Part shown: in pieces, positions 1 through 64,000 of the stretch
Position numbering within the stretch: the stretch's first letter is position 1
How the letters are laid out: each line of letters opens with the position of its first letter
Virus record (IMG/VR): IMGVR_UViG_3300028392_002123
DNA: 64,000 nt
Strand: one strand, 5' to 3'
Source: a virus
Lineage: Duplodnaviria; Caudoviricetes
Notes under the pieces: generated by a model
The model's input: the letters and a program-made list of their open reading frames with translations, nothing else
Database searches by the model: none
Told to the model about the DNA's origin: nothing
Position numbers and translations under genes: made by a program

Positions 1-1
1 A

Positions 2-304
2 ACACATCTTATAAGACTAGGGCCCGGTGGCTATTTTCCTATACACCGCGATAACAAAACATTGTCTATAAGTAATTTTCGTTTGTTTGTACCCATTGAA
101 AATTGTAACTATCCTAAGATGACTTTTGTTTTAAATAGAGAGATGTTAAATTTTAACCATGGGTCTATGTATTTTATGGATACTTGTTTGGAGCACTATT
201 TGTTCAATCACGATGCATATGATGATTCTACATTTATGGTAGTCAATGTAAACTTAACTGAAAGTGCAGTTACATCAGTTCTGCAACATTTGAAAGCGGG
301 ATGA
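2..304 (+). CDS. 5'-truncated cupin/2OG-Fe(II)-like oxygenase (Asp/Asn beta-hydroxylase-like)
   Basis: Frame of the listed 62..304 ORF is open back to base 2 and reads THLIRLGPGGYFPIHRD (HxD after a PGG turn); the start lies outside the window. Confidence 0.5.
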   Translation, partial: THLIRLGPGGYFPIHRDNKTLSISNFRLFVPIENCNYPKMTFVLNREMLNFNHGSMYFMDTCLEHYLFNHDAYDDSTFMVVNVNLTESAVTSVLQHLKAG

Positions 305-305
305 T

Positions 306-857
306 ATGAAAATTTTAATTGCAGGAAATCCTAGCTACGGCGTAGCACAATCGATTAAAGAAGAACTAAGTATGCACGAACTTGTATTTGCAAGTCGTAG
401 TTCAGGTTTTGATTTAACAAAAGCAGAAGTTCAGCAACAATTTGCAGATTTATGTGCGGATGCAGACACAGTTATATTATGTAGTGCTTTATGGAAATTT
501 AATCAAACTCTATTGTTAGAAGCAGTTTATAAAAAATTAAAAGCATTGAATAAACGAACATTGATTATAGCAATTGGTAGCACCACAGACAGAGTAATGA
601 AAGCCACTGATTGGTTGTACAATGCCGAAAAGAAAGCATTGCGAGATTATTGTAATAGTTTAGGTATTGCAGGCGTTTGGTCAGCAGGGCCTAGAGTTAC
701 TTTAATCAGTTTTGGCACATTGAGTAATATGCAGGCCAAACATCCTGACAGAAAAACAATGCCAATAAAAAAGGCCGCCGAGTATATTAAATGGATACTC
801 GAACAGCCTTCGGATTTACACATTAACGAAATTAGTGTAGATCCCTTACAAGCCTAA
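306..857 (+). CDS. Short-chain dehydrogenase/reductase (Rossmann fold)
   Basis: N-terminal ILIAGNPSYGVA nucleotide-binding strand, IIAIGS, YxxxK (YNAEK). Confidence 0.7.
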   Translation: MKILIAGNPSYGVAQSIKEELSMHELVFASRSSGFDLTKAEVQQQFADLCADADTVILCSALWKFNQTLLLEAVYKKLKALNKRTLIIAIGSTTDRVMKATDWLYNAEKKALRDYCNSLGIAGVWSAGPRVTLISFGTLSNMQAKHPDRKTMPIKKAAEYIKWILEQPSDLHINEISVDPLQA

Positions 858-1730
858 TTTGTCTTTAAATTCTCGTAACTCTCTAGCGCCCAAGCCTGCA
901 TCTAAGCCCAGGGCTTTTTCGTCATTGCCGTATTTTTCAACCAGTGCCTGCCATTTAGACTGACTAATCAAACTCTTAACTAGTTGGTATTCCCCTGCAC
1001 TTAGTTTAACTGAATTAACAGCATAGTCTTCAAATGCTTGACATGCCTCTGGGAACAATGGTTTAACTAGGTTATACATGGCACCAGCAAATTCCCGGAT
1101 CTCCCACTGTGCATGTGGATCCATACGCAAGCGAGCCATGTGTAAAAAATTCTTCAAGTTAGCTTTCCAATACAATTCTGTATATCCGCCTACTGGAAGC
1201 ACACTTCTAGCCAACTCACGAGCAAGACCACTATCGTCTTTGCCTAGTAAACTTGTATACTCTTTATAAGCATTAAAGAAACTACGTTGGAAGGCATGTT
1301 GTACTCCACGTTTTTCTTCAAAGCCCCATTCGCTGTCTTCACGGCCTTGTTTATTAGTTGTACTTTGCTTTTGGATTTGTTCTAATTCAGGAATGTAAAA
1401 CTCATCTGTGAGCACACTATATCGAGCACTATATTCGTTCATGCTGGCTGTACGATGACGTACAAGTTGTCGCATAACGAAGATAGGAAGTTTAATATGG
1501 AACTTTACTTCGCACATTTCAAATGGTGTAGTATGTTCGTGACGCATTAGATAACGAATTAAGTTTCTATCGTCTTGAACTTGTTTTGTACCGGCACCAT
1601 AGCTGACACGAGCGGCCTGCACTATTGCGCTGTCACTGCCCATGTGATCAACTAGACCAACGAATCCGTGATCTAGTACTGGAAGATATTTTTTATCTTC
1701 CTCAAAATTAATTTCTGATTTAACTGTCAT
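846..1730 (-). CDS. thyX: FAD-dependent thymidylate synthase
   Basis: ThyX signature RHRTASMNEYSARY, AARVSY, HTTPFE, ELARSVLP, LRMDPHAQWEIR. Confidence 0.97.
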   Translation of the reverse strand: MTVKSEINFEEDKKYLPVLDHGFVGLVDHMGSDSAIVQAARVSYGAGTKQVQDDRNLIRYLMRHEHTTPFEMCEVKFHIKLPIFVMRQLVRHRTASMNEYSARYSVLTDEFYIPELEQIQKQSTTNKQGREDSEWGFEEKRGVQHAFQRSFFNAYKEYTSLLGKDDSGLARELARSVLPVGGYTELYWKANLKNFLHMARLRMDPHAQWEIREFAGAMYNLVKPLFPEACQAFEDYAVNSVKLSAGEYQLVKSLISQSKWQALVEKYGNDEKALGLDAGLGARELREFKDKLGL

Positions 1731-2032
1731 TCTTCTTTGTCGAAATGTTGTTGAAACAATCTACGAGTGTATTTTGTCACATTTGTTTTTAATTTAACGC
1801 TGTCGAGAAAAACCTCAACGTCTAAGACTTCTTCTCTCATATGTTCTAGTCCCTGGCTTTTTAAAACGTCTTTGGCGTCTTTCATTCCTTTAAGATCTTC
1901 TTGAGTAAACTCAAGTACATTCCCATCCTTCATTTTTAAGTGAAGGTGGGTTATGTATTCTGTGGGGACTTCTTCCATGATAATATCTTTGAGAATATCA
2001 TCGAAAGAACGGTCTTTTTTTCTAATGGCCAT
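1727..2032 (-). CDS. Hypothetical phage protein
   Basis: 101 aa ORF with 4-nt overlap with thyX start. Confidence 0.7.
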   Translation of the reverse strand: MAIRKKDRSFDDILKDIIMEEVPTEYITHLHLKMKDGNVLEFTQEDLKGMKDAKDVLKSQGLEHMREEVLDVEVFLDSVKLKTNVTKYTRRLFQQHFDKEE

Positions 2033-2060
2033 TCCTCATCCTTTGATGTATTATTGTTAT

Positions 2061-2645
2061 TTACTTTTTTTTAGGACGGCCTCTACCACGCTTACCGGAA
2101 TCAGCTGTAATAGTTGTAACACTATCTGCTGGTACGGTTGTTGTAGTTTGTGGGTCCAAAGCTTTTGCTTCCTCGATCAAACGCTTAGATTCTTTTAAAT
2201 AGAACGCGGCCTGTGATCTAAGATTGTTAGCAATATCTTTGTCACTTAAAACTCCGGCAGTTTTTTCTTGTTGTTTTTGATCTGCTTGCTCTTTAATATC
2301 ATTAAGTTGTTTATTAAGTTCTCTAAGATTAATAGCAATTCCAGGAGCAGGCATCATTTCGATTTGATCTACTTGTTTCTTTTTCAACCAACCAAATTGA
2401 TGCATGGCTTGTAACATATTGTTACCATCGTGGAACACTTCTCTTTGAGCGAAAGAGTAGAAGTCCATTTCGCTTTGGGCTGTTGGACTTTCTACTGATT
2501 CGATCAACTTATCATGATAATTAGCAGGCAATGCCTCAGTTTCAACAATCAGACAGCTACCTTCGTCACCGGGCAAAGTACGAAACACAACAATACATTT
2601 TTTGTTTGTGTCAATGGTTTGTCCAACGTGTTTAATAAACGGCAT
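2061..2645 (-). CDS. Hypothetical protein with C-terminal AT-hook
   Basis: Ends KRGRGRPKKK; AGGGG RBS before ATG. Confidence 0.75.
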   Translation of the reverse strand: MPFIKHVGQTIDTNKKCIVVFRTLPGDEGSCLIVETEALPANYHDKLIESVESPTAQSEMDFYSFAQREVFHDGNNMLQAMHQFGWLKKKQVDQIEMMPAPGIAINLRELNKQLNDIKEQADQKQQEKTAGVLSDKDIANNLRSQAAFYLKESKRLIEEAKALDPQTTTTVPADSVTTITADSGKRGRGRPKKK

Positions 2646-2659
2646 AATTGCCCCTTTCC

Positions 2660-2938
2660 TTATTCAGCTACTAGTGCAGTACCGTCAGCTGGTGGAACAT
2701 CTGTTGGTGCTTCAGCTATTACTTCTACTGGTGCAGTACCGTCAGCTGGTTGTTCAGCTTGGGCTTGTGCTTCAGCGGCCGCGGCTGCTTCGTCTTGTTG
2801 TTTCTTAGCATCAGCTAAAAAGGCATTCAACTTTGATGCCGCGTCGCCAACGACACCGACTTCTAAAATGCTAAAAGTACCGCGTTTAACTGCTAATTCG
2901 ATTGCGGCTAATAGAATTGAAAGATCTTGTAAGTTCAT
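2660..2938 (-). CDS. Hypothetical acidic/Ala-rich protein
   Basis: ATG at 2938 preceded by GAAGGAG; internal PADGTA duplication. Confidence 0.7.
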   Translation of the reverse strand: MNLQDLSILLAAIELAVKRGTFSILEVGVVGDAASKLNAFLADAKKQQDEAAAAAEAQAQAEQPADGTAPVEVIAEAPTDVPPADGTALVAE

Positions 2939-2974
2939 ATTTTCTCCTTCGTACATGTCTTTATGTACGTATTC

Positions 2975-2982
2975 TATTTATA
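2975..2982 (-). promoter_or_regulatory. T4-like late promoter core TATAAATA
   Basis: Exact TATAAATA on minus strand about 37 nt upstream of ATG 2938. Confidence 0.5.
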
Positions 2983-3007
2983 GAGTGGTGTCTTATATTT
3001 GACCTAC

Positions 3008-3033
3008 AAAAAAAGGGCAGTTACCTGCCCTTT
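3008..3033 (-). terminator. Rho-independent terminator
   Basis: Minus strand AAAGGGCAG-GTAA-CTGCCC-TTTTTTT just after the vWA gene stop. Confidence 0.85.
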
Positions 3034-3050
3034 ATAAAACTTTTTTTAGA

Positions 3051-4247
3051 TTAAACAGTTTCCGGAGTAAATGTGTAATGTGCAGTGACACCAAATGGAG
3101 CTTCAATGGTTTCGTTACCATGTACAACAAATAATGTATCACAATAATTTTCATCACCCCAGCTACCAAAAGGATATCCGTCTGTAAACATGATAAACTG
3201 TTTAGGATTAATATCGTTGTCTTTCATGTATTGGAAACAAGCATCAAAATCTGTACCACCGCCACCCATTGGATCGTAGTCATAGATTTCATCAAAGCCG
3301 TCTTCGGTATATGTAACTGGATTATAGATTTCTGTGTCGAAACTAAACACATGAATGGTATAACTAGTATACATATCCATCATACCTTTAACTTCACTCA
3401 AGAAGTCACGCACCATGTCTTCGGAAATAGATCCTGAAGCATCAATAGCAATAACAACATCTAAGTGTTCTGCTGGCAACATACCTGGCAGTACTGCACC
3501 GGTATGCCATGCTTTACGACTGGGACGCATAAAGCTATAATTATTCTTCAAATTACTTTCTAATTGAATACGCAACAGATCTTGCCAGCGCATTTTTGGA
3601 GCAGTAAATTGTTGAATTAAACGACGAATGCCTGTGGGTACATTTCCTGCACCTGCGGCCTGAGCACTTTGTAATACCGCTTCTTTAAGCTCGTCTTTAA
3701 TTTTCTTTTGCGTCTCGGCATCAATCTTAATACCGCTGGATTTGGATTTGCCGTCACTGCCTTTGCCATCGTCCTTGCCTTCTTCTCCTGATCCGTCCAT
3801 GTGCATGTCCAAAGTCATTTGAATTTTGACAGCATTCTTCATCAGCTCGTCATAAATTTCTTCTGTGGTTTTTTCGCGATATTTTGGATCCCACAGGATT
3901 GGCACTTTGGTAATTTTCTTACCTACGTTATTTTGAATCAACATGTCGTTGATAACATAGTCACCGGCCATGTTCCAAACTTGGGGTTCGCGATCATTGC
4001 GGCGACCCATATGATTATAAATGCAATGACCAACTTCGTGACCAAACAAGAAAACCAATTCGTCGTCGTCAAGACTTTCAATGAACTTGTCGCAATAATA
4101 AAAATGGCGACCATCTGTTGCGGCAGTACTGCACCAATCGCTGGCTTCGACTAGTTTCAAGCGAGTTGCAAGGTTGCCCCAAAATGGATGCTTGAGCAAC
4201 ATTTTAACACGAGCTTTAGTTAAGCGATCTTTTGTTGTAAATTTCAT
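3051..4247 (-). CDS. vWA-domain protein with N-terminal HExxH metallopeptidase-like domain (DUF2201-type)
   Basis: TAATDG...FGHEVGH; MIDAS DASGS; GGGGTDF; IMFTDG. Confidence 0.88.
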   Translation of the reverse strand: MKFTTKDRLTKARVKMLLKHPFWGNLATRLKLVEASDWCSTAATDGRHFYYCDKFIESLDDDELVFLFGHEVGHCIYNHMGRRNDREPQVWNMAGDYVINDMLIQNNVGKKITKVPILWDPKYREKTTEEIYDELMKNAVKIQMTLDMHMDGSGEEGKDDGKGSDGKSKSSGIKIDAETQKKIKDELKEAVLQSAQAAGAGNVPTGIRRLIQQFTAPKMRWQDLLRIQLESNLKNNYSFMRPSRKAWHTGAVLPGMLPAEHLDVVIAIDASGSISEDMVRDFLSEVKGMMDMYTSYTIHVFSFDTEIYNPVTYTEDGFDEIYDYDPMGGGGTDFDACFQYMKDNDINPKQFIMFTDGYPFGSWGDENYCDTLFVVHGNETIEAPFGVTAHYTFTPETV

Positions 4248-4270
4248 CTTCTACTCCAGTTAATATAGTA

Positions 4271-4299
4271 ATTATACTATAAGTGGGAATTATTGTCAA
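4271..4299 (-). promoter_or_regulatory. Sigma70-type promoter TTGACA-N17-TATAAT
   Basis: Perfect consensus with 17-nt spacer upstream of vWA gene. Confidence 0.85.
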
Positions 4300-4662
4300 T
4301 TAAAGGCCGAATTTCAAACGGCATAAGAACGCACTTTCTGCGTCCTTAAACCAAATAGTTTTTGTGCCCAAAGGGGCATAATAATGCAATGGCTTGATTG
4401 ACATTTGCTTACACCATTTAACTATTTCAGTTCTAACCTTTCCCTGAGTGTAATCGATTTCACTCCAAGTCATTTTGGCATTATCAAAATAGTCAATGAT
4501 AGTATCTCTAGTGATAAGATCATTTCCCAACACACTTCTTACATATTCCATATCACCGTAGACTAACTCCAACATTGTAGACCGGAAAGGGACACCTTTT
4601 CCCGTTTCCAGTCTATCGGATTGTAAGTGGGACATGAGTCCCACATCAATATTACTCACCAA
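4300..4662 (-). CDS. Hypothetical protein
   Basis: 120 aa ORF between MoxR and vWA genes. Confidence 0.6.
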   Translation of the reverse strand: MVSNIDVGLMSHLQSDRLETGKGVPFRSTMLELVYGDMEYVRSVLGNDLITRDTIIDYFDNAKMTWSEIDYTQGKVRTEIVKWCKQMSIKPLHYYAPLGTKTIWFKDAESAFLCRLKFGL

Positions 4663-5767
4663 TGTCCACTACCAAGTGAGCATAGCGTTTGAAGAACTCT
4701 GGGAAGTTCTTAAGCTTCTTGTGGTCAAAGGGCAAGTTATAGTTCTTAAGTGCAGTATGAGCACCCATAATAACCATCTCTGCTTCAAAATTATCCATCA
4801 TAAACTGGATAAAGTTTTCGCACATACTATGCCATGTATCCAACTTGCCGGATTTCTTAGCAGTCTCGTAGCCGTCTTTGAGCTCGTAGCACATACCAGT
4901 TGTCAACGAATACATCGCGGACACTTCTTTGGTCTTCAACTCTTTAACTTTGCCTGCCAACACGTCTGTGGGACTTGGCAAGTCTGCGGCAATCTTACGA
5001 TGTGCCATAAACTTAATTGCAAGACCTTCGCCAACGCAACCTGCTACCATGTCTGTCTGCTCGTTGTCTGTCATCTCATTGTCAATGAGATCTGACACAA
5101 AGCTCCAGCTACGTGGAGTAGCAAAACTGCGGTCATGTACAGTAGGATCAAAGTTGTACAGGTCTGCCTTTTGGTAGTTCAAATAACCAACCACGTCTTG
5201 GTGGATACGATTCTGCAGAGCCCACTGATTCCAGTCGGTAAAGTCTACACGAAGTTCAAAGTGAACAAATCGGTTAGCCAATGGAGTAGGCATACGATAA
5301 GTAACACCTTTGTCTGTCATACGGTTACCAGCCGCCATAATAACAACATTATCTGGCAACTCATAAGTACCTACACGACGATTCAAAATAAGCTGATAGG
5401 CCGCGGCCTGTACAGCAGGTGCCGCACCAGCAAGTTCGTCCAAGAACAGGACAACTACAGGATGCTTGTCGGCAAATTCTTTGTTAGGCAATTCGCTGGG
5501 TGGTGCCCACGACATTGTATTTTCTTGAGAATTGTAATAAGGAATACCTTTAATGTCTGTGGGTTCCCACAGATTCAAACGCACATCAATAAGTGCTCCG
5601 CCCATTTCTTCTGCCAACTGAGCGGCAAGGTCGGACTTACCTACGCCTGGAGGTCCCCAAAGGAACACCGGACGCTTGGCTTTCATAGCGCGGCGTACAA
5701 GACGCTTTGCTTCACTAATTTTTACGGTGCGACCTTCGCCAATGCCACTTTTGTCTGCTTTTGCCAT
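4652..5767 (-). CDS. MoxR-like AAA+ ATPase
   Basis: Walker A GPPGVGKS, Walker B LFLDE, AAGN, LANRF, ATPRSW. Confidence 0.92.
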   Translation of the reverse strand: MAKADKSGIGEGRTVKISEAKRLVRRAMKAKRPVFLWGPPGVGKSDLAAQLAEEMGGALIDVRLNLWEPTDIKGIPYYNSQENTMSWAPPSELPNKEFADKHPVVVLFLDELAGAAPAVQAAAYQLILNRRVGTYELPDNVVIMAAGNRMTDKGVTYRMPTPLANRFVHFELRVDFTDWNQWALQNRIHQDVVGYLNYQKADLYNFDPTVHDRSFATPRSWSFVSDLIDNEMTDNEQTDMVAGCVGEGLAIKFMAHRKIAADLPSPTDVLAGKVKELKTKEVSAMYSLTTGMCYELKDGYETAKKSGKLDTWHSMCENFIQFMMDNFEAEMVIMGAHTALKNYNLPFDHKKLKNFPEFFKRYAHLVVDIGE

Positions 5768-5803
5768 ATTGCTTTACTCCTTAAAATGTTTTGCAATGAA
5801 TGT

Positions 5804-5832
5804 ATTATACAATAGACTGGAATTTCTGTCTA
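5804..5832 (-). promoter_or_regulatory. Sigma70-type promoter TAGACA-N17-TATAAT
   Basis: Upstream of MoxR ATG; flanks resemble the 6030 and 6345 promoter repeats. Confidence 0.7.
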
Positions 5833-5843
5833 TTAACGATTAA

Positions 5844-6002
5844 TTAAATTTGTGCATCCAAGTACACACGATATGCCTGCATGGTCTTTTCTCCGTAGAC
5901 CATTTTGCCATATTTTTGAATGTCTTGCAAGAGATCGGTAAATTTCAGTCCCAAGAATTGGCATTCTTTTTGTAGAAGTTTAACAGCGGTTGCGAGTTGC
6001 AT
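5844..6002 (-). CDS. Small early hypothetical protein
   Basis: ATG at 6002 just downstream of the 6030-6058 promoter (53 codons). Confidence 0.65.
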   Translation of the reverse strand: MQLATAVKLLQKECQFLGLKFTDLLQDIQKYGKMVYGEKTMQAYRVYLDAQI

Positions 6003-6026
6003 TGTTGCTTTCTTTGTTGCTAAAAT

Positions 6027-6064
6027 TGTATTATACAACCAAAATGAATTTCGGTCAATTATTG
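6027..6064 (-). repeat. Repeated promoter unit copy 1 (TTGACC-N17-TATAAT)
   Basis: Plus strand tattatacaaccaaaatgaatttcggtcaattattg, near-identical to 6342-6379. Confidence 0.85.
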
Positions 6065-6068
6065 ATAA

Positions 6069-6317
6069 TTAATCAATTACCACAACACGATAAACGTCTG
6101 TACGCAACTCGCCGGTTTCTTCGTCGAATTGGTCTTCGTAGTCATCAACCAGTTTATCCATTTGATGATAATCACTACGCTCTATAACACCTTCGGAGAC
6201 GTTACTGACTTTTGGAGCCACTATGGTGCGCCAGTGATCGCCGTAGTTGTAAGCAAAGTGAACATCTGCTTCCTGATCCATGTACTTTAACTGCTCAATG
6301 AGATCTTTAACTTTCAT
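6069..6317 (-). CDS. Small early hypothetical protein
   Basis: MKVKDLIEQL start with AAAGGA RBS downstream of the 6345-6373 promoter. Confidence 0.7.
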   Translation of the reverse strand: MKVKDLIEQLKYMDQEADVHFAYNYGDHWRTIVAPKVSNVSEGVIERSDYHQMDKLVDDYEDQFDEETGELRTDVYRVVVID

Positions 6318-6341
6318 TGCTGGTCCTTTTGTTGCAATACA

Positions 6342-6379
6342 AGTATTATACAACCAAACCGAATTTCGGTCAATTATTG
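6342..6379 (-). repeat. Repeated promoter unit copy 2 (TTGACC-N17-TATAAT)
   Basis: Plus strand tattatacaaccaaaccgaatttcggtcaattattg. Confidence 0.85.
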
Positions 6380-6661
6380 GGTAATTTTACTACGAGTTTT
6401 TTGCACTTTTTTAGCAGGGCTTCGTTTGGGTTTTTCTACTACTTTAGTAGTAGTTTTAGTAAACTCTTTGGCCACATAGTGGGCAATAAGTTCGCGCTGA
6501 ATCATTGTAATCAAATCGCCATGATCATCATTTACAACAAATCTAACCGGGCATCTACCCCATGCACCCGTTTCGTTAAAATCTGCAAACCAACGTCTAT
6601 GATCCTTATTTTTTGCATCGAAGACCACATAAGGTCTTCCATGTAATTGAAGTCTACTCAC
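6374..6661 (-). CDS. Hypothetical protein with basic tail
   Basis: GTG start with AGGAGA RBS; downstream of the 6698-6726 promoter. Confidence 0.7.
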   Translation of the reverse strand: MSRLQLHGRPYVVFDAKNKDHRRWFADFNETGAWGRCPVRFVVNDDHGDLITMIQRELIAHYVAKEFTKTTTKVVEKPKRSPAKKVQKTRSKITQ

Positions 6662-6697
6662 TGTACATCTCCTAATAGATTGCTAACTAGTCCAAGT

Positions 6698-6726
6698 AGT
6701 ATACTGCAAAATTTATTTAATGTCAA
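6698..6726 (-). promoter_or_regulatory. Sigma70-type promoter TTGACA-N17-TATACT
   Basis: Exact -35 and 17-nt spacer. Confidence 0.8.
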
Positions 6727-6743
6727 TTAAATTGAATTAAATG

Positions 6744-6765
6744 AAAAAGCCGCTTTATGCGGCTT
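6744..6765 (-). terminator. Rho-independent terminator
   Basis: Minus strand AAGCCGC-ATAAA-GCGGC-TTTTT. Confidence 0.75.
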
Positions 6766-7045
6766 CTTCGTTCTTTTTCCGATATTTGGCCATGGCCAAT
6801 TCTCTAGCTAAGAACAATCTAAATTTAACATAGTCGCTGAGTTCTTCATCGGGATCAGCTTGTACTTTATGTACTTGCCTGCGAGTTTCGACCAAAATGT
6901 CTTCATCATCAAAGTCGATATCACTGGGCTGAGTTCCTTGTTTTATCAGCGATAATCTTAATGGATTACTTCTTAGGAGCTTCGGCTTTTTTATCGCCAG
7001 CTTGGGCCGGTGCGCTTGCAGGCGCGGCACTTTTGCTGGCATCAA
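6755..7045 (-). CDS. Hypothetical protein (start uncertain)
   Basis: Protein-like C-terminal part (DFDDEDIL...ELSDYVKFRLFLARELA); 5' part overlaps the upstream gene. Confidence 0.45.
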   Translation of the reverse strand: MMPAKVPRLQAHRPKLAIKKPKLLRSNPLRLSLIKQGTQPSDIDFDDEDILVETRRQVHKVQADPDEELSDYVKFRLFLARELAMAKYRKKNEEAA

Positions 7046-7220
7046 CTTCTTTCTTCTTCTCTGCCTTAGTCTTTGGCTTTTCTACCTTAGGCATTTCCTT
7101 AGGTGTTGCAGGTGCGGAAGCAACTGCGGCAGGTTTTGCAACAGCTTCAGTTTTAGCTGGCTCAGCGGCAAAAGCGGTTACTGCGAAAAGACTTACGATT
7201 AGTGTGGATAGTAGTTTCAT
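6966..7220 (-). CDS. Secreted Ala/Lys/Pro-rich low-complexity protein
   Basis: Sec signal peptide MKLLSTLIVSLFAVTAFA; AAGGAG RBS. Confidence 0.75.
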   Translation of the reverse strand: MKLLSTLIVSLFAVTAFAAEPAKTEAVAKPAAVASAPATPKEMPKVEKPKTKAEKKKEVDASKSAAPASAPAQAGDKKAEAPKK

Positions 7221-7291
7221 ATGATCTCCTTGTGATTTGAAACGTAAGCAAATAAATTACTTGCTTATATATATAACGCCTTAGTTCAGCG

Positions 7292-7996
7292 TTAAGTTGA
7301 CTGTTCTAGCCAAATATTGTCTACCAATTTTAATTTTTTTACCATTTCTTTGGTAGTTATATGAGTTAACAACGCCCTTCTTTTCAAAGTGGTATTATTC
7401 GGCATTGTGCTGTGCAAGACTCGTGGGTTGTAGATTAGTACATCACCGATGTTCATTTTTGGTTGTATAACATTGGCTAAAAATTCTTCTGTATAAACTC
7501 CCTTGTAGCTGTCTTTAACAATCCAATTTTTTAAATGGCTTCCTGGATACAAACCAGTACCACCATTGTCTTTGTTAAATTCACATAAGGGTACAATACA
7601 TTGTACACCTAATAGGTCAACTTCTTCATGCCATTCATCAAAGCGATAGGGACTATCTATATGTGGTTTTACAAATTGATTACCAGGCTCGTTGGTAATT
7701 ACATCCGATACATACACACAATTATTATCGAACCATGATTGCGTGATGTATAAGAGTTGTTGATTAATGCGATGAACACAGGGCCAATCAACAACTTGTT
7801 GACTCCACCAAATGGCCAATTCTTCTAGACCAGTTAGATCTTTTTTAGGAAAATATTTTGCAGTAAAATCGTGTCCTCGTTGAGGTTCCAATTTATTTTG
7901 AAAAAAGTTTAAGTGAGCTATAGCAAGAGGATCTATTATGTTTTTTACTACACAATATCCTTGTTGCTTGATTGTTTCTAAAATTTGTTGGCCCAT
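7292..7996 (-). CDS. Phytanoyl-CoA dioxygenase (PhyH)-like 2OG-Fe(II) oxygenase
   Basis: QQGYCVVKNII, PHID (HxD), NGGTGLYPGSH, GDVLIYNPRVLHS, RRAL. Confidence 0.88.
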   Translation of the reverse strand: MGQQILETIKQQGYCVVKNIIDPLAIAHLNFFQNKLEPQRGHDFTAKYFPKKDLTGLEELAIWWSQQVVDWPCVHRINQQLLYITQSWFDNNCVYVSDVITNEPGNQFVKPHIDSPYRFDEWHEEVDLLGVQCIVPLCEFNKDNGGTGLYPGSHLKNWIVKDSYKGVYTEEFLANVIQPKMNIGDVLIYNPRVLHSTMPNNTTLKRRALLTHITTKEMVKKLKLVDNIWLEQST

Positions 7997-8313
7997 AAGT
8001 TTATGTCACCTTGATATAGTGTAAACTCGAATGCATCCATTTCGTTGAAAAGAATTAATTGTTTCTTGCTCAAGTAATAAGGCCATATCATTCTGTCATC
8101 TAACATCAATAAAGTTTTGTTAAGAACTTTATACTTTTCAGGAAGTTTTAATGTATAAGTTTTCCAAAGACCTTTTGCAAGATCCAACCCATTACCAGTA
8201 AATCTTGTTCCCTTGGCGTTCTTAAAAATTACAAAAAATTCAAAATCACTGTCATAGTGTGATTTTAAATTACTAAGAATAGTTTCACTTATCGGCTTTT
8301 TTGATAAGCTCAT
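7978..8313 (-). CDS. Hypothetical phage protein
   Basis: 111 aa ORF in a tight minus-strand operon. Confidence 0.65.
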   Translation of the reverse strand: MSLSKKPISETILSNLKSHYDSDFEFFVIFKNAKGTRFTGNGLDLAKGLWKTYTLKLPEKYKVLNKTLLMLDDRMIWPYYLSKKQLILFNEMDAFEFTLYQGDINLWANKF

Positions 8314-8602
8314 CCTCGTTCACCTGTTTACCATGAGATAATTCTATTACAGTAAAATCCTGGCATTTGAATAAATTGTTTAACTTTTCCATTAAATTAA
8401 ACGCATGACCTGGATTCGAGAATGAAACTTTTTTATATTTTGGTCCGGGATAATCTTGTAGACTATTCAGAAAAGTTCGTAGGTTAAAAGGCTTGTTCTT
8501 ATAGAACACGGCATAAATTGCCTCGGCATCAAGTACCTCTTCGCTTTTGTATGTTTTTGGATCTACGTATGTTAATAATATCGTTGGTTTAGGTCTTGCC
8601 AT
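8285..8602 (-). CDS. Hypothetical phage protein (MARPKP family)
   Basis: AGAGGAAGG RBS; ATAAATA at 8624-8630 upstream. Confidence 0.7.
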   Translation of the reverse strand: MARPKPTILLTYVDPKTYKSEEVLDAEAIYAVFYKNKPFNLRTFLNSLQDYPGPKYKKVSFSNPGHAFNLMEKLNNLFKCQDFTVIELSHGKQVNEDELIKKADK

Positions 8603-8653
8603 CAGTTGCCTTCCTCTCTACTTTATTTATCAAGAAAGGCATTAACAGGCTAT

Positions 8654-8866
8654 TTAATTTTTAAAACCACCACCATCTAATTTAGAACTTGCTGTTTTTG
8701 ATTGATCTATAGACAATTTTTCTGTTGCGGTGATCAATAACGAATTTATTTCGTGCATTAATGCCACACTTTGATTGTAGTCTAGTGTAATAGACTTTTT
8801 ACCTAATTTAGCGGCCTGACTGACTAGACCGCTAAACTCTTTAATCTTCGATAATTCTTGCATCAC
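8654..8866 (-). CDS. Hypothetical protein
   Basis: 70 aa ORF overlapping the upstream gene end. Confidence 0.55.
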   Translation of the reverse strand: MMQELSKIKEFSGLVSQAAKLGKKSITLDYNQSVALMHEINSLLITATEKLSIDQSKTASSKLDGGGFKN

Positions 8867-9314
8867 GTTTTTGTTGCAGTACTAGTTTTAGATCAGTTTG
8901 ATTTTTATATGGACCAACTGATTCATAGGACTCAACTGTGGTCAATCTAGGACAAAAACTTTGCACCCAACCATTTTTAAACTTGACGCCATACCAACCA
9001 GCGGCATGTACACTTTTTGTATTTGCCTTTTTAGTAAAGCAGGGATAGTCATTGATCTTTTGTATGTTATAAACATCTTCTTGATCAGTAGGGTAACCCA
9101 TGACAGTCATTTGGCCGCCATGTGATAGATCTCTACCTGCAAATTCAATTTGATGTTTACGAAGCTCTTCGGTATTTGTTAGTACTAAGTCTTGTTTCCT
9201 TAGTTTAATAACATATTGACCATCGTATAAGTTCATCATGCCTACACGCGATCCGCTTTCTTCGAGGATCCAAAATTTTTCTTTAATAACCGGTTTTGCA
9301 ATAATCATATTCAT
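8841..9314 (-). CDS. Hypothetical protein
   Basis: 157 aa ORF coupled to the RNase H gene stop. Confidence 0.65.
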   Translation of the reverse strand: MNMIIAKPVIKEKFWILEESGSRVGMMNLYDGQYVIKLRKQDLVLTNTEELRKHQIEFAGRDLSHGGQMTVMGYPTDQEDVYNIQKINDYPCFTKKANTKSVHAAGWYGVKFKNGWVQSFCPRLTTVESYESVGPYKNQTDLKLVLQQKRDARIIED

Positions 9315-10300
9315 TTATAAGTTGCTCCTAGATAATCACTGTGCTCTGTCATTTTTTCTGCTACGGTTACTAAATCCCATTTACCGCAAAACTTTACAAA
9401 ATGTAATCCTACTTGTGATACTTTCGGCTTGTTAGTCACTTGACTAATAGTTTCGTCTAGAATAATTTTAATATCTTCAGGCTGTTGTGTCAAGTCTATT
9501 AGAGTTTTATTATGCAGATATCTGTCACGAACTCTGTGTTCGACACCATTATGGTCAACCCAACGTTGGAGCATGAGATTGTTCCAATTATATCCTTGTG
9601 CTAATCGATCTGCAAAGGCTTCACGGAGACCAACCTTATTTTTTGTGCCTTTTTCTCGTACTCCCGGATAAGCAGAGAAGACGTTGTCAGAGGTATCGCC
9701 TCGCATACACTTCTCAAATAGTAGCCACTCGGGGTCGGGAACTTCTTTTGCTTGCTTAGTTTTTTTGTCAATGACAGGACGATTTTTCTCATCAAAGACT
9801 CCTTCGAGTGTAGTTAGTTGTTTGGTAATTCCGTTGAACTGCCTTACATTGTGAGCCAGTAATTGATAAAAATCGCTGTCACTGCTGACAATGACATGTT
9901 CGTCATCGGGATGAGTCTGAATAAAACGTGCAATGAAATCATCAGCTTCGCATCTACCATTCTGTAGTATAGTGCAATTAGATTTCTTTTCAAAGAATTC
10001 TTTGAGCTCGTCAAAGGCCTGCCAAAAGATTCGATCTTCTTCTGCTTCCTTGGGTGTAAGTGCCGCACGGGCGGCCGCACGGTTTGCCTTATAATTGACG
10101 TCGTAGTCTTTGCGCCAGCTACGACCTTCGAGACAGATTACAACATGACTACCTTTAAAATCACGCCATACTTTATTGATACTGTTAAACATGATATGAT
10201 ATGCCATACCAACTTTAGTTTCTGGATCCTCGCCTCTAACTACGTGCCTAGCACGAAAAAACATATTAGCGGCGTCTACTAGCAAAAATGTTCTAGACAT
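9311..10300 (-). CDS. rnh: T4-type RNase H / 5'-3' exonuclease (FEN family)
   Basis: LLVDAAN, CLEGRSWRK, YKANR, CEADD, VIVSSDSDF, GDTSDNV. Confidence 0.92.
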   Translation of the reverse strand: MSRTFLLVDAANMFFRARHVVRGEDPETKVGMAYHIMFNSINKVWRDFKGSHVVICLEGRSWRKDYDVNYKANRAAARAALTPKEAEEDRIFWQAFDELKEFFEKKSNCTILQNGRCEADDFIARFIQTHPDDEHVIVSSDSDFYQLLAHNVRQFNGITKQLTTLEGVFDEKNRPVIDKKTKQAKEVPDPEWLLFEKCMRGDTSDNVFSAYPGVREKGTKNKVGLREAFADRLAQGYNWNNLMLQRWVDHNGVEHRVRDRYLHNKTLIDLTQQPEDIKIILDETISQVTNKPKVSQVGLHFVKFCGKWDLVTVAEKMTEHSDYLGATYK

Positions 10301-10499
10301 TCAAATAGCTTTCAATTATATTGTTATCGATTTTTTCTTTAAATGCTAAAGAAAATTGTTGTTGTAATTCCATAAAATGTACATATTCTACAACTGTTAG
10401 CAGTATTTCATGGATAGTTTCGCCATTTATAAATTCTAAAAGAATATGGCTGTCGTCGATCCATTTAGTACTAAAAGTCCAATTTACACTTAATGTCAT
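10293..10499 (-). CDS. Hypothetical protein
   Basis: Directly downstream of the perfect promoter at 10505-10533. Confidence 0.55.
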   Translation of the reverse strand: MTLSVNWTFSTKWIDDSHILLEFINGETIHEILLTVVEYVHFMELQQQFSLAFKEKIDNNIIESYLNV

Positions 10500-10504
10500 C
10501 GCTT

Positions 10505-10533
10505 ATTATACAATAATTGTTATTTCTTGTCAA
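10505..10533 (-). promoter_or_regulatory. Sigma70-type promoter TTGACA-N17-TATAAT
   Basis: Perfect consensus, 17-nt spacer. Confidence 0.85.
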
Positions 10534-10852
10534 CGGTTTTTTTGCTTCGTTTTTTTGGTAAAACTTCAGCATCGGCAACAAATTTTGATTCTTCTACTTG
10601 TTGTTGTGCAATACTTCCGCACAATTCGGTAAACCAAGAATCTACAATTTCTTCTGTGGTTGCACCTGCATATCCATGCGACATCAAAAATTTGACAAAC
10701 GCAGGATTCCATTCTAATTCCATAAAGCCCTGTTTTGGATCGCTACTATCCACATTGGTCTTAACAACATTTACCCATGGCACGTTTTCATCTTCGGGCA
10801 TGGGATTTGGTAATTCTTTTTTACCAAACAAGTTTTTTATAAAGTTTTTCAT
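10520..10852 (-). CDS. Hypothetical phage protein
   Basis: 110 aa ORF with ATGA-type coupling. Confidence 0.65.
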   Translation of the reverse strand: MKNFIKNLFGKKELPNPMPEDENVPWVNVVKTNVDSSDPKQGFMELEWNPAFVKFLMSHGYAGATTEEIVDSWFTELCGSIAQQQVEESKFVADAEVLPKKRSKKTVDKK

Positions 10853-11070
10853 ACGATTTTACCTAATCCCAAATAAATCAATTGATCCAATTCAGCTTGG
10901 TAGTCTTTACCTAGCCTGCGTTTTTCGTAGATTGCCTGTAGCACTCCTTGACCGTCGCCATAGTCAGTAGCACCGGCACCGCGACTTTCTAATTCTTCAA
11001 CGAGATCATCTGTATCAAATTCTGACAAGTCAACATCTACTTCAACTTCTGTGTAAATTGTTTTATACAT
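10849..11070 (-). CDS. Small acidic hypothetical protein
   Basis: 73 aa; TAATG coupling to the upstream small ORF. Confidence 0.65.
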   Translation of the reverse strand: MYKTIYTEVEVDVDLSEFDTDDLVEELESRGAGATDYGDGQGVLQAIYEKRRLGKDYQAELDQLIYLGLGKIV

Positions 11071-11237
11071 TAAACTATTTCCTCAACAATGCCTAAAATT
11101 TCTGCCATTATCAAACAGAAGCCAGCCATAAGTAAGTTGCCCTGGATCAAACAGCCCCCGGCACCGATACGAATAATACTCTTTACAAGACTCACATAAA
11201 AATGTCCACGGCTTGTATCTTTAGGTTGTATATCCAT
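11070..11237 (-). CDS. Small membrane protein (55 aa, absent from supplied ORF track)
   Basis: MDIQPKDTSRGHFYVSLVKSIIRIGAGGCLIQGNLLMAGFCLIMAEILGIVEEIV; TAATG overlaps at both ends fill the gap exactly. Confidence 0.7.
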   Translation of the reverse strand: MDIQPKDTSRGHFYVSLVKSIIRIGAGGCLIQGNLLMAGFCLIMAEILGIVEEIV

Positions 11238-11581
11238 TAAAGTTTCTCCAAATCATTGACTGTAGACTTAATAGTTTCAGCAAGATTTAATGCTGATTGT
11301 TTTTTTAAAATTAAACTATGTTGATCTTCTCTGTAGCCGTGTATCAATATATCCCAGGCCGATTTGATTCTACTAAATCCTTCTTTCCAAAAGGGTGTGG
11401 TTGTATTAACATAAAATGTTAAAGTGATATCTTTAGTTTCATTGTCACCTTCTGCTTCAATCCACATGTGTATCGAATGGTCAGGATCAGTACAATCGCA
11501 GGCTATGGTATATGTTTTGGCATCGACATAGTCTGCATTTAACATTATGCCTTGTGCTGGTTTTTCTGAGGTCATACACAC
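11237..11581 (-). CDS. Hypothetical protein (CDC..H motif)
   Basis: 114 aa ORF. Confidence 0.6.
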   Translation of the reverse strand: MCMTSEKPAQGIMLNADYVDAKTYTIACDCTDPDHSIHMWIEAEGDNETKDITLTFYVNTTTPFWKEGFSRIKSAWDILIHGYREDQHSLILKKQSALNLAETIKSTVNDLEKL

Positions 11582-11781
11582 GTACTTAAAAAGTTATGCA
11601 GTCTTTCCACTGCTTCATCAAAGTTAACAGCGAATACTTTTGCAGTAATCGTTCCATCGGAAACACTCATGTCAAAAGGAACTAGACCGTTAAATCTAAA
11701 TTCATTGGGTAGTTCGGTTACTACAGTAAATTCTTGTAACATCTTTGCTCTGTTGATAATATCATCTACTATATCATTCAT
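11572..11781 (-). CDS. Hypothetical protein
   Basis: 69 aa ORF immediately after queE. Confidence 0.55.
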   Translation of the reverse strand: MNDIVDDIINRAKMLQEFTVVTELPNEFRFNGLVPFDMSVSDGTITAKVFAVNFDEAVERLHNFLSTCV

Positions 11782-11782
11782 T

Positions 11783-12643
11783 TTATTTTCCCCATCCGTT
11801 AGACCATATGTCTACATGTAATCGTGGACTATATCTATAACCACGTGCCAGTGCTTCGTCTGCAATATGTTTAGTATTACTAAAATATGCTTGGTCGGTT
11901 CCGCCCACAGGCATAACATATACTTGACCTACAAAACCTGCACGTCTATATTCAGATACTGCTTGATTGACTTCTTCAAAGTCTTCTTGCTTGTCTATGA
12001 CAAATTTTAAATACGCATAACCACGTTGTTGATACTCCATGACAACATCTGGTTTAATAGCATCTTGCCAAGATTCGCCACTGGCACTGAGTTTGGGACT
12101 AACACTGAATGTAAGTTGATCTCTGCTTAGATGGTAGTCATTGAGTAAGAAACGTCTAAAGTCGTCGTGTAAATGTTGAGTACCATTTGTTTCAAATGTA
12201 AGATTACGTAGATCCATCATTCTGGGATGACTTAATAAGCTGGGATAAAGTTGTTGCCAACCTAGCAATGGTTCGCCGCCTGTGACAACAAGATGTACAT
12301 CATTGCCGTTAGTTTGTACCCACTTGTGATTAGGTGTTAGCTTTAACATTTCTTCCACTGCTTCATCGATACTGTAGTATGGACTTAGATGTTTAAAAGA
12401 TGGATGCCAACTAGCATAACTATCACAACCAGTTTGTGATAGTGGCAGATCCATAAAAGTTTTATATAAATGAACACGAGCTCCGATATCATCGGGTTCT
12501 GTGGTCTTTTCACCTGCAGGTAATCCAAAGCCCGCACATTTAAAGTTACAGCCGAATGTACGAAAGAACACACTGGGTACACCAATAAAGCGACCTTCTC
12601 CTTGTGCGCTGTAAAAAATTTCACTTACTTTAATTTTATCCAT
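11783..12643 (-). CDS. queE: 7-carboxy-7-deazaguanine synthase (radical SAM)
   Basis: KVSEIFYSAQGEG, FFRTFGCNFKC...CD, VVTGGEPL, TFETNG, SVSPKL, RYSPRLHV. Confidence 0.92.
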   Translation of the reverse strand: MDKIKVSEIFYSAQGEGRFIGVPSVFFRTFGCNFKCAGFGLPAGEKTTEPDDIGARVHLYKTFMDLPLSQTGCDSYASWHPSFKHLSPYYSIDEAVEEMLKLTPNHKWVQTNGNDVHLVVTGGEPLLGWQQLYPSLLSHPRMMDLRNLTFETNGTQHLHDDFRRFLLNDYHLSRDQLTFSVSPKLSASGESWQDAIKPDVVMEYQQRGYAYLKFVIDKQEDFEEVNQAVSEYRRAGFVGQVYVMPVGGTDQAYFSNTKHIADEALARGYRYSPRLHVDIWSNGWGK

Positions 12644-12872
12644 AATTTAATCCCGATGTATGTCCTTTAAGTTTATTTCCGTATTTTAACACAAGTAAAC
12701 ATTCTAAGTCAACAGTGATATCACCTTCTATTTTGTACCAATCAGATTCTTCTGGGTCGGAAAATTTATCGTACATACTTTGAATTGTACAGTTAGAAAA
12801 ATTATCTTTTAACCAATATTCTAACTGTTTGTATTCCCAAAAGTTTAGATATATCAACTGCTGACTCTTCAT
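12636..12872 (-). CDS. Hypothetical protein
   Basis: 78 aa coupled ORF. Confidence 0.55.
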   Translation of the reverse strand: MKSQQLIYLNFWEYKQLEYWLKDNFSNCTIQSMYDKFSDPEESDWYKIEGDITVDLECLLVLKYGNKLKGHTSGLNYG

Positions 12873-13150
12873 TTGCTTTCTGTGTCAAATATGTTAGACC
12901 ATTTTTTAAGTTTTTCTTTCTTTTCGATCTTAGCTTTATTTAGGTCTAGAATATTTAAAACGTTCTGTTCAATTAAGATGTCGATCATAGCAAGAACATC
13001 TCCTACTTCGCGTTCTAACATTTTATTATGTGGTATACCTTCTTTATAATGTAGTGTATCGATGCCAAATCTACGTATCTTACTAACTTCTACAATTACT
13101 TCAGCACATTCTTCTTGTAGAATGCCCAGAGCTTCTTCAATTTTATTCAT
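12869..13150 (-). CDS. MazG-like NTP pyrophosphohydrolase
   Basis: LQEECAEVIVEVSK ... LEREVGDVLAMI; ATGA-coupled start at 13150. Confidence 0.75.
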   Translation of the reverse strand: MNKIEEALGILQEECAEVIVEVSKIRRFGIDTLHYKEGIPHNKMLEREVGDVLAMIDILIEQNVLNILDLNKAKIEKKEKLKKWSNIFDTESK

Positions 13151-13494
13151 TTCTTTAGTTCTTCCATGAGCCAATCCTGTGCCGCATCTCTGACAAAGGG
13201 ATATTTTTTTGCTACTTCATCATCTTTGGACATTTCCATTATTAGTTTTTTCATTACTTTAACAGTCATCATCCAATCTTCTACTGATATTGTATTGCCG
13301 CTAGCACTTTTAATAGTACCATCAACGTTGAAAATAAGAACTGGGTCGGGATTACCGATTTGTATAGCATTTGTGGGACTGGTTGACCATACCGGCTTAG
13401 ATCCATTTGAACTCATGTATAAACCAGATGAACCCACAGCACCTGCAGAATTTACAGGAATAGCACCGTATCCTGGATGTATGTTTGTAGACAT
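13147..13494 (-). CDS. Hypothetical protein
   Basis: 115 aa coupled ORF. Confidence 0.6.
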   Translation of the reverse strand: MSTNIHPGYGAIPVNSAGAVGSSGLYMSSNGSKPVWSTSPTNAIQIGNPDPVLIFNVDGTIKSASGNTISVEDWMMTVKVMKKLIMEMSKDDEVAKKYPFVRDAAQDWLMEELKK

Positions 13495-14258
13495 TATCTA
13501 GGAGCAAATTCTTGTTGCATTTTGATATTGTCAAAGAATTCTTTCTTAGCACCGGGATCAGTTTTAAAGGATCCTTGTAATACTGTGGTCTGTGTTAGAC
13601 TAGAGTGTGCCATAATGCCACGATTCTCACAGCACCCGTGTGTGGCTTGAATGTATACACCTAAGTTTTCTGCTCCAGTGGCTTTTTGGATTTCCCTAGC
13701 AATGTCATTACAAAGTTCCTCTTGGAGTGTACCTCGTCTAGCACACCACTGAGCAATGCGAGTATACTTAGACAAACCAATGAGCTTCTCGGCAGCAATG
13801 ATTCCAATGTATGCAACTCCGCTAACTGGTTGATGATGATGGCTACACATACTGCGAAGCTCACTACGGACCACAAGCATACCTTCATAACGATCCGCGC
13901 TGTCATTTGGAAACGCTGTTGCGTCTGGTGCTGGTTCATATCTTCCTGCCATTATTTCATTGAAGTACATCTTGGCAAGTCGTCTTGCTGTGCCTTTACT
14001 ATTGGGATCGTTCTCCCTATCAATAAGCAAACGATCTAGCACTAATTCAAATGCTTCTGTTGCTTCGTCGATAAGACGTTCCTTTTGTTCCTCGTCAACG
14101 TATTCGCTGATATTGTCTCCTGCCCAGAAACGTTTACCTTCACGTTTCATTTTGAAACGTAGATGATCTCCAAGGTATGCTTCTTCGTAGCCTTTGTCAT
14201 CGTCGCCCTGCATGTCTGCACCTGCAAGTATATTTTTAAGTGTTAGTGGTTCAGTCAT
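13494..14258 (-). CDS. folE: GTP cyclohydrolase I
   Basis: TARRLAKMY, SMCSHHHQP, GLSKYTRI, LQEEL, HGCCENRG. Confidence 0.96.
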   Translation of the reverse strand: MTEPLTLKNILAGADMQGDDDKGYEEAYLGDHLRFKMKREGKRFWAGDNISEYVDEEQKERLIDEATEAFELVLDRLLIDRENDPNSKGTARRLAKMYFNEIMAGRYEPAPDATAFPNDSADRYEGMLVVRSELRSMCSHHHQPVSGVAYIGIIAAEKLIGLSKYTRIAQWCARRGTLQEELCNDIAREIQKATGAENLGVYIQATHGCCENRGIMAHSSLTQTTVLQGSFKTDPGAKKEFFDNIKMQQEFAPR

Positions 14259-14275
14259 TTGTATTCCTTTGTTAT

Positions 14276-14304
14276 ATTGTATAGTGTTATTTAGGTTCTG
14301 TCAA
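14276..14304 (-). promoter_or_regulatory. Sigma70-type promoter TTGACA-N17-TACAAT
   Basis: Upstream of folE ATG. Confidence 0.75.
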
Positions 14305-15096
14305 GCGTAAAATAAGGTTGGTTTTAACTGCTGTGTCCAATACTGATAGATCTTTTTCCATCGTTTCTGCATACTTTAATAATGCACTAGTATCTTTTGG
14401 AAAACACATACCGCCAAAACCAAAACTACCATCAGGTCCTGGAACTCGCATATGACTATCTCCAATACGTGCATCTTGTTTAATTAAATTTGAAACAACA
14501 TCATAGTTCAATCCAGCTTTATTAGCTAATTGATACAGCTCATTCATAAAAATTACTTTGGTAGCTAGGAAACTATTAATAGCATATTTGGCCAATGCGG
14601 CATCACCGATGCTACAAAATTTAACGGTTTCTAAATTTTTCTGTGACATTCTTATAATACGCTCGGCTTCATGGCGATATGCAGAAACTGCGCCGCCAAT
14701 GATGGCAAACTTACCATTGATATAATCTTCAAAGGCATTGGCCGCTGTTAAGAATTCAGGAGCATGAACTAAGTTAATATATTGTTCTTGCAGTCTTTGA
14801 TAAACATTGGGCGGAGCAGTGACTTTACTGATAATAACTCCGTTAAAGTTGACCTGTGTTAATTTAGCTAATACATTTTCTAAAATACTAGTATCTGCTG
14901 TTCCATCTGGTCCTTGCGGACTAGGCACACATACAAATACTGCATCATAATTTTGAATATCATTATATGATGCCATCCATCCTTTTGCTGTGTCGATTGC
15001 TACTAAATCAATATTCTGACCAATGTTTAGTTTGATTGATTCGTATATAGTGCCACCAACAAACCCCATACCTATAACTGCTATTTTTGTTGTCAT
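14287..15096 (-). CDS. UDP-glucose/GDP-mannose dehydrogenase family protein
   Basis: IAVIGMGFVG, FVCVPSP, SKVTAPP, PEFL, KYAINSFLATKV, GFGGMCFPKD; lacks the C-terminal UDP-binding domain. Confidence 0.88.
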   Translation of the reverse strand: MTTKIAVIGMGFVGGTIYESIKLNIGQNIDLVAIDTAKGWMASYNDIQNYDAVFVCVPSPQGPDGTADTSILENVLAKLTQVNFNGVIISKVTAPPNVYQRLQEQYINLVHAPEFLTAANAFEDYINGKFAIIGGAVSAYRHEAERIIRMSQKNLETVKFCSIGDAALAKYAINSFLATKVIFMNELYQLANKAGLNYDVVSNLIKQDARIGDSHMRVPGPDGSFGFGGMCFPKDTSALLKYAETMEKDLSVLDTAVKTNLILRLTEPK

Positions 15097-15563
15097 TTTA
15101 ATTCTTTAATCATTTCTGCTTGTGCTACACGTTTGCGTAAGTTGCTACTGGAAAACGAATGATCTCTGCCATTGAATACTAATTCAATTCCGCGCATTCC
15201 ACACTCTTCCATGCCTGAAAAGTTTTTCTGTTGGTATTCTACACCCAGTACACGAACGTCAACCGGAAGTATCAATAATAAGTCAATGAGATCTTGTTCT
15301 GTTTGATATACAACAACTTCATCCACATAACGGCAAGCGGCCAACTGTATTTGTCTCTCTACAATACTTTGAACAGGAGGATTTTTACTATCGGGTCTAT
15401 CAATAGTTGGATCTGTTTGCAGGCCTGCAATTAAATAATCACAGTGATTCTTTGCTTCTGCTAACATGGCAATATGACCTGCATGTAGCAAATCAAATGT
15501 ACTAAAGGTAATACCTATTTTTTTACCTGCTTCTTTTAACTGTCTTACTTTATTAAATATCAT
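15093..15563 (-). CDS. TagD-like CTP-dependent cytidylyltransferase
   Basis: TFSTFDLLHAGH, LIAGLQTD, ERQIQLAACRYVDEV, SSS. Confidence 0.88.
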   Translation of the reverse strand: MIFNKVRQLKEAGKKIGITFSTFDLLHAGHIAMLAEAKNHCDYLIAGLQTDPTIDRPDSKNPPVQSIVERQIQLAACRYVDEVVVYQTEQDLIDLLLILPVDVRVLGVEYQQKNFSGMEECGMRGIELVFNGRDHSFSSSNLRKRVAQAEMIKELK

Positions 15564-15946
15564 GGTGAATTAGATTGTAAATTTTGATATTCTTCGGTGC
15601 TATTATCCTGCCCGGGCCCTGCTTTTACAAGTTCTTTAATAAATGTGTAATGCTTATGCGCCTCGTCTAATGCAGGATATTTACTGCAAAGAATCTTTAG
15701 TTCTTCTTCTTCCTGCATTTTTTTCATTACCCAATGTCCGATAACATTTATATCATAAGCACCGGCATTATGCTGTATTTGTATAGTATTATCTATTCGC
15801 TGCCACCCACCGTTGCCGCCTGTACTAACTTCAAAACACTTATTAGCACCATTCCATTGAACAGCGCCGGTGATACTAGGTAAATTATAGCTAGTGTCCG
15901 TTTGATACCAATTAGGAGAGGTTCCGTAGCTTTGTATTTTAATCAT
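15560..15946 (-). CDS. Hypothetical protein
   Basis: 128 aa coupled ORF. Confidence 0.6.
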   Translation of the reverse strand: MIKIQSYGTSPNWYQTDTSYNLPSITGAVQWNGANKCFEVSTGGNGGWQRIDNTIQIQHNAGAYDINVIGHWVMKKMQEEEELKILCSKYPALDEAHKHYTFIKELVKAGPGQDNSTEEYQNLQSNSP

Positions 15947-17040
15947 TTAATTCTTTCTAACAAGACTTTGGCAGAAAAGAAGTTTTCGGTTAAGTCTTGT
16001 GTTTGTTTTTTGATATATGATAAGCGAGTGTTATAATAATCCATGTGAGTCATAATAGCGCGACATAGATCTAGACGATATACTGTATACGCATCATAAC
16101 TTTCAGTCCACTTACTGGGATATTTAAACATGTCTGTGTACATTTCACTATAGCTTAATCTATCTGGGACAAATGGTATAGCATCAACTACCGCACCTTC
16201 ATAGCAACTAATGCCTAAAGTTTCTTGTAGATTCGCACTGAACACTAACTTGGCTTGACCTAATAAAGAATGATATTCGTCTTTGGTTAATTGCTTGTCT
16301 TGGCAAACAACAAATTCATACTGCGGTAAGTGTGTAGCTAAGTCTCGAAAAATCTCAACTTGCTTCTCTGGTGCGATGCGATGCGGGAAAAGAATTAGGT
16401 CACGTTTAACTATGCCTTTATAAGGAGCCAACGTGTCCTGCATATACTCCATAGGCCAACCTGTGCGTACAAATCTAGGATCTTCACCTTTTAAGATTTC
16501 ATCTAGATGTTCGCTGAACCAAGGATTTTCTGTAGGATAATCATTTAACAGATTAGTATAAAACATTGTAACGTGAAAGTCAGTGGCAAAGTAATTATGA
16601 TCAAACGCCGAAAAGAAACTTTTCTCAGCGTGTCTGACCCAAGGCTTATCTCCGACTAAGCGTCCAAGAAAGTCTTGAGGATCATAACTGCCAGCATGCC
16701 ATAAGCCATGTGTAGTTACTGGAATGCCCAGCAACTCGCTCATATACTTTAAGTTTATGATACCTGGATGCCAAGCATCGGTAAAGATAAAATGATCGCC
16801 AGCCTTGACGGATCCTGCACAAAAAAGTCTTCCAAGCTGTTCAACTTGGCTTGCCTTATAGATATTAGTACCCCCAAAATTAAGAAATGCACCAGGAGTA
16901 GTGGCTGTAGGAATATCGCTAGGGCCCGAGATAATTTGAACATTATGTCCTTCTTTCTTTAGTAATTCAGGTACGTGAGTTTTCCACTGCCCTGTATAAC
17001 GTGTGTCAACTGCTTCTAAATCAACTAGAAATATTGTCAT
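15943..17040 (-). CDS. GT-B glycosyltransferase (GT4-like)
   Basis: Start MTIFLVDLE at 17040; ILFPHRIAPEKQ; ETLGISCYEG (Ex7E-like); FVPDRLSYSEM. Confidence 0.82.
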   Translation of the reverse strand: MTIFLVDLEAVDTRYTGQWKTHVPELLKKEGHNVQIISGPSDIPTATTPGAFLNFGGTNIYKASQVEQLGRLFCAGSVKAGDHFIFTDAWHPGIINLKYMSELLGIPVTTHGLWHAGSYDPQDFLGRLVGDKPWVRHAEKSFFSAFDHNYFATDFHVTMFYTNLLNDYPTENPWFSEHLDEILKGEDPRFVRTGWPMEYMQDTLAPYKGIVKRDLILFPHRIAPEKQVEIFRDLATHLPQYEFVVCQDKQLTKDEYHSLLGQAKLVFSANLQETLGISCYEGAVVDAIPFVPDRLSYSEMYTDMFKYPSKWTESYDAYTVYRLDLCRAIMTHMDYYNTRLSYIKKQTQDLTENFFSAKVLLERIK

Positions 17041-17557
17041 CGATTTCAGTGTCCTGTGTGTATTGATCCCAATAGGTAAAAGTTTTTGCGGACATAAGAT
17101 CATGTAACTGATGAGTCCATACGCCTGCATTAGTTGCACCCCATGTACGATCATCCAACTTAATTGTAGCATTGTAATTAAATTGATTAATGTAAGGTAA
17201 TTTTACACTGATCATAGGAACAAACCTATTGCGTTCGTTTAAGCCACTTTCAAGTAGTCCTTCTGCCTGTGCAACATCTAGATCTAATGTACACCAATAA
17301 TCTGCATCGAGACATCCGTAGATCATCAATTCCCATTTGGCCCAATCACCGCCATTATTGACAGTGATGTCGGGGAAACTTTGACTAGTACCAAAATATA
17401 TATGTTGAACTTTGTGTTCTTCGGCTAATTTAAGAATCTCTTGTACTGGCTGAACTCCTACCACGAACAATGTTAGCATACCATAGCAACGAGTATGTTC
17501 GACTTCATAGCCTGTAAAATATTTAACACCCTGTCGTTCTTCTGTGTTTAATCCCAT
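17021..17557 (-). CDS. Conserved-looking hypothetical phage protein
   Basis: 178 aa, YFTGYEVEHT; embedded in the modification locus. Confidence 0.7.
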   Translation of the reverse strand: MGLNTEERQGVKYFTGYEVEHTRCYGMLTLFVVGVQPVQEILKLAEEHKVQHIYFGTSQSFPDITVNNGGDWAKWELMIYGCLDADYWCTLDLDVAQAEGLLESGLNERNRFVPMISVKLPYINQFNYNATIKLDDRTWGATNAGVWTHQLHDLMSAKTFTYWDQYTQDTEIDDNISS

Positions 17558-18444
17558 TTGATATATCCTCTGCTGTAATTATTTGGACGATTTGCACCAT
17601 CTGCAAATGCCTGTTGCCATTCTGAATCTCTATTATAGCCTTTTGTCCAAAAACTGTCAACATCGATATCACCGTTTGTAATCCATTGCTCGGCATCTTT
17701 CATACATTGATAAAAGCGATCTGTGCGTGGACTTGGAAAGATCATTGTACAAGCTTTCCAAAGTAAATTACTAAAGTCTGTTGTAACTGTTTTCTGTGCG
17801 CCAAATACTACTAATGCTTCGTTGTTTAAAATGTCTGCATCAAAAATATCTGCACGACTACTTAGATCAATGACAACATCAAAGCGACCATTATAAGCCG
17901 GTGTCGATCTATCTTGCCATAAATCTTTGTTACTGTTACCGACTACTGTGACTTCAAAATCTAGATGATTAAGTTTAATAGTATTATAAGCAACCCATGC
18001 TAGAAAGCCACTGCCGATAATTAGTAGTCGACGACCAGGTCCACTGCGTTCTGCAATTTCACGAATAGGTTGCATTACTACATTCACACCACAGGCCACA
18101 GGTTCTAGGATATAACGAGGATGTGCTTCTGGTACTTTTACATATTCTTTGTTTTTAGCCACATACTGATCTGCGTATGCAGGTTCACCGCGTGTGGCCA
18201 CATAGTCTCCTGCAACCACATCAATGACTTTAGGACCGGTTCTAATTACTCGGCCTAGACCTTCGTGTCCTTGCATGTGCAATGGTAATGGTCCAAAATT
18301 GCCCATCATCATATCAATGTCACTGCGACATACACCTGTCATCACAGATTGTACAAATATTTCATCTTCTTTTAAAAATGCCGGAACATCATATACGCTC
18401 TCGACAAACAATCCATTTCCTGTTGTGGCTAATACTCTGTTCAT
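17548..18444 (-). CDS. Medium-chain (Zn-type) alcohol/sugar dehydrogenase
   Basis: GVCRSD, GHEGLG, GDYV, LEPVAC, LLIIGSG; ATGA-coupled start at 18444. Confidence 0.85.
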   Translation of the reverse strand: MNRVLATTGNGLFVESVYDVPAFLKEDEIFVQSVMTGVCRSDIDMMMGNFGPLPLHMQGHEGLGRVIRTGPKVIDVVAGDYVATRGEPAYADQYVAKNKEYVKVPEAHPRYILEPVACGVNVVMQPIREIAERSGPGRRLLIIGSGFLAWVAYNTIKLNHLDFEVTVVGNSNKDLWQDRSTPAYNGRFDVVIDLSSRADIFDADILNNEALVVFGAQKTVTTDFSNLLWKACTMIFPSPRTDRFYQCMKDAEQWITNGDIDVDSFWTKGYNRDSEWQQAFADGANRPNNYSRGYIKWD

Positions 18445-19292
18445 AGGTCTTCTATTAATTGATGGATCCATTGATCTTGTAAAAATTGTTCTTTCCAGAA
18501 CTTATTGTTATTTAGGTTTTCTATCGCATTTTTAATCATGCTAATATAAGGACCAGCTGGGCAACCGCCAAATGCTGTCATATAATCCCCTAGTTCAAAC
18601 TTGATAGTTTTTCCGCTGTTTAGATGAAATTCAATATAAAATTCATCTTGTGTATTATTTTTCCAACTCGCTTGAAACAACCATGTAGTATTGTTAGTAA
18701 TACCAATCTCACAAAAATCATCGATGCCAGTGTTGTTACTATCTTTAACTCTTTTGTATAAAGTTATACCTTTTTTGTATTCTGTTAATGCTGTATACAT
18801 ACTGAGTAAGTGTGGCATTAAGTCCCTGCTGACTCCACCAAAGGCCTTGGACTTGTCAGTGAACCAAGGACTAGACGGAACACCATCTTTCCTGCTCCAA
18901 CAAACAACCACCTTCTTGCTGAGTTTTACCAAGTCTCGATAACCAGACATTTCTGTGCGGAACTGATTGTTCCTAACCATCATTATTTTAGTGTTAGGAT
19001 AGTCGTCGATTAACTTTGTCCATGTAGTAGAATTTTCTACCCCAGGCTTTTCAATAATTAACAAACTAGTATGTTCGGCAACTTCTCTTGCAACAGATTC
19101 ATGCGTCCAGTTCGGTGTACCGATATAGACAATTTTAAAATTTTTATGATTGTCTATGGCTTCTTGTACTTGTCGATAGTCGGCCGCTTTATCTGTTGCA
19201 GGATCTACAGTAACTACTTGGTAATTGAGTTGTTTAAGCCATAAGGCATATTGTTGCCCCATGCCTAAACCTATCACTAAGGCTTTATCCAT
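18441..19292 (-). CDS. Gfo/Idh/MocA family oxidoreductase
   Basis: LVIGLGMG, YIGTPNWTH, IIEKP, FGGVSRDLMPH. Confidence 0.85.
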   Translation of the reverse strand: MDKALVIGLGMGQQYALWLKQLNYQVVTVDPATDKAADYRQVQEAIDNHKNFKIVYIGTPNWTHESVAREVAEHTSLLIIEKPGVENSTTWTKLIDDYPNTKIMMVRNNQFRTEMSGYRDLVKLSKKVVVCWSRKDGVPSSPWFTDKSKAFGGVSRDLMPHLLSMYTALTEYKKGITLYKRVKDSNNTGIDDFCEIGITNNTTWLFQASWKNNTQDEFYIEFHLNSGKTIKFELGDYMTAFGGCPAGPYISMIKNAIENLNNNKFWKEQFLQDQWIHQLIEDL

Positions 19293-20829
19293 TTTGTGCT
19301 TGTTTTAAAAGATTATCTGCTTCATCTTGATCCCAATCTTCCGCACCTTCTGCATCGTTGTCACTGCCTTTATCTTCATTGGAAAATAACATACTATGCG
19401 CGGCCGCGCTGGTCTTAAGAGTTCTCTTGCCGTTAAAATCTGCTAACAATTTGGCAGCACGATCTAATTCAGTAAATGGTGTTTCACTGGTAAACACACG
19501 ATTAACTAGTTCAGTAACATAGATAACATTACGTGGAACCCAGTTACTAAGTTCACCATTCTTACCCTTAGCTGGTGCCCATAGACCTGGATCTGGTTTA
19601 TGTAACAAACATGCAGTATCTGTAAGAGCATTAGCACGTTGAACTGATTCAATGTGTTGATAAACATTATGTGCCATCATTAAGAAGTAGCTAAAACTAT
19701 CCCATGATGTTCTGCTTTCTTTGCCTAGTTTGTTCAAGTCGCCGGGTTTGTAATAACAAACATCACCCATGGTCATACGCTCACCAATAGGACTACTCCA
19801 AGGCCAAGCAATACTACTGCCAGCAATACGTCTATCGTCAATAGCCTTGTCCATGATGTAACTAAAACGATTGTTGCGATGTACGTGTTGAGTATAAACT
19901 TGACCATAGGCAGTTGCTAAGAAAGGGCTGGCACAGTCAAAAGTGACTTTCATGTTAGGATTAACATGCTCGCGTAGGTTACGTTGAACAGCAGTTAGTA
20001 AACAAGCCAGTTCTAATTTACTTGTACCCAAGAAATGAATAACATCGCGTCCAGGTTCTAGTAATTTTTCATCGCGCATTGTAACCAACCTGCGTAACAT
20101 CAAGTCTGCGTCCTTCATGTTATTACCGCCCATGGCCCAACCTTCAAATGGATAATGCTTGACAGCTTCATACCATGTATCAGCATCTTCGTTATTACCA
20201 CCTTGCAGTACATTCAAGAATTTAGTTTTACCTTGACGATGTTTTAAGAAGAAATCATTGTTAAACAATGTTCCACGCAGGCAGTCGCCAAAATCTTTAA
20301 GACCTGTACGTTCGCGATTAATTGGAGCCGCACTCCAAGTAGGCAAGTCCAGTACCATACTATAGTCAGCGGTAAACTCTAGCCAATTAAGAATAGCCAT
20401 ACGAGTTTTATCCGCGGCGCCTACATAACCAGTATCGCCTTGTTTTTCCCAGAAACGTTGCCAGTCAAAGTTAATAACACCTTTACCGATCTGGAATCCA
20501 CCACTGTCGCCTAGGATAAAACTATCTGGATTAGTTCGGTCACGTTGTTGAATCATTGATTCTTCTACATAACTTTTCTTAATGTCTAACTGTGCATGTC
20601 CAGCAGAATAAAGTGCATCGGGATAATAGAAGTAGGCCTGTTCTTTATTTAAGAAATTAAAGCCTTCCATTCCATTTTCAAACTCTTGGGGAATTCTATT
20701 CTTTGGAACAAATTCTTCTTGTTGTTGTTTACTAACAAAAGTTTGATAAAACCCGCTAATACTTGGCAAAAAGACTGCATAGTCTTTGTTGCGAGTTTTT
20801 AAATCAACACGGGTTTTATGATCAAGCAT
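19285..20829 (-). CDS. dpdA: TGT-fold guanine transglycosylase, probable DNA 7-deazaguanine inserting enzyme (DpdA-like)
   Basis: GDSGGFQ, MVLD, LNVLQGG, GWAMGG, IHFLG, TFDCASP; clustered with folE/queD/queE; no CxCxxC zinc site. Confidence 0.78.
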   Translation of the reverse strand: MLDHKTRVDLKTRNKDYAVFLPSISGFYQTFVSKQQQEEFVPKNRIPQEFENGMEGFNFLNKEQAYFYYPDALYSAGHAQLDIKKSYVEESMIQQRDRTNPDSFILGDSGGFQIGKGVINFDWQRFWEKQGDTGYVGAADKTRMAILNWLEFTADYSMVLDLPTWSAAPINRERTGLKDFGDCLRGTLFNNDFFLKHRQGKTKFLNVLQGGNNEDADTWYEAVKHYPFEGWAMGGNNMKDADLMLRRLVTMRDEKLLEPGRDVIHFLGTSKLELACLLTAVQRNLREHVNPNMKVTFDCASPFLATAYGQVYTQHVHRNNRFSYIMDKAIDDRRIAGSSIAWPWSSPIGERMTMGDVCYYKPGDLNKLGKESRTSWDSFSYFLMMAHNVYQHIESVQRANALTDTACLLHKPDPGLWAPAKGKNGELSNWVPRNVIYVTELVNRVFTSETPFTELDRAAKLLADFNGKRTLKTSAAAHSMLFSNEDKGSDNDAEGAEDWDQDEADNLLKQAQNG

Positions 20830-21163
20830 TTACATAGCCATTTGATGTATGTTTCATAGTTGGCGCCAGATCCAACCATGGGCTTTTGTATAACCCTACG
20901 TGTACTTTTAATTTCTTAGGAGTACGATCCCTTGTGATTTGAATGTTCACATCATACGTGAAACTTTGTTCTTTCAAAATGATCTCAGTGATTTGATAAT
21001 CATAGATCCAATTTTGATTACGCATATCATTAAGATATGCATCGAACAAATGAGCAGGTAACTCACCTAGGCCGTCTTGTAACAGGCCGTCATGTACTTC
21101 TGCAATCTTAAGCAGATCATATTTAATATCATTGATATTAATGGGGGCTCTTGAAATATTCAT
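20822..21163 (-). CDS. Hypothetical protein
   Basis: 113 aa; AAGGA RBS. Confidence 0.65.
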   Translation of the reverse strand: MNISRAPININDIKYDLLKIAEVHDGLLQDGLGELPAHLFDAYLNDMRNQNWIYDYQITEIILKEQSFTYDVNIQITRDRTPKKLKVHVGLYKSPWLDLAPTMKHTSNGYVNA

Positions 21164-21177
21164 ATTGTTATTCCTTA

Positions 21178-21558
21178 TTAAATTTCATATTCTATGTGGC
21201 AACCGTTTTCGCCATCTTCAGAGACTTCGATCCAAATTTCTCGATTAGGATACTTCAGCGCGATAACTCCGTATAAGTCGTCTGCAATCATTTCACAACT
21301 CTTATAGTTAAGTTCTAAAACGGAACCTTGACCATTATACAACGACTCGAGCCATCGTTTGAACTGGATGAACTCGATGTCCCTGTCATCGTGGAACACA
21401 TCAATTGACACCCTGAAATGAAAAATGTGGCGATGAGGACTAGCAAGAAACGATACATCATATTCATCTCCTGTGGCTAGATTAGGGTCTGTTGCCGCCG
21501 CGGGATAGCAGTGAATACCTTCTTTACGAAAGGTAATCCATATTTTCTTTTTAATCAT
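21178..21558 (-). CDS. queD: QueD-like 6-carboxytetrahydropterin synthase (T-fold)
   Basis: EGIH, HRHIF, SCEMIA, IEVSEDGENG pattern and deazaguanine context. Confidence 0.7.
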   Translation of the reverse strand: MIKKKIWITFRKEGIHCYPAAATDPNLATGDEYDVSFLASPHRHIFHFRVSIDVFHDDRDIEFIQFKRWLESLYNGQGSVLELNYKSCEMIADDLYGVIALKYPNREIWIEVSEDGENGCHIEYEI

Positions 21559-21560
21559 AA

Positions 21561-21758
21561 TTAAGATAAACGTTCGATGCGATCAATACTAGGCAATGAT
21601 GATAACTCGTCGGCTTCGGCCTTAGATGTATCTGCTTTGCCCACATATTTCTGATGGAGTTGCCATAACTTCCAATCAATCGCTTCTAAAATTTCAACCT
21701 GTTTGGACATGAGTTTTAGCATGGCCATTTGTTGTTGTTCTGGTGTTAAGTTGCTCAT
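21561..21758 (-). CDS. Hypothetical protein (DWKLW motif)
   Basis: 65 aa. Confidence 0.6.
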   Translation of the reverse strand: MSNLTPEQQQMAMLKLMSKQVEILEAIDWKLWQLHQKYVGKADTSKAEADELSSLPSIDRIERLS

Positions 21759-22168
21759 TTGAGATTTTCCTTTTCTTCAATTTCTAAGCTAGGTAGTTCT
21801 ACAAAGACATACCCGTTTTCTTTGGCAATCAATTCTACTACGTTCATAATTTTCCACATTTTCCAATCTGTGCTATGAGCCAAGGCGTGAACTTTTTCCA
21901 TGTTATTGTGCAATTTTGTAAAATTTGCATTAAGTTCAGCTAACTCGGTAATCAGTGGAGTCAAGTCTGCATTTACTGTTAGTTCAGATTGTTCTGTTAA
22001 CTTAGTGCCAGTCTTAGGTGGTTTAACAGATGGCCCGGTGCTGTCGATTGTTTCTACACTAATGCCAGTATCTATGGTAATCGAATCAAGTGCAGATTTA
22101 TCAATAGTGACTTTTTTCTTAGATGCTGGAATAGAAATATCTAATTCTTTTTTTGCTTTAGTTGCCAT
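21755..22168 (-). CDS. Hypothetical protein (DWKMW motif)
   Basis: 137 aa; AGAGG RBS. Confidence 0.65.
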   Translation of the reverse strand: MATKAKKELDISIPASKKKVTIDKSALDSITIDTGISVETIDSTGPSVKPPKTGTKLTEQSELTVNADLTPLITELAELNANFTKLHNNMEKVHALAHSTDWKMWKIMNVVELIAKENGYVFVELPSLEIEEKENLK

Positions 22169-22177
22169 ATGTACCTC

Positions 22178-22915
22178 TTACCTTGTGTGACCTGGTAAAA
22201 TATAATTGTATGTGCCAACACCACTGTTGATAGTAATCAAACAAGCAATTTGACAAAATTTTACAGTACATTCACCGCTCATGCCAAGCTTTAAGATTGC
22301 CAAAAATTTATCAATGGGCCAAGCATAACCTTCTTTGATAGAACCAGTTACTCCGCTGGCAAATGTCATACGACCAAAGTGACTGCCACCAACGTCGCTG
22401 CCAAAGATAAAAATAAGGTCATTATTTTCTACAGTAACAGTAAATGTTGGCTCTAGGCCACTGTAAATTCCTGCCTTAGCAGACATTTCGCTGACTTTAC
22501 TTTTCTTTGGTTCAAATTCAATTTCCCATTTAGGAACTTTGAAAGAACTTTGTTCAAGTTGTGTGTCAATGATTTCTTTGGTCATTAAACGATACTTGTC
22601 GCTGTTACCATCTGCGTCTTTAAATTGAATGTAGTCGGGTACTGCTACATTATTTTTTGTTGAAGATAAAATTTCAACTTCTGCGCCTTCTTTGTTATAA
22701 AGGCCACTAAGACCATTAAGGAAACTTAAATTTCCCAGGCCTACTTCTCCAATTAAACCCGGATTAGGGTTTGCAAGTTGTGCATCAAGAACTACGTCTC
22801 GGTCTGTGTCACAGGTCCAAATTTCTGTTGCCTCGTCAGTGCCAGTAATTTTTGCCAAGTCAAAGAAGCCTAAACTAGCCGTATGACGCACAATGTCTAA
22901 GATTGCGTCTTTCAT
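22178..22915 (-). CDS. Probable DNA polymerase sliding clamp (gp45-like)
   Basis: 245 aa, alternating helix/strand pattern, near the polymerase; recognised by family resemblance only. Confidence 0.55.
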   Translation of the reverse strand: MKDAILDIVRHTASLGFFDLAKITGTDEATEIWTCDTDRDVVLDAQLANPNPGLIGEVGLGNLSFLNGLSGLYNKEGAEVEILSSTKNNVAVPDYIQFKDADGNSDKYRLMTKEIIDTQLEQSSFKVPKWEIEFEPKKSKVSEMSAKAGIYSGLEPTFTVTVENNDLIFIFGSDVGGSHFGRMTFASGVTGSIKEGYAWPIDKFLAILKLGMSGECTVKFCQIACLITINSGVGTYNYILPGHTR

Positions 22916-22936
22916 ATATAATCTCTCCTTGTTACT

Positions 22937-22965
22937 ATTGTATAGTATTTAGATTTTTAAGTCAA
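22937..22965 (-). promoter_or_regulatory. Sigma70-type promoter TTGACT-N17-TACAAT (TAAATA in spacer)
   Basis: Upstream of the clamp gene. Confidence 0.65.
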
Positions 22966-23344
22966 CTGTTTGCCCATTTGCGATCACCAAAATCATTAGT
23001 AATATATAGGTCAGTTGATGTATAAACTGGTCGGCACCAAACCAAATCCAGTAATGTTTGTCCTTGTAACTACGAGGGCCAAACTTCATTTTAATCCAAT
23101 CGATGTGATAGTGGACAAAAAAATCCAACGCGGCCAAGATAATTGCCCACAGTGGAATCAAAAATAATACACAGACTATAAACGTACCCATCATATGATG
23201 AAAGGAATGTCTTAATCCTAGGCCATGAAAATATATGCCTTTATTTTCGGCCATCTCACTGGTCTGTAAAACAAAGTCGCAGATGAAATGTTTGAATGTC
23301 AGCAATATTGCCCATTGTAACATATAGTAGTCGTGTGTTGACAT
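22949..23344 (-). CDS. DUF3307-like membrane protein
   Basis: KHFICDFVLQ, HSFHH, HYHIDWIK, GADQFIH and hydrophobic helices. Confidence 0.8.
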   Translation of the reverse strand: MSTHDYYMLQWAILLTFKHFICDFVLQTSEMAENKGIYFHGLGLRHSFHHMMGTFIVCVLFLIPLWAIILAALDFFVHYHIDWIKMKFGPRSYKDKHYWIWFGADQFIHQLTYILLMILVIANGQTVDLKI

Positions 23345-23356
23345 GAATTTATTTAG

Positions 23357-26014
23357 TTAGCTAAACAACAAATCAAAGGCATTTTTTTGATCACTGGCTC
23401 TAATATCCCACTCAAGTACACCAATCAAGTTATCAATTTTATTATTGATAATTGTTTCTTCCATGGCTTGATGATCAAAGCCCATTTCGTCGGTGAACCA
23501 ACTGGGCAGTCTCATTTCATCAATAGGATATGCAATACTGGTAATGCCCATTGGATTATTCTTTAGTTTACAGACAATAACTTTCATGCCGTCTGTTATT
23601 TCCATACTTCGGTTATCACTATATGCCTTGCGTAAACGATTCCAGTTAATGGCCGCCATGGCATGACCAACACCACACTTGCCAGTCTTATTAAAGACTT
23701 CTGTATGTTTGGTCAAGTTATTAACACGCTTGGGTGTGCCTTTTTCCCAACCTGGTCTATCCTTAAATGCTGTGCGGAATTCATTGATAGCATCAATCAC
23801 ATCCTGCTTGTCCTGGCCCAGCAGGACCATCATAAGAATTTTTTCCAAAAACTTTTGCATGAACTCAGGAGTGTCTGCTCGTTTCATATCAAGACCCATG
23901 GCCTTGATCTCTCCAGGTTCCCCGTCTTTGTCTTTGCGTTTGCCTTCTTTATCATAGATAAGAACTGCATAGCGTTTCTTGGTAATGTATAGACCTTTTG
24001 ACGCAACGACTTCACGACCTGCTTTAATAATTTCCCCTAGGTTAGTGGGAACATTAAACGCAGTATTCATAAACTGTGGGAATGTAGCATTAACTTCTTC
24101 GGCCACAGCATCATATAGTTCAATGACTTTTTCTCTAGACCAATCAACTTCATTACGAGTAATCTGTTCTTGATAAATCGGATAAGCACTAAAGTAACAA
24201 CTGTCAGTGTCACCGTAGATAATTGATTTACCTGTATGATCATATTCTCCGGTGAACATGGCATTAACCTGACTGGCCATATGTTTGGCAACCTGCCTGC
24301 CACTGAGTGTGGTACTCTGTCCTAGTCTGTGATCAAAGAATCTACTACCTGCATTTAACAACGCACCATATGCAGAGTTCAAATTAATTTTCTTAACCAG
24401 TTGTCGCTTGTCCCAATATTCTTCTGCTACTTTGTCGCCTGAATTAATTGCTTCTCTTAATTTCTTTTGTAGTTCTTTACGTTCACTGTACCAACGAGTG
24501 AGCAGGCCTGGAATAATACCCTGCTTTTCGTAGGTAAAGATTGTGCCATTGGCACTGAGCATCCAAGGCTTACCTTGTAGATAAATCAAGTCATGGGCTT
24601 CTGCCGCTGACATTTCTGTGGCAGTACCGTTCTCCCAATCAATGACAAGATCATAGGCCTTGTTCTTGGACATAACTTCATTGTACTCATGAATAGCAAA
24701 TTTACCATCCCAATAGTCAGCAAATGCTTTACCTGAATCTAACCACTGTTTAAGTTCTGATTTAGTTTGTTGTTGACGTACTTGTCCAATGATAGTTTCC
24801 GGACTCATATTAAGACTACGAATTAAACTAGGATACAGACTGTTCAAGTCCATGCTTCCAATCCAATCGTGTACGCCTTTTTTCGGATAAGCAACATAAG
24901 CGCCAGCGGCCTGCGTTTCACTGGACTCGCTGTGCTTACGGTCAGGTACAATTAAATTTCTGCTGTGTGCTTCGTTGATAACTGCTTGGTCTGTAACTGC
25001 CACAGCACCCATGGTAGTTGGTAATGTAACAGTATTTGCATGAGCCAATACATTGACAAGATCGATGAACTGTAATTTTTTATCCAGTTTAACCAGCAAC
25101 ATAGTGTCTTGTCTATTATAAGCAATAAACTTTTCAAAGTCATTGTTATATAATTGGTCCAATGTTCCTTCGTATTGGACTTTGTTTTCGCCTAGCTCAT
25201 ATTCTCCAACAAAGTCCAAGCGATAGCTGGGCAATTCATGATATGTGTATTTGCGATATAGTTCAAGATAGTCTAAGTGTATGCGTCCAATGAAATCATA
25301 GGTTTCCGACAATTTACCATACTTTTCATATTCACGTTTTCTGGGTTTTGAATCCCATAGACAAAATCTACGACTATGATCAGCGCCAAGTAACTTAATA
25401 ACACGGTTAACAGTATAAGGTACGTCGTAGCCTTCACTGTTCCAACCACTGATAGTGTCAGCATCATCTAGTAGACTAAGAAAGATGTCCAACATTTCTT
25501 CTTCGGTGTTACACAGTATGGTATTCTCAAACCTATTAACAATAGCTTCCGCTTGTTCCAAGCTCATCAGTGTTGGTTTGATACACAAGGTAACTAGCCG
25601 TTCTAACCAACTTAAATAAACAGTGATAGCAGTGATTGGATTAAAAGGATCACTGGGATCCGCAAAACCCTTTACCTTGTCAAATGCAACTTCGATGTCA
25701 AAGAATGCTTTGTTAAGGTTAGGCGCTTCCGCATTTAAATAGTTTTTCTCTAAACAACGATTCAGCGGTTTGATATCGCTTTCGTATAGTTGTTTATGTC
25801 CGTATACACGTTTTTCTTTTTCAAATGCTTTACGACTTGCTACAGCAACTTTGCTCAGTCTTTTACCGTCAATACTTGTGTATTTGCCTTTGTTATCCTG
25901 ATAATAAAATTCATAGTGCGCTGGAAATTGTTTATACTTTCTCTCACCGTCTATGCGTTCTACTACATTGATAATATCTTTTTCTTTGATGTAAACTGCG
26001 TCAATATAACTCAT
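23357..26014 (-). CDS. polB: Family B DNA polymerase
   Basis: Exo FFDIE and SGWNSEGYD; DLNSLYPS; KINLNSAYG; YGDTDS; KKRY. Confidence 0.98.
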   Translation of the reverse strand: MSYIDAVYIKEKDIINVVERIDGERKYKQFPAHYEFYYQDNKGKYTSIDGKRLSKVAVASRKAFEKEKRVYGHKQLYESDIKPLNRCLEKNYLNAEAPNLNKAFFDIEVAFDKVKGFADPSDPFNPITAITVYLSWLERLVTLCIKPTLMSLEQAEAIVNRFENTILCNTEEEMLDIFLSLLDDADTISGWNSEGYDVPYTVNRVIKLLGADHSRRFCLWDSKPRKREYEKYGKLSETYDFIGRIHLDYLELYRKYTYHELPSYRLDFVGEYELGENKVQYEGTLDQLYNNDFEKFIAYNRQDTMLLVKLDKKLQFIDLVNVLAHANTVTLPTTMGAVAVTDQAVINEAHSRNLIVPDRKHSESSETQAAGAYVAYPKKGVHDWIGSMDLNSLYPSLIRSLNMSPETIIGQVRQQQTKSELKQWLDSGKAFADYWDGKFAIHEYNEVMSKNKAYDLVIDWENGTATEMSAAEAHDLIYLQGKPWMLSANGTIFTYEKQGIIPGLLTRWYSERKELQKKLREAINSGDKVAEEYWDKRQLVKKINLNSAYGALLNAGSRFFDHRLGQSTTLSGRQVAKHMASQVNAMFTGEYDHTGKSIIYGDTDSCYFSAYPIYQEQITRNEVDWSREKVIELYDAVAEEVNATFPQFMNTAFNVPTNLGEIIKAGREVVASKGLYITKKRYAVLIYDKEGKRKDKDGEPGEIKAMGLDMKRADTPEFMQKFLEKILMMVLLGQDKQDVIDAINEFRTAFKDRPGWEKGTPKRVNNLTKHTEVFNKTGKCGVGHAMAAINWNRLRKAYSDNRSMEITDGMKVIVCKLKNNPMGITSIAYPIDEMRLPSWFTDEMGFDHQAMEETIINNKIDNLIGVLEWDIRASDQKNAFDLLFS

Positions 26015-26079
26015 AGGATATTATATATGCCTAACATATGGATTACAGTATTGATAATACTGTTGTTTGGAAAAGTCAA

Positions 26080-26337
26080 TCAACGATGTCCTGCAACTTC
26101 AAGAACTTCTTCAACTTCAGTGAAACTGTTTTGTTCTTTCTCAAATTCATTTTTGTAAGCAATTTTAAGAGCTTTCTTGAGAACAGCAGGCTTCATATCA
26201 AGCTCTTCGGCAATGCCTTTGATTGTATCACTGAGACCTTCATTGAGTGCATTGATCTCGCCGAGTACTTGGATTCCTTCGGCAAATAGTTTTTTGATTT
26301 TGGCTTTTTCTTCGCCTGAAAACATGCGCTGTGGCAT
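26080..26337 (-). CDS. Small dsDNA-binding protein (T4 DsbA/DUF2312-like)
   Basis: 85 aa helical, IAEELDMKPAVLKKALKIAYK; next to the polymerase. Confidence 0.6.
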   Translation of the reverse strand: MPQRMFSGEEKAKIKKLFAEGIQVLGEINALNEGLSDTIKGIAEELDMKPAVLKKALKIAYKNEFEKEQNSFTEVEEVLEVAGHR

Positions 26338-26363
26338 AGTTAGCTCCTTTAAAGTAAGTACTG

Positions 26364-26392
26364 ATTGTACAGCAATTATCGATAAAGGTCAA
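26364..26392 (-). promoter_or_regulatory. Sigma70-type promoter TTGACC-N17-TACAAT
   Basis: Upstream of the DsbA-like/polymerase genes. Confidence 0.7.
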
Positions 26393-26394
26393 TG

Positions 26395-26631
26395 TTATTT
26401 GGTAAACAATTCTGCTTCTCGTTGTCGATTGGACAACATAGTGGGATCTTTTCGTCCATTTCGAACAGCCCATCTAAGAAATTCATCTGCGACATTTAAA
26501 TCGTTTTGATTAATTTTTTTAAGTATAGTACTGTTTTGAAAAAGTACTATACCAATGTCATCGGCCAAGCTGGTCAATGCTTGAAGTTGATCAGTTGTCA
26601 ACTCTACTTTAATTAAATTTTTTATCTGCAT
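26395..26631 (-). CDS. C-terminal half of a GH24 phage lysozyme (no catalytic N-terminal region)
   Basis: LTTDQLQALTSL...STILKKIN...DEFLRW...NRQREAELF; TGATG coupling to dps. Confidence 0.7.
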   Translation of the reverse strand: MQIKNLIKVELTTDQLQALTSLADDIGIVLFQNSTILKKINQNDLNVADEFLRWAVRNGRKDPTMLSNRQREAELFTK

Positions 26632-27152
26632 CAAGCTCTATTTAGCTTCAAGGTAGACGTTAACATCCATAGATGTTTGTCATGAGCATCTTGACGATCT
26701 GCCATTAAGTTAGCAAGGCCATGATTGCCCACTGCTTCAGCAAGTTCGTAACATCTGACCAAGCTGTCTAATACAACACTAGAATCATCTACTAACATCT
26801 GTATCATAGCACTGGCTGTTGGTATTTCAACTTGATCTTCTATTTCTGCTAGTTGACCGAATCTAGTAAAACTAGCTGGAGCATAAGCACCTAATGTGCG
26901 AACACGTTCTGCAATCGTATCTACACTACCATATACTTCTTCATAGATAGTGCTAAACAAAGCATGGTATTGTGGAAAGTTTGGACCTTCTACATTCCAG
27001 TGAAAGTTCTGTGCTTTAAGAGAAAATGCATATTCATTTGCTAAAACTATTTTGAGTGCTTGTACTAATTCATCCATACTAGATTCCTTTGAAATATTTA
27101 CATTATTTAAAGTATTATCTGTGTCATCGGCTTCAACAAAAGTATTATCCAT
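26631..27152 (-). CDS. dps: Dps/ferritin-like DNA starvation protein
   Basis: KAQNFHWNVEGPNF..YHALF, DTIAERVRTLG, DKHLWML. Confidence 0.93.
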   Translation of the reverse strand: MDNTFVEADDTDNTLNNVNISKESSMDELVQALKIVLANEYAFSLKAQNFHWNVEGPNFPQYHALFSTIYEEVYGSVDTIAERVRTLGAYAPASFTRFGQLAEIEDQVEIPTASAMIQMLVDDSSVVLDSLVRCYELAEAVGNHGLANLMADRQDAHDKHLWMLTSTLKLNRA

Positions 27153-28608
27153 TGCTTAACTCACGCTCAACTTGTTTAACCCAAGCACTGACATCGCTGG
27201 TACCTATTTCTTCTACATCACCTACAAAGTCGGCAACACCGTCAATGGCCTGCATAATTCTTTCAGGTCCGTATTTTAATAGTAAATCATGATGGCCGCT
27301 TAAGATACGACGAGTAATAGCACTGACCACTGGATTAACAGCGTCGTTGCTTTCTGGTACTATTTCTTCTTTCTTCAATGCCTGTCTGCCATATTTCAAT
27401 GATGGTAGAACCGAAGGATGCAATTTCTGTTGAATTATAGAAGCAACAAAAGAATTTTTCTTTTCTTTGTTTTCTTTATTGCCTTCCGCCACACCTTGTT
27501 CACTGTGTCTAATATCAGGATTATCAATTTGTTCTGCCACGCTGTTTAAGTGATCATTGGCCACAGTAATATAACTATACATCCAACCGTCTAGACTAGT
27601 ACCTTGTTCTAAAACTTGTTTGATCTTCATTATATTTTCAAGAATAGCATTTACTTCACCATGTGCCATGCCATCAATTTCTTGATCTTCTGTTACACCT
27701 TGCTGTTTGCGACGAGCAAGTTCGCGAGCAACTGCTTTTAACTGTTGAGCAAACACAGGACTTTGACCTTGTTCGTCTTTGTGACTATTCCATAATCTTT
27801 GTAATTTTTCTGTGGGAACCTTTGACAAGTCCGCATTTTCATAGACACTTTCGTTGTGACTCTTTTTATTTTTATTGTCCAAATAACCACGCTTGTTTAG
27901 TGTAGCCCAAGCAATGTTTTCTGCATCTTTACTGCTGTGGCCTGCTTGTTTTTCGCTTTTTGCAATGTGTCCGGCCATACGGTCTACTTTAGCACCTTCG
28001 CTGACAGGAGCGCCAGTTAATGACACAGTCCATGTTTTACCAGAACTAGCAGATTTTTTCTCTGCCCATTTTTTCATGTTGTTTAAATAATTACGTTCTT
28101 CCGCACTATCGGCATAACCTTTGCCTATGATAACTTTCCAAGGTCTGCCGTTGATACTAATTTGAATATTATTTTGTTCGTGACCTAGTTCGTGCTGTAG
28201 TTCTTGACGTTTGAAATCTTGTTTTTGTTGTGCGCCTAATTTAGGTGCGTTAGGATCTGCAAAACCATGATTGTAATCTGCTTCATCTAATTCTTCACTG
28301 TTACTGCTGGTAATCTTTTTAGCTTTGGGATCAACACCTTTGATCATATTTTCTTCTTCATCAGTGTAAGCATAAGCAAATGGTTTGTCGCTGATTTCAT
28401 CATCACTGCCATTGGTTTGTTGTTCACCATCGTGGCCAGCAACATCTTTACCAAACTTATAAAAACCATAGAACTGGTCTCCACTGAGTTCGTGCATGCC
28501 TTTGATCGCGGCCTTATGATCCTTGTGCATGCCTTCGCTCATTGCATGACCTAATCCAGTTTCATTTAGCCATGCATTGTGCTTGTTGGATAGATCATTG
28601 ATTTTCAT
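27145..28608 (-). CDS. Multi-module putative internal-head polyprotein
   Basis: Start MKINDL (ATGA-coupled); short modules separated by LNE, MSE, LDE, VSE, GVTE, GVAEG, VPE. Confidence 0.7.
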   Translation of the reverse strand: MKINDLSNKHNAWLNETGLGHAMSEGMHKDHKAAIKGMHELSGDQFYGFYKFGKDVAGHDGEQQTNGSDDEISDKPFAYAYTDEEENMIKGVDPKAKKITSSNSEELDEADYNHGFADPNAPKLGAQQKQDFKRQELQHELGHEQNNIQISINGRPWKVIIGKGYADSAEERNYLNNMKKWAEKKSASSGKTWTVSLTGAPVSEGAKVDRMAGHIAKSEKQAGHSSKDAENIAWATLNKRGYLDNKNKKSHNESVYENADLSKVPTEKLQRLWNSHKDEQGQSPVFAQQLKAVARELARRKQQGVTEDQEIDGMAHGEVNAILENIMKIKQVLEQGTSLDGWMYSYITVANDHLNSVAEQIDNPDIRHSEQGVAEGNKENKEKKNSFVASIIQQKLHPSVLPSLKYGRQALKKEEIVPESNDAVNPVVSAITRRILSGHHDLLLKYGPERIMQAIDGVADFVGDVEEIGTSDVSAWVKQVERELSNG

Positions 28609-29690
28609 TTTTTGGCTCCAGTGTTGATACCACCTTGCCATTTCTTTTCACGATCCCATTTAACTCCCATGGCACGTTCTCTACGATTAGTACCTGCCTT
28701 GTCTAAACGATCGTCATCATGGTCTTTTTCGCTGCCGCCGTAGTTATCTGGATTAGCATGATGCTTTAAACCTGTGGCAGTTGGCTCGATGCGACCTTCT
28801 GCAATACCGCGTAGGCTGTCAATCCATTCACGAACTTTCTTGGGACGACCACGACCACGTTTTGGTGCATTGGCATCTGGTAGTGCATGTTTACGTGGAC
28901 GACCACGGCCGCGTTTGGTTGCATTAGCATCTGGTTCTGGACGAGTGCGTGGACGACCACGGCCGCGTTTTTCTGTAGCGTCGCTGGCAGGCGCTACACG
29001 TTTTTTCTTTCCAGGCTTTTCGTTGCCCCATTCATCATAGTTGTCTTCGTCATCATTGACTTTGTCACTTCGATAACCGTATTTCTTACCAACGTTGCGT
29101 TCGCTTTCTGGATCTTTGGCATTTTTCTTCATTGCGCCTTGCATACCTTTAAGCAAGTTCATGTCAAGACCTTCGTGCAAACTATCAAAAATTCCATTTA
29201 ATGCATTCAGGGAAGTTGCTTCTGCAGGACGATCCATGTCCATGCCTATTTGCATACCACCGCCTAGATGTGCATCTAATTGTTGTGTTACCCATTCGTA
29301 GGGATCACCTGTACGTGCCTTGGAAATGCCATATGGCATTTCACCATGCAACATGTAATAGTCAAACAATGCTTCATACAAGTCATCGGCTAATTCATCA
29401 CCCATTTTAAAGTCTTTGACTTCTTTGGGGAAACGACTTAAAATGTGTTCCAGTGTTTCTGTAGTTTCGTTGAGTTGGCCTAGTCCCTGTACAAATGCAT
29501 CATGTGTGCCTTGGTCTAAACTGGATTCATATAAACCGTAAACTTCTTTAACTTCCTTGGATTCTAATACTAATAGTTCTGTTCCTGCAAGAATAGTAGC
29601 GCCGGTGTTATAACGATGTGCTTCTACGATTTTTTTAATGTTGACACGCCCTTGGTGTGCATCATTGTCGAACATTTCAAATAGTTTCAT
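28605..29690 (-). CDS. Multi-module protein with three AT-hooks
   Basis: KRGRGRPR x2 and KRGRGRPK; leader MKLFEMFD. Confidence 0.8.
   Translation of the reverse strand: MKLFEMFDNDAHQGRVNIKKIVEAHRYNTGATILAGTELLVLESKEVKEVYGLYESSLDQGTHDAFVQGLGQLNETTETLEHILSRFPKEVKDFKMGDELADDLYEALFDYYMLHGEMPYGISKARTGDPYEWVTQQLDAHLGGGMQIGMDMDRPAEATSLNALNGIFDSLHEGLDMNLLKGMQGAMKKNAKDPESERNVGKKYGYRSDKVNDDEDNYDEWGNEKPGKKKRVAPASDATEKRGRGRPRTRPEPDANATKRGRGRPRKHALPDANAPKRGRGRPKKVREWIDSLRGIAEGRIEPTATGLKHHANPDNYGGSEKDHDDDRLDKAGTNRRERAMGVKWDREKKWQGGINTGAKK
28843..28970 (-). repeat. Three AT-hook-coding direct repeats
   Basis: cgtggacgaccacggccgcgttt at 28894-28916 and 28948-28970; variant at 28843-28862. Confidence 0.85.
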
Positions 29691-29701
29691 AATATTAACC
29701 T

Positions 29702-29887
29702 TTATTTGTTTTCAAGAACATTCTTTACCATACGAGGTTTACTAATGTCTGTGGATTCTTTTTTGGCCCTTTTGCGGGGCATATTGCGTTTCATAGGTAC
29801 AGAAAATATGTTTCCAGCTGGCGCGGCAGCAACAGCACCGCTGGCAGTAATACCCATGTCCTCGGCAATAATTTCTTTTATTTTCAT
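29702..29887 (-). CDS. Small basic protein with CTS-like leader
   Basis: MKIKEIIAE-D; ATAAATA at 29893-29899 upstream. Confidence 0.7.
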   Translation of the reverse strand: MKIKEIIAEDMGITASGAVAAAPAGNIFSVPMKRNMPRKRAKKESTDISKPRMVKNVLENK

Positions 29888-29922
29888 AGTATTATTTATC
29901 CAATATTAATCAATATTGAAAA

Positions 29923-31236
29923 TTATTCAATGCTGGCCAACTCAGCTAGAACAGGACCTTTTTCAATGTAATTCCTGCGAACTTTGCCGTTGTTTTCTGT
30001 TTTGTGTCTAACAGTGAGGAAAATCTTACCTGAGTTCTTGTCAATGATATCTACTCTTGGATTCTTAGTAGATTCATTGTAGACGCTGTCTAAGTTTATT
30101 TGTTTAAGTTTCTTGGCCAGTTGACTGAATTTAAGAACTTTATAATGACCGCTTTCAAAGCTTACTAGTTCTATGCTGGGGTCATTTAACGTGGCAAAAT
30201 AATCAATGCCATTGATAAATTTACGAACATACATATATTCTTCGTCGTCATAGTCACCACTGAGTAACTGCTTGAGCAACATATCTGCTTGTCTGTAAAT
30301 AAATTCTATGGCAGCATCTGCGCCCTGATCCTGATATATTTCATTGTATTCAGCTTCATAGGAATCTATCAAGATACCAAACTTTGCCCACAGTTCTTTC
30401 ATTTTACTAAATTCACTGCCACCCACTTGTCCCATTTGATCGCTGCCTGCTTTTAAGCTGATGTTTAGTTTACGTTTGTCAACACGACCGGTTTTAGGAT
30501 CTGTTACATAAACTTCAACGTCTGTTTTACGAGTCTTTTCTCCACTGACTCCATCGCTGACCACATTAATAATGTCGGGTTTACCGTTCATAAAGAAATA
30601 CTCGCTGTACTCCTGTGCTCTAGTACTGTTGGCATAGGCCAGCGCACTGGCCAGCAAATCATTTAATAACGGACGTTTTTTTGGATCCATGATGTCTCTA
30701 TATGGAGCCGCTTTTAATCTTAGAGTGAACTGTATTTTATCATTTACCACAGTACGACCTTTGTCTTTTACTTCTATGCTGTAGTTGTCTTCGCCGGTGT
30801 TTTTTAATTGATCTATTACTGCCCATACTTCAGGACCACCAACGTTGCCAATACCACTGCTGACTCTAGCACTTAATTTGGCAAACATTGCCGCACCTAG
30901 AATACCTTCTGCAATTTCACCTCTGTTGGCCACTTTATCTGCGGTAAGTCCAGTGCCGCCAAATTCTGCTGTTTTAGCAAAGCTTGACAGTGGTTTAAGT
31001 CCCTTGTTAGTCTGCACACTGATGGCACCGCGTAGTGTACCTTCATCGGCTAGCTGTTGTAGTCTCTCTGCTTCTTCGGGTTTGATCTTTACTTTACTGC
31101 CATCAACTAATTCAAACGTGCCGTTGTCTGTGATTTTAGCGATAAGAATGCCTAACTTTTCATAGTTACGTTTGGCCAACTCCGCTGGCGACAAATTAGA
31201 AGCTTCTAACAGTGATTTTATTTCAAGTAATCTCAT
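29923..31236 (-). CDS. Putative PD-(D/E)xK restriction-endonuclease-fold protein with CTS-like leader
   Basis: NRGEIAEG helix, KTDVEV...NISLK; leader MRLLEIKSLLE. Confidence 0.55.
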   Translation of the reverse strand: MRLLEIKSLLEASNLSPAELAKRNYEKLGILIAKITDNGTFELVDGSKVKIKPEEAERLQQLADEGTLRGAISVQTNKGLKPLSSFAKTAEFGGTGLTADKVANRGEIAEGILGAAMFAKLSARVSSGIGNVGGPEVWAVIDQLKNTGEDNYSIEVKDKGRTVVNDKIQFTLRLKAAPYRDIMDPKKRPLLNDLLASALAYANSTRAQEYSEYFFMNGKPDIINVVSDGVSGEKTRKTDVEVYVTDPKTGRVDKRKLNISLKAGSDQMGQVGGSEFSKMKELWAKFGILIDSYEAEYNEIYQDQGADAAIEFIYRQADMLLKQLLSGDYDDEEYMYVRKFINGIDYFATLNDPSIELVSFESGHYKVLKFSQLAKKLKQINLDSVYNESTKNPRVDIIDKNSGKIFLTVRHKTENNGKVRRNYIEKGPVLAELASIE

Positions 31237-31991
31237 AAATCGTAATAATATTCCCTAGGACGATGATCAACCATAACTAAGTTTTTATATTTATCGATAC
31301 TTCTGTCCATTAGGTCAATGTATTTATTAACATTTAAGTTAGTATCAAGTGTCAAAATCCATAGTATTTTTTTATATTTTGGATCGTACTCACTGCCATG
31401 ATAAGTTCTAACGTTATTCCAAGCAAATGAATTTGTATCATTTAAATCAGGAAAATGCATGGTTTTCCAGGGTGCTTCATCTTCTCGTATCCACAATGTT
31501 TCTCTGGGATTTTCGTCATAGAGTTTAATACGCATGGCCATTGGACAATCTACTAAACTGTCATCATCCCTGTGGTTTAAAATTTTATCAGTGCTGGACC
31601 ACATACGCCATAGGCCTGGTGTTGTCAAAGGAAAATATTCCATTAGTTGATCTTTTAATTCAGGGAATGTACCAAACACATCAACAACATGATTAGTCCA
31701 TACTTCGTCAACTTCTTGTGCGTTAATCGTTTTAAAATGACTGTTATAAACTCCATCTGGATTGGCTATGTTTGCTCTCTTTTTTGTCGCTACAGCACTA
31801 TTATTAAAATACCAATCAACAAACTTTTCATGATCGTCGGCCTTGATGCAAGGAATATCAAAGGGAACATAAAAATACTTTCCGTATGATTTTTCTAATC
31901 CTTCTGCGACCAATGAACCAATAGTTTTTCTAATAGGATCAGCCGATCTTCCCGCTATTACTCTTTCGCGCTGACCTTCATACATAGGCAT
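31233..31991 (-). CDS. Hypothetical protein, possible cupin/oxygenase fold
   Basis: NHRD (HxD) and later FAWNNVRTYHGS. Confidence 0.5.
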   Translation of the reverse strand: MPMYEGQRERVIAGRSADPIRKTIGSLVAEGLEKSYGKYFYVPFDIPCIKADDHEKFVDWYFNNSAVATKKRANIANPDGVYNSHFKTINAQEVDEVWTNHVVDVFGTFPELKDQLMEYFPLTTPGLWRMWSSTDKILNHRDDDSLVDCPMAMRIKLYDENPRETLWIREDEAPWKTMHFPDLNDTNSFAWNNVRTYHGSEYDPKYKKILWILTLDTNLNVNKYIDLMDRSIDKYKNLVMVDHRPREYYYDL

Positions 31992-31994
31992 AAC

Positions 31995-34460
31995 TTAATC
32001 TCTATGTAAGTCTGGACGGTTGGCACTCAACCAAGCTTTGGCATTAGCTAAATCATCAAATACTTTGCGTGTGACTCCACTGCTGTCAATGACATGATAG
32101 CGAACTTCTGTGCTGTCGTCTATGCGCTTACGTGTAACACGTTTAATGCCAGGTTCACCTTCCCTAACTGAACGCATACCTTCATCCACGGCATCGACTG
32201 CTTGCCCTAGAGCACTGACACTTTCTTTTTTAGCTGTTTTAGGAAACTGTGTTCTCAGTACCTGTTTTAAAATTGCCTGTGCTTGGGGATTGTTGGCCGG
32301 CAACATTTCTCTATCTAAAGCATAATATGCCCATGTAGTATAGCTGTTACTTTCCACAGTATTAACACCTGCACTTATATCCACTGATATTAATCTTGCT
32401 ATAGATTTTATTTGTGGAACCAAGGTCACAGTATAAAATTTGTCAACGGCTGTATCCTGTGCTTTTTTCTTTCTATCTTCATTTCTAAATTTAGCAACTA
32501 ATTTTGTTTTTGCCAAGTTGCTGTTTGTTTCAATATTGCTTACTGTGTACTGTTTGCCAAACTGTTGTTTTACTATATCTTCAACTGTCTTGCTACGTGA
32601 TACATTCCATATGTAGAATTTAAGCACAGGCAACCCTTTTGTTCTAATAAAATTGGCCGCTGTGCTAGCTGTTGTATCGGATGTAATTTCTGGTTTGTCA
32701 CCGGCCAGTTTGACCAATTTGGTTTTATATTCATTGGCGTATAAATTAGGATCGCTGGCAATGATCATAGCACGAATAAAACGACCAGCAGTATTATATA
32801 TGCCCGAAAAATCTGCTAGGTAATTGCCGCCGGCATGTCTGAAACTAATGTATTTGCCATTGTAACTGATACTGGCAGTATGTTGACGACTATAAGAAGC
32901 CACAATACCCTGTAACATTTTTTCATCAACTGTGTTGGTCTGTCTGGGTTTGTCAAATACAGTGGATTGTTTTTTACCTACCTTAGTTTGTATTGCGTTG
33001 TCGTCACTGGTGGCCACTGCCGTGGATAAGTTTTTAGTCACGCTGTCCGCATATCTATTATTCTCACGACCAAAGTAACGTAGTACATACTGATCGCCTA
33101 GGAATACTGCCAACTTCAATACATCTAACTTTTGTGGTATACTGACGTTGATGTGCAGGCCTGTTGAATTATTAGTGTATAATTTAAGCTCTTGTGCTAT
33201 AGTATAAAACTTTTTAAGAGCGTCGATGGCAGTGGCCGCAGGCAATGGTGGGCTGACAATCTCAGCACTACTTTCTGTTTCTTCATCATTGGGAGATAAA
33301 CTTCCATCTGGTTCCACGTACCAATCAGTTAGGTTTTTATCTTCTTCGTGATAGTCATTGAATATGTTTACTTTTGCGCCCATGGCTGCTTGTACTGCTG
33401 TGGCTATTACCTTGGATGCTTTGCTGTAATTTTCATCTTCATCGTAGCTGTCCCAGTAATCGTCATCTTCTTCATCATAGTCATCCAATCTTAATAATTC
33501 CCATGCAGACTCGGGGTCAGTGTAAGTGAATAAATTATTAAAGTTTCTTTCTACTTGTGCTGGTGTTAATCCCAGTGCAAATCTAAAAAGTTGTGGCCAG
33601 CCAATGCGGCTTACCATTCTTAGTTCATTTCCAAGCATTTCTAATCTGCTGCCGCCTCTAGAATTAAAATACATTAAACGGCCTAGTCGATTAGCAAATG
33701 TTAGCTGTGTTTCAATACTTTTATTTGTGGGCATCGGGCCATGTTCTTGTTTATATTTTTTTAGGAATTTTTTTCTGTCTTCTTCGGGAATTTTATAATA
33801 TACTTCAAGCACAGAATCTAGAATACCTGAATTCATATATGCCTTAAATGCTTCCTGCATATTTTTATAACCCTTTGAAGTATCTTTTAATTTAAATACT
33901 GCATCAAAACTCACCGGCTGTAGATTATCAAAGTCTAGATTATCACTGCTGAACGGGCTGTGTTCATCCAAAGCGTCTGCAATTTTCTTAGGAGTCATTC
34001 CAGTATCTTCAGCGTCCTTTTCACTGCCACCCATGTTAACTGTTTCTGCAGGAATACATACTTCAAATTCAAAACCTACTAGCACACCCTTGTCCTGGCC
34101 TGTGCTGATAGCCTTGGCAAATTCTCCAGGATTCATAGGAGCTTCGTCTAGTTCTTCTTCTTTGGTCAATGACTTTAATTTGTTCTGCTTTAACCAACGC
34201 TCGTAGTCTGCTACACTTCTGAATTCTTTCTTCTTAACATTTTGCTTGTCATGTTGATCGAACCAAGATCTCATTTTACTAGTATCTGTTGGATCTTTGG
34301 CATTTTCATCGCCGGCAAAAAAGTCGCGCATGGTTGCCAAGCTGGCTTCTTCAACTGCTTGTCTTAGTGCAGATCTATGGTCATTGTTATTTTCTACAAC
34401 AGGTACCTGAACAGTATCTTCTTTTATTTCTTGCTTGTTTATAAAATTATTAAATCTCAT
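31995..34460 (-). CDS. Amidoligase (COOH-NH2 ligase type 2) polyprotein, paralog A
   Basis: GFEFEV; VEPDGSL; EIVSPPL; TNNSTGLHINVS; ISFRHAGG. Confidence 0.82.
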   Translation of the reverse strand: MRFNNFINKQEIKEDTVQVPVVENNNDHRSALRQAVEEASLATMRDFFAGDENAKDPTDTSKMRSWFDQHDKQNVKKKEFRSVADYERWLKQNKLKSLTKEEELDEAPMNPGEFAKAISTGQDKGVLVGFEFEVCIPAETVNMGGSEKDAEDTGMTPKKIADALDEHSPFSSDNLDFDNLQPVSFDAVFKLKDTSKGYKNMQEAFKAYMNSGILDSVLEVYYKIPEEDRKKFLKKYKQEHGPMPTNKSIETQLTFANRLGRLMYFNSRGGSRLEMLGNELRMVSRIGWPQLFRFALGLTPAQVERNFNNLFTYTDPESAWELLRLDDYDEEDDDYWDSYDEDENYSKASKVIATAVQAAMGAKVNIFNDYHEEDKNLTDWYVEPDGSLSPNDEETESSAEIVSPPLPAATAIDALKKFYTIAQELKLYTNNSTGLHINVSIPQKLDVLKLAVFLGDQYVLRYFGRENNRYADSVTKNLSTAVATSDDNAIQTKVGKKQSTVFDKPRQTNTVDEKMLQGIVASYSRQHTASISYNGKYISFRHAGGNYLADFSGIYNTAGRFIRAMIIASDPNLYANEYKTKLVKLAGDKPEITSDTTASTAANFIRTKGLPVLKFYIWNVSRSKTVEDIVKQQFGKQYTVSNIETNSNLAKTKLVAKFRNEDRKKKAQDTAVDKFYTVTLVPQIKSIARLISVDISAGVNTVESNSYTTWAYYALDREMLPANNPQAQAILKQVLRTQFPKTAKKESVSALGQAVDAVDEGMRSVREGEPGIKRVTRKRIDDSTEVRYHVIDSSGVTRKVFDDLANAKAWLSANRPDLHRD

Positions 34461-34470
34461 TGTTATTCCA

Positions 34471-36576
34471 TTATGCCATTACTGGATAAACTTCATAGTT
34501 ACCATCGAAGTTATTTTCTCTTGCCCATAGTGCGGCCAATCTGTTGGCATCAGCCTGACTATTACCCACACCACGGAATCTATATACTTCGCGTCCTAGA
34601 CCATCAACCACTCGCCACTGTCCTGTAAAGTTACCGGCCGGGGATGCATTATTATTGGTACTAATAGTTTGATCATTATTACCAACTGTGCCTGCGGGTT
34701 GTGGATTACTTGCAGGAGCTCCGGTTGGTTCAACTGCCTGGCCGCCAACATGCCTAATACCAAACATAGCAGTGGCCTGTCCGTGTTGCAGGAGATGTGG
34801 ACCCATTCTAATATAATCCTGTAAATGTTCTAATGCTGTTGCATCGTCACTGACAAATCCAGTCGGCACACGTTCTACACTATTACCAGTTAATTTATTA
34901 TAAATTTCATAGCGTGGCGTATTATCTGCTTGATCGTAGGGTCTAACTGGTTTTGCAGTAATGTTTGTAGCATTAGCCCAGTCTGGATATTCTGCTCGTC
35001 CTTTTTCGATAGCTTCTTCTTTGCTGGTAGCAACAACTTCAACACTGGCACCATAGCCAGGACGTCCCACACTCCACCAATATTTTGTACCTGTTGGACC
35101 TTTCTTTAGTTTACGCTGTAATTGTGCTTGTTTGACAAAACTACGTAGTGCGGCCTGTGGCATTTCACCAGCACTATACTTGGCAAAGTATTGAATTGTA
35201 TCTGTTGAATCGTTGCTGGGAGTTAATAATTTATAAAGTTTTTTAGCATATTCTTCTTTGTATTTTGTTTCATCACAGGCGGCATCCAAGGCCACAACAA
35301 AACGCAACAAGGTATTGGTAATATTTCCTTCGTCGGCAGCATACTCTCCCAGCCAATCTCCGCCAGGACTGCGGAATTCAATATATCCTGTTTTTGTGTT
35401 GATACTAGTATATTTGCTGGTAGCTCCACTGTGAATAACTTTGCCAGCCAAGGTCGCTAGACCCTGTTTCATTTTGTCCAGGATAATTGCTACATCATCA
35501 GGGCGTTGAACAATACGTTCTTTGACAATGTCCACAGCACTCTTACAGTATGTATTGCCCAGCCTGCCAAATTTTTCTAGAATGTATTTGTCACCCAACA
35601 ACAATGCTAGTTTCGTATAGTCTAGCTTTTCCATGCTAAAATCAGGAACACTGACGTTGATGTGTAGGCCAGTGCTGTCATTGGTATAACAACCTTTGTT
35701 ATTAGCCCAGTTAACAACTTTGTCCAAGTCCGACAACATTTCATCTAGGGGTAAAGGCGGGCTAACAAATTCCAGGCCGCCGTCACTGCTGTCGTCTGGA
35801 TCTAAACTGCTGTCTGGTTCTACTACATAGTGTCCTGCTTCTCTGCGGCCGCCGTGATATCTATCGCTGGCATTTACTGGACGTCCTATCTCTCGACTAA
35901 ATTCATCTGCTACATCATCAACACTGATACCAGATTCTTGACTATGATAATGCGGCCAATTAATATCATAGTTACTTTCAACATCGGACATATTTTCTAT
36001 GCCTTCGTGTTCCAACCAATCACTTTCTAAGTCAGCATTACTATAAAAATCATCACGGAAATCATCTTCGGCATCTTCGTACCATGGACTAATTTGATCT
36101 TCTATTACTTTGTCCGTGGCCTTGGCAAAATCTTCTTTTGTTGGTTCGGGATACTCGCCGTCTTCATTGTGTTCAAGTTCTAATATACCGGCAATATCTT
36201 CGGCATTGGCGTTTTCTTTTAACCATCGATAAATGACTTCGCTCATGTCCGAATCCCAACGATCGTGTACCTGTTCATCCAGCCATCCATGATAGTCTTC
36301 CTGCATCTTATCGCGAAGACGTTCTACGTCTCTGCGACCATTATAATCACCATCATAGAAAAAATCGTAGGCATCCTGAATACTGCGAATACCTTCGTCG
36401 CTGTCATAGTCTGGCTCAGGATATTCGTCGTTGTCTCCTTGACTGGCACCAGGAACAATCATTTCAAATTCCATGCCAGCACGAGCATCAATGGTAGCGG
36501 CTATTGTTTTTAAATTAGATGGACTCATGTTGATCTCATCCAAGCGTTGTTCGTTGATAACGTCTAATAATTTCAT
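34471..36576 (-). CDS. Amidoligase (COOH-NH2 ligase type 2) polyprotein, paralog B
   Basis: GMEFEM; VEPDSSL; LEFVSPPL; TNDSTGLHINVS; IEFRSPGG; leader MKLLDVINE. Confidence 0.85.
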   Translation of the reverse strand: MKLLDVINEQRLDEINMSPSNLKTIAATIDARAGMEFEMIVPGASQGDNDEYPEPDYDSDEGIRSIQDAYDFFYDGDYNGRRDVERLRDKMQEDYHGWLDEQVHDRWDSDMSEVIYRWLKENANAEDIAGILELEHNEDGEYPEPTKEDFAKATDKVIEDQISPWYEDAEDDFRDDFYSNADLESDWLEHEGIENMSDVESNYDINWPHYHSQESGISVDDVADEFSREIGRPVNASDRYHGGRREAGHYVVEPDSSLDPDDSSDGGLEFVSPPLPLDEMLSDLDKVVNWANNKGCYTNDSTGLHINVSVPDFSMEKLDYTKLALLLGDKYILEKFGRLGNTYCKSAVDIVKERIVQRPDDVAIILDKMKQGLATLAGKVIHSGATSKYTSINTKTGYIEFRSPGGDWLGEYAADEGNITNTLLRFVVALDAACDETKYKEEYAKKLYKLLTPSNDSTDTIQYFAKYSAGEMPQAALRSFVKQAQLQRKLKKGPTGTKYWWSVGRPGYGASVEVVATSKEEAIEKGRAEYPDWANATNITAKPVRPYDQADNTPRYEIYNKLTGNSVERVPTGFVSDDATALEHLQDYIRMGPHLLQHGQATAMFGIRHVGGQAVEPTGAPASNPQPAGTVGNNDQTISTNNNASPAGNFTGQWRVVDGLGREVYRFRGVGNSQADANRLAALWARENNFDGNYEVYPVMA

Positions 36577-39500
36577 TGCGGTTTCTTCCAAGCTTTTGCA
36601 GGAACATTCAGTGTCTTTTCTAAATGTTTAAGCGAAGCATTAATTAATGTATCTGAACTATCGCGTCCCGGTTGCCAGTACCAACGACCACTCTGTGTTT
36701 GTCTTAGTCCCATGGCTTTTAAATCAATGTGACTAAAACTGCCACCGCCACGACCTACATCAAAGAAGTATAGTGTATCAGCAGGATTGCCAGCACTTTC
36801 ATTTTTAGGTTTCTTATGATGCTTTTTCATGTTGATGGCTATAGCGGCCTGCTGTGCGGCATTACCTTCTTCTATGCTTTCATTGGGCACACAGTTATTA
36901 ACTCCGACACCGCCTTTGATCTTAGTGCCTTCTTTGTGCTTGCCTTTCCAGCACTTGGGATCTAATCTTTGTCGAACACTTTCGGCCATGCTGACATTAT
37001 TTTTTAGGTCTTTTGTAATTAACTGTAGTAATTCTTTGGCAGCACCATCGCCCCACTCTAGGCTTTTGATAATAGCGTGTGCGCCTTCCTTGCCTATTTG
37101 TTGAATAATATGCTGTAGTAATTCTCGAGTAACATGTGGTACACCTTTGGCATCACCTTCTGCCTCCGCCACACCCTCGCCTTCGTCTAAGTCCCACACG
37201 GTCCTCAATCCAGATCCGCCGTGATCGCTGAGTAATTCATCAATCATTTCGCTGACATGACTGTCTAATTTATGTTGTGCCGCTAGTCCGGCACGCTCAC
37301 CTTTGGTTACATAGATGCTGGCAACTTTCTTTGCGTTAGCAAAATCTTCGGGTTCATAGCCCAACTCATCGTTTTCAGCTTCATACTCGGGTATGTATTT
37401 TAATATCATTCGACCAATGGTTGGACCAGCATCTGATTCTGCAGTTTTGCCTTGAGCAATATTAGTAATTTGATTTATATCGTCAATTTGATTTGTATTA
37501 CCATTTGCGCCCATGCCTTGCCATACATTGATTTGGTATGCTGGTAGGCCAGTGGCCTGAAGACCGCGATTCATATCGGAAAAATATTTGTTGATGGCTG
37601 ACACGGTTTTAACTATCATAGCAGCCAGTTGCTTTTGATTGTGAGTAGTAAATTCTTTATTGGTATCGAAATACACCTCTGTATAGCCTTGCCCTTGGCC
37701 AGGCTCAACCAAATCCCATCCGTATTTTTGACCAATGACTGTTAATTGTTGTTCAATTCGATCAGGAGTAAATTTTAGGTCTTTTATCAACTGACCTGGA
37801 TCATCGGTGGTAGCAGGCAAGGCTCGGCCATTTACTGTAGCGCCACGAATCCGTTTAGATGGTTGCTCACTGGCATAACTGACTGCAACATATCCACTAA
37901 CAGGATCAGGAGTGTTCTTTTGAATAGCACCCATCATTTTTTGGAATTTTGGATCATCGGTTGCGGCTTCCGCCACACCTTGCTGACCAATTTGTACTAA
38001 CCATTCTAATTCATCGTCAGCATCTTTGACATCAAAGAATTTAACATTAGGAATCTTCTTGGCAGCAAACCATTTGTTGGCTACTTTAACCATAAGGGCA
38101 CGATGTTGTGGATCACGAACATCCGGCTCGTAGCCCCCTGTTAAGTTTGCCCATAACGCACTTGGATTACCATTGCGGTCATAACCTAATAGTTCACGCC
38201 ATTGTTGTTGTAATTGTTGTGGTACATACTGATCTAACTCTGTGTCACTCATCCACTCTTGACCAATGTCAACACCTTCCGCCACATTTTTTTTACCATA
38301 CCGTTGTAGTAAATCTTTACCTGTACTTAATTCAAATGCATCTTTTACATAAGGTCCTAAACGTTCAATAGCACGTTGTTCTATCTTAGGTAAATTTATT
38401 TTAGCATCTTGTATGTTATCATATTCCCCGTATAACACTACTGCACCATCCCAAGCCCATACATAATATTTGCTTGGATCAACATTATACTTACCGCCAT
38501 TAATAGTCTCGATGCCTTCCGCCACACCTTGCTTATAACTTGGTTGTGTAAGTTTAACCGGCGGCGCTTGAACTGCGGCTACTAATAATTTATTTCCAGC
38601 GGCAATAGCATTTTTTAATGCCTCATCTCTACTTGTGGCCACTTGACCAGCATCTTTGAACATAGCAGGATTGCGAACATTTACTGTGGGATTGGGCAAT
38701 GGTTTGTTGTTTATAAAATATTCTTTATTGTTGGCATTTTGTAATATCCACTTGTTTACCTCATACCTATCTTTTAAGAATTGTAGTTTGCCCTCTCCGT
38801 CTTTGCCATCAGTGGGGTCGAGTCCTGACTGAGTCAATTGCTGTAAAAATTTTCCTTGATTTTGTGGATAAGCATCCATATGTTGCACTAACAACCAAGC
38901 CGCATAAGGTGCCGCAGGATATGACCCTTTACCGTCCGCACCTTTGTCAGATAGTATTGTGTTTATATTTTGTTGTATATATGGCCAAACTTTAGCTTGG
39001 AAACCGGCTCGACGAGTAGGATCTTTAAATTGCTGATCTTGATTCATCCAGGCATTAAGTTGTTGTCGAATTTGGTTTGTATTTTGTTCCAAGCCTTCCG
39101 CCACACCTTCTGTTAGATCTTCTGCAGACCATGACTGATAGCTACGGCCATGCTCATCACCACTACGTATCACAAACACGCCGCCGTTGTCGTAGCCGCC
39201 TTCGTCTTCGCCGATTTCCCAGCCAGTGCGAGCCAGTATTTCTTCTATTTTTAACTGTGTGGCTTCGTCACCGTTCCACCACATACGAGCATACTTGTGT
39301 AAGATGTCATCTTCACCGTCACCGCCGCCATTGCCGGGCGCAAATTCATTTAATGAACTTTCACTGACAGGTGCTAGATATTGATCAAATACTTGTTTAA
39401 TTCTTTTTGGATCTGCGGCCCGGGGATAAAGCTGTTTAATAATGCCTAGTCTGCCAGCATCATCTGCTTCGGCATACATTGCACGTACTTGACTGCCGCT

Positions 39501-39959
39501 GTATACTTCTTCACCATTGACATCAAACACATGTTTCTTAGTAACAAACACATAACCGTGCTTGCTCAATGGTTCACATTCTGCAACACTATGAAATGGT
39601 TGATAGTAACCAGGCGTGCCATCTTTTTTGGTATAGGGCATAGGGTCGCGTTCACTGCGAACTATTACTAGAATATCTCTTTCGGGATTGAATTGTTCTG
39701 TGATTTCTCGTGGATTAATTGGCTGACGTACCTGTACAAAAGGATCTACCACGCCTGCTTGCTGTGCTAAAAATTGTTTGGCTTCAAAGGGAATAGGACG
39801 AGTCTTTGTATCATTGCTGGCCGCTACAAAGAACTTGGCATGTGGGAACTCTTGTTTGGCTTGAATATAACTGCTCATGTGTCCTTGATGAAAGGGCTGG
39901 AAACCACCGCCATATACTACGATTACCTGTGGTTGATCTTTTAATTCTAATAAACGCAT
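36573..39959 (-). CDS. 1128-aa polyprotein: N-terminal HxGH nucleotidyltransferase plus about 8 modules joined by VAE/VAEG linkers
   Basis: GGGFQPFHQGH, SGSQVR; five VAE linkers; DUF6624-like AAWLLVQHMD module; CWKG...NCVP module. Confidence 0.85.
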   Translation of the reverse strand: MRLLELKDQPQVIVVYGGGFQPFHQGHMSSYIQAKQEFPHAKFFVAASNDTKTRPIPFEAKQFLAQQAGVVDPFVQVRQPINPREITEQFNPERDILVIVRSERDPMPYTKKDGTPGYYQPFHSVAECEPLSKHGYVFVTKKHVFDVNGEEVYSGSQVRAMYAEADDAGRLGIIKQLYPRAADPKRIKQVFDQYLAPVSESSLNEFAPGNGGGDGEDDILHKYARMWWNGDEATQLKIEEILARTGWEIGEDEGGYDNGGVFVIRSGDEHGRSYQSWSAEDLTEGVAEGLEQNTNQIRQQLNAWMNQDQQFKDPTRRAGFQAKVWPYIQQNINTILSDKGADGKGSYPAAPYAAWLLVQHMDAYPQNQGKFLQQLTQSGLDPTDGKDGEGKLQFLKDRYEVNKWILQNANNKEYFINNKPLPNPTVNVRNPAMFKDAGQVATSRDEALKNAIAAGNKLLVAAVQAPPVKLTQPSYKQGVAEGIETINGGKYNVDPSKYYVWAWDGAVVLYGEYDNIQDAKINLPKIEQRAIERLGPYVKDAFELSTGKDLLQRYGKKNVAEGVDIGQEWMSDTELDQYVPQQLQQQWRELLGYDRNGNPSALWANLTGGYEPDVRDPQHRALMVKVANKWFAAKKIPNVKFFDVKDADDELEWLVQIGQQGVAEAATDDPKFQKMMGAIQKNTPDPVSGYVAVSYASEQPSKRIRGATVNGRALPATTDDPGQLIKDLKFTPDRIEQQLTVIGQKYGWDLVEPGQGQGYTEVYFDTNKEFTTHNQKQLAAMIVKTVSAINKYFSDMNRGLQATGLPAYQINVWQGMGANGNTNQIDDINQITNIAQGKTAESDAGPTIGRMILKYIPEYEAENDELGYEPEDFANAKKVASIYVTKGERAGLAAQHKLDSHVSEMIDELLSDHGGSGLRTVWDLDEGEGVAEAEGDAKGVPHVTRELLQHIIQQIGKEGAHAIIKSLEWGDGAAKELLQLITKDLKNNVSMAESVRQRLDPKCWKGKHKEGTKIKGGVGVNNCVPNESIEEGNAAQQAAIAINMKKHHKKPKNESAGNPADTLYFFDVGRGGGSFSHIDLKAMGLRQTQSGRWYWQPGRDSSDTLINASLKHLEKTLNVPAKAWKKPQ

Positions 39960-41233
39960 TATCTTACCTTTGCAAAATTCTCACGGCTAAAGTCAAGTCT
40001 GTCAACTATCTTAACTGCTTCGGTGCCACCTTTGCCCAAGTGGTCAACAATGACAACACCTTCTTCGGGCTTGACATCATAGCTACCATCTGGACGAGCA
40101 ATGAATGTATTTACTTGTCTAATTTTAGCATAGTGTTGCTGTAGTTTGTTCTTGACATTCTGTATACCCAAGAACAAGAAGTAAACATTTTCAATGGCTT
40201 CTTCGTGACTGCGAATAAATGCCAGTGCGCTTTCAGCGGCTTCACGCTTGCGATCCTGTCCTGTCTGTGTTTTTAATTTAGCAATGTCTGCCTGTAATTT
40301 TTCATCAAAGCGATTGATAAAGTTGGCTACATAGCCGCCGGCATTGTCCATCTGTCCTGCACGTACCATTTTATTAACGTCGATTTTAATAGCGTCACGC
40401 ACAGCATGACCAGCAATGGTAGCATCCAACCATTTAAATGTGTCTGTGCCAATGCCCTTTAAGAAGTTACGTAGTTCAGTGATAGCATAGCGTAGATCAT
40501 AGGTTTCATCTCTGGTCAATGTGACACTACCGCTGACATCTTTAATGCCGGCATCTCTATACCATATAAAAGGACTGGTGCCCAAGCCGCTGACGTCGGC
40601 GCCAAAATGTGCTGTCATATCCTGTACAGTAGGACCGCCTGTATAAGTTGTATGGAACACAATGCCCACTTTACAACGACTCATTTTGTCTGCCAATGGA
40701 CCTGCAGGCACAGCATAGGTCAACAGGTTTGGAGTAAATGTAAAGTATGTTTGTCCATCAATGTCCTGGAAGCCGCTGGTACCATCACCTTCGGTCCATA
40801 ATAAATCACCTTGAAGAATTTTATCTCCATAGTTTAAGTCTTTGAGATAGTTAAAAGCCAATTTTAATTTGTCACGTAATGGACCATAGTTAACAACTTC
40901 TCCATTGCGTTCTTTGTTGGGCTTTAAACGATCAACGTCTGAGGGCTTGTATATTCTGCCATCTTTGGTACTGGCAAATATACCTTTGTCGCCCATGACA
41001 AAATAACCTGTTTCTGGATCTGTGCCCAAGAATAATGCAGGACTGCCATCCCATTTTTTAGTGGCAAAATAACGTTGCTCGGTTGTGCCAGCTAATAAGT
41101 TTGTTGCACCTTCGATGTAGTCAATGGCTTCAATGGCACCTTGGTGGCCACGATTCCATATTTCGTCGTCTAAGTGTTCTAAATGGGTGTTTTTCCCATC
41201 TACTGCTTCGGTGATAATTTGATTTATTTTCAT
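39959..41233 (-). CDS. DUF6267-like protein with ATP-dependent ligase-type motifs
   Basis: KNTHLEHL; TKKWDG (motif I); LQGD; EEGVVI; VKIV; leader MKINQIITE. Confidence 0.72.
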   Translation of the reverse strand: MKINQIITEAVDGKNTHLEHLDDEIWNRGHQGAIEAIDYIEGATNLLAGTTEQRYFATKKWDGSPALFLGTDPETGYFVMGDKGIFASTKDGRIYKPSDVDRLKPNKERNGEVVNYGPLRDKLKLAFNYLKDLNYGDKILQGDLLWTEGDGTSGFQDIDGQTYFTFTPNLLTYAVPAGPLADKMSRCKVGIVFHTTYTGGPTVQDMTAHFGADVSGLGTSPFIWYRDAGIKDVSGSVTLTRDETYDLRYAITELRNFLKGIGTDTFKWLDATIAGHAVRDAIKIDVNKMVRAGQMDNAGGYVANFINRFDEKLQADIAKLKTQTGQDRKREAAESALAFIRSHEEAIENVYFLFLGIQNVKNKLQQHYAKIRQVNTFIARPDGSYDVKPEEGVVIVDHLGKGGTEAVKIVDRLDFSRENFAKVR

Positions 41234-41250
41234 GGGTTTAATTGGAAATA

Positions 41251-41793
41251 TTAAGTATATTTACCTGAATTAAACCAATTAATAAATTTTGCTTCGCCGG
41301 CTTTAAGAGCATCTTCCCAAACAGTACCGGAGTCACCGTCGGCATTGTCGCTGATCCATTTCATGCTGATCCATTTAGTGTTTAGCCTGTCACAGACTTT
41401 GGCAATGGCCCATAGTTCCATGTCCACTATATCGCAGTGGTCTTTAGTCCAATTGTCAGGATCCGTGACAAAGTTATTGCCACTGCCACAGCGTATGCCA
41501 GTTTGGCCGCTGTTGTAATAAAGTATATTTTCGCCCAGCATAAAACCACGTTGACGCAGAGGTTCACAGTTGGCATCACGTTGACATACACTAGCCACAC
41601 TGAGCAGGCCTTGAATGTTTTTAAGTGCGCCCGCGCTACCATAGTTAATGACTAAATCAGGTTGATGTTGAGTTATGGCTTCGTAGGCCATCATTGCGGC
41701 ATTGGATAAACCTACACCTGTGTAGACCACAGGTGCATCAATTAAATCACGGTTTAATTCTTCGGGGAGTGCTACTAGTACTAATGTTTTCAT
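41251..41793 (-). CDS. MTA/SAH nucleosidase-like (PNP/UDP family)
   Basis: YTGVGLSNAA, INYGSAG, VDMELWAIA, KWISDNA. Confidence 0.85.
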   Translation of the reverse strand: MKTLVLVALPEELNRDLIDAPVVYTGVGLSNAAMMAYEAITQHQPDLVINYGSAGALKNIQGLLSVASVCQRDANCEPLRQRGFMLGENILYYNSGQTGIRCGSGNNFVTDPDNWTKDHCDIVDMELWAIAKVCDRLNTKWISMKWISDNADGDSGTVWEDALKAGEAKFINWFNSGKYT

Positions 41794-41911
41794 ATCAGTA
41801 TATATACTGAACAGTCAAATTTATTATTAGTAGCGATTAATGTCTTCGACAATAAAAATTAAAGTATTTAGAAACTCTAATTTTAATTCTTCTAATCTAG
41901 TCTTAGCAACA

Positions 41912-43120
41912 TTATGTGAAGTAGATGTACGGTACATTTTGAGGAGTGCCAGTAGTAATGGTCTTAACTGCCCAGGTTACTCCTGAGTCCGTGCTAACTT
42001 TTATGTTGTTGCCGGCAATTGGTACAATTACTGTAGAACCGTTTCCTATCATTCTTAGATTGGTTGTATAATTGTCACCTGTCCAGGTTGATTTATTTGG
42101 ACTGCTCCAAGATGCTCCGTTATCAGATGAAGTATATGATACGCCATTGTAACTGCCACCACCACACCAGATGACCCAGTTGTTGCCACCACAGTATCTG
42201 ACCTGTGCTTGACCGTTTGTGTTGGTTGTGACCGCAGGACTCAGTGTTGTTGAACTGAATGATGCACCGTTATTGGTACTGCGATTGATAAAAATATTGC
42301 CTGGAGAACCACCACTTGCAGATACTGCAATATACACACCATTACCATAGGCAGTACCACCCTGAACCATGTACCCTGAACTGCTAATGGAACCTCTAGA
42401 TGACCAACTGGTTCCATTGGTCGATGCGTAAACTGTATAGGTACCAGAGTTTGGATTATGTCCTAAAAATTCTGAGCCAGTCCAGGTTATTAATGAAAGA
42501 GTTCCTACACCTAAACTGCTGGCAGTTAGTGTCCAGCTAATACCATTACTTGATGTCATGTGTTGCCAGCCACTGCCAAGCCTATTATAGGCTACCCAAA
42601 GGCCATTGCCGTAGGCAACTGATGATGGTATACTACAAAGATTTGGAAATGCGCCACCGGTGTATATAGGACTGCTGGTAAATGAAGAACTGCCACCCGA
42701 GCCAGAGATCACTAGCGATCGTAATTCTGGATTACCAGAACCATTGGAAGTGGTACACAATATCAATGCAGTACCGCTTGGTCCTTCGTTTACACATTGT
42801 AAGTATGCGCCACCACCATATGAGAAATTGCTTGATGCAATAGATGTAAAATTTACAGCCGTACCCCAAGTCCAAGTTGGTAGAGTTAAAATTTGATAAT
42901 AATTATTATGCCCTGAAGTTGCAAAGTCGATGGTAGCCAGTTTACCCGACGGGCCATTGCTCTTGCCGTAAAAGTCGGCGGCCAGGCGAATAGCACCAGA
43001 TGCAACGCCAGCTAGGCCTCTAGGTACTGCTCCACCAATGCTAATTTGTGCAGTGGTGCTATTACCTAATTCAGTGTTTACATTACCTAATGAAATTGTC
43101 CCGCTGGCTTGTAGTGTCAT
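41912..43120 (-). CDS. Virion structural/fibre-associated protein with BNR-like SxDG/SxNG repeats
   Basis: MTLQASGTISL...FYGKS N-terminus; repeated SSNGISW, STNGTSW, STNNGASF, SSDNGASW, STDSGVTW. Confidence 0.7.
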   Translation of the reverse strand: MTLQASGTISLGNVNTELGNSTTAQISIGGAVPRGLAGVASGAIRLAADFYGKSNGPSGKLATIDFATSGHNNYYQILTLPTWTWGTAVNFTSIASSNFSYGGGAYLQCVNEGPSGTALILCTTSNGSGNPELRSLVISGSGGSSSFTSSPIYTGGAFPNLCSIPSSVAYGNGLWVAYNRLGSGWQHMTSSNGISWTLTASSLGVGTLSLITWTGSEFLGHNPNSGTYTVYASTNGTSWSSRGSISSSGYMVQGGTAYGNGVYIAVSASGGSPGNIFINRSTNNGASFSSTTLSPAVTTNTNGQAQVRYCGGNNWVIWCGGGSYNGVSYTSSDNGASWSSPNKSTWTGDNYTTNLRMIGNGSTVIVPIAGNNIKVSTDSGVTWAVKTITTGTPQNVPYIYFT

Positions 43121-43139
43121 AGTAGATCCAAAATAAATG

Positions 43140-43241
43140 CTCACTAAGAACGCCATTCCAGGGCACGACTCCTATAACGTTCTGCCCAGCAGCCGGGCAA
43201 CCCTTTAGTAACGCTAACGTCCTAAGGTAGGGTGTTACTAG
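43140..43241 (-). ncRNA. Candidate structured non-coding RNA
   Basis: GC-enriched intergenic stretch with several complementary pairs, starting right after an ATAAATA box. Confidence 0.45.
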
Positions 43242-43248
43242 TATTTAT
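43242..43248 (-). promoter_or_regulatory. Late-type promoter core ATAAATA
   Basis: Overlaps the stop of 43245..43907, immediately 5' of the candidate RNA. Confidence 0.5.
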
Positions 43249-43907
43249 TCGATTTGGGATCTAAGAAGCTTAATGTATTCTCGAGTTTTGTCTGTGGCCA
43301 CGCCTGTTATTTGAAAAGTAACACGCGGATGATGTCCGGCGTTGGCAGTACTGTGCGGTACATTGTGCCAGTCAAATGTAGTAATATCTCCTGCATGCCA
43401 TTTGTTATAATGAAAGTTTCCATACTCCCAAAACTGACCAGGTTGCCAGTCTGTTAGCTGTATCATTATTCTTATCACACTATCTGGATTTTCAGGATTC
43501 CATTTTTGTAATTTATCTAAATGTAAATTCCATACTTCGCCGGGCTGTTGTACATGAATACGTTCCATGCAATCAGACAAAGCAAATTTTTTACTAATAT
43601 CTCGTAACGACTCGGGTATCTGCCAATTTAAATGTGTAATAGGTAAATCTTTGCTCATACCATGTCGAGTTAGATCGTATTCTTCCGAGGCTAGTTCGTC
43701 ACTGGGACCTTGTACACCTTCTGCTTTATATCCACGTGTGGCCCATGTTGCAGGTTTAGCTTGGGCAATAATGTCATTTAGATCTTCTTGCCATGTAGGC
43801 TGTATATTACCTAGATAAATCACTGTGTCATATTCGGGGTCAATGATAAATTGATCGTGAAAATGATAATTGCTTTTTAATTTACTGGTTTCCCAACTAC
43901 TGTTCAT
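43245..43907 (-). CDS. Cupin/2OG-Fe(II)-like oxygenase
   Basis: IHVQQPGEVWNLHLD (HxD), W..GD, PHSTAN..R. Confidence 0.65.
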   Translation of the reverse strand: MNSSWETSKLKSNYHFHDQFIIDPEYDTVIYLGNIQPTWQEDLNDIIAQAKPATWATRGYKAEGVQGPSDELASEEYDLTRHGMSKDLPITHLNWQIPESLRDISKKFALSDCMERIHVQQPGEVWNLHLDKLQKWNPENPDSVIRIMIQLTDWQPGQFWEYGNFHYNKWHAGDITTFDWHNVPHSTANAGHHPRVTFQITGVATDKTREYIKLLRSQIE

Positions 43908-43908
43908 T

Positions 43909-44889
43909 TTATTCCTTGGTAATGTCTATGTTATTTAACACTGGTAAAAAGGTTGAACGCAATTCTTCTATGTGCTTTTTAAGTCCCTGCGGAGTTAATT
44001 CATTTTCTTCGTAGAACACCACATTCTGTCTGCGCCATTCACGATATTCTTCACTGCGTACAGCTTCTGCAAATGTGCGTTGATACCATTCAATGACGTC
44101 AGCGTCTGTGCCGCGGGGCAATTGAATACTCCAAGCCGCGTAGACATTGATACCTGGTGCCACTGTGTTTAACAAAGGAACATCAGGATACTGTGGCATC
44201 TTTCGTGTGCCAGTGAATCCAATGGCTTTGACCTTGCCTGCTTCTATCAATGGTCTGGCAACTGCAATGGGCATAATACCAAACTCTGTGCCATCTTTAC
44301 CAGAATAACTAGCCACACTGGTCACTGCTGGCAGTGGCCCATTAAATTTAATTGGCTGGACCATGGATTTATTTCCCTGAGCTCGATGCATGAGAAATTC
44401 GTAGGCTGTTCTGTGTGCGCCGCCACCCACTGCTACATTAATGGGTTTTTTAGTTGTATTAATTAATTTAATAAATTCCTGCGGTGTATTAATTGAGCTA
44501 CTTACGTGCGCTACTAATACCAATGGACTTTTTCCCATGGTTAATACATCAATAAAATCATCATATTTAAATTTTTTAACATTCTTTTCCCATATATCAT
44601 TGGTCACATACATGCTCATATGACTGGGCAAGGCAATGGTATAACCGTCTGCAGAACTGTCTGAGAATTTATTTAATGCAATTACGCTGTCTGCTCCGGG
44701 GATATTTTGCACAACATAGTTAAATTTAGGATATGATGTTTTTTGTACAATTTCTGCTAGTTTCCTAAATGCTATTTCATTGCCAGCACCGGGTGTATTA
44801 CCCACAATAACAGTAACTGGTTTAGTGGGTTCCCATGCATGTGCCATTAAACTAATAGATAATGCGAATAATGCCAGTAATTTTTTCAT
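43909..44889 (-). CDS. TctC/Bug tripartite tricarboxylate transporter substrate-binding protein
   Basis: Signal peptide, KPVTVIVG..PG, NIPGA, ADGYT, KVKAIGFTGTRK..YPDVP. Confidence 0.88.
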   Translation of the reverse strand: MKKLLALFALSISLMAHAWEPTKPVTVIVGNTPGAGNEIAFRKLAEIVQKTSYPKFNYVVQNIPGADSVIALNKFSDSSADGYTIALPSHMSMYVTNDIWEKNVKKFKYDDFIDVLTMGKSPLVLVAHVSSSINTPQEFIKLINTTKKPINVAVGGGAHRTAYEFLMHRAQGNKSMVQPIKFNGPLPAVTSVASYSGKDGTEFGIMPIAVARPLIEAGKVKAIGFTGTRKMPQYPDVPLLNTVAPGINVYAAWSIQLPRGTDADVIEWYQRTFAEAVRSEEYREWRRQNVVFYEENELTPQGLKKHIEELRSTFLPVLNNIDITKE

Positions 44890-45179
44890 TTTGTGTCCTT
44901 GACTGTGTCTAAATATTCAGCACGACTAATTGTAGTGCCATCTTCTAATATTACTTCACGACCCCACTGGAACATATTCCATATACGATCATGAATATAA
45001 TACATTAATGCGTTAATTGTAAATTGACAGATAAAAATAATGCTGGCAGTTTCAGCGGCGCTGGCACCGGCTCGTGCTACAAAATAAACAATGGCGGCTG
45101 TTGTGCTACCGCCAATAATTCTCCAGCTTATTAATCTTACTATGCTACGACTGCGCCAATCATTGAATTTCTTTTTCAT
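44886..45179 (-). CDS. DUF2061-like membrane protein
   Basis: RSIVRLISWRII...YYIHDRIW. Confidence 0.75.
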   Translation of the reverse strand: MKKKFNDWRSRSIVRLISWRIIGGSTTAAIVYFVARAGASAAETASIIFICQFTINALMYYIHDRIWNMFQWGREVILEDGTTISRAEYLDTVKDTK

Positions 45180-45180
45180 T

Positions 45181-45732
45181 TTATTTCCTAAAAATTAAAT
45201 CTTCTATTTCATCTGGAATCCAGGGCTTGCTCATGCGTTCTGGATGCCATACTATGCCTGCTATATTTCCGTCTATCCAAGATTCGCAGTAGCCTTCAGA
45301 ATCTACTGCCAGTACTGTGGCATTTTTATGCGGTTCAGTTATTTGTAAATTATGATAACTGTTCACTAGGTATGCATCTCCAAAATGATAAACAGTATGA
45401 CTGGTTTCCATGTGTGTTGCACATTCGTCGATTTTACCGCCTAATATATCTGTTAACATGAAACAGCCATGGCAAATGCCTAATATTGGTTTTTGCCAAG
45501 TCATCATTTCTGTGGCTATTTTTAATTCTACGCTTCTGCGTAGAGTACTGTCGTCGCCGCCGGTGATTATCAACACATCCAAGGGATCTGCTAATAATTC
45601 AAAATCCTGATCTACTATATTTGGGATAAAAGTAAGCGTATGATCTTTTAAGTATGAATACCATCCATGCTCAATCGAATCATACGCTCTGCCTTTGTGA
45701 TATAGGATCCTCTGTGTGAGTCCAATATTCAA
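45181..45732 (-). CDS. Class I glutamine amidotransferase / peptidase C26 (gamma-glutamyl hydrolase-like)
   Basis: ITGGDD, PILGICHG, VNSYH, VWHPE. Confidence 0.88.
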   Translation of the reverse strand: MNIGLTQRILYHKGRAYDSIEHGWYSYLKDHTLTFIPNIVDQDFELLADPLDVLIITGGDDSTLRRSVELKIATEMMTWQKPILGICHGCFMLTDILGGKIDECATHMETSHTVYHFGDAYLVNSYHNLQITEPHKNATVLAVDSEGYCESWIDGNIAGIVWHPERMSKPWIPDEIEDLIFRK

Positions 45733-45733
45733 T

Positions 45734-46429
45734 TTACCAACCGTAGGCGTCTGCTACCAATTTTGCACCGTCTGTGTTGGCCACGGTGTTACGGCAAGAA
45801 ATTTCATATAAATCTTTACGCATTTGAGCAACAAGAGTTTCAACGCGGCCAGCATTTTCTTCTGTGATCAATTGCTCTAATTTACGTGCGCCAATTTTGC
45901 TGTGGAAACCTTCGTCCTTGGCAATTTTGCGATAGGCACCGGAGATGAATTCATCTTCAATTGAGTCTGCCATTTGATCCCAAACAGCTTCAGCGCGACC
46001 TTCAGCAACTAACTGATAAGCGGCCAGTGCAACTGGATCTGATTCTGCTTCATACTTGGCCAATAAACTAGCACCTTTGGCTGTGTTAGCTTTAGCTTCT
46101 GCTTCAATGGCGGCCTTAACATCAACTGGCTTACCTTGGATGTGCTCAATGACTTCCTTGACTAAACGGAAGTGTACAGCTTCATCATGAGCTTGCTGAG
46201 TTAATAACTGTAGTTCAACAGGGTCTGCATCTGCACCAAGTTCTGCAACTTGACGGCTGATTTCAACCATGTTCATACGCTCATTGACCATGCGTCCGAT
46301 AAAGTGATCAACTAGCTCTTCTTGGCTAGGCTTGCTGTCAAAGTATTCTTTAACGTTTAATTGGCTAGCTTTGAATAGAGCTTGGTTGTCTTCTACTATC
46401 TTAGCTACGAACTGTTTTGCTGTCAACAT
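45734..46429 (-). CDS. Ferritin-like diiron protein
   Basis: Paired ExxH motifs DEAVH and DEGFH plus NE and AEG carboxylates. Confidence 0.78.
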   Translation of the reverse strand: MLTAKQFVAKIVEDNQALFKASQLNVKEYFDSKPSQEELVDHFIGRMVNERMNMVEISRQVAELGADADPVELQLLTQQAHDEAVHFRLVKEVIEHIQGKPVDVKAAIEAEAKANTAKGASLLAKYEAESDPVALAAYQLVAEGRAEAVWDQMADSIEDEFISGAYRKIAKDEGFHSKIGARKLEQLITEENAGRVETLVAQMRKDLYEISCRNTVANTDGAKLVADAYGW

Positions 46430-46519
46430 CGCTGACTCCTTAATTAAGATATGCTGTCATATATAATAGTATATATCTGTGCAATCATATTTATTTATCA
46501 GATCTGTGAAAAAAATCCT

Positions 46520-47272
46520 ATGAATACAAAAATTTTTAACTTAATTAAAGAAAATTTACAAATCGCCTTTAATTTACCTAAATATCAGAAAATTTCTGAT
46601 GCCATCGACGAAAATACAGTAGTGGACCAACTGCCTTGGACACCGGCTCGCTATCGCAAATTCAAGGATACCATAGAAGCAGAACTTAGTTTGCCCTGCG
46701 ACTACGTGGGTACCTTGGGCAGTATTGTTGATGATCTCAGTGAACGTTATATCAGTAGATTCTTTGCTGAGATATGGCAACCACGCACTGGAGACTATGA
46801 TTACACAGGATGGGAGTTAGTAGATGAAATTAATAGACAAAATCCTGGCAGCGTTTTGGACGTTGGCTGCGGGTATCACCCATTTAAGGGTAGGATTAGC
46901 AATTTGGTGGGCATCGATCCTTACAATTCCTGTGCTGACTACATGGTGGATATTCTTGACTATAAAGTTAAACCTGCTAGTCACGACATAATTATTGCTT
47001 TGGGCAGTATTAATTTTAACAGTAAAGAAGACATTGAAGCAAGATTTAGTTGCTGTGTGGATTTATTAAAGCCCTTGGGTAAAATATATTTCCGTGCCAA
47101 TCCAGGAATTCCACATAAGACAGGTCCCTATGTGGATATATTTCCCTGGAGTTTTGAAATAGTCAATGAATTTGCTGAAAAATATAATTTAACATTACTT
47201 GAATTTAAAAAAGATAAAAATGATAGATTATATTTTGTTTATCAAAAAATAGAAAAAGAATTAATTTTTTAA
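46520..47272 (+). CDS. Class I SAM-dependent methyltransferase with extra N-terminal helical domain
   Basis: VLDVGCG, GIDP, DIIIALGSINF, LKPLG. Confidence 0.82.
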   Translation: MNTKIFNLIKENLQIAFNLPKYQKISDAIDENTVVDQLPWTPARYRKFKDTIEAELSLPCDYVGTLGSIVDDLSERYISRFFAEIWQPRTGDYDYTGWELVDEINRQNPGSVLDVGCGYHPFKGRISNLVGIDPYNSCADYMVDILDYKVKPASHDIIIALGSINFNSKEDIEARFSCCVDLLKPLGKIYFRANPGIPHKTGPYVDIFPWSFEIVNEFAEKYNLTLLEFKKDKNDRLYFVYQKIEKELIF

Positions 47273-47836
47273 TTTACTAATTCTTTTTTTAATAATTTTA
47301 ATCACAGAATCAGCTTGTAACACTTCATAATGATTGTAGTCTATTTCTACTAATTCCATGTCCACGTGATGTCGCTGACTGGCTATGGTAACAACACCAT
47401 CGTTGGCTTCTGCGATAAAAGGACTTTGCCCTTTAACTGTTACAACATTACACCAAGGGTGCTGAATCTTAATTCTGTCGGCCTGCTTCATAGCCCACGA
47501 ACTAGGGCCTATATCACGCATAAGTCTACTAAAAGGTAAGAAGAATTTGGCAACTTCCGCAACTTCGGCGCCTCCGTAGGGTGTGCTTAGTGTAACAGCC
47601 CCTAGAACTTGATCTGGCATGGCATTGGCCAAGTGTAGCGAATATATGCCGCCTAGACTGTGTGCCACAAATACCATGTCCCGAACATCTTTTAGTTGTT
47701 CCAGCATGTCCTTTAAGTTATTTTCAAAGCCGTTGCGACTATCGTAGTTAATGTCTATGCCCGCACCCAGTTTGCTTCTAATATAGTTAAAGCTTTCGCT
47801 GGTCGCGCTGGCGCCGTGAATATATACTAATTGCAT
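47261..47836 (-). CDS. Alpha/beta hydrolase
   Basis: YIHG, nucleophile elbow AHSLGG, LSTPYGG, NDGVV, NH. Confidence 0.88.
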   Translation of the reverse strand: MQLVYIHGASATSESFNYIRSKLGAGIDINYDSRNGFENNLKDMLEQLKDVRDMVFVAHSLGGIYSLHLANAMPDQVLGAVTLSTPYGGAEVAEVAKFFLPFSRLMRDIGPSSWAMKQADRIKIQHPWCNVVTVKGQSPFIAEANDGVVTIASQRHHVDMELVEIDYNHYEVLQADSVIKIIKKRISKLKN

Positions 47837-47962
47837 TTAATACCGTCCTGACGCAAGTACAATCTTGCAGATATGTTCCAATCTTTCTATGTGTTCATAG
47901 GCACGCCATGGACTTGTATCAATGGCAACTACACCATGTCCTTTGATGCCCACAATGTCATA
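47837..47962 (-). pseudogene. 3' fragment of class II aldolase/adducin gene
   Basis: YDIVGIKGHGVVAIDTSPWRAYEHIERLEHICKIVLASGRY*; stop abuts the next ATG; no own start or N-terminal domain. Confidence 0.7.
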
Positions 47963-48035
47963 GGAAAAAGTCGCGAAGGCCGACACCTTTAAATTCTATT
48001 TCAGAACCCTTGACGTGTGAAAATTTTGTAGTCAT
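47958..48035 (-). pseudogene. 5' fragment (25 aa) of a truncated gene, possibly a cupin
   Basis: AAGGAG RBS then MTTKFSHVKGSEIEFKGVGLRDFFL*. Confidence 0.55.
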
Positions 48036-48051
48036 TGACAAAACTCCTTGA

Positions 48052-48882
48052 TTAATCGTTACTGGCACCGGCGCCGCACTTAGCACGTTTGGCATTGGTT
48101 AATGCGCCAAAATCTACTGGCCATTCTTGACCTGGTTGTAGTTCTCGAGCGTTGGCAGGGAAAGCATACTTAACACCGGCAGTCTGCATAATCTGTGCCA
48201 CAGGCATGCGGAATTTAGTTAAATCATTGCCCAAGTTAGGATATGGAGCTGTGTGTGGGAATGCCCAACCTGCAATTTCATTGGTTTGATTATTGATAAC
48301 AATTTTGTAGAATCCGTGCGGTACAACTACGCCATTGCCAATCTTTTTATCAGTAGCATCATAGACACCGCCTACATAAACTGTGTAGCTTTGATTGCGT
48401 TGTACTGCCCATCCACGTACACTTGTTTCCAATAGTTTCCAAATGCCACGATTTAGGCTACCAGCCTGCGGGCTCATATTAGTCATTAAAAAGCTTTCAA
48501 ACTCTACTTGAACGTCCCATGACAAATCGCCATCTGGACTCATGTGCCCTTTATCATAGCCAGTACCTGCGTAATCGTCGGGACGGGCTCCTCCTGGAAC
48601 TGATTGATCAGCAACAAAAGCATTAGTGCGAGCGACACAGCCGAGAGCGTTTTGAGGTAGTAGTTCATAGGTTACATATTTAGGTAATTTGGCAGCGGCA
48701 TCGTAGCCTACCAAGTATGCTTGACGACAAATAGGCTGTACGCCTGCTGTCTGTGGAAAACCGTAGGGTGCATGTACCTTGCAGGTCTGTGGATCCTGTG
48801 GCGGCCTTTGTGTCCACGCAACAGCATTGCCAAATCCCACCGTTACTAGTAGGATTAAAATTAGTTGTTTCATTGATTTCAT
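48052..48882 (-). CDS. Secreted DNA/RNA non-specific endonuclease (NucA/EndG family)
   Basis: Signal peptide; GYDKGHMSP, NMSPQ..LNRGIWKLLE, VPHGFYKIV. Confidence 0.92.
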   Translation of the reverse strand: MKSMKQLILILLVTVGFGNAVAWTQRPPQDPQTCKVHAPYGFPQTAGVQPICRQAYLVGYDAAAKLPKYVTYELLPQNALGCVARTNAFVADQSVPGGARPDDYAGTGYDKGHMSPDGDLSWDVQVEFESFLMTNMSPQAGSLNRGIWKLLETSVRGWAVQRNQSYTVYVGGVYDATDKKIGNGVVVPHGFYKIVINNQTNEIAGWAFPHTAPYPNLGNDLTKFRMPVAQIMQTAGVKYAFPANARELQPGQEWPVDFGALTNAKRAKCGAGASND

Positions 48883-48887
48883 TTTGT

Positions 48888-49523
48888 TTACTTCCATATG
48901 ACCATTTTAAACCTTTCCTTAGGTATGCCAAAATAATCGCATTTCCAATCGGACTGTGCGAAGAATTCCAAGCTGTGCCATTTATCTTTATATTTAATCA
49001 GATTCTTCGCGGCATCCTGCCAATCTATGTTTAATAACACAGGTTCTATTTTATTTTTAATGGCTGTAATTTCTTCATAGCTGAAACTGTCCCATTCCCA
49101 GTGTAGTATTTCAAATGCATTACCCGCGCGATCCACATAGTCCATGCTGAAATCTAGACCCCATTTAGAACGTATATTAATTATTTTATGAATTAAAGGC
49201 AGTGATTCTGCCCAATACTTTAATTCAGCCAAGGCTGGCCCTGTGTAACCCTTGCGTTCAAATAATAAACTGTGATTTAATACAGCGCCTTCTATTACGT
49301 TGTACTGTGTAAACCAGTCTTGTTTAACAGCACGAATATGATCCCTGTGTAATCTAGGCTTGACATAATTACTGTAAGCATAGTGCTGTTCTAGCACAGT
49401 TAAATCGTAGCCATTTTGATCAAATAGATCTAAGTCTTCTTTAGTGGGAATGTACACTAATTTTTTAATTGGTTTATCCCAGAAAGCCTGGGGATTAAAT
49501 TCATTATTTGTTACGGATAACAT
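48888..49523 (-). CDS. Hypothetical phage protein
   Basis: 211 aa ORF. Confidence 0.7.
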   Translation of the reverse strand: MLSVTNNEFNPQAFWDKPIKKLVYIPTKEDLDLFDQNGYDLTVLEQHYAYSNYVKPRLHRDHIRAVKQDWFTQYNVIEGAVLNHSLLFERKGYTGPALAELKYWAESLPLIHKIINIRSKWGLDFSMDYVDRAGNAFEILHWEWDSFSYEEITAIKNKIEPVLLNIDWQDAAKNLIKYKDKWHSLEFFAQSDWKCDYFGIPKERFKMVIWK

Positions 49524-49529
49524 TTAATT

Positions 49530-50873
49530 TTATTTATTTTTACCGCGGCGCATGTTCATTTGCCAACGTGCCAGCTGTCCTTTACGACCCGATGCATGAC
49601 TGGCCTTTTCCAGTTCGGCCATGGTGGCATGTTTGGGTATGCCATGACGAACGCTGTCTCCGGGGCGACCCGGGCCTTTGCCATCCGCAAAGTTTTCCTC
49701 TACACCCGGTTTTTTAACAGGACTCCAGTGGAACACAGTCATGCCCATACTGGGATATTCTTCCGGTTGCCACTTTGCACCCAGTATGTTCTGTATCACA
49801 GGAACAAAATACCGACGATATAAGCTGGCACGGTTATCACCTTTGGCAGTAAATGATACGCCAGGTGGACGAGCTTTGGCCATGTATTCAGGCAACTGTC
49901 GTTTAACAATATCAAGAACTGTGCTCAATATTTTCACTGTTGATCGGCTGGCACTTGTGGCCTGGCTTGGTGTGTCGTAATTGCCATTCACAGCAAATGT
50001 GATGTGCAAGGTGTCATTGAATTCACTGCGATCAAAGAACACATCTACCCAGTGGCCATCCACAGTGGCATGAAACAGACTGCGCTTTCGCTTGCGATTG
50101 GGCTTGTATTCAGCAGGTGCATTGCCCAGCTCAGTGATGGGCTCAACAGCAATCCAAGCCATGATATCGGTCTTGTTCAACAACTCGGCCGCGGCCCATG
50201 CTCTATGATTACCGTCTAAGATATAATTATTAGAATCTAAGACAATAGGATGTTTATCTATATAATGTAAACTGTGTTCTCCGGCATGTTCTGGATCAAT
50301 ATACATAACACGATTATAAGGATCATCGGTTTCACTGCCTTGTTCTTCATCATTGTATTCTTGATCGGGTATATGTATATCGGCCAGTGGCACACGTTTT
50401 AATTCATATTCTGGATATTTCATTATCAAGTTTTTTAAAAACCCACCACCCTGTTGGTCCTTGGGATGTATTTTACTTACATAACTCCATACTTGTTCAG
50501 CTGAAGCAATCTTAGTAGATATAGATGTTTCCCACACGCGAACATCTTCGCCTTTGTGCTTGTTCCAGAATCCTGCGCCTGCATCAGTTTGATCCCAGCT
50601 ACGCTGTATTTTGTAACCTTGGCTTTTAACAAAGTCATACATTATTTTAGCAATTCCTTGATTACGGAATTTTTCTTTGACAAATAAATCTTGGGGATCT
50701 AATTCCCGACCGTCGCCGATGTTAAATGTAACATGCCCTAGTTCGTTGCCCCAAGTTGAATCAAGTGCATTTACAAACAGTTGGCCATTGTCCTTGACCA
50801 TTCTGAATTGCAGGCCTTCAAAATCTTGTAGTTTACCCTGCTCACGTTCAACTATAAATTCATGTGCTCTCAT
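49530..50873 (-). CDS. Polyprotein: GNAT + ParB/Srx-like + unknown repeated module + basic C-terminal module
   Basis: Leader MRAHEFIVE; FRNQGIA; PIVL..ILDGNHRAWA; junctions VWE, ITE, GVEE. Confidence 0.8.
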   Translation of the reverse strand: MRAHEFIVEREQGKLQDFEGLQFRMVKDNGQLFVNALDSTWGNELGHVTFNIGDGRELDPQDLFVKEKFRNQGIAKIMYDFVKSQGYKIQRSWDQTDAGAGFWNKHKGEDVRVWETSISTKIASAEQVWSYVSKIHPKDQQGGGFLKNLIMKYPEYELKRVPLADIHIPDQEYNDEEQGSETDDPYNRVMYIDPEHAGEHSLHYIDKHPIVLDSNNYILDGNHRAWAAAELLNKTDIMAWIAVEPITELGNAPAEYKPNRKRKRSLFHATVDGHWVDVFFDRSEFNDTLHITFAVNGNYDTPSQATSASRSTVKILSTVLDIVKRQLPEYMAKARPPGVSFTAKGDNRASLYRRYFVPVIQNILGAKWQPEEYPSMGMTVFHWSPVKKPGVEENFADGKGPGRPGDSVRHGIPKHATMAELEKASHASGRKGQLARWQMNMRRGKNK

Positions 50874-52798
50874 CTGCTGGCCACCTTAATAGGTTCTCCT
50901 GGCTTGACATGCATGGCGGCCTGCCAATCTCGTGCTTTTTGTTCACGATTTTTTTGTCCTTTTAAGCCAGGATTAATATTCTTTGTAACTTGTTTTGTAT
51001 TGTTAAAACTCTTAGTTCTAGGTCTAACAAACTGTATCCAATACCATATACTGCTCAGCGCGGCCGCTGTGGGTGTGGCCACTATTTCAGGTTTGGCAAC
51101 AAAATCCACAGGATGATTAATAAATTTAGAAATCCACTCTCCGGCTTTTTGATAATTATATTTTCCAGTTAACTGCAAATATCCTCGGCCATGATATTTT
51201 GCGCCATCGCCGGGTTTGTCGTTGCCCAATATTTTGGCCTTGGCTGGATTAAATCTTATATCATATTTCTTTGCAAATTGTTCAGGAGTGCCATATTCAT
51301 TCATGGTGTTAAAGTTATCACTTTCATGAGCACACTGAGCCATAAATGCCGCTAACTCTGCGGGATTTTTAATAAATTGTTTGGCCCATTTTAATAAAAA
51401 ATCTACCTTGGGATTATTAGCCACGGACTGTGGTTTAGTATCTGTTTTTGCCTGTGCGCCCAAGGCGCTTACTGTGGCGCCTCCGGCCATGCCTTTAAGG
51501 AATCCTCTGCGATCAATGTCTTCCCCTACATCTTGTTTTATTCTTACTAGGTCAAATCCAATATGGTCACCGGTATCATGTACATTTTTTAATTGATATC
51601 CCCAGGATGTAGCATAACGTTGAAGTAACTTTGAATATAAACTAATTCTACTGTCTTTTCCTTGTTCTTCGCCTTTGGCGCCGGTAAATGATATAAATCT
51701 CGGCTGTTCTTTTGTCGTTAGAAATTCTTGTATGGCACTTAATACTGTGGCAAAGATTCTCTGTGAATCACCGTCGCCAGTTGCATCTTGACTATTGTTT
51801 CTCCAAAATTCAACGGTGTACACATCATCATCTTCTTTATTGAACATGATACTTAAATTAGAACCGTCTGGTAATTTAGTATACGCATCGTGGTCACCAA
51901 ACTCCCCGTGTTCCCATTGAAGCGGATAGGGCTGATTAAAGGCTTCCTCCAGACTTTCAGGAGTCCAGGCCATGTTTTTACTGCCCTTGACTGTGGGTTT
52001 GAATCCCTGTCCCTTATAGAATTTTGTCAGTTTGGCCTGGCTTACCTGTCCTTTGTCCCAGGGATATAGTGTAAGACTTATATTATCTTCTCGGGCCAGC
52101 CGCTGTAGTTCCGCCATGGCGCGAGTACCCACTCCTTGACGCAGAGGATATGCTTGAAACCATTTGACTTCCACAGCATCTTTTTTGCTCATGCTGGGCA
52201 CTAGATCAAACATGGCAAACTGTTGTTGTTCACCTTCGCCCCATACCATAATATGATTATTTTGAAATGTATGCGGATACAAGTCATAGACCTTTTTAAT
52301 CCAGTCTTTGGCACGTTGAGGTACTGTTAGTTTTATAGTGTCTTCGGCTACATCATGATTCAGCGAATTTGCCAACTGAGATATAGGAACTCCCGCGGCC
52401 TTGTAACCACGTGCTATACGAGCAATATAAGTTTTACGAGGTCTAGTGCCTTCTAAGTGTTCTCTAGTCGCCGGAGTCATAGTGTACAATTCTGCTACAA
52501 CTTTATTGCCGTCAACGTATACTGGCACAGTTTTTCTATCATATAAATGAGGATAACCTTCTGTACGATCTAGTTCGGCCAACATATTTCTGTCCAAGGC
52601 CCATAGTACTCCTACAACTTCTTGACCTGCTTCGGGACGCACATTAGCATATTGAAACATTTCATATTCAAAGTTTTTAAGCACAGCGGTGCCTACAAAA
52701 TCAGCACCACGCATTATCTTAGGATCTGTTAGCATGCCATATGCAAAATAGTATATGGGTACTGCACCTGCTTCTATTAGAAAATCACTGGCTTTCAT
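50870..52798 (-). CDS. Polyprotein: GGCT + GNAT + unknown module + Tat signal + GH19 lysozyme
   Basis: Leader MKASDFLIE; YFAYG...LDRTEG (GGCT); RQGVG (GNAT); RRGFLK; FMAQCAHES, YHGRGYLQLTGKYNY (GH19). Confidence 0.88.
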   Translation of the reverse strand: MKASDFLIEAGAVPIYYFAYGMLTDPKIMRGADFVGTAVLKNFEYEMFQYANVRPEAGQEVVGVLWALDRNMLAELDRTEGYPHLYDRKTVPVYVDGNKVVAELYTMTPATREHLEGTRPRKTYIARIARGYKAAGVPISQLANSLNHDVAEDTIKLTVPQRAKDWIKKVYDLYPHTFQNNHIMVWGEGEQQQFAMFDLVPSMSKKDAVEVKWFQAYPLRQGVGTRAMAELQRLAREDNISLTLYPWDKGQVSQAKLTKFYKGQGFKPTVKGSKNMAWTPESLEEAFNQPYPLQWEHGEFGDHDAYTKLPDGSNLSIMFNKEDDDVYTVEFWRNNSQDATGDGDSQRIFATVLSAIQEFLTTKEQPRFISFTGAKGEEQGKDSRISLYSKLLQRYATSWGYQLKNVHDTGDHIGFDLVRIKQDVGEDIDRRGFLKGMAGGATVSALGAQAKTDTKPQSVANNPKVDFLLKWAKQFIKNPAELAAFMAQCAHESDNFNTMNEYGTPEQFAKKYDIRFNPAKAKILGNDKPGDGAKYHGRGYLQLTGKYNYQKAGEWISKFINHPVDFVAKPEIVATPTAAALSSIWYWIQFVRPRTKSFNNTKQVTKNINPGLKGQKNREQKARDWQAAMHVKPGEPIKVASR

Positions 52799-53250
52799 TT
52801 TCCATAGCCCCAATGCTTTTTGCCATTTTTACGGTGCTTTTTAGATTTCTTAATTATTTGATCTGGTTCACCAAAGTCTACTTTAATCACACGACCAGTC
52901 TTGGGATTCTTTGTATAGACTTTAATTTTTTCTTTTTTCTCAATGACAGTTTCTTCACCCATGTGTTTAAAATACTGTACTTCTCGTTCACGCTTTTCAG
53001 CACCAGCATGAGTAGGATACTTACCCAAATTTTTACCAGTTTTTTTGCTTTTTAATTCCCAGCCACCTTTGACTTTGACAATATGTTCTAGCAGAGTCAT
53101 GTCATTTCCCGGAGATTCGACTATGTATGTTGCTATATGAGTTGTTTTATTGATGCCAACAATAACTGTTTCGACAATAGTGCCGTTTATGTTAAATTCT
53201 AAAATATCGCCAATTTCTGGCTGGCCAGTATCAACTTCGTTTAATCGCAT
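52795..53250 (-). CDS. Small multi-module protein with CTS-like leader
   Basis: MRLNE; modules after LLE and VIE (KNLGKYPTH..., KVYTKNPKTG). Confidence 0.65.
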   Translation of the reverse strand: MRLNEVDTGQPEIGDILEFNINGTIVETVIVGINKTTHIATYIVESPGNDMTLLEHIVKVKGGWELKSKKTGKNLGKYPTHAGAEKREREVQYFKHMGEETVIEKKEKIKVYTKNPKTGRVIKVDFGEPDQIIKKSKKHRKNGKKHWGYGK

Positions 53251-53253
53251 AAT

Positions 53254-53287
53254 AAAAAAACCCTTGCTAGTATTATTTAGCAAGGGT
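53254..53287 (-). terminator. Rho-independent terminator with TAAATA spanning the stem top and loop
   Basis: Minus strand ACCCTTGCTA-AATAATAC-TAGCAAGGGT-TTTTTT. Confidence 0.85.
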
Positions 53288-53315
53288 CTGCGAGTTTAAA
53301 ATAATCTGTTAGATA

Positions 53316-53588
53316 TTATTTTTTAGCTGTAGTTTGATAAGCTTTTAGCACGGCTTCGCCAAATTTAACATAGTCAAACTTAACGGCATTTTGATATGCT
53401 TCGTTGGCCTTTGTAGACAAAGTTGTAACTGTGTCTGTGCCTAGCTTAAACATATTTTTTGTATAATTGGTTTCGGTTTCAACCAAGTTGATCAAAGATT
53501 CTTTAACGGAATCATTGGTAACAAAAGTATTAACTAATTGTTTTTTACCGTTTTGTACGGTGTCGATAACTGAGTCTGCTGTAAACAT
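53316..53588 (-). CDS. Phasin-like helical protein
   Basis: 90 aa amphipathic helices; AAGGAG RBS; family resemblance only. Confidence 0.45.
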   Translation of the reverse strand: MFTADSVIDTVQNGKKQLVNTFVTNDSVKESLINLVETETNYTKNMFKLGTDTVTTLSTKANEAYQNAVKFDYVKFGEAVLKAYQTTAKK

Positions 53589-53709
53589 AATGTTCTCCTT
53601 AATTAAGCAAGTTTAATAATATGACTCTATCTTAGACGTCATTGTTTATTATAACATTACTTATGCGGCAATGCAACATTTTATCAGTAGAAATACTAGT
53701 GTTTGGTCA

Positions 53710-54090
53710 CTAATTTTTGTGTAAATCAATCAAAATCTGTTTGACAACATCTTTGCCCAACGGATCTTTGCGCTTGACGCTACGGCAAAGAGCACTGAAC
53801 CATACCCTGGCCGCTGTTTCCGGACTGTGCTCGTTGTCATCTATTTGATCATCATCTAGATAACTGGAAAATTTATTGATATACGCTTGGTGCAATCTAA
53901 GTTTAACGCTGTCGCCCACAGGAACCTGATTATTAACTTTAAGCAGGATAACAATGGCAGTGGCTTGATCCATTAGTTCGTCGTTCCATACAAAAGTATC
54001 GCCGGCTACATGCGCTGGCCTACCGCTGAGTTTACTGATCAACTTGGCTTCATTGACATTAGTAGCCAAGATCTGTGTGGTCGAATTCAT
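53710..54090 (-). CDS. Hypothetical protein
   Basis: AGAGGA RBS before ATG 54090. Confidence 0.6.
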   Translation of the reverse strand: MNSTTQILATNVNEAKLISKLSGRPAHVAGDTFVWNDELMDQATAIVILLKVNNQVPVGDSVKLRLHQAYINKFSSYLDDDQIDDNEHSPETAARVWFSALCRSVKRKDPLGKDVVKQILIDLHKN

Positions 54091-54673
54091 AGTTAATATC
54101 CTCTTTGTCAATGATTTCTAAAAATTTATCGGGATCCATGACATATCCATAACCCACATATTTGGCATATCTTGCAAGAAAAGCTTTGCTGTCAAAGTAA
54201 TTTAAACACAGTCTATGATTACGTGCATCGTCGATGCCCGGTCCGTATACCGTTAGATCTTTGTGTACAGCCACTTGACAGCAGGTAAAATCAAAAGCGG
54301 CAAACACTGAATCTAAGTTGGGATAATAAGCACGTCTGATCAACTGCACTTTATGATCGCCCACTTGATAAGTTGTGGCATTTGCGCTGGCAAAAGTTTC
54401 GTAGAGCCCGTTGCCGAAATCTTTGATGAGTCTTGTTTCAAGTTCTTCAAACTGTGCTCGACTACTAAACCAAACATCAATGTCTGCAAAATTTCTTTCG
54501 CCCAAGGCCAATTGTCGGCCTGCACCACCTGCAATCCACGGCCCGAATTGGGGCGCGGCATGTTCTAATATTACATCAACAATGTTCTCTAGGGTGGGTT
54601 TTCTTTTTGGTGTTGAATGTGGGTTATCGGCAAGCCAGTTATCAATGGCATTATTGAGTTGATCGAAATTCAT
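54059..54673 (-). CDS. Pol-beta-superfamily nucleotidyltransferase (CCA/poly(A) polymerase head-like)
   Basis: WIAGGAGR...ADIDVWF (GG-x-DxD), FDFTCCQVA. Confidence 0.7.
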   Translation of the reverse strand: MNFDQLNNAIDNWLADNPHSTPKRKPTLENIVDVILEHAAPQFGPWIAGGAGRQLALGERNFADIDVWFSSRAQFEELETRLIKDFGNGLYETFASANATTYQVGDHKVQLIRRAYYPNLDSVFAAFDFTCCQVAVHKDLTVYGPGIDDARNHRLCLNYFDSKAFLARYAKYVGYGYVMDPDKFLEIIDKEDINYEFDHTDLGY

Positions 54674-54803
54674 TTTTCTTTATCAAATAATATAGTTTAA
54701 CATAGTAAGCGAACTGCCGGGGGTGGTGCTCAAAGTTGGGTAAACTGTCTCCAAACATTACCACCATTTCATTGTAAATTTTTAATATTTCATCATTAGT
54801 CAT
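54651..54803 (-). CDS. Small hypothetical protein
   Basis: MTNDEILKIY...LPNFEHHPRQFAYYVKLY. Confidence 0.6.
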   Translation of the reverse strand: MTNDEILKIYNEMVVMFGDSLPNFEHHPRQFAYYVKLYYLIKKNEFRSTQ

Positions 54804-55812
54804 TGAGCATATTTGCAAGACTAAAACTAGCAAGGTTTTTGCCTTTACTTTCACACATAATATCTGCCCATTCGTTATGGGTCAGGGCCCAACGATTAAC
54901 AGCATCATTCCAATAAAAATTGCTGTGCGCTCGTAGCTTGCCTTTTTTATAGCCACTTTCCATCAAGGATGTAAGAGCGGGTAGCTGTGATCCGGAATGG
55001 CCGACAAGTACATCTTCCCTACTAACGGAATAGTGTATAGTAGGCCTAACGCCGCGCCAACTATCAATAACCTTTTTAATACGATCATCAGTGTTTTCAA
55101 TATATTCTCCAGTTTTAATCCAATGATGGTGAATATCAAGTACCAAGGCACAAGTATCTACCAATTCTAAACTATCTTCAATGCCCCAGGAAATTTCGTC
55201 GTTCTCAATGGTAAGACAATTACGTGCTTCTACACTGAGACGTTTATGTGCCGCCCTAATGCCTGCTGGCCCACGTCTTCCGGCGATATGTACATTAATC
55301 TTAAAGTCCTGGAACGACTTTCCGTATCCCATCCAGCGAACCATATCCGCATGATATTCAAACTCCTCTATACTACGTTCAACTATTTGATCAGATTCGC
55401 TAGCCAAGACGCAAAACTGCCCAGGATGAAAACTAAGCTTGACGCCATTAGACTTAGCACTCCCGCCAATGACGCCAAAATTTCTGCTACAATAATCAAC
55501 AACATCAGGCCTACGCCAAAAATAACTCCAACTGGGTTCGGTATAAGCAGGTAAAATATCACTGCTAAGACGAACCATCCTAAGATTTTCTTCAAGATTT
55601 CCTACCTTTTCAACTAGCAAACGTGTTGCTTCTATGTTCTGGACCATTAAGTCCCATAGCTTTTGTTCAGCAACTTCTTTAGTTTGCCTATTTAGCCATG
55701 TGATAGTGGTCGTACCAGTATTGTACTTTTTACAATCGTCCTTGGGTTTAATCCCATTGACCTGTGCAGGATGATCAATCCATTTGCAAGCGAAACCAAC
55801 TTTTTTAGTCAT
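54796..55812 (-). CDS. uvsE: UV damage endonuclease
   Basis: GFACK, VRLSSD, SFHPGQF, INVH, LTIENDE, VLDIHHH, HYS, LRAHS, IMCESKGK. Confidence 0.93.
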   Translation of the reverse strand: MTKKVGFACKWIDHPAQVNGIKPKDDCKKYNTGTTTITWLNRQTKEVAEQKLWDLMVQNIEATRLLVEKVGNLEENLRMVRLSSDILPAYTEPSWSYFWRRPDVVDYCSRNFGVIGGSAKSNGVKLSFHPGQFCVLASESDQIVERSIEEFEYHADMVRWMGYGKSFQDFKINVHIAGRRGPAGIRAAHKRLSVEARNCLTIENDEISWGIEDSLELVDTCALVLDIHHHWIKTGEYIENTDDRIKKVIDSWRGVRPTIHYSVSREDVLVGHSGSQLPALTSLMESGYKKGKLRAHSNFYWNDAVNRWALTHNEWADIMCESKGKNLASFSLANMLND

Positions 55813-55817
55813 AGTGT

Positions 55818-55846
55818 ATTGTACACTATATTTTAATTATTGTCAA
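55818..55846 (-). promoter_or_regulatory. Sigma70-type promoter TTGACA-N17-TACAAT
   Basis: Immediately upstream of uvsE ATG. Confidence 0.78.
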
Positions 55847-56210
55847 TAAAAGATTTATAAATAACCCATTTTCCCGAACAATATTCGTGGGCACCTTTGT
55901 GTACTTTCCAATTTATTTTGGACAGCATAGATTCGGTATTACCGTAGGTAAAAGTTATTTCTGCTTGGTCCCCGGCCATCAATTTATTTCTAAACTTGGA
56001 ATCCAACATCACACTCATTGCCTGCTTTGAGTCTTGAATAAATTCGATGCCAATTGGTGTTTGAGTAAGCCATTGGGGTAACATACTAAGAATGAAGCCA
56101 CCTTGAACAACACCCTGTACGCTGTGTATAGGTCCGTTATCTCCGGTTAATTTACCAAAATTATCCACTTGTTCTTTGGTAAAACTTAGGGGTACAGTGG
56201 CAGTCTTCAT
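55833..56210 (-). CDS. MaoC/PhaJ-like hot-dog fold dehydratase
   Basis: FGKLTGDNGPIH (D-x4-H dyad), VVQG. Confidence 0.7.
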   Translation of the reverse strand: MKTATVPLSFTKEQVDNFGKLTGDNGPIHSVQGVVQGGFILSMLPQWLTQTPIGIEFIQDSKQAMSVMLDSKFRNKLMAGDQAEITFTYGNTESMLSKINWKVHKGAHEYCSGKWVIYKSFIDNN

Positions 56211-56238
56211 AACTGTATTTAAATTAACAGTTCTTAAA

Positions 56239-56808
56239 TCAACGAATAAATTTATAGCCCATGCGTTCTATTTGTTCTAGAACGAATTCCACTGTCTTGC
56301 TGTGATCCTTTTTGTAGGGACCACTGAGTGCTTCCCAAGGGCGAAGTGCAGGATGTGTTTTAGCACTTTCATCTAATCTCATACCAAAATTCCAACCTTC
56401 GGAGACCATAGTATCAACCCAACGTTGATGTTGCCACTTGTTGTAATTTTCCGATATTTGTTTTCTATCTTCACCATTGAGTTTTAAATCAACGAATTCA
56501 AAAGATTCATCAATGATACCCATGCTACTTTCTATGTCAAAGTCATCGTCGGGAAACATTTCTTCGCAGGCCAAGGCCAGTTCGTCTCCGACATCTGCGG
56601 TAATGTCATCTTCTAGTCTAATGTCATAGCAATGTTGATAGCCATCATTGTTTTCATCATCTAAATGATAAAGAACTACTACGTCGTCATCGTCTGGTTC
56701 AACGTCTGCATATTCTTCCACCATGGTAATGAAATCACGTACTTCCTCGGAAGAAAGTACGCGACTTAAACAGATTCTAAAATAATGTTCGAATTCTTCT
56801 ATTTCCAT
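56239..56808 (-). CDS. Acidic protein with C-terminal RyR domain
   Basis: HQRW..MVSEGWNFG...KTHPALRPWEAL. Confidence 0.75.
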   Translation of the reverse strand: MEIEEFEHYFRICLSRVLSSEEVRDFITMVEEYADVEPDDDDVVVLYHLDDENNDGYQHCYDIRLEDDITADVGDELALACEEMFPDDDFDIESSMGIIDESFEFVDLKLNGEDRKQISENYNKWQHQRWVDTMVSEGWNFGMRLDESAKTHPALRPWEALSGPYKKDHSKTVEFVLEQIERMGYKFIR

Positions 56809-56819
56809 GTGTGTACTTA

Positions 56820-57488
56820 TTAGGCCGCACCAGCAACCTTCTCTTTAGTACGACCATAAGCCGCAATACCAAGAACAGCACCCATGGCCACGTGGAATAG
56901 TCCGGCACCTTGCAGGGTCAGTGGTTGCCATTGATTGGTAACACTACCATGACTTAGTGCTTGTAACACACTCCATAAAATTGGAAATATAGTAAAGTCG
57001 CAGACACAGACCATCATGTACATCCAACCCATAACTGGACGCCATTTTTTGTTGATCCAATCTGTGTTGTCATTGGCCACTAAAACATCTGCACCCTGTG
57101 CGGCATTACTGCCGGCCGCAGTTAAATTTTGTTGTTGTTGAGGTACCCCATTGTTTGCCACGCTGCCACCAAATCCTGTGGAGCTACCTGTGCCAAAGCC
57201 ACCGGTTGATCCGGAGTTGCTTGACCCAAACGCTGACGTTCCAGTTCCTGTACTATTACCAAAGCCGGTGCCAGCGCCAAAGCCTCCTGCTGACGGTTGG
57301 CCAAATGCTGAAGCGCCGCTTGGTGCGCTGGGTGTTGTTGACGTTGCATTACTTGATCCTCCTAGTGAGCTGTAATCAGTTGTAGGAACAGTACCCGAAT
57401 AAGAAGATTGTTTAATCTGTGGTAACTTAGAGTGATCTAAGTTAGGATCATCTTTTGGATCACTGTCATCATCATTCATTCTTGCCAT
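56820..57488 (-). CDS. GTA-type 3TM holin-like protein with long Gly/Ser/Thr N-terminal extension
   Basis: WINKKWRPVMGW, hydrophobic helices, LGIAAYGRTKEK. Confidence 0.7.
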   Translation of the reverse strand: MARMNDDDSDPKDDPNLDHSKLPQIKQSSYSGTVPTTDYSSLGGSSNATSTTPSAPSGASAFGQPSAGGFGAGTGFGNSTGTGTSAFGSSNSGSTGGFGTGSSTGFGGSVANNGVPQQQQNLTAAGSNAAQGADVLVANDNTDWINKKWRPVMGWMYMMVCVCDFTIFPILWSVLQALSHGSVTNQWQPLTLQGAGLFHVAMGAVLGIAAYGRTKEKVAGAA

Positions 57489-57498
57489 TTTTTATTCC

Positions 57499-57903
57499 TT
57501 AATCTATTACCCGTTGTAATGTTATATAGATACTGTATGTAGCACTAGTTGCACTACCTATCTTACAAACGATATTCAAAGATTGACCATCTGAACTAAG
57601 TTCAATGTCTCCATCAAAGTCTTCTTCAAATATATCTTCTATTTTAGTAATATTGTTGCCAGCAATAGTTCCTCGTTGTTGTTTAGCAAAACGTTTACCT
57701 GTTGAATCAACTGCCAGTACTTTCATATCATAAAATTCTGTGCCAGCTATTTTAATATTACCTTCAAATCTGTCTCCGGCTGATGCATCTGCGCCGTTGC
57801 ATACAGCAGTGAGAACAACTTGCCTTGCGCTGGTAGCAAAGCCTGCGCCAACTTCAAAAGCATTTGATGTAGTTCCTGATATATTATTAAATTGTTTAGT
57901 CAT
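57499..57903 (-). CDS. Probable virion protein
   Basis: 134 aa beta-rich ORF in the structural operon. Confidence 0.55.
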   Translation of the reverse strand: MTKQFNNISGTTSNAFEVGAGFATSARQVVLTAVCNGADASAGDRFEGNIKIAGTEFYDMKVLAVDSTGKRFAKQQRGTIAGNNITKIEDIFEEDFDGDIELSSDGQSLNIVCKIGSATSATYSIYITLQRVID

Positions 57904-57913
57904 AGGTTATCCA

Positions 57914-60523
57914 TTATACGTATGTTAGTTTAATAGTTATTAAACCAGTGGCACCAGAAACACTATTTAAATTTACAACTACATCGATATAATCGTCAGT
58001 TAAATAATTCGGGTCGATGGTATATGTTGCTGTGCCAGATAATTGACTATCCGAGGTATGCATAAACAACTCATTATTTAAAGATGTTCCAAGGCTAATC
58101 GTACTGGGCTGTAATTTTGAAGTTACTCCGGTAACCGTTATAACAGCATTTTGGCCCGGGGTGCCAAGAAACGAACCAGGTATTGTTAGTGTTTGACCTT
58201 GACTGTGGCCACTACCTCCATTTAATGGTATTACAGATAATGTAAATGTTTGATTATCATAACTAACTCTGAAAGTAGCATTACCGCTGGTCCAAGTAGG
58301 AGAACTTACTGTTACTGCTGTGGGTACTGTATAAGTTCCTGGGGGATAAAAGAAAGCAGATCCTGAAGCACCGCCTGGTTGTTGTTGATATACAGGTTGG
58401 TCGAATGTTATTAAATACCAATTACCATAACTATACACCTGCTGAACAGCAGTGATATGAACTGCGCCTGGTGCAAATAAAGAAGTATAACTGCCGCCCG
58501 TAGCACCAACAACAGTCCAATTGGCAAAATTTGTTAACATATCACCTGTTGTATCAACGAGAGGACTGATCAATGCTTGATACGCCGTACCGTAAAGACT
58601 ACCCTGCTGAGTTCCGTACGCACCTTGAATTAAATTTGGATCACTTGGAGTTGGTGCAGTAAAGCTAGGGTTATATGCTACACTAACTGAATTAATAATA
58701 CCAGAGATTCTAGCCGGCTGTGCATTTTCAACATCAACGCCAATGTTTAATATTTTTCTTCCTGCACTAATTGCTCCTAAATTAATTGTGCCACTGGGTC
58801 TAGTTGCTAGATTAATAGAAGTTACAAGAGTTCTTGCGTCTGTTTCGTCACTGCGCTGATTACTGTGGCGTAACCAAGCAGAACCGTCCCATACATAAAT
58901 TGCCCAATCACCATGACCTGCGTCTAATACATAGGCTTGATCTCCTGGTAGCGGGTGTAATGCATCTCTAGATTCTATTGTCGGCACCATTGTAAGTAAA
59001 CTCGAACGTAGGCCTTGTTCAACATTTAAGCCAATTGCATAACGACCATTTTGTCCACTTAGCACACCAGCAGTACTTAAAAATATGCCCTGAGTGTCCA
59101 GCAATGTCATTGGGCCGCCATCGTCTCTGTACAAACGTAACGCACTGGTTGTTGTATTGGCAGGCACGCTTTCTGCCAAACTAGAAATACTGTTTGAACC
59201 TGCAAATTTATTTCCCTGTAAGTCATTGTTTAGATTAACTATGGTAATCGCATCACCTGCGTTCTGTCTTAGAATTATATTTCCGCTTTCATCTAAACTT
59301 GCAACCAAATCTGGTATATTGGCCGCATTGATATCTGCTACCATGTCCACTGCCGCTGCCACTGTTGGATCTCCGTATGTTGCTGAACCTGATGTTGTTG
59401 TTATAAAATTTACAGTAACACCATTAATACTTGCACTAAAAGGAACATAACCAGCTATAACACCCAAGGCACTACCGTTGGCTGCAATGTCGCTGGTAAT
59501 TATGTTAGCGGCACCTACTTTTATTGCTGTTATTTGTGTAGTTGCAGTCACAGCATTTATCTGAGTTATTGCTTCGTCTAATGTGTACGTGCCGGTGCCT
59601 GAACCCATCAATGTTATAGGCATTCTATTAATCTGTATAGTATCACCGTCTATGCCTGTGGGGTCTATACCAGTGCCGGTTGTTATAGTAGGAACAGCAT
59701 TGGAGATTTTAATGAATATTGGTTTATTAGATGCCGGATCTATGGTTAATACGCCAGATCCATCTACACTGGGATAAATGTAGTCCCCGATATCTCCCGG
59801 CAAAGTTGGAGCAAAATCGATGATACCATTGGAAGGTCGTAGTATAAACTGATTCGGACCTGGTCCTGCATATACTACTGTGCCAATGAATTTTTTTACA
59901 TTATTTGCATTTGTTATTTCAAAATTTTTATTTTCAATTGATATAGGATCGCCTTGTACAAAACCATGATTAGTTTTTTCTAATATATAATTGGTCAGTG
60001 GATTCATGTATTGGAATCTACTTTGTACATCACTGAAAAAGTTAACACTACTGCCGCCAGGTATAGGATCTAACATAGGCAAGCCTAGTTCATTTATTTG
60101 GAAGAATACCACTGTACCCGGAGTACCGAATAAGCCAAAACCTGTTGGGTCTCTAAATGTATTATAACGAAGTCTATCTTCTACTACAGCAACCAACGAA
60201 GTGTCGGTTTTAGAATTAATGCTTATTATTTCAAGTACTTTTCCGTCTTGGGAACCGGCAATAAAGTCTCCTACCTCGATATCATGCCCTGTAAAGCTAT
60301 AAGGTGTTCTAGTTAAATTACTGCCATGACCCACAGGAATTATAGTAAAACTTACTTCCCATTTATAAGCCTGTGGGTTAGTGCCGCCACTCCAATATGG
60401 ATCAGTGGCATCGTTGGCATATGGCCACAATGCAACCGGCCTAAAACTATCTGCAGAACCAGTTAGAACCTTAGGCGGTTTATTAATGCCTATAAAACTG
60501 GTTTTCCATGCATTAATTGACAT
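57914..60523 (-). CDS. Large virion structural protein
   Basis: 869 aa T/G/S-rich, follows the fibre gene; AAGGA RBS. Confidence 0.7.
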   Translation of the reverse strand: MSINAWKTSFIGINKPPKVLTGSADSFRPVALWPYANDATDPYWSGGTNPQAYKWEVSFTIIPVGHGSNLTRTPYSFTGHDIEVGDFIAGSQDGKVLEIISINSKTDTSLVAVVEDRLRYNTFRDPTGFGLFGTPGTVVFFQINELGLPMLDPIPGGSSVNFFSDVQSRFQYMNPLTNYILEKTNHGFVQGDPISIENKNFEITNANNVKKFIGTVVYAGPGPNQFILRPSNGIIDFAPTLPGDIGDYIYPSVDGSGVLTIDPASNKPIFIKISNAVPTITTGTGIDPTGIDGDTIQINRMPITLMGSGTGTYTLDEAITQINAVTATTQITAIKVGAANIITSDIAANGSALGVIAGYVPFSASINGVTVNFITTTSGSATYGDPTVAAAVDMVADINAANIPDLVASLDESGNIILRQNAGDAITIVNLNNDLQGNKFAGSNSISSLAESVPANTTTSALRLYRDDGGPMTLLDTQGIFLSTAGVLSGQNGRYAIGLNVEQGLRSSLLTMVPTIESRDALHPLPGDQAYVLDAGHGDWAIYVWDGSAWLRHSNQRSDETDARTLVTSINLATRPSGTINLGAISAGRKILNIGVDVENAQPARISGIINSVSVAYNPSFTAPTPSDPNLIQGAYGTQQGSLYGTAYQALISPLVDTTGDMLTNFANWTVVGATGGSYTSLFAPGAVHITAVQQVYSYGNWYLITFDQPVYQQQPGGASGSAFFYPPGTYTVPTAVTVSSPTWTSGNATFRVSYDNQTFTLSVIPLNGGSGHSQGQTLTIPGSFLGTPGQNAVITVTGVTSKLQPSTISLGTSLNNELFMHTSDSQLSGTATYTIDPNYLTDDYIDVVVNLNSVSGATGLITIKLTYV

Positions 60524-60532
60524 TTATATTCC

Positions 60533-64000
<3,468 letters not shown>

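Follow-up and report, generated by a model that had tools for sequence, protein, structure and literature searches.

A glycosyltransferase associated with DpdA-type 7-deazaguanine genes suggests a possible sugar-bearing purine in the DNA of a giant uncultured lake phage

The window, meaning the whole 64-kb stretch of phage DNA that was analysed, includes a single-strand operon that runs from polB to a gene for a QueE-like protein, and in which the genes mostly overlap (Table 1). On the minus strand, the DpdL gene lies just upstream of the DpdAx gene, and the genes for FolE and QueE follow the sugar genes. The eight genes named in the original prediction were all found on the minus strand where it had placed them, and the overlap of starts and stops that it described extends to every junction from position 20829 to 14287, by 4 to 31 nt. 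The MazG-like gene is within the same operon and overlaps both adjoining genes. An arrangement by chance is excluded, as the same core is present in all 59 complete related loci.

Table 1. Genes of the deazaguanine and sugar module in the window
Feature	Position	Strand	Basis
DpdL-type QueD-like protein; predicted 7-carboxy-7-deazaguanine decarboxylase	21178..21558	-	LxxxHRHxF signature, phrog_17812
DpdAx, divergent TGT/DpdA-superfamily transglycosylase, 514 aa	19285..20829	-	motifs, broadened profile
Gfo/Idh/MocA-type NAD(P) oxidoreductase, 283 aa	18441..19292	-	PF01408 E 5.8e-6
Medium-chain (MDR) zinc alcohol dehydrogenase/reductase, 307 aa	17548..18471	-	ADH_N E 2.3e-9
P3, conserved unknown protein, 178 aa	17021..17557	-	conservation in relatives
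GT-B fold, GT4-like (retaining-type) glycosyltransferase, 365 aa	15943..17040	-	structure model, EX7E
P4, unknown 128-aa protein	15560..15946	-	variable cassette, no family match
Cytidylyl/adenylyltransferase-like nucleotidyltransferase, 156 aa	15093..15563	-	PF01467 E 4e-11
Truncated UDP-glucose/GDP-mannose dehydrogenase-family protein, 269 aa	14287..15096	-	PF00984 E 1e-21, PF03721 E 1e-12
FolE, GTP cyclohydrolase I	13494..14258	-	PF01227 E 7e-38, phrog_2197 E 7e-44
MazG-like nucleoside triphosphate pyrophosphohydrolase, 101 aa	12869..13174	-	phrog_4856 E 3.7e-19
QueE-like radical-SAM 7-carboxy-7-deazaguanine synthase	11783..12643	-	phrog_2076 E 1.7e-54

FolE, which catalyses the first step towards 7-deazaguanines, also matched NF006824 (E 1e-38, under the curated cut-off), and the QueE-like protein matched QueE NCBIfam models (E 2e-13, under the cut-offs). 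No gene for QueD or QueC was found in the window. The DpdL protein reads LASPHRHIF, which corresponds to the LxxxHRHxF signature given for DpdL (PMC10516641), and its match to phrog_17812 had an E value of 1e-35.

DpdAx had been labelled TGT-like. Direct searches with Pfam, PHROG and NCBIfam models gave no match for this protein, and the label stands on motifs and on a broadened profile instead. The motif D108-S-G-G-x-Q and residues D161, G210, H265-x-L-G and D298 are invariant from the DpdAx family to the DpdA proteins of ACP17, BUDD and BCSR5. When the broadened profile was compared with the PDB, 42 of 44 matches were tRNA- or DNA-guanine transglycosylases, and the best match (E 0.03 over ~200 residues) gave an alignment that covers Asp102 and Asp280 of TGT. 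Atlas feature matches of DpdAx likewise led to TGT/DpdA clusters. As judged by these sequence features, DpdAx belongs to the TGT superfamily and has retained the two catalytic Asp positions known from TGT.

One of the nearest known systems is that of Cellulophaga phage phiST, in which DpdL and DpdA3 are associated with plain 2'-deoxy-7-deazaguanosine (dDG) in the DNA, and ACP17 is listed as a further carrier of this DpdL/DpdA3-type system (Cui, Hutinet et al., NAR 2023, PMC10516641). The window shares with these phages FolE, QueE, DpdL with its signature and the absence of QueC, as well as a very divergent TGT-type transglycosylase adjoining the DNA polymerase gene. However, DpdAx is ~100 residues longer than DpdA3 and aligns with it at 16-20% identity (hhalign with the ACP17 protein, E 7e-4), and the window system, unlike that of phiST, adds a GT4-like glycosyltransferase, P3 and variable redox and nucleotidyltransferase cassettes.

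The start of the glycosyltransferase is Met45 of a 409-aa ORF, as judged from ~80 homologues. No Pfam model matched the window protein, and Glycos_transf_1 was matched by 29 of its 41 relatives. The GT-B fold assigned earlier was confirmed by a confident predicted model (pLDDT 95.1, pTM 0.91), which gave a Foldseek E value of 5e-10 and, over its full length, Z scores of 26.1 to sucrose-phosphate synthase and 24-25 to BshA and MshA. The EX7E pair, E273/E281, is conserved, and the model identifies a genuine GT-B enzyme with this signature. The catalytic EX7E signature and many residues of the pocket do not vary within the family, which comprises 1101 representatives (50% clustering). This invariance argues against a protein that has lost transferase activity and would now assist DpdAx in a structural or accessory role, analogous to that of DpdB, the helper of bacterial DpdA, with the nearby redox genes as unrelated metabolic cargo. 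A partner of this kind would give a role to the glycosyltransferase and P3, two conserved neighbours otherwise without explanation, and an attempt to reconstitute dDG formation in E. coli from dpdL and dpdA of phiST or ACP17 alone did not succeed, which led its authors to propose that more proteins may be required (PMC10516641). Yet phiST makes dDG, and no match to the glycosyltransferase was found in phiST. A purely accessory role is hence considered very improbable.

Relatives of the glycosyltransferase have DpdA, DpdL, FolE or QueE genes as neighbours in every one of the 59 complete loci from uncultured phages and in 17 of the 22 records from cultured phages (the PA5oct group, ACP17, BUDD, X1, BCSR5 and Phosso). 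Both the glycosyltransferase and P3 fall between DpdAx and FolE in all 59 of the complete IMG/VR relatives, as does DpdL in 53; in most relatives a DpdL homologue directly precedes the glycosyltransferase. The gene abuts DpdA-type genes in the 11 PA5oct-group phages, ACP17, BUDD, X1 and BCSR5, and abuts DpdL, FolE and QueE in Phosso. Even where the glycosyltransferase is only 28-34% identical, in contigs L085 and L087, it abuts DpdL, with a TGT-motif gene in the former and FolE in the latter. Two bacterial islands, from Ochrobactrum and Rhizobiales, combine a DpdA-like protein, a Vut_1/YhhQ-type transporter and the glycosyltransferase and include no biosynthesis genes. This cassette links the glycosyltransferase both to DpdA and to a deazapurine base that is imported.

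Pseudomonas jumbo phage PA5oct (Wroclawvirus) shares with the window the order polB, clamp-like gene, DpdAx, glycosyltransferase, DpdL, QueE and RNase H, with identities of 37% for DpdAx and 39% for the glycosyltransferase. Unlike the window, its cluster is without the Gfo/MDR, cytidylyltransferase and truncated dehydrogenase genes, and P3 is not detectable. PA5oct DNA resists cleavage at G-containing restriction sites, which was interpreted as modified G of a structure not given, and is targeted by END nucleases; the glycosyltransferase is not mentioned in that report (PMC12191111).

These data bear on the possibility that the module glycosylates a target unrelated to deazaguanine, be it a virion protein, a polymer of the host envelope or a different DNA base, and that only shared early or middle expression places the module in the cluster. 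CDP- or ADP-activating nucleotidyltransferases, NDP-sugar dehydrogenases and Gfo/Idh/MocA proteins are typical of envelope glycan pathways, and in the PhiXhv-12 group, a distant branch of the glycosyltransferase (27% identity), the neighbours are GlmS and a deacetylase of an amino-sugar cluster, and the 12.7 kb examined contain no DpdA-type gene. This group is the one exception to the linkage; occurrence of the module without dpdA, which the original prediction had named as evidence against itself, was otherwise not seen for the glycosyltransferase. Co-expression alone is a poor explanation, because the DpdA/DpdL linkage spans PA5oct, ACP17, BUDD, BCSR5, freshwater and marine uncultured phages and bacterial islands, lineages that otherwise share little. 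In addition, the conserved core contains no hydroxymethylase-type gene that would prepare a pyrimidine acceptor, and the restriction data for PA5oct point to G. An unrelated target is thus judged improbable, and the gene neighbourhoods, seen in the bacterial cassette and across several phage lineages that are unrelated to one another, support the view that the glycosyltransferase is part of the deazaguanine module and not of a pathway for virion or surface glycans.

All 59 complete relatives have P3, and the ACP17 copy is 30% identical. It has 34 invariant residues, among them E18, E20, D92, D135 and D136. Its model (pLDDT 82) did not clearly match any fold (best Z 6.7) and showed a repeated weak likeness to the partial barrel of QueE (Z 5.4-6.0, TM 0.57); no link between P3 and QueE was found by sequence. 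Within the phage group, P3 is a core partner of the glycosyltransferase.

The remaining sugar genes are variable. The Gfo/Idh/MocA gene was found in 24 of the 59 complete relatives, every time paired with the MDR gene, and at least three gains or losses of the pair are required on the DpdAx tree. Among solved structures, the Gfo/Idh/MocA protein scored best, though weakly (E 0.0025), with the glycoside 3-oxidase DgpA1, which acts in C-glycoside catabolism. In the MDR dehydrogenase, the zinc-ligand motifs GVCRSD and GHEGLG and the Rossmann motif GSGFLA are readable, and the solved structures related to it are those of alcohol and polyol dehydrogenases. The cytidylyltransferase-like protein carries an HAGH (HxGH) motif, matched RfaE domain II (E 2.5e-23) and TagD (E 5e-16), both under cut-offs, and has ethanolamine-phosphate cytidylyltransferase (E 5e-20) and TagD (E 4e-12) as solved relatives. 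Of 84 viral loci, 4 have a close homologue of this protein (77-81% identity), and all 4 are among the only 8 with a homologue of P4, for which no family match was found. The protein named NDP-sugar dehydrogenase in the original prediction does contain both PF03721 and PF00984, retains GxGxxG and the catalytic-Cys motif GFGGMCFPKD, and matches positions 70-293 of 413 in TIGR03026, but the domain search found its C-terminal, nucleotide-binding domain absent. Its start overlaps the glycosyltransferase stop in seven relatives, indicating translational coupling. Since these cassettes vary around a glycosyltransferase that is 77-84% identical regardless of which are present, they are unlikely to build its donor, contrary to what had been proposed. 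The redox and nucleotidyltransferase genes are probably swappable cassettes that tailor the product and do not supply the main donor.

Taken with the gene content, these findings suggest that the phage DpdA system for DNA modification with 7-deazaguanine is present here in a hypermodifying form, a reading to which we assign a probability of about 55%. Homology and synteny indicate that FolE and QueE make 7-carboxy-7-deazaguanine together with a QueD supplied by the host or by another part of the genome, that DpdL is its predicted decarboxylase, and that DpdAx exchanges guanine in the phage DNA for the deazaguanine base. The glycosyltransferase would add a sugar from a common host NDP-sugar, either to deazaguanine in DNA or to the free base prior to insertion by DpdAx, and P3 may perform a further core step. 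Tailoring of the sugar could involve the Gfo/Idh/MocA protein with the zinc dehydrogenase, and P4 with the cytidylyltransferase-like and truncated dehydrogenase proteins. Each lineage would thereby have sugar-bearing deazaguanines of its own, with which it would escape restriction enzymes and modification-dependent nucleases. Against hypermodification, the expected DpdL product is 7-deazaguanine, without a side chain or obvious hydroxyl acceptor, and the missing QueD/QueC genes and the PhiXhv-12 branch also count. In many relatives, a phosphoribosyltransferase and a HIT protein occupy the same slot near the glycosyltransferase, hinting at nucleotide-level chemistry for which the hypermodification model does not account.

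The glycosyltransferase is acidic (pI 5.7, also the family median) and every one of its nearest solved relatives has a small molecule as its target (malate, inositol phosphate, sugars or tetrahydrobiopterin), so it perhaps never touches DNA. The DNA would then contain only plain 7-deazaguanine, and the glycosyltransferase and tailoring enzymes would make a soluble glycosylated 7-deazapurine or pterin, which might act as a regulator, inhibit host queuosine or folate metabolism, or store or detoxify intermediates. Tetrahydrobiopterin alpha-glucosyltransferase is among the nearest solved relatives (5zer, 9v0l), and its pterin acceptor arises through the GTP cyclohydrolase I (FolE) pathway. The chemistry exists in the actinomycete natural products huimycin and dapiramicin, soluble N2-glycosides of 7-deazaguanines, where the exocyclic amine of a 7-deazaguanine without a side-chain hydroxyl takes the sugar, although their bacterial gene clusters, compared here by chemistry, are not known to include a DNA transglycosylase. 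The phosphoribosyltransferase and HIT genes would also fit a soluble product. However, a metabolite pathway has no need for a DNA transglycosylase, whereas the glycosyltransferase is tied specifically to DpdA-type genes, even in the three-gene bacterial cassette, and in every phage lineage examined the genes sit in the replication module, between polB and RNase H. Moreover, the nucleases that attack PA5oct DNA recognise hypermodified DNA (PMC12191111). A soluble product is therefore regarded as unlikely, though as the likeliest of the alternatives to hypermodification of DNA.

Two further known systems are comparable. In T-even phages, 5-hydroxymethylcytosine is glucosylated by alpha- and beta-glucosyltransferases. 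As there, a phage GT-B enzyme would place a sugar on a non-canonical base as a counter-defence, with a decoration that differs by lineage, but the base would be a purine analogue put in by base exchange and not a pyrimidine made at the nucleotide level; the T4 enzymes were absent from the best 50 structural matches of the glycosyltransferase. Animal tRNA carries mannosyl-Q and galactosyl-Q, and QTMAN is a GT4-type enzyme. Here too a TGT-family enzyme inserts a 7-deazaguanine and a GT-B enzyme then glycosylates it, but the substrate is tRNA and the sugar is on a cyclopentenediol side chain that is not made in the window, and Pfam QTMAN_N matched none of 41 glycosyltransferase family members (E up to 0.1). 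No paper on glycosylated 7-deazaguanine in DNA was found in the literature, in agreement with the novelty claimed for such a base. As carriers of the glycosyltransferase are already in culture, the idea is directly testable.

The operon lies in a part of the window that is read from the minus strand only (26014 to 9311), from the gene for a family-B DNA polymerase through to that for a 5'-3' exonuclease/RNase H. Each of the eight genes of the original prediction, from a transglycosylase-like gene (product here named DpdAx) to a nucleotide-sugar dehydrogenase gene ahead of folE, was confirmed at its position, as were the overlapping starts and stops. As every junction between 20829 and 14287 overlaps by 4-31 nt, the eight-gene run is a single translationally coupled operon. 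The genes for a DpdL-type protein, a QueE-like enzyme and a MazG-like protein are added to it here. The DpdL-type protein, a predicted QueD-like decarboxylase of 7-carboxy-7-deazaguanine (CDG), carries LASPHRHIF, which fits the published motif LxxxHRHxF, the counterpart of CxxxHGH in QueD. LxxxHRHxF is also present in the homologues adjacent to the glycosyltransferase (GT) gene in related loci L002, L003, L004, L085, L087 and L099. Neither QueC nor QueD was found within the 64-kb window, QueD being sought by tblastn and motif scans. By analogy with the NTPases of other base-replacing phages, the MazG-like protein could lower the level of (d)GTP or sanitize the nucleotide pool. When the 8-kb region was compared with cultured phages by megablast, nothing matched. 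Between the DNA polymerase gene and a gene at 22178-22915 (phrog_12062, the Phosso homologue of which is annotated as a sliding clamp) lies a gene for a DUF3307 membrane protein (phrog_2470; 22949-23344, minus strand), for which tblastn returned no match in any of 84 related loci.

Features of the minus-strand operon, with example genes from related loci (L-numbers)
Feature	Coordinates	Strand	Basis or remark
DpdL-type protein, 126 aa	21178-21558	-	LASPHRHIF; added to the operon here
DpdAx, 514 aa	19285-20829	-	TGT-superfamily motifs and broadened profile
Gfo/Idh/MocA protein (Gfo)	18441-19292	-	
Medium-chain zinc dehydrogenase (MDR)	17548-18471	-	
P3, 178 aa, no family assigned	17021-17557	-	
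GT, GT-B fold	15943-17040	-	Predicted structure and EX7E motif
P4, 128 aa, no family assigned	15560-15946	-	
Cytidylyltransferase-like protein	15093-15563	-	PF01467, HAGH
UDP-glucose/GDP-mannose dehydrogenase-family protein, 269 aa	14287-15096	-	PF03721 and PF00984
FolE	13494-14258	-	Directly after the eight-gene run
MazG-like NTP pyrophosphohydrolase	12869-13174	-	Between FolE and QueE; added to the operon here
QueE-like radical-SAM enzyme	11783-12643	-	Added to the operon here
Compact dehydrogenase, examples	window 14287-15096; L034:9095-9871; L050:9100-9897; L025:8861-9673		
Slot genes in relatives, examples	L005:10150-10641; L005:10989-11372; L031:6685-7341; L041:11727-12293		

DpdAx matched none of the Pfam, PHROG, NCBIfam or PADLOC models. 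Against the Pfam models for TGT (PF01702) and DpdA (PF23859), nothing was found up to E 1, and the published DpdA3 of phage ACP17 likewise gave no match; a search of the PDB with a profile of the close family found no TGT. The protein does contain, in order, the motifs DSGGFQ (D108), LD-P (D161), LQG (G210), HFLGT (265-269) and FDCAS (D298), which are kept in 23 family members, and D108, D161, G210, H265 and D298 stay invariant when the alignment is widened by bacterial homologues and the DpdA proteins of ACP17, BUDD and BCSR5. LGDSGGFQ (residues 106-113; D108, S109, G110, G111 and Q113 are the same in every sequence compared, 23 of them close and 15 distant) aligns with ILTDSGGFQ at TGT 99-107, D108 being equivalent to Asp102 in the numbering of Zymomonas mobilis TGT. 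HFLGT and SFDCAS, with D298 invariant, align with TGT YLMGVG and MFDCV, which holds the equivalent of the nucleophile Asp280. With the widened profile, 42 of 44 PDB matches, each of them weak (best E 0.03), were tRNA-guanine or DNA-guanine transglycosylases, and the TGT alignments, ~200 residues long, pair D108 with Asp102 and D298 with Asp280, both catalytic in TGT. In hhalign comparisons, DpdAx was linked to ACP17 DpdA3 (E 7e-4) and not significantly to BUDD DpdA, and its language-model features point to TGT/DpdA clusters. The C-terminal zinc site of tRNA TGT, CxCxxC...H, has no conserved CxCxxC counterpart in the DpdAx family, where C299 is the sole invariant Cys. Judged by the motifs, the widened profile, the link to DpdA3 and the language-model features, DpdAx was accepted as a probable, divergent DpdA-type enzyme of the TGT superfamily.

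In a comparison of the window with L005-L084, DpdAx proteins form two deep clades (~40% identity; total branch length near 2.8 changes/site), whereas GT, FolE and DpdL of the same phages remain 70-89% identical. This suggests either a far higher rate of change in DpdAx than in the proteins encoded beside it or its separate exchange. Co-folding of DpdAx with GT gave a score of 0.00, which bears neither for nor against an interaction.

The structure predicted for GT (pLDDT 95.1) is a two-domain GT-B fold with two Rossmann-like domains and an interdomain cleft. It matched sucrose-phosphate synthase 6kih with Z 26.1 (317 residues aligned, rmsd 3.2) and BshA and MshA with Z 24-25, the structural match spanning residues 1-365. 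The EX7E motif LQETLGISCYEG lies in the C-terminal domain and, among 41 relatives of 29-55% identity, E281 is present throughout and E273 in at least 90%. The window protein itself has no match in Pfam; 29 of the 41 relatives match Glycos_transf_1 at E values up to 0.1 (best 1.6e-6), and the best PDB match of the GT profile is a putative glycosyltransferase, 8xsg (E 5.8e-4). A likeness to QTMAN was not borne out, as QTMAN_N was matched by none of the 41 at E values up to 0.1. On the model and these matches, GT is predicted to be a retaining transferase of GT4 type with a GT-B fold. T4 AGT and BGT were not among the best 50 structural matches, which leaves room for kinship with them. A search of viral contigs with the distant member P0264 found nothing.

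The original placement of GT in a deazaguanine system was borne out by its tight and repeated linkage to DpdA and DpdL across phages and two bacterial islands. Using tblastn, GT relatives were found in 22 records of cultured phages. In the PA5oct-like phages (n=11), the GT gene starts ~180 bp past the DpdAx homologue; in ACP17 the order is QueD, FolE, P3-like, DpdA3, GT, DpdL, QueE; and in BUDD, X1 and BCSR5 the GT gene adjoins the DpdA gene, with DpdL, QueE and FolE nearby. In Phosso, GT sits between DpdL and FolE/QueE. The refuting case set out originally, a module that occurs independently of dpdA, did not hold for GT save in one distant branch, the PhiXhv-12 group. The latter comprises the five weakest cultured matches (27% identity over 66% of the length), which lie in a GlmS/deacetylase amino-sugar cluster with no DpdA-type gene in the 12.7 kb examined there. 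This branch, with genes for GlmS and a PIG-L/BshB-type deacetylase (L100:3669-6903 in Xanthomonas phage PhiXhv-12; also in PhiXhv-15, PhiXhv-16, Ep026 and Ep032), may encode an amino-sugar modification system of its own in phages of 227 kb.

A scan of viral contigs from uncultured phages yielded at least 600 loci, and 59 of the best 80 span the interval from DpdAx to FolE. All of these have GT and P3, and 53 also have DpdL within the interval. Even where GT is 28-34% identical, DpdL is still directly upstream of it, together with a TGT-motif gene on one such contig and FolE on the other. Such conserved linkage would be left unexplained by a role in surface or virion glycosylation, the alternative put forward originally, which is considered improbable.

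Most of the matches to GT in bacterial genomes came from MAGs, on phage-like contigs arranged as above, and two came from bacterial chromosomal contigs of Ochrobactrum sp. (671 kb) and a Rhizobiales isolate (188 kb). The island of Ochrobactrum sp. MYb379 (L095:6055-9053) holds a cassette of a DpdAx-like protein, a transporter of the Vut_1/YhhQ family, which is the family of the queuosine-precursor importer, and GT. Within the same 17 kb are genes for integrases and for a GmrSD type IV restriction protein, as well as large unassigned genes (853 aa and 411 aa). In the Rhizobiales locus (L096), DpdAx-like and GT genes are at positions matching those in Ochrobactrum. As the biosynthesis genes are here replaced by an importer while DpdA and GT are kept, the cassette argues strongly for a single deazapurine substrate common to both enzymes. 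Neither the core proteins nor the bacterial cassette are represented among the PADLOC models, and the cassette may be an undescribed DNA-modification or defence system operating on salvaged deazapurines. The main rival explanation is that GT makes a soluble glycosylated deazapurine or pterin. The acidic, small-molecule-enzyme type of GT would suit such a product, but the linkage to DpdA persists even in the minimal bacterial cassette, and this explanation is considered unlikely, if less so than a surface role.

Gene identities, operon structure and the linkage of GT to DpdA and DpdL point instead to a hypermodifying DpdA system, the end product of which in DNA would be a sugar-bearing 7-deazaguanine (probability about 0.55). 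From the linkage to DpdA we infer that the acceptor is a deazaguanine and that the product is a base in DNA; the order of glycosylation relative to base exchange, the sugar used and the roles of the accessory cassettes are likewise putative. The chief obstacle to this reading lies in the chemistry: as the DpdL product is without a side-chain hydroxyl, the sugar would be carried on N2, O6 or a ring carbon, unless an acceptor were created by P3 or, in some relatives, by the oxygenases. N2-glycosylated 7-deazaguanines exist as actinomycete natural products.

Plain 2'-deoxy-7-deazaguanosine (dDG) is present in the DNA of phiST, a phage with DpdL and DpdA3, and ACP17 is listed as a DpdL/DpdA carrier (Cui, Hutinet et al., PMC10516641). 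Formation of dDG was not reconstituted with dpdL and dpdA alone, and other enzymes were suggested as possibly needed (PMC10516641). In the tblastn search of cultured phages, phiST gave no match to GT. The DNA of PA5oct resists enzymes with G in their sites and reportedly carries a modified G, for which a 7-deaza-type base was proposed; it is also a target of END nucleases, which are sensors of hypermodified DNA (PMC12191111). A provisional full-text search, which took in a minority of the subscription journals, found no paper linking a glycosyltransferase to DpdA or describing a glycosylated deazaguanine in DNA. To our knowledge, natural 7-deazaguanine modifications of DNA bear small groups only (nitrile, amide, aminomethyl, methyl, formyl, carboxyl or hydrogen), and we know of sugars on DNA bases only for pyrimidines in phages and base J in kinetoplastids, and not for purines.

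The genes around GT are more variable. Across relatives, GT is 77-84% identical to that of the window, as compared with ~60% for polB and 37-53% for DpdAx in most. Gfo and MDR occur in 24 of the 59 loci and never apart, with at least three gains or losses on the DpdAx tree, P4 in six and the nucleotidyltransferase in four. A truncated dehydrogenase occupies the slot after GT in 19 loci, its start overlapping the GT stop in seven, and a more distant paralogue lies beside the clamp gene in many other relatives. Various other relatives carry in the slot a phosphoribosyltransferase (30/59), a HIT protein (16/59) and 2OG-Fe(II) oxygenases (5 and 3). The window lacks all of these, and their presence suggests that the deazapurine of those relatives undergoes hydroxylation or reactions at the nucleotide level. 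The window arrangement, Gfo-MDR-P3-GT-P4-nucleotidyltransferase-dehydrogenase, matches that in L053, and L060 has the same gene set. The proposal that these genes build an unusual NDP-sugar is hence not upheld, as GT is near-constant while the redox and nucleotidyltransferase genes come and go. For the same reason, GT would take a common host NDP-sugar and the cassettes would tailor the product.

Details of the dehydrogenase, Gfo and the nucleotidyltransferase, each of them weak, fit tailoring of a nucleotide-free sugar. The 269-aa dehydrogenase matches PF03721 (E 1e-12) and PF00984 (E 1.4e-21) and keeps VIGMGFVGG and the catalytic-Cys motif GFGGMCFPKD. It ends ~30 residues past the catalytic Cys, covering 70-293 of the 413 positions of TIGR03026 and up to ~300 of the 390-495 residues of solved enzymes, and the C-terminal NDP-sugar-binding domain is absent. 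In the UDP-glucose dehydrogenase family, it is this domain that binds the nucleotide part of the NDP-sugar. The compact form is widespread, being found in 52 of 84 loci (255-307 aa) with the catalytic Cys intact and the C-terminal domain missing, and is often translationally coupled to GT. The best solved relative of Gfo is the glycoside 3-oxidase DgpA, at a weak E of 0.0025. The nucleotidyltransferase has HAGH (HxGH) at residues 27-30 and scores 43.6 bits against PF01467 (cut-off 21); it matches RfaE-II, TagD and ECT alike, which are activators of phospho-alcohols or heptose phosphate, and falls below the equivalog cut-offs of the NCBIfam models for RfaE-II and TagD. A CDP-alditol pair with TarJ/TarI-like logic, made up of the zinc dehydrogenase and the nucleotidyltransferase, was considered and rejected, since each gene is part of a different cassette and the two cassettes occur independently.

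Taken jointly, these data allow a broader reading, held tentatively and at somewhat under even odds, in which a sugar-bearing 7-deazaguanine replaces G in the DNA of these phages, including the cultured PA5oct-like, ACP17, BUDD, BCSR5 and Phosso phages. A dedicated GT4-type enzyme would add the sugar, and swappable cassettes would then diversify it by oxidation or reduction, by formation of a uronic acid via the nucleotide-independent dehydrogenase, or by addition of a phospho-alcohol. This would parallel O-antigen diversification, with modification-dependent nucleases and DNA glycosylases as the driver, and the three-gene cassette of a DpdA-like enzyme, a YhhQ-type importer and GT would do likewise with salvaged bases in some bacteria. 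If true, this would be the first glycosylated purine analogue in any genome, extending DNA chemistry, and would account for the 'hypermodified G' of PA5oct, a therapeutic-candidate phage. It would also allow predictions of the restriction, CRISPR and type IV systems that such phages evade or set off, and could provide a source of new enzymes to label or protect DNA. The GT family is very abundant in viromes from lakes and the sea, amounting to at least 8000 clusters (90% identity), with at least 600 loci in IMG/VR, so that the modification would be common ecologically.

P3 and P4 were also examined. P4 and a 115-aa protein were considered as paralogues and this was rejected, the match being weak and limited to 29 residues (E 0.007). 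In P3, 34 residues are invariant; its model is confident but gave no convincing fold match, and no match was found among PDB sequences. Weak structural resemblance to QueE partial barrels recurs; P3 has no iron-sulfur cysteines, and hhalign gave no link to QueE or to the candidate counterparts of P3 in Phosso and PA5oct. Weak links were obtained with the candidate counterparts in L085 and BCSR5, and Atlas feature matches were to GT-A-type families, with few shared features.

Follow-up and report, generated by a model that had tools for sequence, protein, structure and literature searches.

The 64,000-nucleotide window analysed here comes from an uncultured 340-kb lake phage whose kinship to T4 is indicated by a DNA polymerase 45–47% identical to its Atu_ph07 and Phosso counterparts. 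Genes A to L, described below, all lie on its minus strand. A first-pass annotation had proposed that a block of these genes carries leaders resembling the T4 capsid targeting sequence (CTS), and all 11 N-termini that it gave are genuine gene starts. We define a full leader as M-[KR]-x-x-[DENQ]-hydrophobic-hydrophobic-x-E (9 residues) and its core as M[KR]xx[DENQ][FILVM] (6 residues). Full leaders open 5/11 genes, namely B (start 52798, MKASDFLIE), C (50873, MRAHEFIVE), D (41233, MKINQIITE), F (36576, MKLLDVINE) and J (29887, MKIKEIIAE). The core alone is found in the other 6/11, as partial leaders: A (53250, MRLNEV; MRLNEVDTGQPE), E (39959, MRLLELKD), G (34460, MRFNNFINKQEIKE), I (31236, MRLLEIKSLLE), K (29690, MKLFEMFD) and L (28608, MKINDL), with those of E and K terminating in Asp, not Glu. 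The leader genes do not form a single block as had been described, but two sub-blocks (49530–53250 and 27145–41233) with 8 kb of leaderless genes between them. In B, C, E, F, I and L the start codon overlaps the stop of the gene before it (ATGA or TAATG), and JGI gene calls agree in length for B (642 aa), C (447), D (424), E (1128), F (701) and G (821). The surrounding genes are metabolic and modification genes, and several leaderless genes in the window likewise begin with MK.

Within the window, the core lies at the 11 block starts versus 2 of about 66 other genes, well above chance; among internal Met residues, used as a control, the core matches 7/386 and the full 9-residue pattern 0/386. 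Searched as DNA, the full pattern matches 4 times where shuffles predict 0.01, and each match is at a leader start of the block. Because codons differ from gene to gene, the leader is an amino-acid pattern. In the complete relative G001, 7 of 426 ORFs open with full leaders, against about 0.2 predicted from the window background rate of 0.046% per position, and across metagenomic relatives the leader heads 73/124 homologous ORFs, with the clade consensus MRA(S/N/H)EF(I/L)(T/I/V)E. A chance likeness, arising where residue 2 is Lys/Arg and the first codons are AT-rich, might be entertained given that Lys at position 2 is common among phage genes, but these counts in the window, in G001 and in the homologous ORFs lead us to reject it as extremely improbable. 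The likeness to the T4 CTS holds as well: T4 IPII and IPIII begin MKTYQEFIAE, and the same pattern, with a variable 6–9-nt gap, gives three matches in T4 as a control (ipII, ipIII and gene 61.1). The late-promoter argument built on TAAATA boxes is not supported. Such boxes do lie upstream of the 53250, 41233 and 29887 starts, as had been noted, but they also precede replication-side genes and do not single out the cargo genes. The box at 53250 sits inside the loop of a terminator hairpin (53258–53289) that abuts the ATG of gene A, and TATAAATA is not enriched (2 observed vs 6.45 expected).

Gene A (52795..53250; 151 aa) has a Lys-rich tail and is translationally coupled to B; its module 55–98 recurs in L029, L033/L034 and L038, where it is C-terminal in leader-bearing ORFs. 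Gene B (50870..52798), with a leader DNA-pattern match at 52772–52798, encodes a 642-aa polyprotein in which the leader is followed by GGACT/AIG2, GNAT-like and DUF6934-like modules, a Tat-like stretch and a GH19 lysozyme (Pfam). Its homology breakpoints concentrate at residues 145–148, 272–283 and 421–426, and its candidate sites are HDVAE|D (52340–52357), SLEE|A (51941–51955) and QDVGE|D (51518–51535). Gene C (49530..50873; 447 aa) combines a GNAT-like module, a module at 119–395 and a basic tail module of 57 aa. A PGVEE|N site (49692–49709) precedes this tail, with 29 breakpoints at 387–395, and in other phages the NFADGK tail module stands immediately after a leader Glu. Gene D (39959..41233; 424 aa) is a DUF6267 protein (Pfam 1.5e-75) with a ligase-like nucleotidyltransferase fold; its structural neighbours are RNA/DNA ligases and its K-W-D-G motif is near-invariant. 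The AlphaFold2 (AF2) model of D has a pLDDT of 82.6, with residues 1–16 below 50, and predicts a disordered leader outside the fold. Across DUF6267 homologues (n=63), an N-terminal extension of 0 to about 55 aa precedes a fixed KNTHLEH core; judged from these homologues, the leader is an add-on to DUF6267 proteins.

Gene E (36573..39959) encodes a 1128-aa polyprotein, with an HxGH nucleotidyltransferase (residues 1–197) followed by at least seven further modules (Pfam, NCBIfam). Modules 284–482, 559–665, 659–932 and 932–989 recur in other proteins at different positions, and the ends of homology collect at candidate junctions. PVSE|S (39357..39371, residues 197–201) has 25 homology breakpoints at 195–206. 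Seventeen independent HSPs begin at 280–286, by EGVAE|G (39093..39110, residues 284–289), and finish at 481–487, by QGVAE|G (38514..38531, residues 477–482). Nine HSPs begin at 556–560, where KNVAE|G lies (38274..38291, residues 557–562). Around QGVAE|A (37965..37982, residues 660–665) about 25 HSPs begin at 654–664 and 9 finish at 664–666, and about 25 finish at 926–939, around EGVAE|A (37161..37178, residues 928–933). In the AF2 model, the three sites within residues 556–940 fall in segments with pLDDT below 50 that separate folded domains: 556–567 for KNVAE|G, 637–640 and 643–682 for QGVAE|A, and 926–940 for EGVAE|A. The last junction, SMAE|S (36978..36992, residues 990–994), has 26 breakpoints at 979–1002 and is followed by a Cys-containing (A/S)V(K/R)QRLDPKCWKG module, which in about 10 related ORFs comes immediately after the leader Glu (e.g. 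MRITEILTE|AVKQRLDPK).

Downstream, genes F (34471..36576; 701 aa) and G (31995..34460; 821 aa) each carry an Amidoligase_2 domain (Pfam 1.2e-10 and 1.5e-07, respectively); homologues of F include RsoM2USA ORF26 and Atu_ph07 gp196 (tblastn 7e-17). Gene H (31233..31991; 252 aa), translationally coupled to I, has no CTS-type start; a SLVAE|G site (31899–31916, residues 26–31) would give it a candidate 30-aa propeptide. Gene I (29923..31236; 437 aa; MRLLEIKSLLE|A) is a phrog_3560 member with homologues in the T4-like cyanophage ACG-2014f and Desulfovibrio phage 7757. Gene J (29702..29887; MKIKEIIAE|D) encodes a small, basic protein of 61 aa, the size of an internal protein. Gene K (28605..29690; 361 aa) contains three AT-hook repeats, KRGRGRP(R/K), together with an RGIAE|G site (28797–28814), and its MKLFEMFD start is identical in an 80-aa ORF adjoining the portal gene, the gp67 position, in G001. 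Gene L (27145..28608), whose ATG overlaps the stop of K, encodes a 487-aa string of small modules that opens MKINDL...LNE|T and contains PVSE|G (27994–28008), QGVTE|D (27685–27702) and QGVAE|G (27481–27498) sites, with homology breakpoints at 196–206, 300–313 and 362–377.

Judged from sequence, several leader genes encode polyproteins in which (Q/E)-G-V-A-E|G-type sites mark the module boundaries. Hundreds of related metagenomic proteins contain these modules in changed order, with breakpoints at the Glu sites, a pattern seen in two independent sets of relatives. Some polyproteins of relatives are longer than 2000 aa. De novo counting in 139 homologous ORFs returned GVAE, VAEG and QGVA as the top 4-mers, 7–11 times enriched. 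The leader Glu and the junction Glu are equivalent: in 22/25 unique contexts, a module placed after a leader Glu in one phage is placed after an internal x-x-Glu (hydrophobic-x-Glu) in a different phage. Leader ORFs have a 2.3-fold higher site density (p = 0.002), and no G[VIL][AST]E site was found in leaderless nucleotidyltransferase homologues. The first-pass annotation overlooked the larger feature of the locus, namely that many of its genes encode shuffled-module polyproteins with candidate internal cleavage sites.

The head machinery is visible in relatives. Contigs G001, G002 and G003 carry a T4 gp21-type Peptidase_S77 (80–100 bits) among portal, acidic core, scaffold and capsid genes; their scaffold has 17–18 hydrophobic-x-E sites, and LAE|S or LKE|N stands at residue 42–43 of their capsid protein. 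In the Agrobacterium phage Atu_ph07, the virion proteome includes gp196, identified by 14 peptides that cover 30% of it (PMC6102473, Table S5); these virions were PEG-purified only, and the proteome also lists some replication proteins with low coverage (PMC6102473). The gp196 gene lies two genes away from the portal gene. Its N-terminus, MRWQDISSKKLTE, resembles the leader only loosely, and the strict leader pattern has no in-frame match in Atu_ph07.

The earlier proposal of head targeting and cleavage after Glu thus has comparative support, from the S77 protease of relatives, the Glu equivalence, the breakpoints, the disordered linkers and gp196. We consider it reasonably likely that the products of the leader genes are carried as cargo in the head of a jumbo phage of the T4 superfamily. 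In the mechanism that we infer, for scaffold binding, cleavage, copy number and ejection as for the roles of the enzymes in the host, the leader M-[KR]-x-x-[DE]-hydrophobic-hydrophobic-x-E would be the functional counterpart of the T4 CTS and would dock the new protein on the scaffolding core during prohead assembly. Once the shell has closed, a gp21-type (Peptidase_S77) prohead protease would cut after Glu at hydrophobic-x-Glu, removing the leader, and would also cut the (Q/E)-G-V-A-E|G linkers to separate the polyprotein modules. The released set would comprise the nucleotidyltransferase, amidoligases, gamma-glutamyl cyclotransferase, GNATs, RNA-ligase-like DUF6267, GH19 lysozyme, AT-hook and small basic proteins, which would remain in the DNA-filled head and exit with the DNA at infection. 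Passage of large folded enzymes through the tail requires unfolding, which counts against ejection. By analogy, the cargo composition fits, in that K (AT-hook), J (small and basic) and the lysozyme look like known internal or ejection proteins (PMC5512222).

The proteins could instead be packaged and cut yet be mainly structural, as core or scaffold filler, as DNA counter-ions ('inner body'), or as material degraded and expelled, with enzyme domains that have no role in the infected cell. The three AT-hooks of K, the small, basic J and tail modules, the leader that K shares with the ORF at the gp67 position, and the cutting and extensive loss of the T4 core proteins gp22, gp67 and gp68 (PMC5694885) all speak for such a role. 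We nevertheless think it unlikely, as the enzymes look intact and keep conserved motifs (HxGH in E, K-W-D-G in D), GH19, GGACT and Amidoligase_2 domains are present, and gp196 persists in mature Atu_ph07 virions. That hundreds of relatives retain and reshuffle the modules also points to selection on activities, not bulk. Slightly less probable again is that processing is cytoplasmic, by another protease outside the capsid, or absent, with linkers that are simply flexible. The shared N-terminus would then be a recombination relic of paralogous 5' ends or a translation-initiation feature, and the enzymes would act in the infection that makes them, for instance in neighbouring modification pathways. 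The location of the block among metabolic and modification genes, the weakness of part of the leaders and the leaderless working of some nucleotidyltransferase and DUF6267 homologues fit this account. Against it, the leader is conserved at the amino-acid, not the DNA, level and matches an experimentally defined T4 CTS, its terminal Glu is interchangeable with the junction Glu, leader and linker sites co-occur, and one homologue, gp196, is virion-borne. A Pfam search of the block proteins also found no second protease and no zincin-like domain.

Packaging and delivery of cargo by this route would have parallels in known systems. T4 IPI, IPII, IPIII and Alt carry a CTS and are processed by gp21 (Mullaney and Black 1996; PMC3012670, PMC5694885). 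Like theirs, the leader here has a near-identical consensus of about 10 residues (MKTYQEFIAE vs MRAHEFIVE and MKASDFLIE), terminates in hydrophobic-x-Glu and sits on otherwise unrelated, fast-changing proteins, and the clade shares the S77 protease and the portal, core, protease, scaffold and capsid gene layout. The leader here is, however, shorter than that of T4 by one residue. Most of the cargo consists of large enzymes and multi-module polyproteins, the longest of 1128 aa, whereas T4 cargo proteins are of 8–20 kDa and include a single enzyme, the ADP-ribosyltransferase Alt; internal (Q)GVAE|G linkers also part modules that shuffle between genes. The T4 prohead core proteins gp22, gp67 and gp68 are likewise cut by gp21 at many L/I-x-E sites, as the clade scaffold with its 17–18 such sites may be, and the K leader recurs at the gp67 position; core proteins, in contrast, are non-enzymatic and largely lost from the head once cut. 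The ejection and inner-body proteins of the jumbo phages phiKZ, 201phi2-1 and SPN3US are also processed by prohead proteases (Thomas et al. 2010, 2012; PMC5694885, PMC7411985, PMC10052503). These phages have many head-internal proteins, including enzymes (virion RNA polymerase), cut after Glu at small-residue-x-Glu (A-x-E or S/A/G-x-E) by gp21-related proteases, but they belong to another phage lineage, their propeptides are mostly >100 aa and share no short leader, and their cargo is not described as shuffled multi-enzyme polyproteins. Polyvalent proteins, described from phages and conjugative elements by Iyer et al. (2017, PMC5512222), combine disparate enzymatic domains, including lysozyme and GNAT modules, in one extensively mosaic polypeptide and are predicted to be delivered with the DNA. 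For their processing, zincin-like metallopeptidase domains built into the proteins were proposed, which are absent here by Pfam; in the present phage the capsid maturation protease would do the cutting and a T4-type CTS would serve as the address. Amidoligases and a capsid targeting sequence go unmentioned in the text of PMC5512222. The head of this phage, as far as its genes indicate, thus probably loads, cuts and delivers a shuffled enzyme kit.

The first-pass annotation had assigned leaders resembling the T4 capsid targeting sequence (CTS) to about eleven genes of a minus-strand block (27145-53250), and all eleven quoted N-termini are present where they were claimed. The starts of B (52798), C (50873), E (39959), F (36576), I (31236) and L (28608) overlap the stop of the preceding gene as ATGA or TAATG, and independent JGI gene calls give matching gene lengths. 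The likeness to a CTS is nevertheless graded. Taking M[KR]xx[DENQ][FILVM][FILVM]x[ED] as the full leader pattern and its first six residues as the core, B, C, D (41233), F and J (29887) match in full, whereas A (53250), E, G (34460), I, K (29690) and L match the core alone. The leaders are 8-16 aa long, and the full ones end in LIE, IVE, ITE, INE or IAE, that is, in a hydrophobic-x-Glu sequence of the type expected for gp21, the T4 prohead protease. At internal methionines, which served as a control, the core occurs at 7 of 386 positions and the full pattern at none. Translated back into degenerate DNA, the full pattern matches at 4 places, each of them a start codon of the block, against 0.01 expected from shuffles; leader conservation is at the amino-acid rather than the nucleotide level. 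Outside the block, the core leader is found in two genes only. One of these matches is an internal MKVKDLIEQ in gene 6069-6353, which, like its small paralogue at 5844-6038, has the same ~20-nt element CAATAATTGACCGAAATTC upstream (region 5844-6383).

A conserved CTS followed by diverse internal proteins is established for T4 and the T-even phages (PMC3012670, PMC5694885). The T4 internal proteins IPII and IPIII, read from NC_000866, begin with MKTYQEFIAE, a layout like that of the window leaders, which are shorter by one residue. When the leader pattern is given a variable 6-9-nt gap, it has three matches in T4: ipII, ipIII and gene 61.1. The last (NC_000866 18966-19130) encodes a 54-aa hypothetical protein with the CTS-like start MKTFKEFIKE. 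Among cultured phages, the leader pattern has no in-frame match in Atu_ph07, DLP_6 or HTVC008M and three in RsoM2USA (near 215.9, 329.5 and 331.6 kb); the latter three are absent from the few proteins identified in the RsoM2USA virion gel.

The first-pass annotation had also drawn on TAAATA boxes upstream of cargo genes. We dropped this promoter argument, because the T4 late promoter TATAAATA is not enriched in the window (2 found, 6.45 expected) and TAAATA is not specific to cargo, also preceding replication-side genes; moreover, the copy before 53250 sits in a terminator hairpin loop. The whole window has 40 copies of TAAATA on the coding (minus) strand and 17 on the other; for 11 of 71 genes (~2 expected) a copy is located 11-43 nt upstream, which makes TAAATA a candidate promoter core for this phage. 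The minus strand carries nearly all genes of the window. One window protein has an identical counterpart encoded on the 340,358-bp JGI contig Ga0114964_10000001, from lake metagenome 3300010157. The DNA polymerase (23357-26014) is T4-type, with 45-47% identity to the jumbo phages Phosso and Atu_ph07 and 44% to Rak2-like phages. There is no close cultured relative at the DNA level (megablast of 36573-41233 against cultured phages gave no match), and tblastn of protein C was likewise negative. The two cargo sub-blocks are separated by an 8-kb leaderless insert (41251-49523) with genes for a PNP_UDP_1 nucleosidase-like protein, a TctC-like binding protein with a signal peptide, DUF2061, a class-I GATase, an alpha/beta hydrolase and a non-specific endonuclease (Endonuclease_NS) with a signal peptide, and one plus-strand gene.

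A feature not stressed in the first-pass annotation is that several of the block genes encode polyproteins. Protein B combines GGACT, a GNAT-like module and GH19 in one polypeptide, and the 1128-aa protein E a nucleotidyltransferase with at least seven further modules. Motifs of the form (Q/E)-G-V-A-E-[GA] occur five times in E, with more in L (28608), K, H (31991) and B. In a dereplicated set of 139 homologous ORFs, drawn from related IMG/VR contigs, the three commonest tetrapeptides are GVAE, VAEG and QGVA, enriched 7-11 times over other ORFs on the same contigs, and the linker logo reads K-Q-G-V-A-E-G. Relatives match the window proteins module by module: segments of E, L, B and C reappear at very different positions in ORFs of up to 2085 aa, with breakpoints that cluster on hydrophobic-x-Glu sites. 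A second, independent set of 119 metagenomic proteins gave 17 alignments covering E 284-482, 9 covering E 559-665 and ~25 covering E 659-932, and each range extends between two consecutive GVAE sites. In relatives, modules of E are joined with Zeta_toxin/AAA_33, HD/PF13328, Sigma70_r4, LysM, NT5C, GNAT and Amidoligase_2 domains (metagenome proteins P0285, P0288 and P0317-P0360); a nucleotidyltransferase joined to AAA_33 recalls the architecture of NadR. In B (51449-51535), a Tat-like RRGFLK...AQA stretch follows directly on the candidate site QDVGE↓D (the arrow marks a candidate cut after Glu) and precedes the GH19 lysozyme; its Pfam TAT_signal score of 18.7 bits is under the cut-off, and a cut at this site would place the stretch at a new N-terminus.

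A leader stands at the start of 73 of 124 complete homologous ORFs, with the consensus MRA(S/N/H)EF(I/L)(T/I/V)E. Modules placed directly after a leader Glu in one phage were searched for inside other proteins. A Glu precedes such a module in 22 of 25 unique internal contexts, and in two more it is shifted one residue on; P3 is mostly hydrophobic (IDE, LTE, VAE, VLE, VNE). The NFADGK tail module, for example, stands behind MRANEFIVE↓ in one phage and QGVAE↓ in a second, and behind PGVEE↓ in protein C of the window. Judging from these sequence contexts, a leader Glu and a linker Glu mark equivalent boundaries. In addition, site density is 2.3 times higher in leader-bearing ORFs than in other ORFs (Fisher p = 0.002), and nucleotidyltransferase homologues that lack a leader contain no G[VIL][AST]E site.

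A protease of the gp21 family (Peptidase_S77, 80-100 bits) is encoded by three related contigs, one of which (G001, 367 kb) is rated 100% complete. Its surroundings follow T4 gene order, with portal, acidic core protein, protease, scaffold and major capsid protein. The 365-aa scaffold of these relatives has 17-18 [VILM]-x-E-[GASDN] sites, and LAE↓S or LKE↓N stands at residue 42-43 of their capsid protein, the position expected for the end of a short propeptide. The full leader is present on 7 of 426 ORFs of G001, against ~0.2 predicted from the window background of 0.046% per position. A core match in the same contig, MKLFEMFD, starts an 80-aa ORF beside the portal gene, in the position of gp67, and is shared with the start of window protein K. 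A homologue search with the protease of contig G003 returned >8,000 matches, none of them traceable to the window's own contig.

Indirect virion evidence comes from a relative. Two cultured jumbo phages encode homologues of F, an Amidoligase_2 protein: Agrobacterium phage Atu_ph07 and Ralstonia phage RsoM2USA (ORF26). The Atu_ph07 protein AUZ94978, with an Amidoligase_2 domain, is encoded two genes from the portal gene and has a computed mass of 57.93 kDa; its neighbours have masses of 87.30 and 66.3 kDa. Matched by these computed masses to the published table, the three genes are gp196, gp197 and gp198. Atu_ph07 gp196 is listed as a virion protein, with 30% coverage by 14 unique peptides (PMC6102473, Table S5), in virions that were purified by PEG only and that also yielded a few replication proteins at low coverage (PMC6102473). 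We regard this as good, though not conclusive, evidence for a virion-borne homologue of the cargo.

Protein D is a member of DUF6267. Its AF2 model has a pLDDT of 82.6, with residues 1-16, which include the leader, below 50. Among 63 homologues, 0 to ~55 residues lie ahead of the conserved KNTHLEH core, and extensions, where present, have a leader-like start, mostly M[KR]xx[EQD][ILF]. Cultured T4-like phages show both states, with a leader in HTVC008M (MYNDLLVE↓D) and DLP_6 (MMKFTQFLAE↓S) and none in S-CRM01. Since the extension varies and both states occur in culture, the leader is an add-on, which fits a propeptide with a targeting role. The best structural neighbours of D are adenylyltransferase domains of RNA and DNA ligases at Z ~7 (5cot 7.7, 1xdn 7.3, T4 Rnl2 6.9), and a near-invariant K-W-D-G in the family matches ligase motif I. 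DUF6267 thus probably represents a family of polynucleotide ligases, so far uncharacterised, in T4-like phages. A homologue search gave >4,000 matches, neither phmmer against PDB sequences nor the protein atlas was informative, and no mention of the family was found in the literature searched. The near-adjacency of DUF6267 and cytidylyltransferase-like genes (36573-41233 in the window) recurs in five contigs (L019-L023) and in Stenotrophomonas phage DLP_6 (AAY80_066 and AAY80_068; locus L078, 1498-4203), where both genes have leader-like starts, MMKFTQFLAE and MKNIKDILE.

For protein E, whole-length MAFFT alignments misplaced the shuffled modules (7111 columns in alignment A2, low identities in A3), and for this reason only E 556-940 was modelled, from collinear fragments. 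The AF2 model has two folded parts, with pLDDT below 50 at 556-567, 637-640, 643-682 and 926-940; these low-confidence segments hold the sites NVAE↓G, QGVAE↓A and EGVAE↓A. No module is shared more widely than E 666-932 (37161-37964), which has ~25 independent homologues and is predicted to form an alpha/beta domain (pLDDT 72-92), for which Foldseek returned weak matches alone, to a class III adenylyl cyclase (nucleotidyl cyclase; E = 9e-3) and glutamine synthetase. The first module of E is an HxGH nucleotidyltransferase whose similarity to NMN/NaMN adenylyltransferases is sub-threshold (NCBIfam), and we treat an NMNAT identity as a lead, not a finding. The other predicted cargo comprises two amidoligases, a gamma-glutamyl cyclotransferase, GNAT-like modules, a GH19 lysozyme, and AT-hook and small basic proteins.

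Two known systems invite comparison. Polyvalent proteins are multi-enzyme polypeptides predicted to be injected, for which an embedded zincin-like peptidase has been proposed as the processor (PMC5512222). B and E resemble them in having at least two disparate activities per polypeptide, but differ in that the window cargo has no embedded zincin-like metallopeptidase; at E <= 0.01, Pfam found no peptidase domain in any block protein. In phiKZ-like phages, Glu-specific processing of many head proteins is established (PMC5694885). Compared with the small-residue-x-Glu sites of phiKZ and SPN3US, the V-A-E↓G sequence has the required Glu, whereas its P3 is hydrophobic, as in T4; the propeptides of phiKZ/SPN3US ejection proteins mostly exceed 100 aa, against 8-16 aa for the window leaders, and PHROGs and Pfam gave no phiKZ-family match for the block proteins. 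We class the leader and Glu-linker cargo as a variant within the T4 internal-protein system. In the literature searched, no paper combined a CTS with enzyme polyproteins that are shuffled and protease-delimited in T4-type jumbo phages, and none linked a CTS with Rak2-like phages, cyanophages or polyproteins.

The earlier proposal of a packaged, injected effector set is partly supported. Head targeting and cleavage have strong comparative support, together with one proteomic point from a relative, Atu_ph07 gp196. Ejection of the cargo into the host with the DNA is suggested by analogy with T4 and SPN3US, and we infer effector roles for the enzymes in the host. We tentatively propose, with somewhat less than even confidence, that the leader and the (Q)G-V-A-E↓G linker together make up a grammar that can be read from sequence, and that the combinatorial head-cargo system it describes is widespread among T4-like jumbo phages of fresh water. 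Any module behind a leader or between two linkers would be loaded into the head, excised by the capsid protease and then injected. In the window this set would include an RNA-ligase-like enzyme, an NMNAT-like nucleotidyltransferase, amidoligases and a gamma-glutamyl cyclotransferase, which may act on host targets or host defences ahead of phage gene expression.

The idea can be tested in cultured phages with the same features, namely DLP_6, RsoM2USA and Atu_ph07. The CTS is already in use for loading foreign proteins into T4 heads, and the window leaders, as natural CTS variants, are possible packaging tags. In the proposed system a capsid maturation protease would act on multi-enzyme polyproteins as their processor, a role of which we found no description for T4-type phages in the literature searched. 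The system would also add the RNA-ligase-like protein, the amidoligases, the NAD-type nucleotidyltransferase and the gamma-glutamyl cyclotransferase as candidate new virion cargo. With the proteins it injects, a phage makes its first move against host defences, and such proteins are hard to recognise from sequence. If the proposed grammar is true, the injected effector repertoire of uncultured phages would be legible straight from their genomes, and a simple rule would list the pre-made effectors of thousands of uncultured jumbo phages.

Follow-up and report, generated by a model that had tools for sequence, protein, structure and literature searches.

The internal proteins of phage T4 (IPI, IPII, IPIII and Alt) each possess their own capsid-targeting sequence (CTS), which is removed by the gp21 prohead protease. 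Cleavage by T4 gp21 occurs after L/I-x-E (PMC9026906). In the phiKZ-like giant phages (phiKZ, 201phi2-1 and SPN3US), ejection or inner-body proteins are cut at S/A/G-x-E. Polymorphic toxins, which are bacterial, carry a short conserved motif at the exchange point of their variable C-terminal modules (VENN in CdiA, PxxxxDPxGL in Rhs), with one junction per protein, between a constant part and one toxin tip, rather than chains of modules. Recombination at conserved motifs has also been reported for the tail-fibre adhesins of T-even phages, where it involves the glycine-rich motifs of gp38 (Tetart 1996, 1998; Trojet 2011; PMC3157838). Polyvalent proteins have been described from both phages and conjugative elements (Iyer, Burroughs, Anand, de Souza and Aravind 2017; PMC5512222).

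The DNA analysed here, of which the whole stretch of 64 kb is referred to as the window, belongs to a 340-kb contig of a freshwater jumbo phage that is uncultured and falls within the T4 superfamily, and its region from 27 to 53 kb holds a cluster of cargo genes that are probably packaged into the capsid (Table 1). Several of these genes are predicted to encode polyproteins in which unrelated modules, 55-270 aa in length, each fold independently. It is proposed that the short linker joining the modules would do two jobs, serving as a recombination junction in the DNA and as a protease site in the protein. This joint reading, namely a shuffling junction combined with a predicted gp21-type cleavage site in capsid-packaged cargo polyproteins, is given a probability of about 0.6.

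Table 1. Predicted cargo genes, modules and linkers in the window, with the local evidence at each linker.
Feature	Residues	Coordinates	Strand	Remarks
Modular ORF, 498 aa from first ATG (487 aa from Met12)		27145..28641	minus	
Linker 6, EQGVAEG	GVAEG = aa 383-387 of 498-aa ORF	27481..27495	minus	DNA GGTGTGGCGGAAGGC
361-aa protein		28605..29690	minus	Leader MKLFEMF; three KRGRGRP(R/K) AT-hook-like repeats; candidate DNA-associated head protein
437-aa protein		29923..31236	minus	phrog_3560; leader MRLLEIK
Amidoligase_2 protein, 821 aa		31995..34460	minus	Without canonical linker
Amidoligase_2 protein, 706 aa from TTG		34471..36576 (ORF to 36591)	minus	Without canonical linker; probable start at Met6, giving leader MKLLDVINE
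P0001, 1128 aa		36573..39959	minus	Predicted polyprotein, ~8 modules; N-terminus MRLLELK
P0001 module 1	aa 1-200			Cytidylyltransferase-like, PF01467
P0001 modules after the first	aa 203-284, 289-481, 482-559, 562-662, 665-932, 933-1057, 1058-1128			
Linker 5, GVAEA	P0001 aa 929-933	37161..37175	minus	DNA GGTGTGGCGGAGGCA; pLDDT <50 from model residue 280 onward
Linker 4, GVAEA	P0001 aa 661-665	37965..37979	minus	DNA GGTGTGGCGGAAGCC; pLDDT <50 at model residues 15-20; metagenome loose ends at 37967 and 37986-37988
Linker 3, NVAEG	P0001 aa 558-562	38274..38288	minus	DNA AATGTGGCGGAAGGT; right end of module common to window and L009; loose end at 38286
Linker 2, GVAEG	P0001 aa 478-482	38514..38528	minus	DNA GGTGTGGCGGAAGGC, as linker 1; left end of 98.8%-identical module common to window and L009; loose ends at 38513-38515 and 38533
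Linker 1, GVAEG	P0001 aa 285-289	39093..39107	minus	DNA GGTGTGGCGGAAGGC; pLDDT <50; breakpoint cluster of homologues; loose ends at 39109
DUF6267 protein, 424 aa		39959..41233	minus	CTS-like leader MKINQIITE
Modular ORF, 447 aa		49530..50873	minus	Leader MRAHEFIVE, very near T4 CTS MKTYQEFIAE
Modular ORF, 647 aa		50870..52798	minus	Gamma-glutamyl cyclotransferase, unknown module, GH19-type lysozyme; probable start at Met6, leader MKASDFLIE

The original prediction held that the 1128-aa ORF changes character at GVAEG/GVAEA-type linkers, and five of them are present in P0001 (TEGVAEG, KQGVAEG, KNVAEG, QQGVAEA and GEGVAEA, with Val at aa 286, 479, 559, 662 and 930), located at the homology breakpoints of 119 metagenomic homologues. 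BLASTP segment ends of these homologues cluster at aa 200-205 (after PVSE), 282-291, 481-483, 557-562, 659-664 and 929-939, and each homologue spans 9-35% of P0001 at 47-94% identity. The homologues pair P0001 modules with GGCT, GNAT, zeta toxin, HD, sigma-70, LysM and amidoligase domains; the comparison of module order that had been suggested as a check showed shuffled modules, with order and number varying freely. Together, these data support the view that the long ORFs are chains of modules that evolve independently. Among 50,697 phage records, tblastn of P0001 matched one uncultured record, through module 1 only, and megablast of the region gave no match. AlphaFold predictions, run on single modules plus their flanks in place of full-length P0001, placed four GVAE-type linkers in low-confidence segments (pLDDT <50) flanking folded domains, although low values at fragment ends are in part to be expected, since beyond the motif the aligned sequences have no relation to one another; the placement agrees with the disordered linkers between compact domains that the original prediction had anticipated. 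Fold searches with modules 6 and 3 returned weak and inconsistent matches (glutamine synthetase or cyclase/palm-like, TM 0.2-0.36). MAFFT alignments of homologue fragments to P0001 or to its three-module part were dropped, as 69 of 89 were anchored on the wrong copy of the motif.

Other genes of the block show the same organisation in part. The ORF given earlier as 488 aa is modular as claimed, its length being 498 aa (487 aa from Met12); its homology pieces cover about aa 119-217, 213-260, 302-388 and 399-497, with breaks at PVSE (215), GVTE (318) and GVAEG (388). For the two ORFs at 49.5-52.8 kb, homology pieces break at all five of the sites proposed, i.e. PITE (248) and GVEE (393) in the 447-aa ORF and DVAE (157), SLEE (290) and DVGE (431) in the 647-aa ORF. 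The claim that the amidoligase genes also switch at linkers was not confirmed: they have no GVAE-type linker, and LDE and LNE fall within stretches whose homology is continuous across the site. The polyprotein interpretation is supported as regards its module chains, flexible linkers, T4 gp21-type rule and leaders, and is not supported for the amidoligase sites. The T4 late promoter TATAAATA had 2 matches against 6.5 expected, so that no conclusion on expression timing was drawn.

At the nucleotide level, six linkers in the window share one DNA sequence, (C)AAGGTGTGGCGGAAGG(C), which is made of rare codons and lies between unrelated flanks; in the background codon use, GTG accounts for 14% of Val codons and GCG for 8% of Ala codons. 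With one mismatch allowed, the 11-mer GTGTGGCGGAR occurs six times in 64 kb, every time at a linker, as compared with a mean of 1.07 in shuffled sequence, where six occurrences were reached in 0/100 shuffles. Across the window and 56 related loci, GTGGCGGAR encodes 44 of the 55 motif VAE triplets, and at least 80% of the linker copies in relatives carry identical DNA; at three further loci from ENA and JGI, all 18 GVAE copies read GGTGTGGC(G/A)GAR. The exact 18-mer was found in more than 120 IMG/VR contigs at the least, some of 260-374 kb, and the GVAE frame of the longest ORF holds 272/273 relaxed DNA motifs. The canonical joint between modules can be read from these copies as (E/K/Q)-Q-G-V-A-E-(G/A), encoded by (G)CAAGGTGTGGCGGAAGGC, 18-19 nt in a constant frame. 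PVSE was considered as a second class of DNA-conserved linker and ruled out, its codons being variable.

The ends of exchanged segments coincide with this motif. Positions 38276-38534 of the window match locus L009 at 98.8% identity, from inside one motif to inside the next, in surroundings that are unlike, and single modules that are 91-99% identical terminate exactly within the motif at both ends. When all loci were considered, 86/213 (40%) of the internal ends of matches of at least 90% identity lay within 15 nt of a motif (0.5% expected), and 22 such matches, 167-484 nt in length, had a motif at both ends. Contigs of four freshwater metagenomes, each from a different study, depart from the window at motif edges into several different continuations, and the summed depth of module 3 reaches 226 versus about 5 for the remainder of the gene. 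Only loose-end positions and depth were taken from the metagenome contigs; apparent motif-to-motif joints were not counted as deletion variants, as their shorter side of 19-25 letters is the motif itself.

Given the shared DNA, the single reading frame and the exchanged modules that end in the motif, the view that the linker is an in-frame recombination junction is well supported. We regard the nucleotide-level conservation and the module-exchange crossover as that part of the finding which is newest and has the strongest support, and no publication describing this junction was found. The module-exchange part stands on sequence evidence by itself and represents a clear case of selection, or drive, on the silent codon positions of a linker. 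Any two genes with the linker DNA could recombine at it, whether through short homology or by switching template, in the course of a mixed infection or among paralogous genes, and comparative sequence data show that single modules are exchanged in frame. The copies with the exact linker DNA would be those that spread, which would explain why the silent positions stay fixed. For classical homologous recombination a stretch of 18 nt is short, which counts against this step. A rather improbable elaboration is that the 18-19-nt junction would be more than passive microhomology and would be recognised by a phage enzyme dedicated to it, such as a homing-type nuclease or a site-specific recombinase, which would cut or pair at the motif and drive a cassette exchange that is integron-like yet acts in frame on protein domains, the junction sequence then being read by the head protease.

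The rarity of the GTG and GCG codons here, together with the G-rich, Shine-Dalgarno-like character of the motif, could also point to an action of the conserved nucleotides on RNA or translation, as a rare-codon pause or a Shine-Dalgarno-like aid to co-translational folding, an internal start or an RNA-processing site. This is highly improbable, as it leaves the exchanged segments ending inside the motif unexplained, and rare-codon pausing as a general rule was ruled out on the ground that other module boundaries of the same genes use common codons. Moreover, a start codon at a constant downstream distance was not found, and a scan for sigma-70 promoters and terminators located no pattern at the linkers.

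By analogy with T4, the linker is probably also a cleavage site of a gp21-type prohead protease. When modules 6 and 3 were aligned, the boundary copies that have diverged showed GMAE, GLAE, DLAE, KITE, DISE, GIME and FAE, with Glu retained in nearly all rows. At P3 the linkers carry Val, replaced in variants by Met, Leu or Ile; Gly and Ala predominate at P1', and the conserved residues lie on the non-prime side. The non-canonical boundaries of the window (PVSE, DVAE, DVGE, GVEE and PITE) are likewise hydrophobic-x-Glu and are encoded by ordinary codons. As about 20 bare [LIVM]-x-E motifs are expected by chance per 1100 aa, they were counted only where they coincide with a homology breakpoint.

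Nine-residue leaders of the T4 capsid-targeting type open many genes of the block and of its relatives. These include MKFRDFIQE, MRAHEFIVE, MKSHEFIIE and MKASDFLIE, which resemble the T4 CTS MKTYQEFIAE; leaders of about 10 aa ending in L/I-x-E are represented by MRAHEFIVE, MKASDFLIE, MKLLDVINE and MKINQIITE, and looser forms by MRLLELK in P0001 and MRLLEIK in the 437-aa protein. The strict leader pattern occurs in 24/111 ORFs with GVAE versus 70/1060 others (Fisher p = 1.5e-6), and module 1 is found with a leader in some proteins and without one in others. The complete relatives G001-G003 encode a gp21-type Peptidase_S77, that of G001 lying near 16876-17325, and a Gp23 capsid protein with ...QLLAE|SSAG upstream of its conserved core. 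In the proposed scheme, the N-terminal leader would carry the polyprotein into the prohead, where the gp21-type protease would most likely cut the flexible hydrophobic-x-Glu site after Glu, and the modules would be freed as separate small internal or ejected proteins.

It has to be considered that the motif might be a recombination linker only, an in-frame 'splice site' for shuffling in proteins that stay intact and multi-domain (polyvalent), and whose peptide is constant because the DNA is; strong DNA conservation alone could keep the peptide constant without any protease, which counts against cleavage. The relatives lack canonical QGVAEG in their capsid, scaffold and protease genes, hence in their known gp21 substrates, and the complete relative G002 has no copy of the DNA motif, so that the extended motif is not a general requirement of the protease. 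DNA conservation far exceeding what the peptide needs, and exchange breakpoints that fall in the motif, likewise agree with a role confined to recombination. We nevertheless hold it unlikely, as boundary copies whose DNA has drifted retain hydrophobic-x-Glu, the non-canonical boundaries obey the same rule with ordinary codons, and the CTS-like leaders too end in hydrophobic-x-Glu.

If the linkers are cut, the protease could also be another one, either that of the host or a peptidase module within some of the polyproteins (cf. MPTase), acting either ahead of packaging or once the proteins have been ejected. The processing of polyvalent proteins has been proposed to rely on peptidase domains of their own (PMC5512222), and the 7-residue extended consensus exceeds what T4 gp21 requires. 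Pfam and PHROG scans of the window's cargo ORFs, as whole ORFs and as single modules, returned no peptidase domain, the P3-P1 pattern fits gp21 specificity and the leaders fit the T4 CTS, which leaves this explanation with a slim chance compared with processing by a gp21-type prohead protease.

If the joint reading of junction and cleavage site is correct, this phage clade would own a natural standard protein connector, at which modules are inserted, removed and reordered in frame by recombination and whose sequence also marks the points at which the head protease is to cut the product. This would account for the fast diversification of the injected cargo of giant phages, which probably serves host takeover and counter-defence. 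It would also provide a concrete, testable rule for where many metagenomic proteins that lack annotation are cleaved, such that the cargo repertoire could be catalogued by in silico cutting at the motif, and would suggest a design rule for bringing several foreign proteins from one gene into T4-type capsids.

With respect to described systems, several features are shared with the T4 internal proteins: the phage is a member of the T4 superfamily (PolB; relatives with a gp23-type capsid and a gp21-type protease), the leaders have 9-10 residues and the form M-K/R-x-x-D/E-F-I/L-x-E, the proposed cut follows hydrophobic-x-Glu, and the cargo is small, variable, non-essential-looking and different between related phages. 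However, the T4 proteins are single-domain, each with its own leader, and are cut once or twice, whereas here one leader would serve up to ~10 modules, and the predicted internal sites have a fixed 7-residue consensus and fixed DNA. The phiKZ-like phages share a giant head with many packaged proteins, which the prohead protease cleaves after Glu, in some of them at several positions; they belong to a different lineage, with a small P3 residue in place of the Val, Leu, Ile or Met found here, and neither a DNA-conserved junction nor module shuffling has been reported for their ejection proteins. As in the polyvalent proteins, many unrelated, heavily shuffled domains are combined in one polypeptide (2 to 15 domains by their criterion, ~8 modules in P0001), with predicted delivery alongside DNA and processing into units. 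In contrast to those proteins, Pfam and PHROG revealed neither a zincin-like MPTase nor another peptidase hub domain here, each joint consists of a short motif that is defined in both peptide and DNA, and the head protease is the proposed processor; the word 'linker' does not occur in the paper describing polyvalent proteins (PMC5512222). Finally, as in T-even gp38, short conserved motifs flank variable segments, and exchanges in or near them give rise to chimeras. In gp38 the motifs make up the structural core of a single domain and their order is fixed, whereas the motif described here would be a flexible linker between whole unrelated domains, whose order and number are free to vary.

The GVAE-type linkers of P0001, the 1128-aa polyprotein (TEGVAEG, KQGVAEG, KNVAEG, QQGVAEA and GEGVAEA), and of the 498-aa ORF (EQGVAEG) are true module boundaries. 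Each of the 119 metagenomic homologues of P0001 matches only 9-35% of it, at 47-94% identity, with quite different domains adjoining the shared part, and the ends of the BLASTP segments cluster at positions (see Table) that coincide with the linkers or, for the first of them, with PVSE, where the original prediction had placed changes of composition. In the 498-, 447- and 647-aa ORFs, breaks between homology pieces likewise coincide with the sites named at that stage (PVSE, GVTE, GVAEG, PITE, GVEE, DVAE, SLEE and DVGE); the cleavage sites proposed in both amidoligase genes, which are paralogues with 30% identity over about 340 aa, were not confirmed, and neither gene carries a canonical linker. 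A consensus, [E/K/Q]-Q-G-V-A-E-[G/A], was derived from 158 distinct peptide instances. A short basic mini-module with AAQQAAIAINMKKHHKKPK is conserved, with DNA identities of 80-89%, across more than 40 loci that are unrelated in other respects; it weakly matches phrog_4359, phrog_727 and phrog_9737, and perhaps no other cassette of the family is shared as widely.

The linkers are also conserved as DNA, a feature that had gone unnoticed in the original prediction. Six of six copies in the window share (C)AAGGTGTGGCGGAAGG(C) between flanks without any likeness; this core is confined to the six linker sites of the 64-kb window, and VAEG peptides elsewhere in it are encoded by other codons. Across long ORFs, taken from the window together with 56 related IMG/VR loci, GTG accounts for 14% of Val and GCG for 8% of Ala codons, and despite this low background use the VAE triplets of the motif read GTGGCGGAR in 44 of 55 cases. 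Three additional ENA and JGI loci carry GGTGTGGC(G/A)GAR in 18/18 copies, and the exact linker 18-mer was found in at least 120 IMG/VR contigs, several of 260-374 kb. Among the complete relatives, all seven DNA motifs of G001 fall inside a single stretch of 4 kb, and none is present in G002. In the loci among the matches listed, 272 of 273 relaxed DNA motifs lie in the G-V-A-E frame of the longest ORF, indicating that peptide and nucleotides are both held constant.

Sequence comparisons support well the reading of the linker as a module-exchange junction, to which we assign a probability of about 0.85. Module 4 of P0001 matches the related locus L009 at 98.8% identity, which starts within AAGCAAGGTGTGGCGGAAGGC and stops within AATGTGGCGGAAG, with unrelated sequences beyond both points. 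When the window and every locus were compared all against all (matches of at least 90% identity), 86 of 213 distinct internal match ends lay within 15 nt of a motif, versus 0.5% predicted from motif density, and 22 matches of 167-484 nt had motifs at both ends. Three modules shared with locus L066 are 90%, 80% and 75% identical and the remainder has no match, such unequal divergence within one gene pair pointing to several separate exchange events. Although the DNA of module 6 in L065 shares just 68% identity with the window, both flanking motifs are canonical, so the motif is actively maintained and not merely young. In four freshwater metagenomes, each from a different study, contigs follow the window as far as the motif edges and then show several different continuations; in one lake metagenome, summed contig depth reached 226 over module 3 versus about 5 over the remaining gene, so numerous different phage genomes in that sample must carry this module. 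A dedicated enzyme might conceivably act on the 18-nt junction homology.

Modules 6 and 3 were aligned from one motif to the next (34 and 19 rows, respectively). Drifted copies include GMAE, GLAE, DLAE, KITE, DISE, GIME and FAE, and a hydrophobic P3 and a P1 Glu are retained in nearly all rows; this retention fits the rule of the T4 prohead protease gp21, which cleaves after L/I-x-E (PMC9026906). AlphaFold models of modules 6 and 3 with their flanks placed 4/4 motifs at pLDDT below 50 beside folded domains, in keeping with the disordered linkers anticipated between compact domains, with the caveat that these segments lie near the fragment ends, where the alignments are uninformative past the motif. 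Many homologues and several window ORFs open with 9-residue leaders (for example MKFRDFIQE, MRAHEFIVE, MKSHEFIIE and MKASDFLIE) that closely resemble MKTYQEFIAE, the capsid-targeting sequence of T4; the strict leader pattern occurs in 24/111 GVAE ORFs versus 70/1060 other ORFs, and a cytidylyltransferase-like module is found both with and without it. Capsid targeting followed by cleavage at the linkers, with the head protease as the enzyme, would be a coherent reading of these analyses, and we consider it reasonably likely. Less likely alternatives are that the linker serves recombination only or that a protease other than the head protease makes the cut; a function of the linker DNA at the RNA level seems the least likely. 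Each of the three complete relatives, G001-G003 (about 350 kb), has genes for a Peptidase_S77 protease and for a gp23-type capsid protein, in which QLLAE|SSAG precedes the conserved core (FLTE|AEIG in T4). The protease reading is limited by the absence of the canonical linker motif from head genes of relatives and by the distribution of the DNA motifs in G001 and G002 given above. The genes immediately after the capsid gene in G003 and G002, a position matching that of T4 segD, look by eye, from their N-terminal sequences, like homing endonucleases (GIY-YIG-like and HNH-like).

Every gene of the region lies on the minus strand, and P0001 is borne on a 340,358-bp JGI freshwater contig; no cultured relative was present among 50,697 phage records searched. 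The nearest GenBank phage relatives of the family-B DNA polymerase encoded in the window are jumbo T4-superfamily phages, namely Sinorhizobium Phosso, Agrobacterium Atu_ph07 and Rak2-like phages (44-47% identity). The whole window shows no enrichment of the T4 late-promoter box TATAAATA (2 matches vs 6.5 expected); late promoters of this phage probably differ from those of T4. Further genes encode a Dps/ferritin-like protein, two Amidoligase_2 proteins, a DUF6267 protein, a GGCT-GH19 lysozyme fusion and tail fibres. Both in the window and in several relatives, the Dps/ferritin-like gene lies directly downstream of the polyprotein genes that bear the motif, a conserved neighbourhood. A 361-aa protein with three tandem KRGRGRP(R/K) AT-hook-like repeats (weak Pfam AT_hook match, E = 0.01) could be a DNA-bound head protein. 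In the 647-aa ORF, DIDRRGFLKGMAGGATVSALGAQA, immediately after the DVGE boundary, looks like a twin-arginine signal peptide placed mid-protein, ahead of the GH19 lysozyme domain. The repeated D/N-V-A/T-E-G-x-N-L-Y-Y-T units of the 1131-aa tail-fibre protein use ordinary codons and are unrelated to the linker.

Table. Locations of features in the window and in related loci.
Feature	Nucleotides	Residues
P0001 (window, minus strand)	36573-39959	1-1128
Segment ends of P0001 homologues		200-205, 282-291, 481-483, 557-562, 659-664, 929-939
P0001 module 3	38528-39095	289-481
P0001 module 4	38276-38534	482-559
Contig divergence points (window)	38513-38515, 38533, 37967, 37986-37988, 38286, 39109	
Basic mini-module of P0001	36796-36985	992-1055, especially 1029-1054
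Dps/ferritin-like gene (window)	26631-27152	
Dps/ferritin-like gene, L064	7411-7878	
Dps/ferritin-like gene, L065	8128-8562	
Dps/ferritin-like gene, L027 and L030		
361-aa AT-hook-like protein (window)	28605-29690	
Signal-like segment of 647-aa ORF (window)	51449-51525	about 431-455
1131-aa tail-fibre protein (window)	60533-63928	
Post-capsid gene, L058 (G003)	2649-3623	
Post-capsid gene, L060 (G002)	2671-3423	

A full-text literature search for GVAEG returned no phage paper among its matches. The proposed working of the linker-polyprotein system, known here from sequence, is like that of the T4 internal proteins, which combine a capsid-targeting sequence with gp21. The linker polyproteins also resemble the polyvalent proteins of Iyer et al. 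(PMC5512222), but lack their peptidase hub. The gp38 adhesins of T-even phages are known to recombine at conserved motifs (PMC3157838), but these motifs, unlike the linker described here, make up the core of one domain.

Follow-up and report, generated by a model that had tools for sequence, protein, structure and literature searches.

In phage T4, each protein carried in the head as cargo has its own gene and its own short leader, which lies at the N-terminus, ends in an aliphatic-x-Glu sequence and is removed by gp21. Repoila et al. reportedly proposed in 1994 that a conserved leader motif and its conserved flanking DNA shuffle the polymorphic IP genes of T-even phages (cited in PMC2839356). 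The recombining sequences in that proposal are about 70 bp long and largely intergenic. The cargo itself (IPI, IPII, IPIII and Alt) is diverse and fast-changing, and is delivered with the DNA (PMC9026906, PMC3012670). Proteases of the T4 family recognise a short motif and cleave behind its Glu; whether a capsid targeting sequence is processed depends on its residues 8 and 10 (PMC9026906, PMC5694885).

Several other systems exchange or combine modules. The PeSLs of T4-type phages are repeated DNA motifs, ~100 bp long and intergenic, that carry a promoter and a terminator, flank variable modules, act as preferred crossover sites and move whole genes; they place insertions and deletions acceptably, their mini-circles have been shown by inverse PCR, and their authors likened them to integrons (PMC2839356, PMC4122927). 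In the tail-fibre adhesins of T-even phages, the crossovers of chimeras tend to fall in or near short conserved in-frame motifs (the glycine-rich motifs of gp38 and the boxes of gp37). These motifs belong to the structure of a single folded domain, and the variable segments that they separate are versions of each other (PMC3157838). Polyvalent proteins (Iyer, Burroughs, Anand, de Souza and Aravind, 2017) combine many unrelated effector-type domains and are believed to reach the host together with the DNA and, for some of them, to undergo processing, for which that work invokes embedded peptidase domains; the words "linker" and "shuffl" are absent from that text (PMC5512222).

Here we analysed a 64,000-nucleotide stretch (the window) from a jumbo phage of fresh water, about 340 kb in size, that belongs to the T4 superfamily. 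Two genes in it, P0001 and P0002, would be cargo polyproteins: chains of unrelated small modules on one linker. The putative cargo would share with the T4 internal proteins its diversity, its carriage in the head and a similar leader pattern, but many modules lie in one reading frame, the putative processing site is internal and reiterated, and recombination takes place at an in-frame block of 20 nt within a gene. Like PeSLs, the block is a reiterated DNA motif that borders variable modules, with breakpoints inside it. Unlike them, it is coding, five times shorter and free of promoter or hairpin, and it moves protein modules in frame; the intergenic PeSL composite of early promoter and stem-loop, ~100 bp long, has no counterpart in this short block of fixed frame. 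As in the adhesins, crossovers fall in or near a short in-frame motif, but here the motif joins unrelated domains, looks like a cut site and has conserved silent positions. P0001 resembles the polyvalent proteins in its many unrelated domains; unlike in those proteins, no peptidase family was found in P0001 or P0002 by Pfam, PHROGs or NCBIfam scans. We found no description of the GVAE linker in the literature, including work on in-frame recombination linkers, polyproteins, prohead proteases and jumbo phages.

A repeated in-frame linker in two genes

P0001 begins with the leader MRLLEL and overlaps each neighbouring gene by 1–4 nt (Table 1). Translation of P0002 more probably begins at the ATG at 28608 (MKINDL, 487 aa), a codon that overlaps the stop of the gene upstream. 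The P0001 modules are unrelated, and each has its own relatives in different contexts. Module A was the only one of them with a named family (PF01467 and TIGR00125): NCBIfam and PDB sequence searches named no other module, tblastn of the polyprotein region returned the N-terminal nucleotidyltransferase only, and ESM Atlas searches with modules C and F gave no usable match. A single-sequence AlphaFold2 model of P0001 (mean pLDDT 38) was uninformative on domain limits. Among GenBank phages, megablast found nothing that matched the polyprotein region, an Rfam scan of the window gave nothing at gathering score, and the T4 late-promoter box TATAAATA was not enriched (2 copies versus 6.5 expected).

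Table 1 Polyprotein genes, linkers and related features, with positions in the window
Feature	Position	Strand	Description
Polyprotein gene P0001	36573–39959	minus	1128 aa; about nine modules; five canonical linkers
Polyprotein gene P0002	27145–28641	minus	498 aa as listed; one canonical linker and one GVTE variant
Linker 1	39093–39110	minus	E-G-V-A-E-G; 17/18 consensus bases; joins modules B/C
Linker 2	38514–38531	minus	Q-G-V-A-E-G; 18/18; joins modules C/D; left edge of cassette shared with L129
Linker 3	38274–38291	minus	K-N-V-A-E-G; 14/18; joins modules D/E; right edge of cassette shared with L129
Linker 4	37965–37982	minus	Q-G-V-A-E-A; 17/18; joins modules E/F
Linker 5	37161–37178	minus	E-G-V-A-E-A; 13/18, Glu encoded by GAG; joins modules F/G
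Linker 6	27481–27498	minus	Q-G-V-A-E-G; 18/18; in P0002
Variant linker	27685–27702	minus	Q-G-V-T-E-D in P0002; 13/18; module boundary in relatives
Module A	39360–39959	minus	aa 1–200; HIGH-motif nucleotidyltransferase (cytidylyl/adenylyltransferase superfamily)
Module D	38277–38516	minus	aa 482–561; recently exchanged cassette
Degenerate boundaries round Cys-containing module H	36867–36989	minus	M-A-E|S (aa 991–993) and I-E-E|G (aa 1029–1031)
Minus-strand gene run	26631–53283	minus	putative capsid-targeted cargo genes

The 11-mer TGTGGCGGARG occurs six times in the window, always on the minus strand (at 27483, 37163, 37967, 38276, 38516 and 39095), which agrees with the six copies that the original prediction had placed between 27482 and 39110. 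All six are in frame and encode [G/N]-V-A-E-[G/A], five in P0001 and one in P0002. That prediction had claimed conservation of the linker at the DNA level, and the counts bear it out: dinucleotide-preserving shuffles gave an expectation of 0.04 copies, and shuffling synonymous codons within both genes 5000 times, a null of the kind it had proposed, gave a mean of 0.085 and a maximum of 2. Two sites match a 17-mer version exactly, two others differ from it at one base and another at three, and the sixth site (37163) is more diverged than the other five. The sequences that flank the six copies have no relation to one another, so the copies do not stem from recent duplication of a longer segment. 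The consensus is a block of ~20 nt, AG CAA GGT GTG GCG GAA GGC, that encodes Q-G-V-A-E|G; conservation runs from −8 to +11 and falls off sharply beyond both edges.

The linker is also widespread. An exact 15-mer was present in at least 120 IMG/VR stretches; among the matches listed, 154 of 167 copies were in frame within long ORFs and 33 stretches held two to four copies. A control 15-mer with favoured codons gave no multi-copy locus among the matches listed (the two 15-mers are comparable in frame, context and copies per locus, not in totals). Complete relative genomes carry between zero and seven copies of the 11-mer, which is absent from one of them and present once in another.

Not every module boundary has the canonical form. 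Module A ends at V-S-E|S, where the close relative L305 has a canonical QGVAEG, and the spots that correspond to M-A-E|S and I-E-E|G are occupied in relatives by a canonical GVAEG or by an N-terminal leader. These degenerate boundaries, together with NE|S, still delimit modules in the two genes. Some relatives have no linker at a position homologous to a linker, which indicates that the canonical linker is not needed for a boundary.

Codon choice at the linker

In 44 window ORFs, GTG makes up 15.6% of Val codons and GCG 8.0% of Ala codons. These ORFs contain 104 Val-Ala pairs, and the six encoded by GTG-GCG all lie at repeat sites. The comparison sites cited in the original prediction are encoded differently, as it had stated: GTT GCT GAA at the VAE sites at 61310 and 45998, and ATT GCA GAA at the IAE sites at 28794 and ~30905. 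In relatives, taken from loci picked by protein homology alone, GTG-GCG was used at 42 of 60 G-VAE sites versus 15 of 885 other Val-Ala pairs. Usage is thus far above background in both the window and its relatives, and the idea that GTG GCG merely follows the genome fails.

The linker as a whole is similarly constrained in relatives: the codons were CAA (43/43), GGT (63/65), GTG (53/65; background 0.14), GCG (53/65; background 0.08) and, for the Gly that follows, mostly GGC (23/31). Position −2 is taken by K, E or Q, and the third base of its codon is mostly G (AAG 15/15, CAG 5/6, GAG 8/16). Silent positions of the linker are fixed both in the window and in related contigs by the hundred, the latter including the at least 120 IMG/VR stretches. 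At the old junctions L140–142, 15 of 15 linker bases match, against only 32 of 61 flanking silent sites. The scaffold protein of relatives has protease-type sites, LVAEG and FVAES, in ordinary codons (GTT GCA and GTT GCT), so the fixed DNA is a feature of the junctions at which modules are swapped.

Exchange of modules at the linker

Phages that are only distant relatives have recently exchanged individual cassettes, each reaching from one linker to the next. The module D cassette is 98.8% identical over 259 nt to positions 10001–10259 of L129, exactly from linker to linker, and the DNA polymerase genes of the window and of the L129 phage are about 66% identical. In L305, a syntenic relative that is 80–90% identical, the middle modules have been replaced between linkers. 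Among loci, four of the seven isolated segments with at least 95% identity end at linkers on both sides (chance 0.6% per end). Partners also switch: 28 of 30 clusters of recurrent upstream modules have two or more different downstream partners, and 29 of 31 downstream clusters have at least two partners.

Ends of homology were enriched at linker zones. At linker 1, DNA alignments to L005, L130 and L035 stop at 39094/39095; at linker 4, those to L050, L115 and L305 start at 37981–37991; at linker 5, those to L146, L145, L073 and L050 begin or end at 37165–37174; and at linker 6, the alignment to L147 stops at 27478. Because related phages swap modules exactly at the linker, it looks like a built-in, frame-preserving crossover point. 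The original prediction had inferred such a module-shuffling site, and the L129 cassette, the linker-bounded segments and the switching of partners all support it.

Putative cargo genes and their probable processing in the prohead

Prohead proteases of the T4 gp21 type cut at aliphatic-x-Glu, a pattern to which the V-A-E of the linker conforms, and, judged by homology and motif logic, the linker is quite probably cut by such an enzyme. The window has no head genes. Of five near-complete relatives with DNA polymerases 54–59% identical to that of the window, four carry both gp23 (PF07068) and gp21 (PF03420, Peptidase_S77). The gp21-type protease of relatives showed 87–98% identity across the best 120 of at least 8000 database matches, and their capsid protein has two L-L-E|G sites at its start.

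At least 11 genes at 27–53 kb begin with M-[KR]-x-x-[EQDN]-[LIFVM], often followed by [LIV]-x-E; in several of these putative cargo genes the leader continues as I-T-E|A, L-I-E|A, I-V-E|R or L-L-E|A. In pattern, such leaders resemble the targeting leaders of T4 and may act likewise. The minus-strand gene run includes DUF6267, two amidoligase-like proteins, a GNAT-like protein, a single protein that is GGACT plus GH19 muramidase-like, and another that has three AT-hooks. Module H is preceded by a linker in some contexts and by a leader ending in [LI]-T-E in others, which suggests that linker and leader are interchangeable. Modules are also found as separate genes.

A proposed mechanism and its alternatives

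We are highly confident that the linker is a junction for module exchange with conservation at the DNA level. The best reading of the comparative data is that DNA identity is itself the substrate of that exchange, which we consider probable. Since all linkers share one sequence and one reading phase, any crossover between two of them would be in frame; whether within a genome or between co-infecting relatives, it would yield a viable chimera. The efficient T4-type recombination machinery, for which a homology requirement of <50 bp has been given (PMC2839356), would work on the short homology alone. Cassettes would be gained, lost, replaced and reordered by such crossovers, and the linkers that keep to the consensus would be those that continue to be propagated. 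The chain probably enters the prohead by its N-terminal leader, and the prohead protease would then cut it into separate proteins that travel with the DNA. Taken as a whole, this explanation, with cargo polyproteins whose linker is both a crossover point and a probable protease site, seems to us likely on balance. Some points count against too firm a reading. Twenty nucleotides is short for efficient homologous recombination, the comparative data would fit both a repeat that causes crossover and a situation in which only crossovers at domain boundaries survive, and selection that maintains a sequence for the sake of later recombination would be second-order, a kind of selection that is difficult to demonstrate.

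Chance, ordinary codon bias or the remnant of a recent internal duplication has virtually no prospect of accounting for the repeat: nothing speaks for it beyond the small copy number in the window (six), and it is refuted by the shuffles, by the unrelated flanks and by the same codons in independently ascertained relatives. The nucleotides might instead be kept for a function other than recombination, such as a translational pause that aids module folding or an RNA element, with breakpoints at linkers only mirroring selection for intact domains. This phage uses the codons GTG and GCG only rarely, the block contains AGGTG, which is Shine-Dalgarno-like as AGGUG, and the motif keeps to the coding strand and frame, as the IMG/VR matches listed show. 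We nevertheless judge this improbable. The block mixes the commonest codons (CAA, GGT and GAA) with rare ones, GTC, the rarest codon for Val, was used at none of 65 linker sites, and conservation extends to the wobble base of the residue-variable position. In addition, degenerate boundaries and leaders delimit the same modules without such codons, AGGTG has no start codon at a usable distance, and near-identical cassettes that end inside the block would be left unexplained.

Exchange could also be real but run by a dedicated enzyme, a nuclease or a recombinase with the 20-nt block as its specific target site, in an integron- or homing-like manner rather than by general homologous recombination. 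The sharp edges of the block and the many HNH and GIY-YIG endonuclease genes in these genomes favour such an enzyme, and the PeSL authors raised the same possibility for their motifs (PMC2839356). Its involvement is hardly likely, however: scans of the window ORFs, which covered part of the small ones, detected no family of integrases or recombinases, the block shows no inverted repeat, dyad symmetry or attC-like structure, copies per complete genome vary from none to seven, and in the loci examined the polyproteins have no conserved neighbour gene. It is a long shot that the block is the site of a phage nuclease or recombinase that excises coding cassettes and inserts them in frame, a "protein-level integron"; if it were, a whole giant-phage clade would trade injected effector modules on demand. 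Integron cassettes, too, are exchangeable units set in a row between copies of one recombination site, but the likeness is one of analogy only; the units here are protein modules in one frame rather than genes. The linker might, finally, be a swap junction without cleavage, the chains staying whole as polyvalent proteins and GVAE serving as a flexible spacer. Some polyvalent phage proteins are packaged unprocessed (PMC5512222), and a spacer made of small residues is plausible. We regard this as rather unlikely: the Glu is invariant and the residue at −3 aliphatic, like T4-type sites, and the degenerate boundaries VSE, MAE and IEE retain exactly these two positions. The leader found before module H, the gp21-type protease of relatives and the occurrence of modules as separate genes also speak against it.

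Implications

If exchange and cleavage both take place at the linker, one short sequence would be at once the protease cut site that frees the modules and a frame-safe crossover point, and abundant lake phages would have a simple route to evolve their injected protein arsenal. T4 capsid targeting and motif-mediated shuffling would be extended from whole genes to intragenic modules, and the linker would clearly exemplify silent sites that are conserved in connection with recombination. Small uncharacterised modules, hundreds in number, would become candidate effectors of anti-defence or host takeover. Searches for such cargo could use the linker as a handle, and it could also supply a rule by which foreign proteins are loaded into T4-type heads.

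Module breaks in freshwater metagenomes

In four freshwater metagenomes, contigs part from the window at 38513–38515 and 38533 (linker 2), 39109 (linker 1), 38279/38286 and 37987/37988. In relatives and metagenomes alike, module breaks were thus located on the repeat, where the original prediction had expected them, rather than at unrelated positions. Linker-to-linker joints were also seen in metagenome contigs, but they were not counted as deletion variants because their shorter side is only 19–25 nt, which is the repeat itself. Separately, metagenome depth, summed over the contigs of all organisms, peaked over modules C, E and H, which hints weakly at their presence in other genomes.

Repeat copies and codon use in the window

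The original prediction held that the 11-mer TGTGGCGGARG is conserved at the DNA level and serves as a site of module shuffling. An exact count of the window recovered the six predicted copies at their predicted positions, all on the minus strand, against 0.04 copies expected from dinucleotide-preserving shuffles. All six encode [G/N]-V-A-E-[G/A] in frame; five lie in the polyprotein gene P0001 (1128 residues) and one in a second polyprotein gene, P0002 (498 residues). In 44 window ORFs, 15.6% of Val codons are GTG and 8.0% of Ala codons are GCG, and the pair GTG-GCG is used at 6 of 104 Val-Ala pairs, each of them a linker site. The VAE and IAE peptides that the prediction had named as non-linker sites do use ordinary codons. 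Synonymous-codon shuffling within the two genes, the check proposed, gave a mean of 0.085 copies and a maximum of two in 5000 trials. The sequences on either side of the six copies are unrelated to one another, so the copies are not leftovers of a longer duplication. The in-frame, six-copy repeat is thereby confirmed.

Silent sites are conserved in many phages

We scanned IMG/VR for exact matches to the 15-mer AGGTGTGGCGGAAGG and found it in at least 120 stretches. Among the matches listed, 154 of 167 copies lay within ORFs of 150 residues or more and read in the G-VAE-G frame, Gln preceded 104 of these 154, 33 stretches held two to four copies, and the peptides around the copies were very diverse. 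A control 15-mer with favoured codons (GTT GCT) never occurred twice in a stretch and had no preferred context among the at least 120 matches listed.

We also gathered 56 loci by protein homology to P0001, independently of the DNA motif. In these, GTG-GCG was used at 42 of 60 G-VAE sites compared to 15 of 885 other Val-Ala pairs, and codon preference extended along the linker. The residue at position -2 varies (K, E, Q), with a third codon base that is mostly G (AAG 15/15, CAG 5/6, GAG 8/16). A nucleotide profile of 281 sites was conserved from -8 to +11 around GTG, with no conservation outside. The repeat is therefore a 20-nt block whose silent sites are kept in many phages. Five complete relatives contain 7, 5, 4, 1, and 0 copies of the 11-mer, always on one strand and, as in the window, clustered no more than a few tens of kilobases from the polymerase gene.

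Codon use at the linker (65 homology-found sites)
Codon position	Codon	Count at linker	Background
Gln	CAA	43/43	0.69
Gly	GGT	63/65	0.46
Val	GTG	53/65	0.14
Ala	GCG	53/65	0.08
Following Gly	GGC	23/31	0.26

Homology breaks at the linkers

Using tblastn and blastn of P0001 and P0002 against all fetched loci, we resolved about nine modules in P0001, whose relatives differ from module to module and occur in different contexts. Homology ended at canonical linkers for 18 of 177 internal ends (4.1% expected), and ends were more enriched still at three to four degenerate boundaries (VSE|S, MAE|S, IEE|G), which retain only the aliphatic residue and the Glu. Counting upstream module clusters that occur two or more times, 28 of 30 were joined to at least two different downstream clusters; in the other direction, 29 of 31 downstream clusters had two or more upstream partners.

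Coordinates of features in the window
Feature	Window position	Strand	P0001 residues
P0001	36573-39959	-	1-1128
Module A			1-200
Module B			201-288
Module C			289-481
Module D			482-561
Module E			562-664
Module F			665-932
Module G			933-993
Module H			994-1055
Module I			1056-1128
Linker 1	39093-39110	-	
Linker 2	38514-38531	-	
Linker 3	38274-38291	-	
Linker 4	37965-37982	-	
P0002	27145-28641	-	
Putative cargo gene cluster	26631-53283	-	
Ferritin/Dps-like gene	26631-27152		
AT-hook-like repeat gene	28605-29690		
Tandem 54-nt repeats	28843-28971		
61-residue ORF	29887		
Amidoligase-like gene pair	31995-36591		
Direct repeat	33136-33179 / 35645-35688		
GGACT/GH19 gene	50870-52813		
G+C-rich element	43140-43235	-	

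The clearest case is module D: window 38534-38276 matches positions 10001-10259 of L129, a related phage locus, with 98.8% identity over 259 nt. The identity runs from one linker into the next, with no alignment outside. Polymerase gene identity between the two contigs is only ~66%, indicating that one cassette moved recently between distant phages, each of its two crossovers falling within a 20-nt block or at the block's edge. Among all loci, seven isolated segments were at least 95% identical, four with linkers at both ends and two with a linker at one end, while the chance of a random segment end falling on a linker is 0.6%.

A second locus, L305, is syntenic with the window, with 80-90% nucleotide identity in neighbouring genes and in modules A and F-H. 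It carries an extra module after A, a canonical QGVAEG at the position of VSE|S in the window, and different modules in place of C, D, and E; its 90% block begins two bases ahead of linker 4, at window 37984. In four freshwater metagenomes, contigs with a match of 90% or above to a module continue with sequence unlike the window at linker edges (38513-38515, 38533, 39109, 38279/38286, and 37987/37988). Module breakpoints thus fall at the repeat in L129, L305, and the metagenomic contigs, and together with the 4/7 segments these breakpoints support the predicted role of the repeat as an in-frame crossover point.

The linker as a putative protease site

The aliphatic residue and the Glu are retained alike in linkers, degenerate boundaries, and leaders, the short N-terminal starts of neighbouring genes. 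Sites of the T4 prohead protease have an aliphatic residue at -3. Prohead proteases of the T4 family recognise a short motif and cleave behind its Glu (PMC5694885, PMC9026906); PMC9026906 lists 'LIE-9' as a fit to the gp21 logo. Modules are also found as separate genes, and module H lies behind a linker in some phages and behind a leader ending [LI]-T-E in others. We infer that the linker is a putative cleavage site of the head protease. Of at least 8000 database relatives of the gp21-type protease, the best 120 show 87-98% identity, and an enzyme so little changed would keep the peptide motif constant throughout the clade.

What keeps the DNA fixed

Other protease-type sites use ordinary codons: in scaffold genes of relatives, LVAEG and FVAES are written GTT GCA and GTT GCT. 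Two L-L-E|G sites stand at the start of relatives' capsid genes, and leader codons are mixed. Conservation of the block includes the wobble positions of a variable residue (-2). At old junctions, where the same modules flank both sides at ~50% residue identity, the linker is still identical (15 of 15 bases in L140-142, 11 of 11 core bases in L005), with a silent-site match of only 52-62% in identical flanking codons. The ordinary codons elsewhere, the wobble conservation, and the unchanged old linkers speak for a process that acts on the DNA and is linked to the junctions, not to the peptide or to translation. A translational pause, in particular, fits poorly as the reason for the fixed codons, since the block contains the commonest codons alongside rare ones and, over 65 linker sites, never the rarest Val codon.

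The simplest account is that the 20-nt block would be the homology used for crossing over, DNA identity itself being the probable cause of the crossovers. Short patches of less than 50 bp suffice for T4-type recombination (PMC2839356), and since every linker has the same phase, each crossover would give a readable chimera. Linkers that keep the consensus would go on being copied into new, successful combinations, and those that drift would stay locked where they are, accounting for the degenerate boundaries. A dedicated enzyme may instead recognise the block, but a recombinase was not found among the window ORFs scanned and the block lacks dyad symmetry.

Phage setting and cargo genes

The window comes from a T4-superfamily jumbo phage. 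The family-B DNA polymerase that it encodes shares 44-47% identity with the enzymes of Atu_ph07, Phosso, and Rak2-like phages and 54-59% with those of five IMG/VR genomes, each 300-360 kb long; of these five large relatives, four have genes for a gp23-type capsid protein and a gp21-type prohead protease. P0001 is carried by a 340-kb JGI contig, and freshwater metagenomes of 13 studies contain sequence words of the region.

Between 27 and 53 kb runs a tightly packed series of minus-strand genes, at least 11 of them consecutive and starting M-[KR]-x-x-[EQDN]-[LIFVM]; several of these leaders extend to I-T-E|A, L-I-E|A, or L-L-E|A. They resemble the capsid targeting sequence of T4 internal proteins, a stretch of ten residues whose positions 4 and 7 set targeting and positions 8 and 10 processing (PMC9026906), and the pattern may mark a large cargo gene cluster. 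Products include DUF6267, two amidoligase-like proteins, a GNAT-like protein, GGACT plus GH19, and a three-AT-hook protein.

The last of these, a leader-bearing protein of 361 residues, contains three tandem repeats that each encode a K-R-G-R-G-R-P AT-hook-like motif, suggesting a DNA-binding head protein. A 647-residue protein with leader MKASDFLIE|A and gamma-glutamyl cyclotransferase-like and GH19/endolysin-like domains may travel in the virion as a wall-degrading enzyme. The two adjoining amidoligase-like proteins (821 and 706 aa), both leader-bearing and each with an Amidoligase_2 domain, share a direct repeat of 75% identity, which suggests that they are paralogues. A 61-residue ORF among the leader-bearing genes starts MKIKEIIAE. 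The ferritin/Dps-like gene (PF00210, E 8e-25) overlaps the end of P0002 and lies between the cargo genes and the DNA polymerase.

Four known systems come closest. Two are the internal proteins of T4, which have a targeting leader and polymorphic loci, and PeSL cassettes in T4-type phages (PMC2839356, PMC4122927). The others are conserved gp38/gp37 motifs, with crossovers often falling in or near them (PMC3157838), and the polyvalent proteins described by Iyer et al. (PMC5512222), a paper in which linkers and shuffling go unmentioned. In none of the four is a 20-nt block that is in frame, repeated and fixed at its silent positions paired with a putative protease site inside a cargo polyprotein, and no description of this linker was found in the literature searched.

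Other elements

A G+C-rich element of ~95 nt lies just upstream of ORF 41912-43156 and is 83-91% identical in three loci (L131, L152, and L145) despite different downstream genes. It has no Rfam family. RNAalifold, given only four sequences, predicted three hairpins with 33 pairs, 6 of them with compensatory changes, the last hairpin overlapping GGAG and ATG; the element is a candidate structured 5' leader or riboswitch-like element. In three complete relatives (L177, L179, and L180), homing-endonuclease-like ORFs with GIY-YIG-like and HNH-like N-termini lie directly downstream of the major capsid gene.
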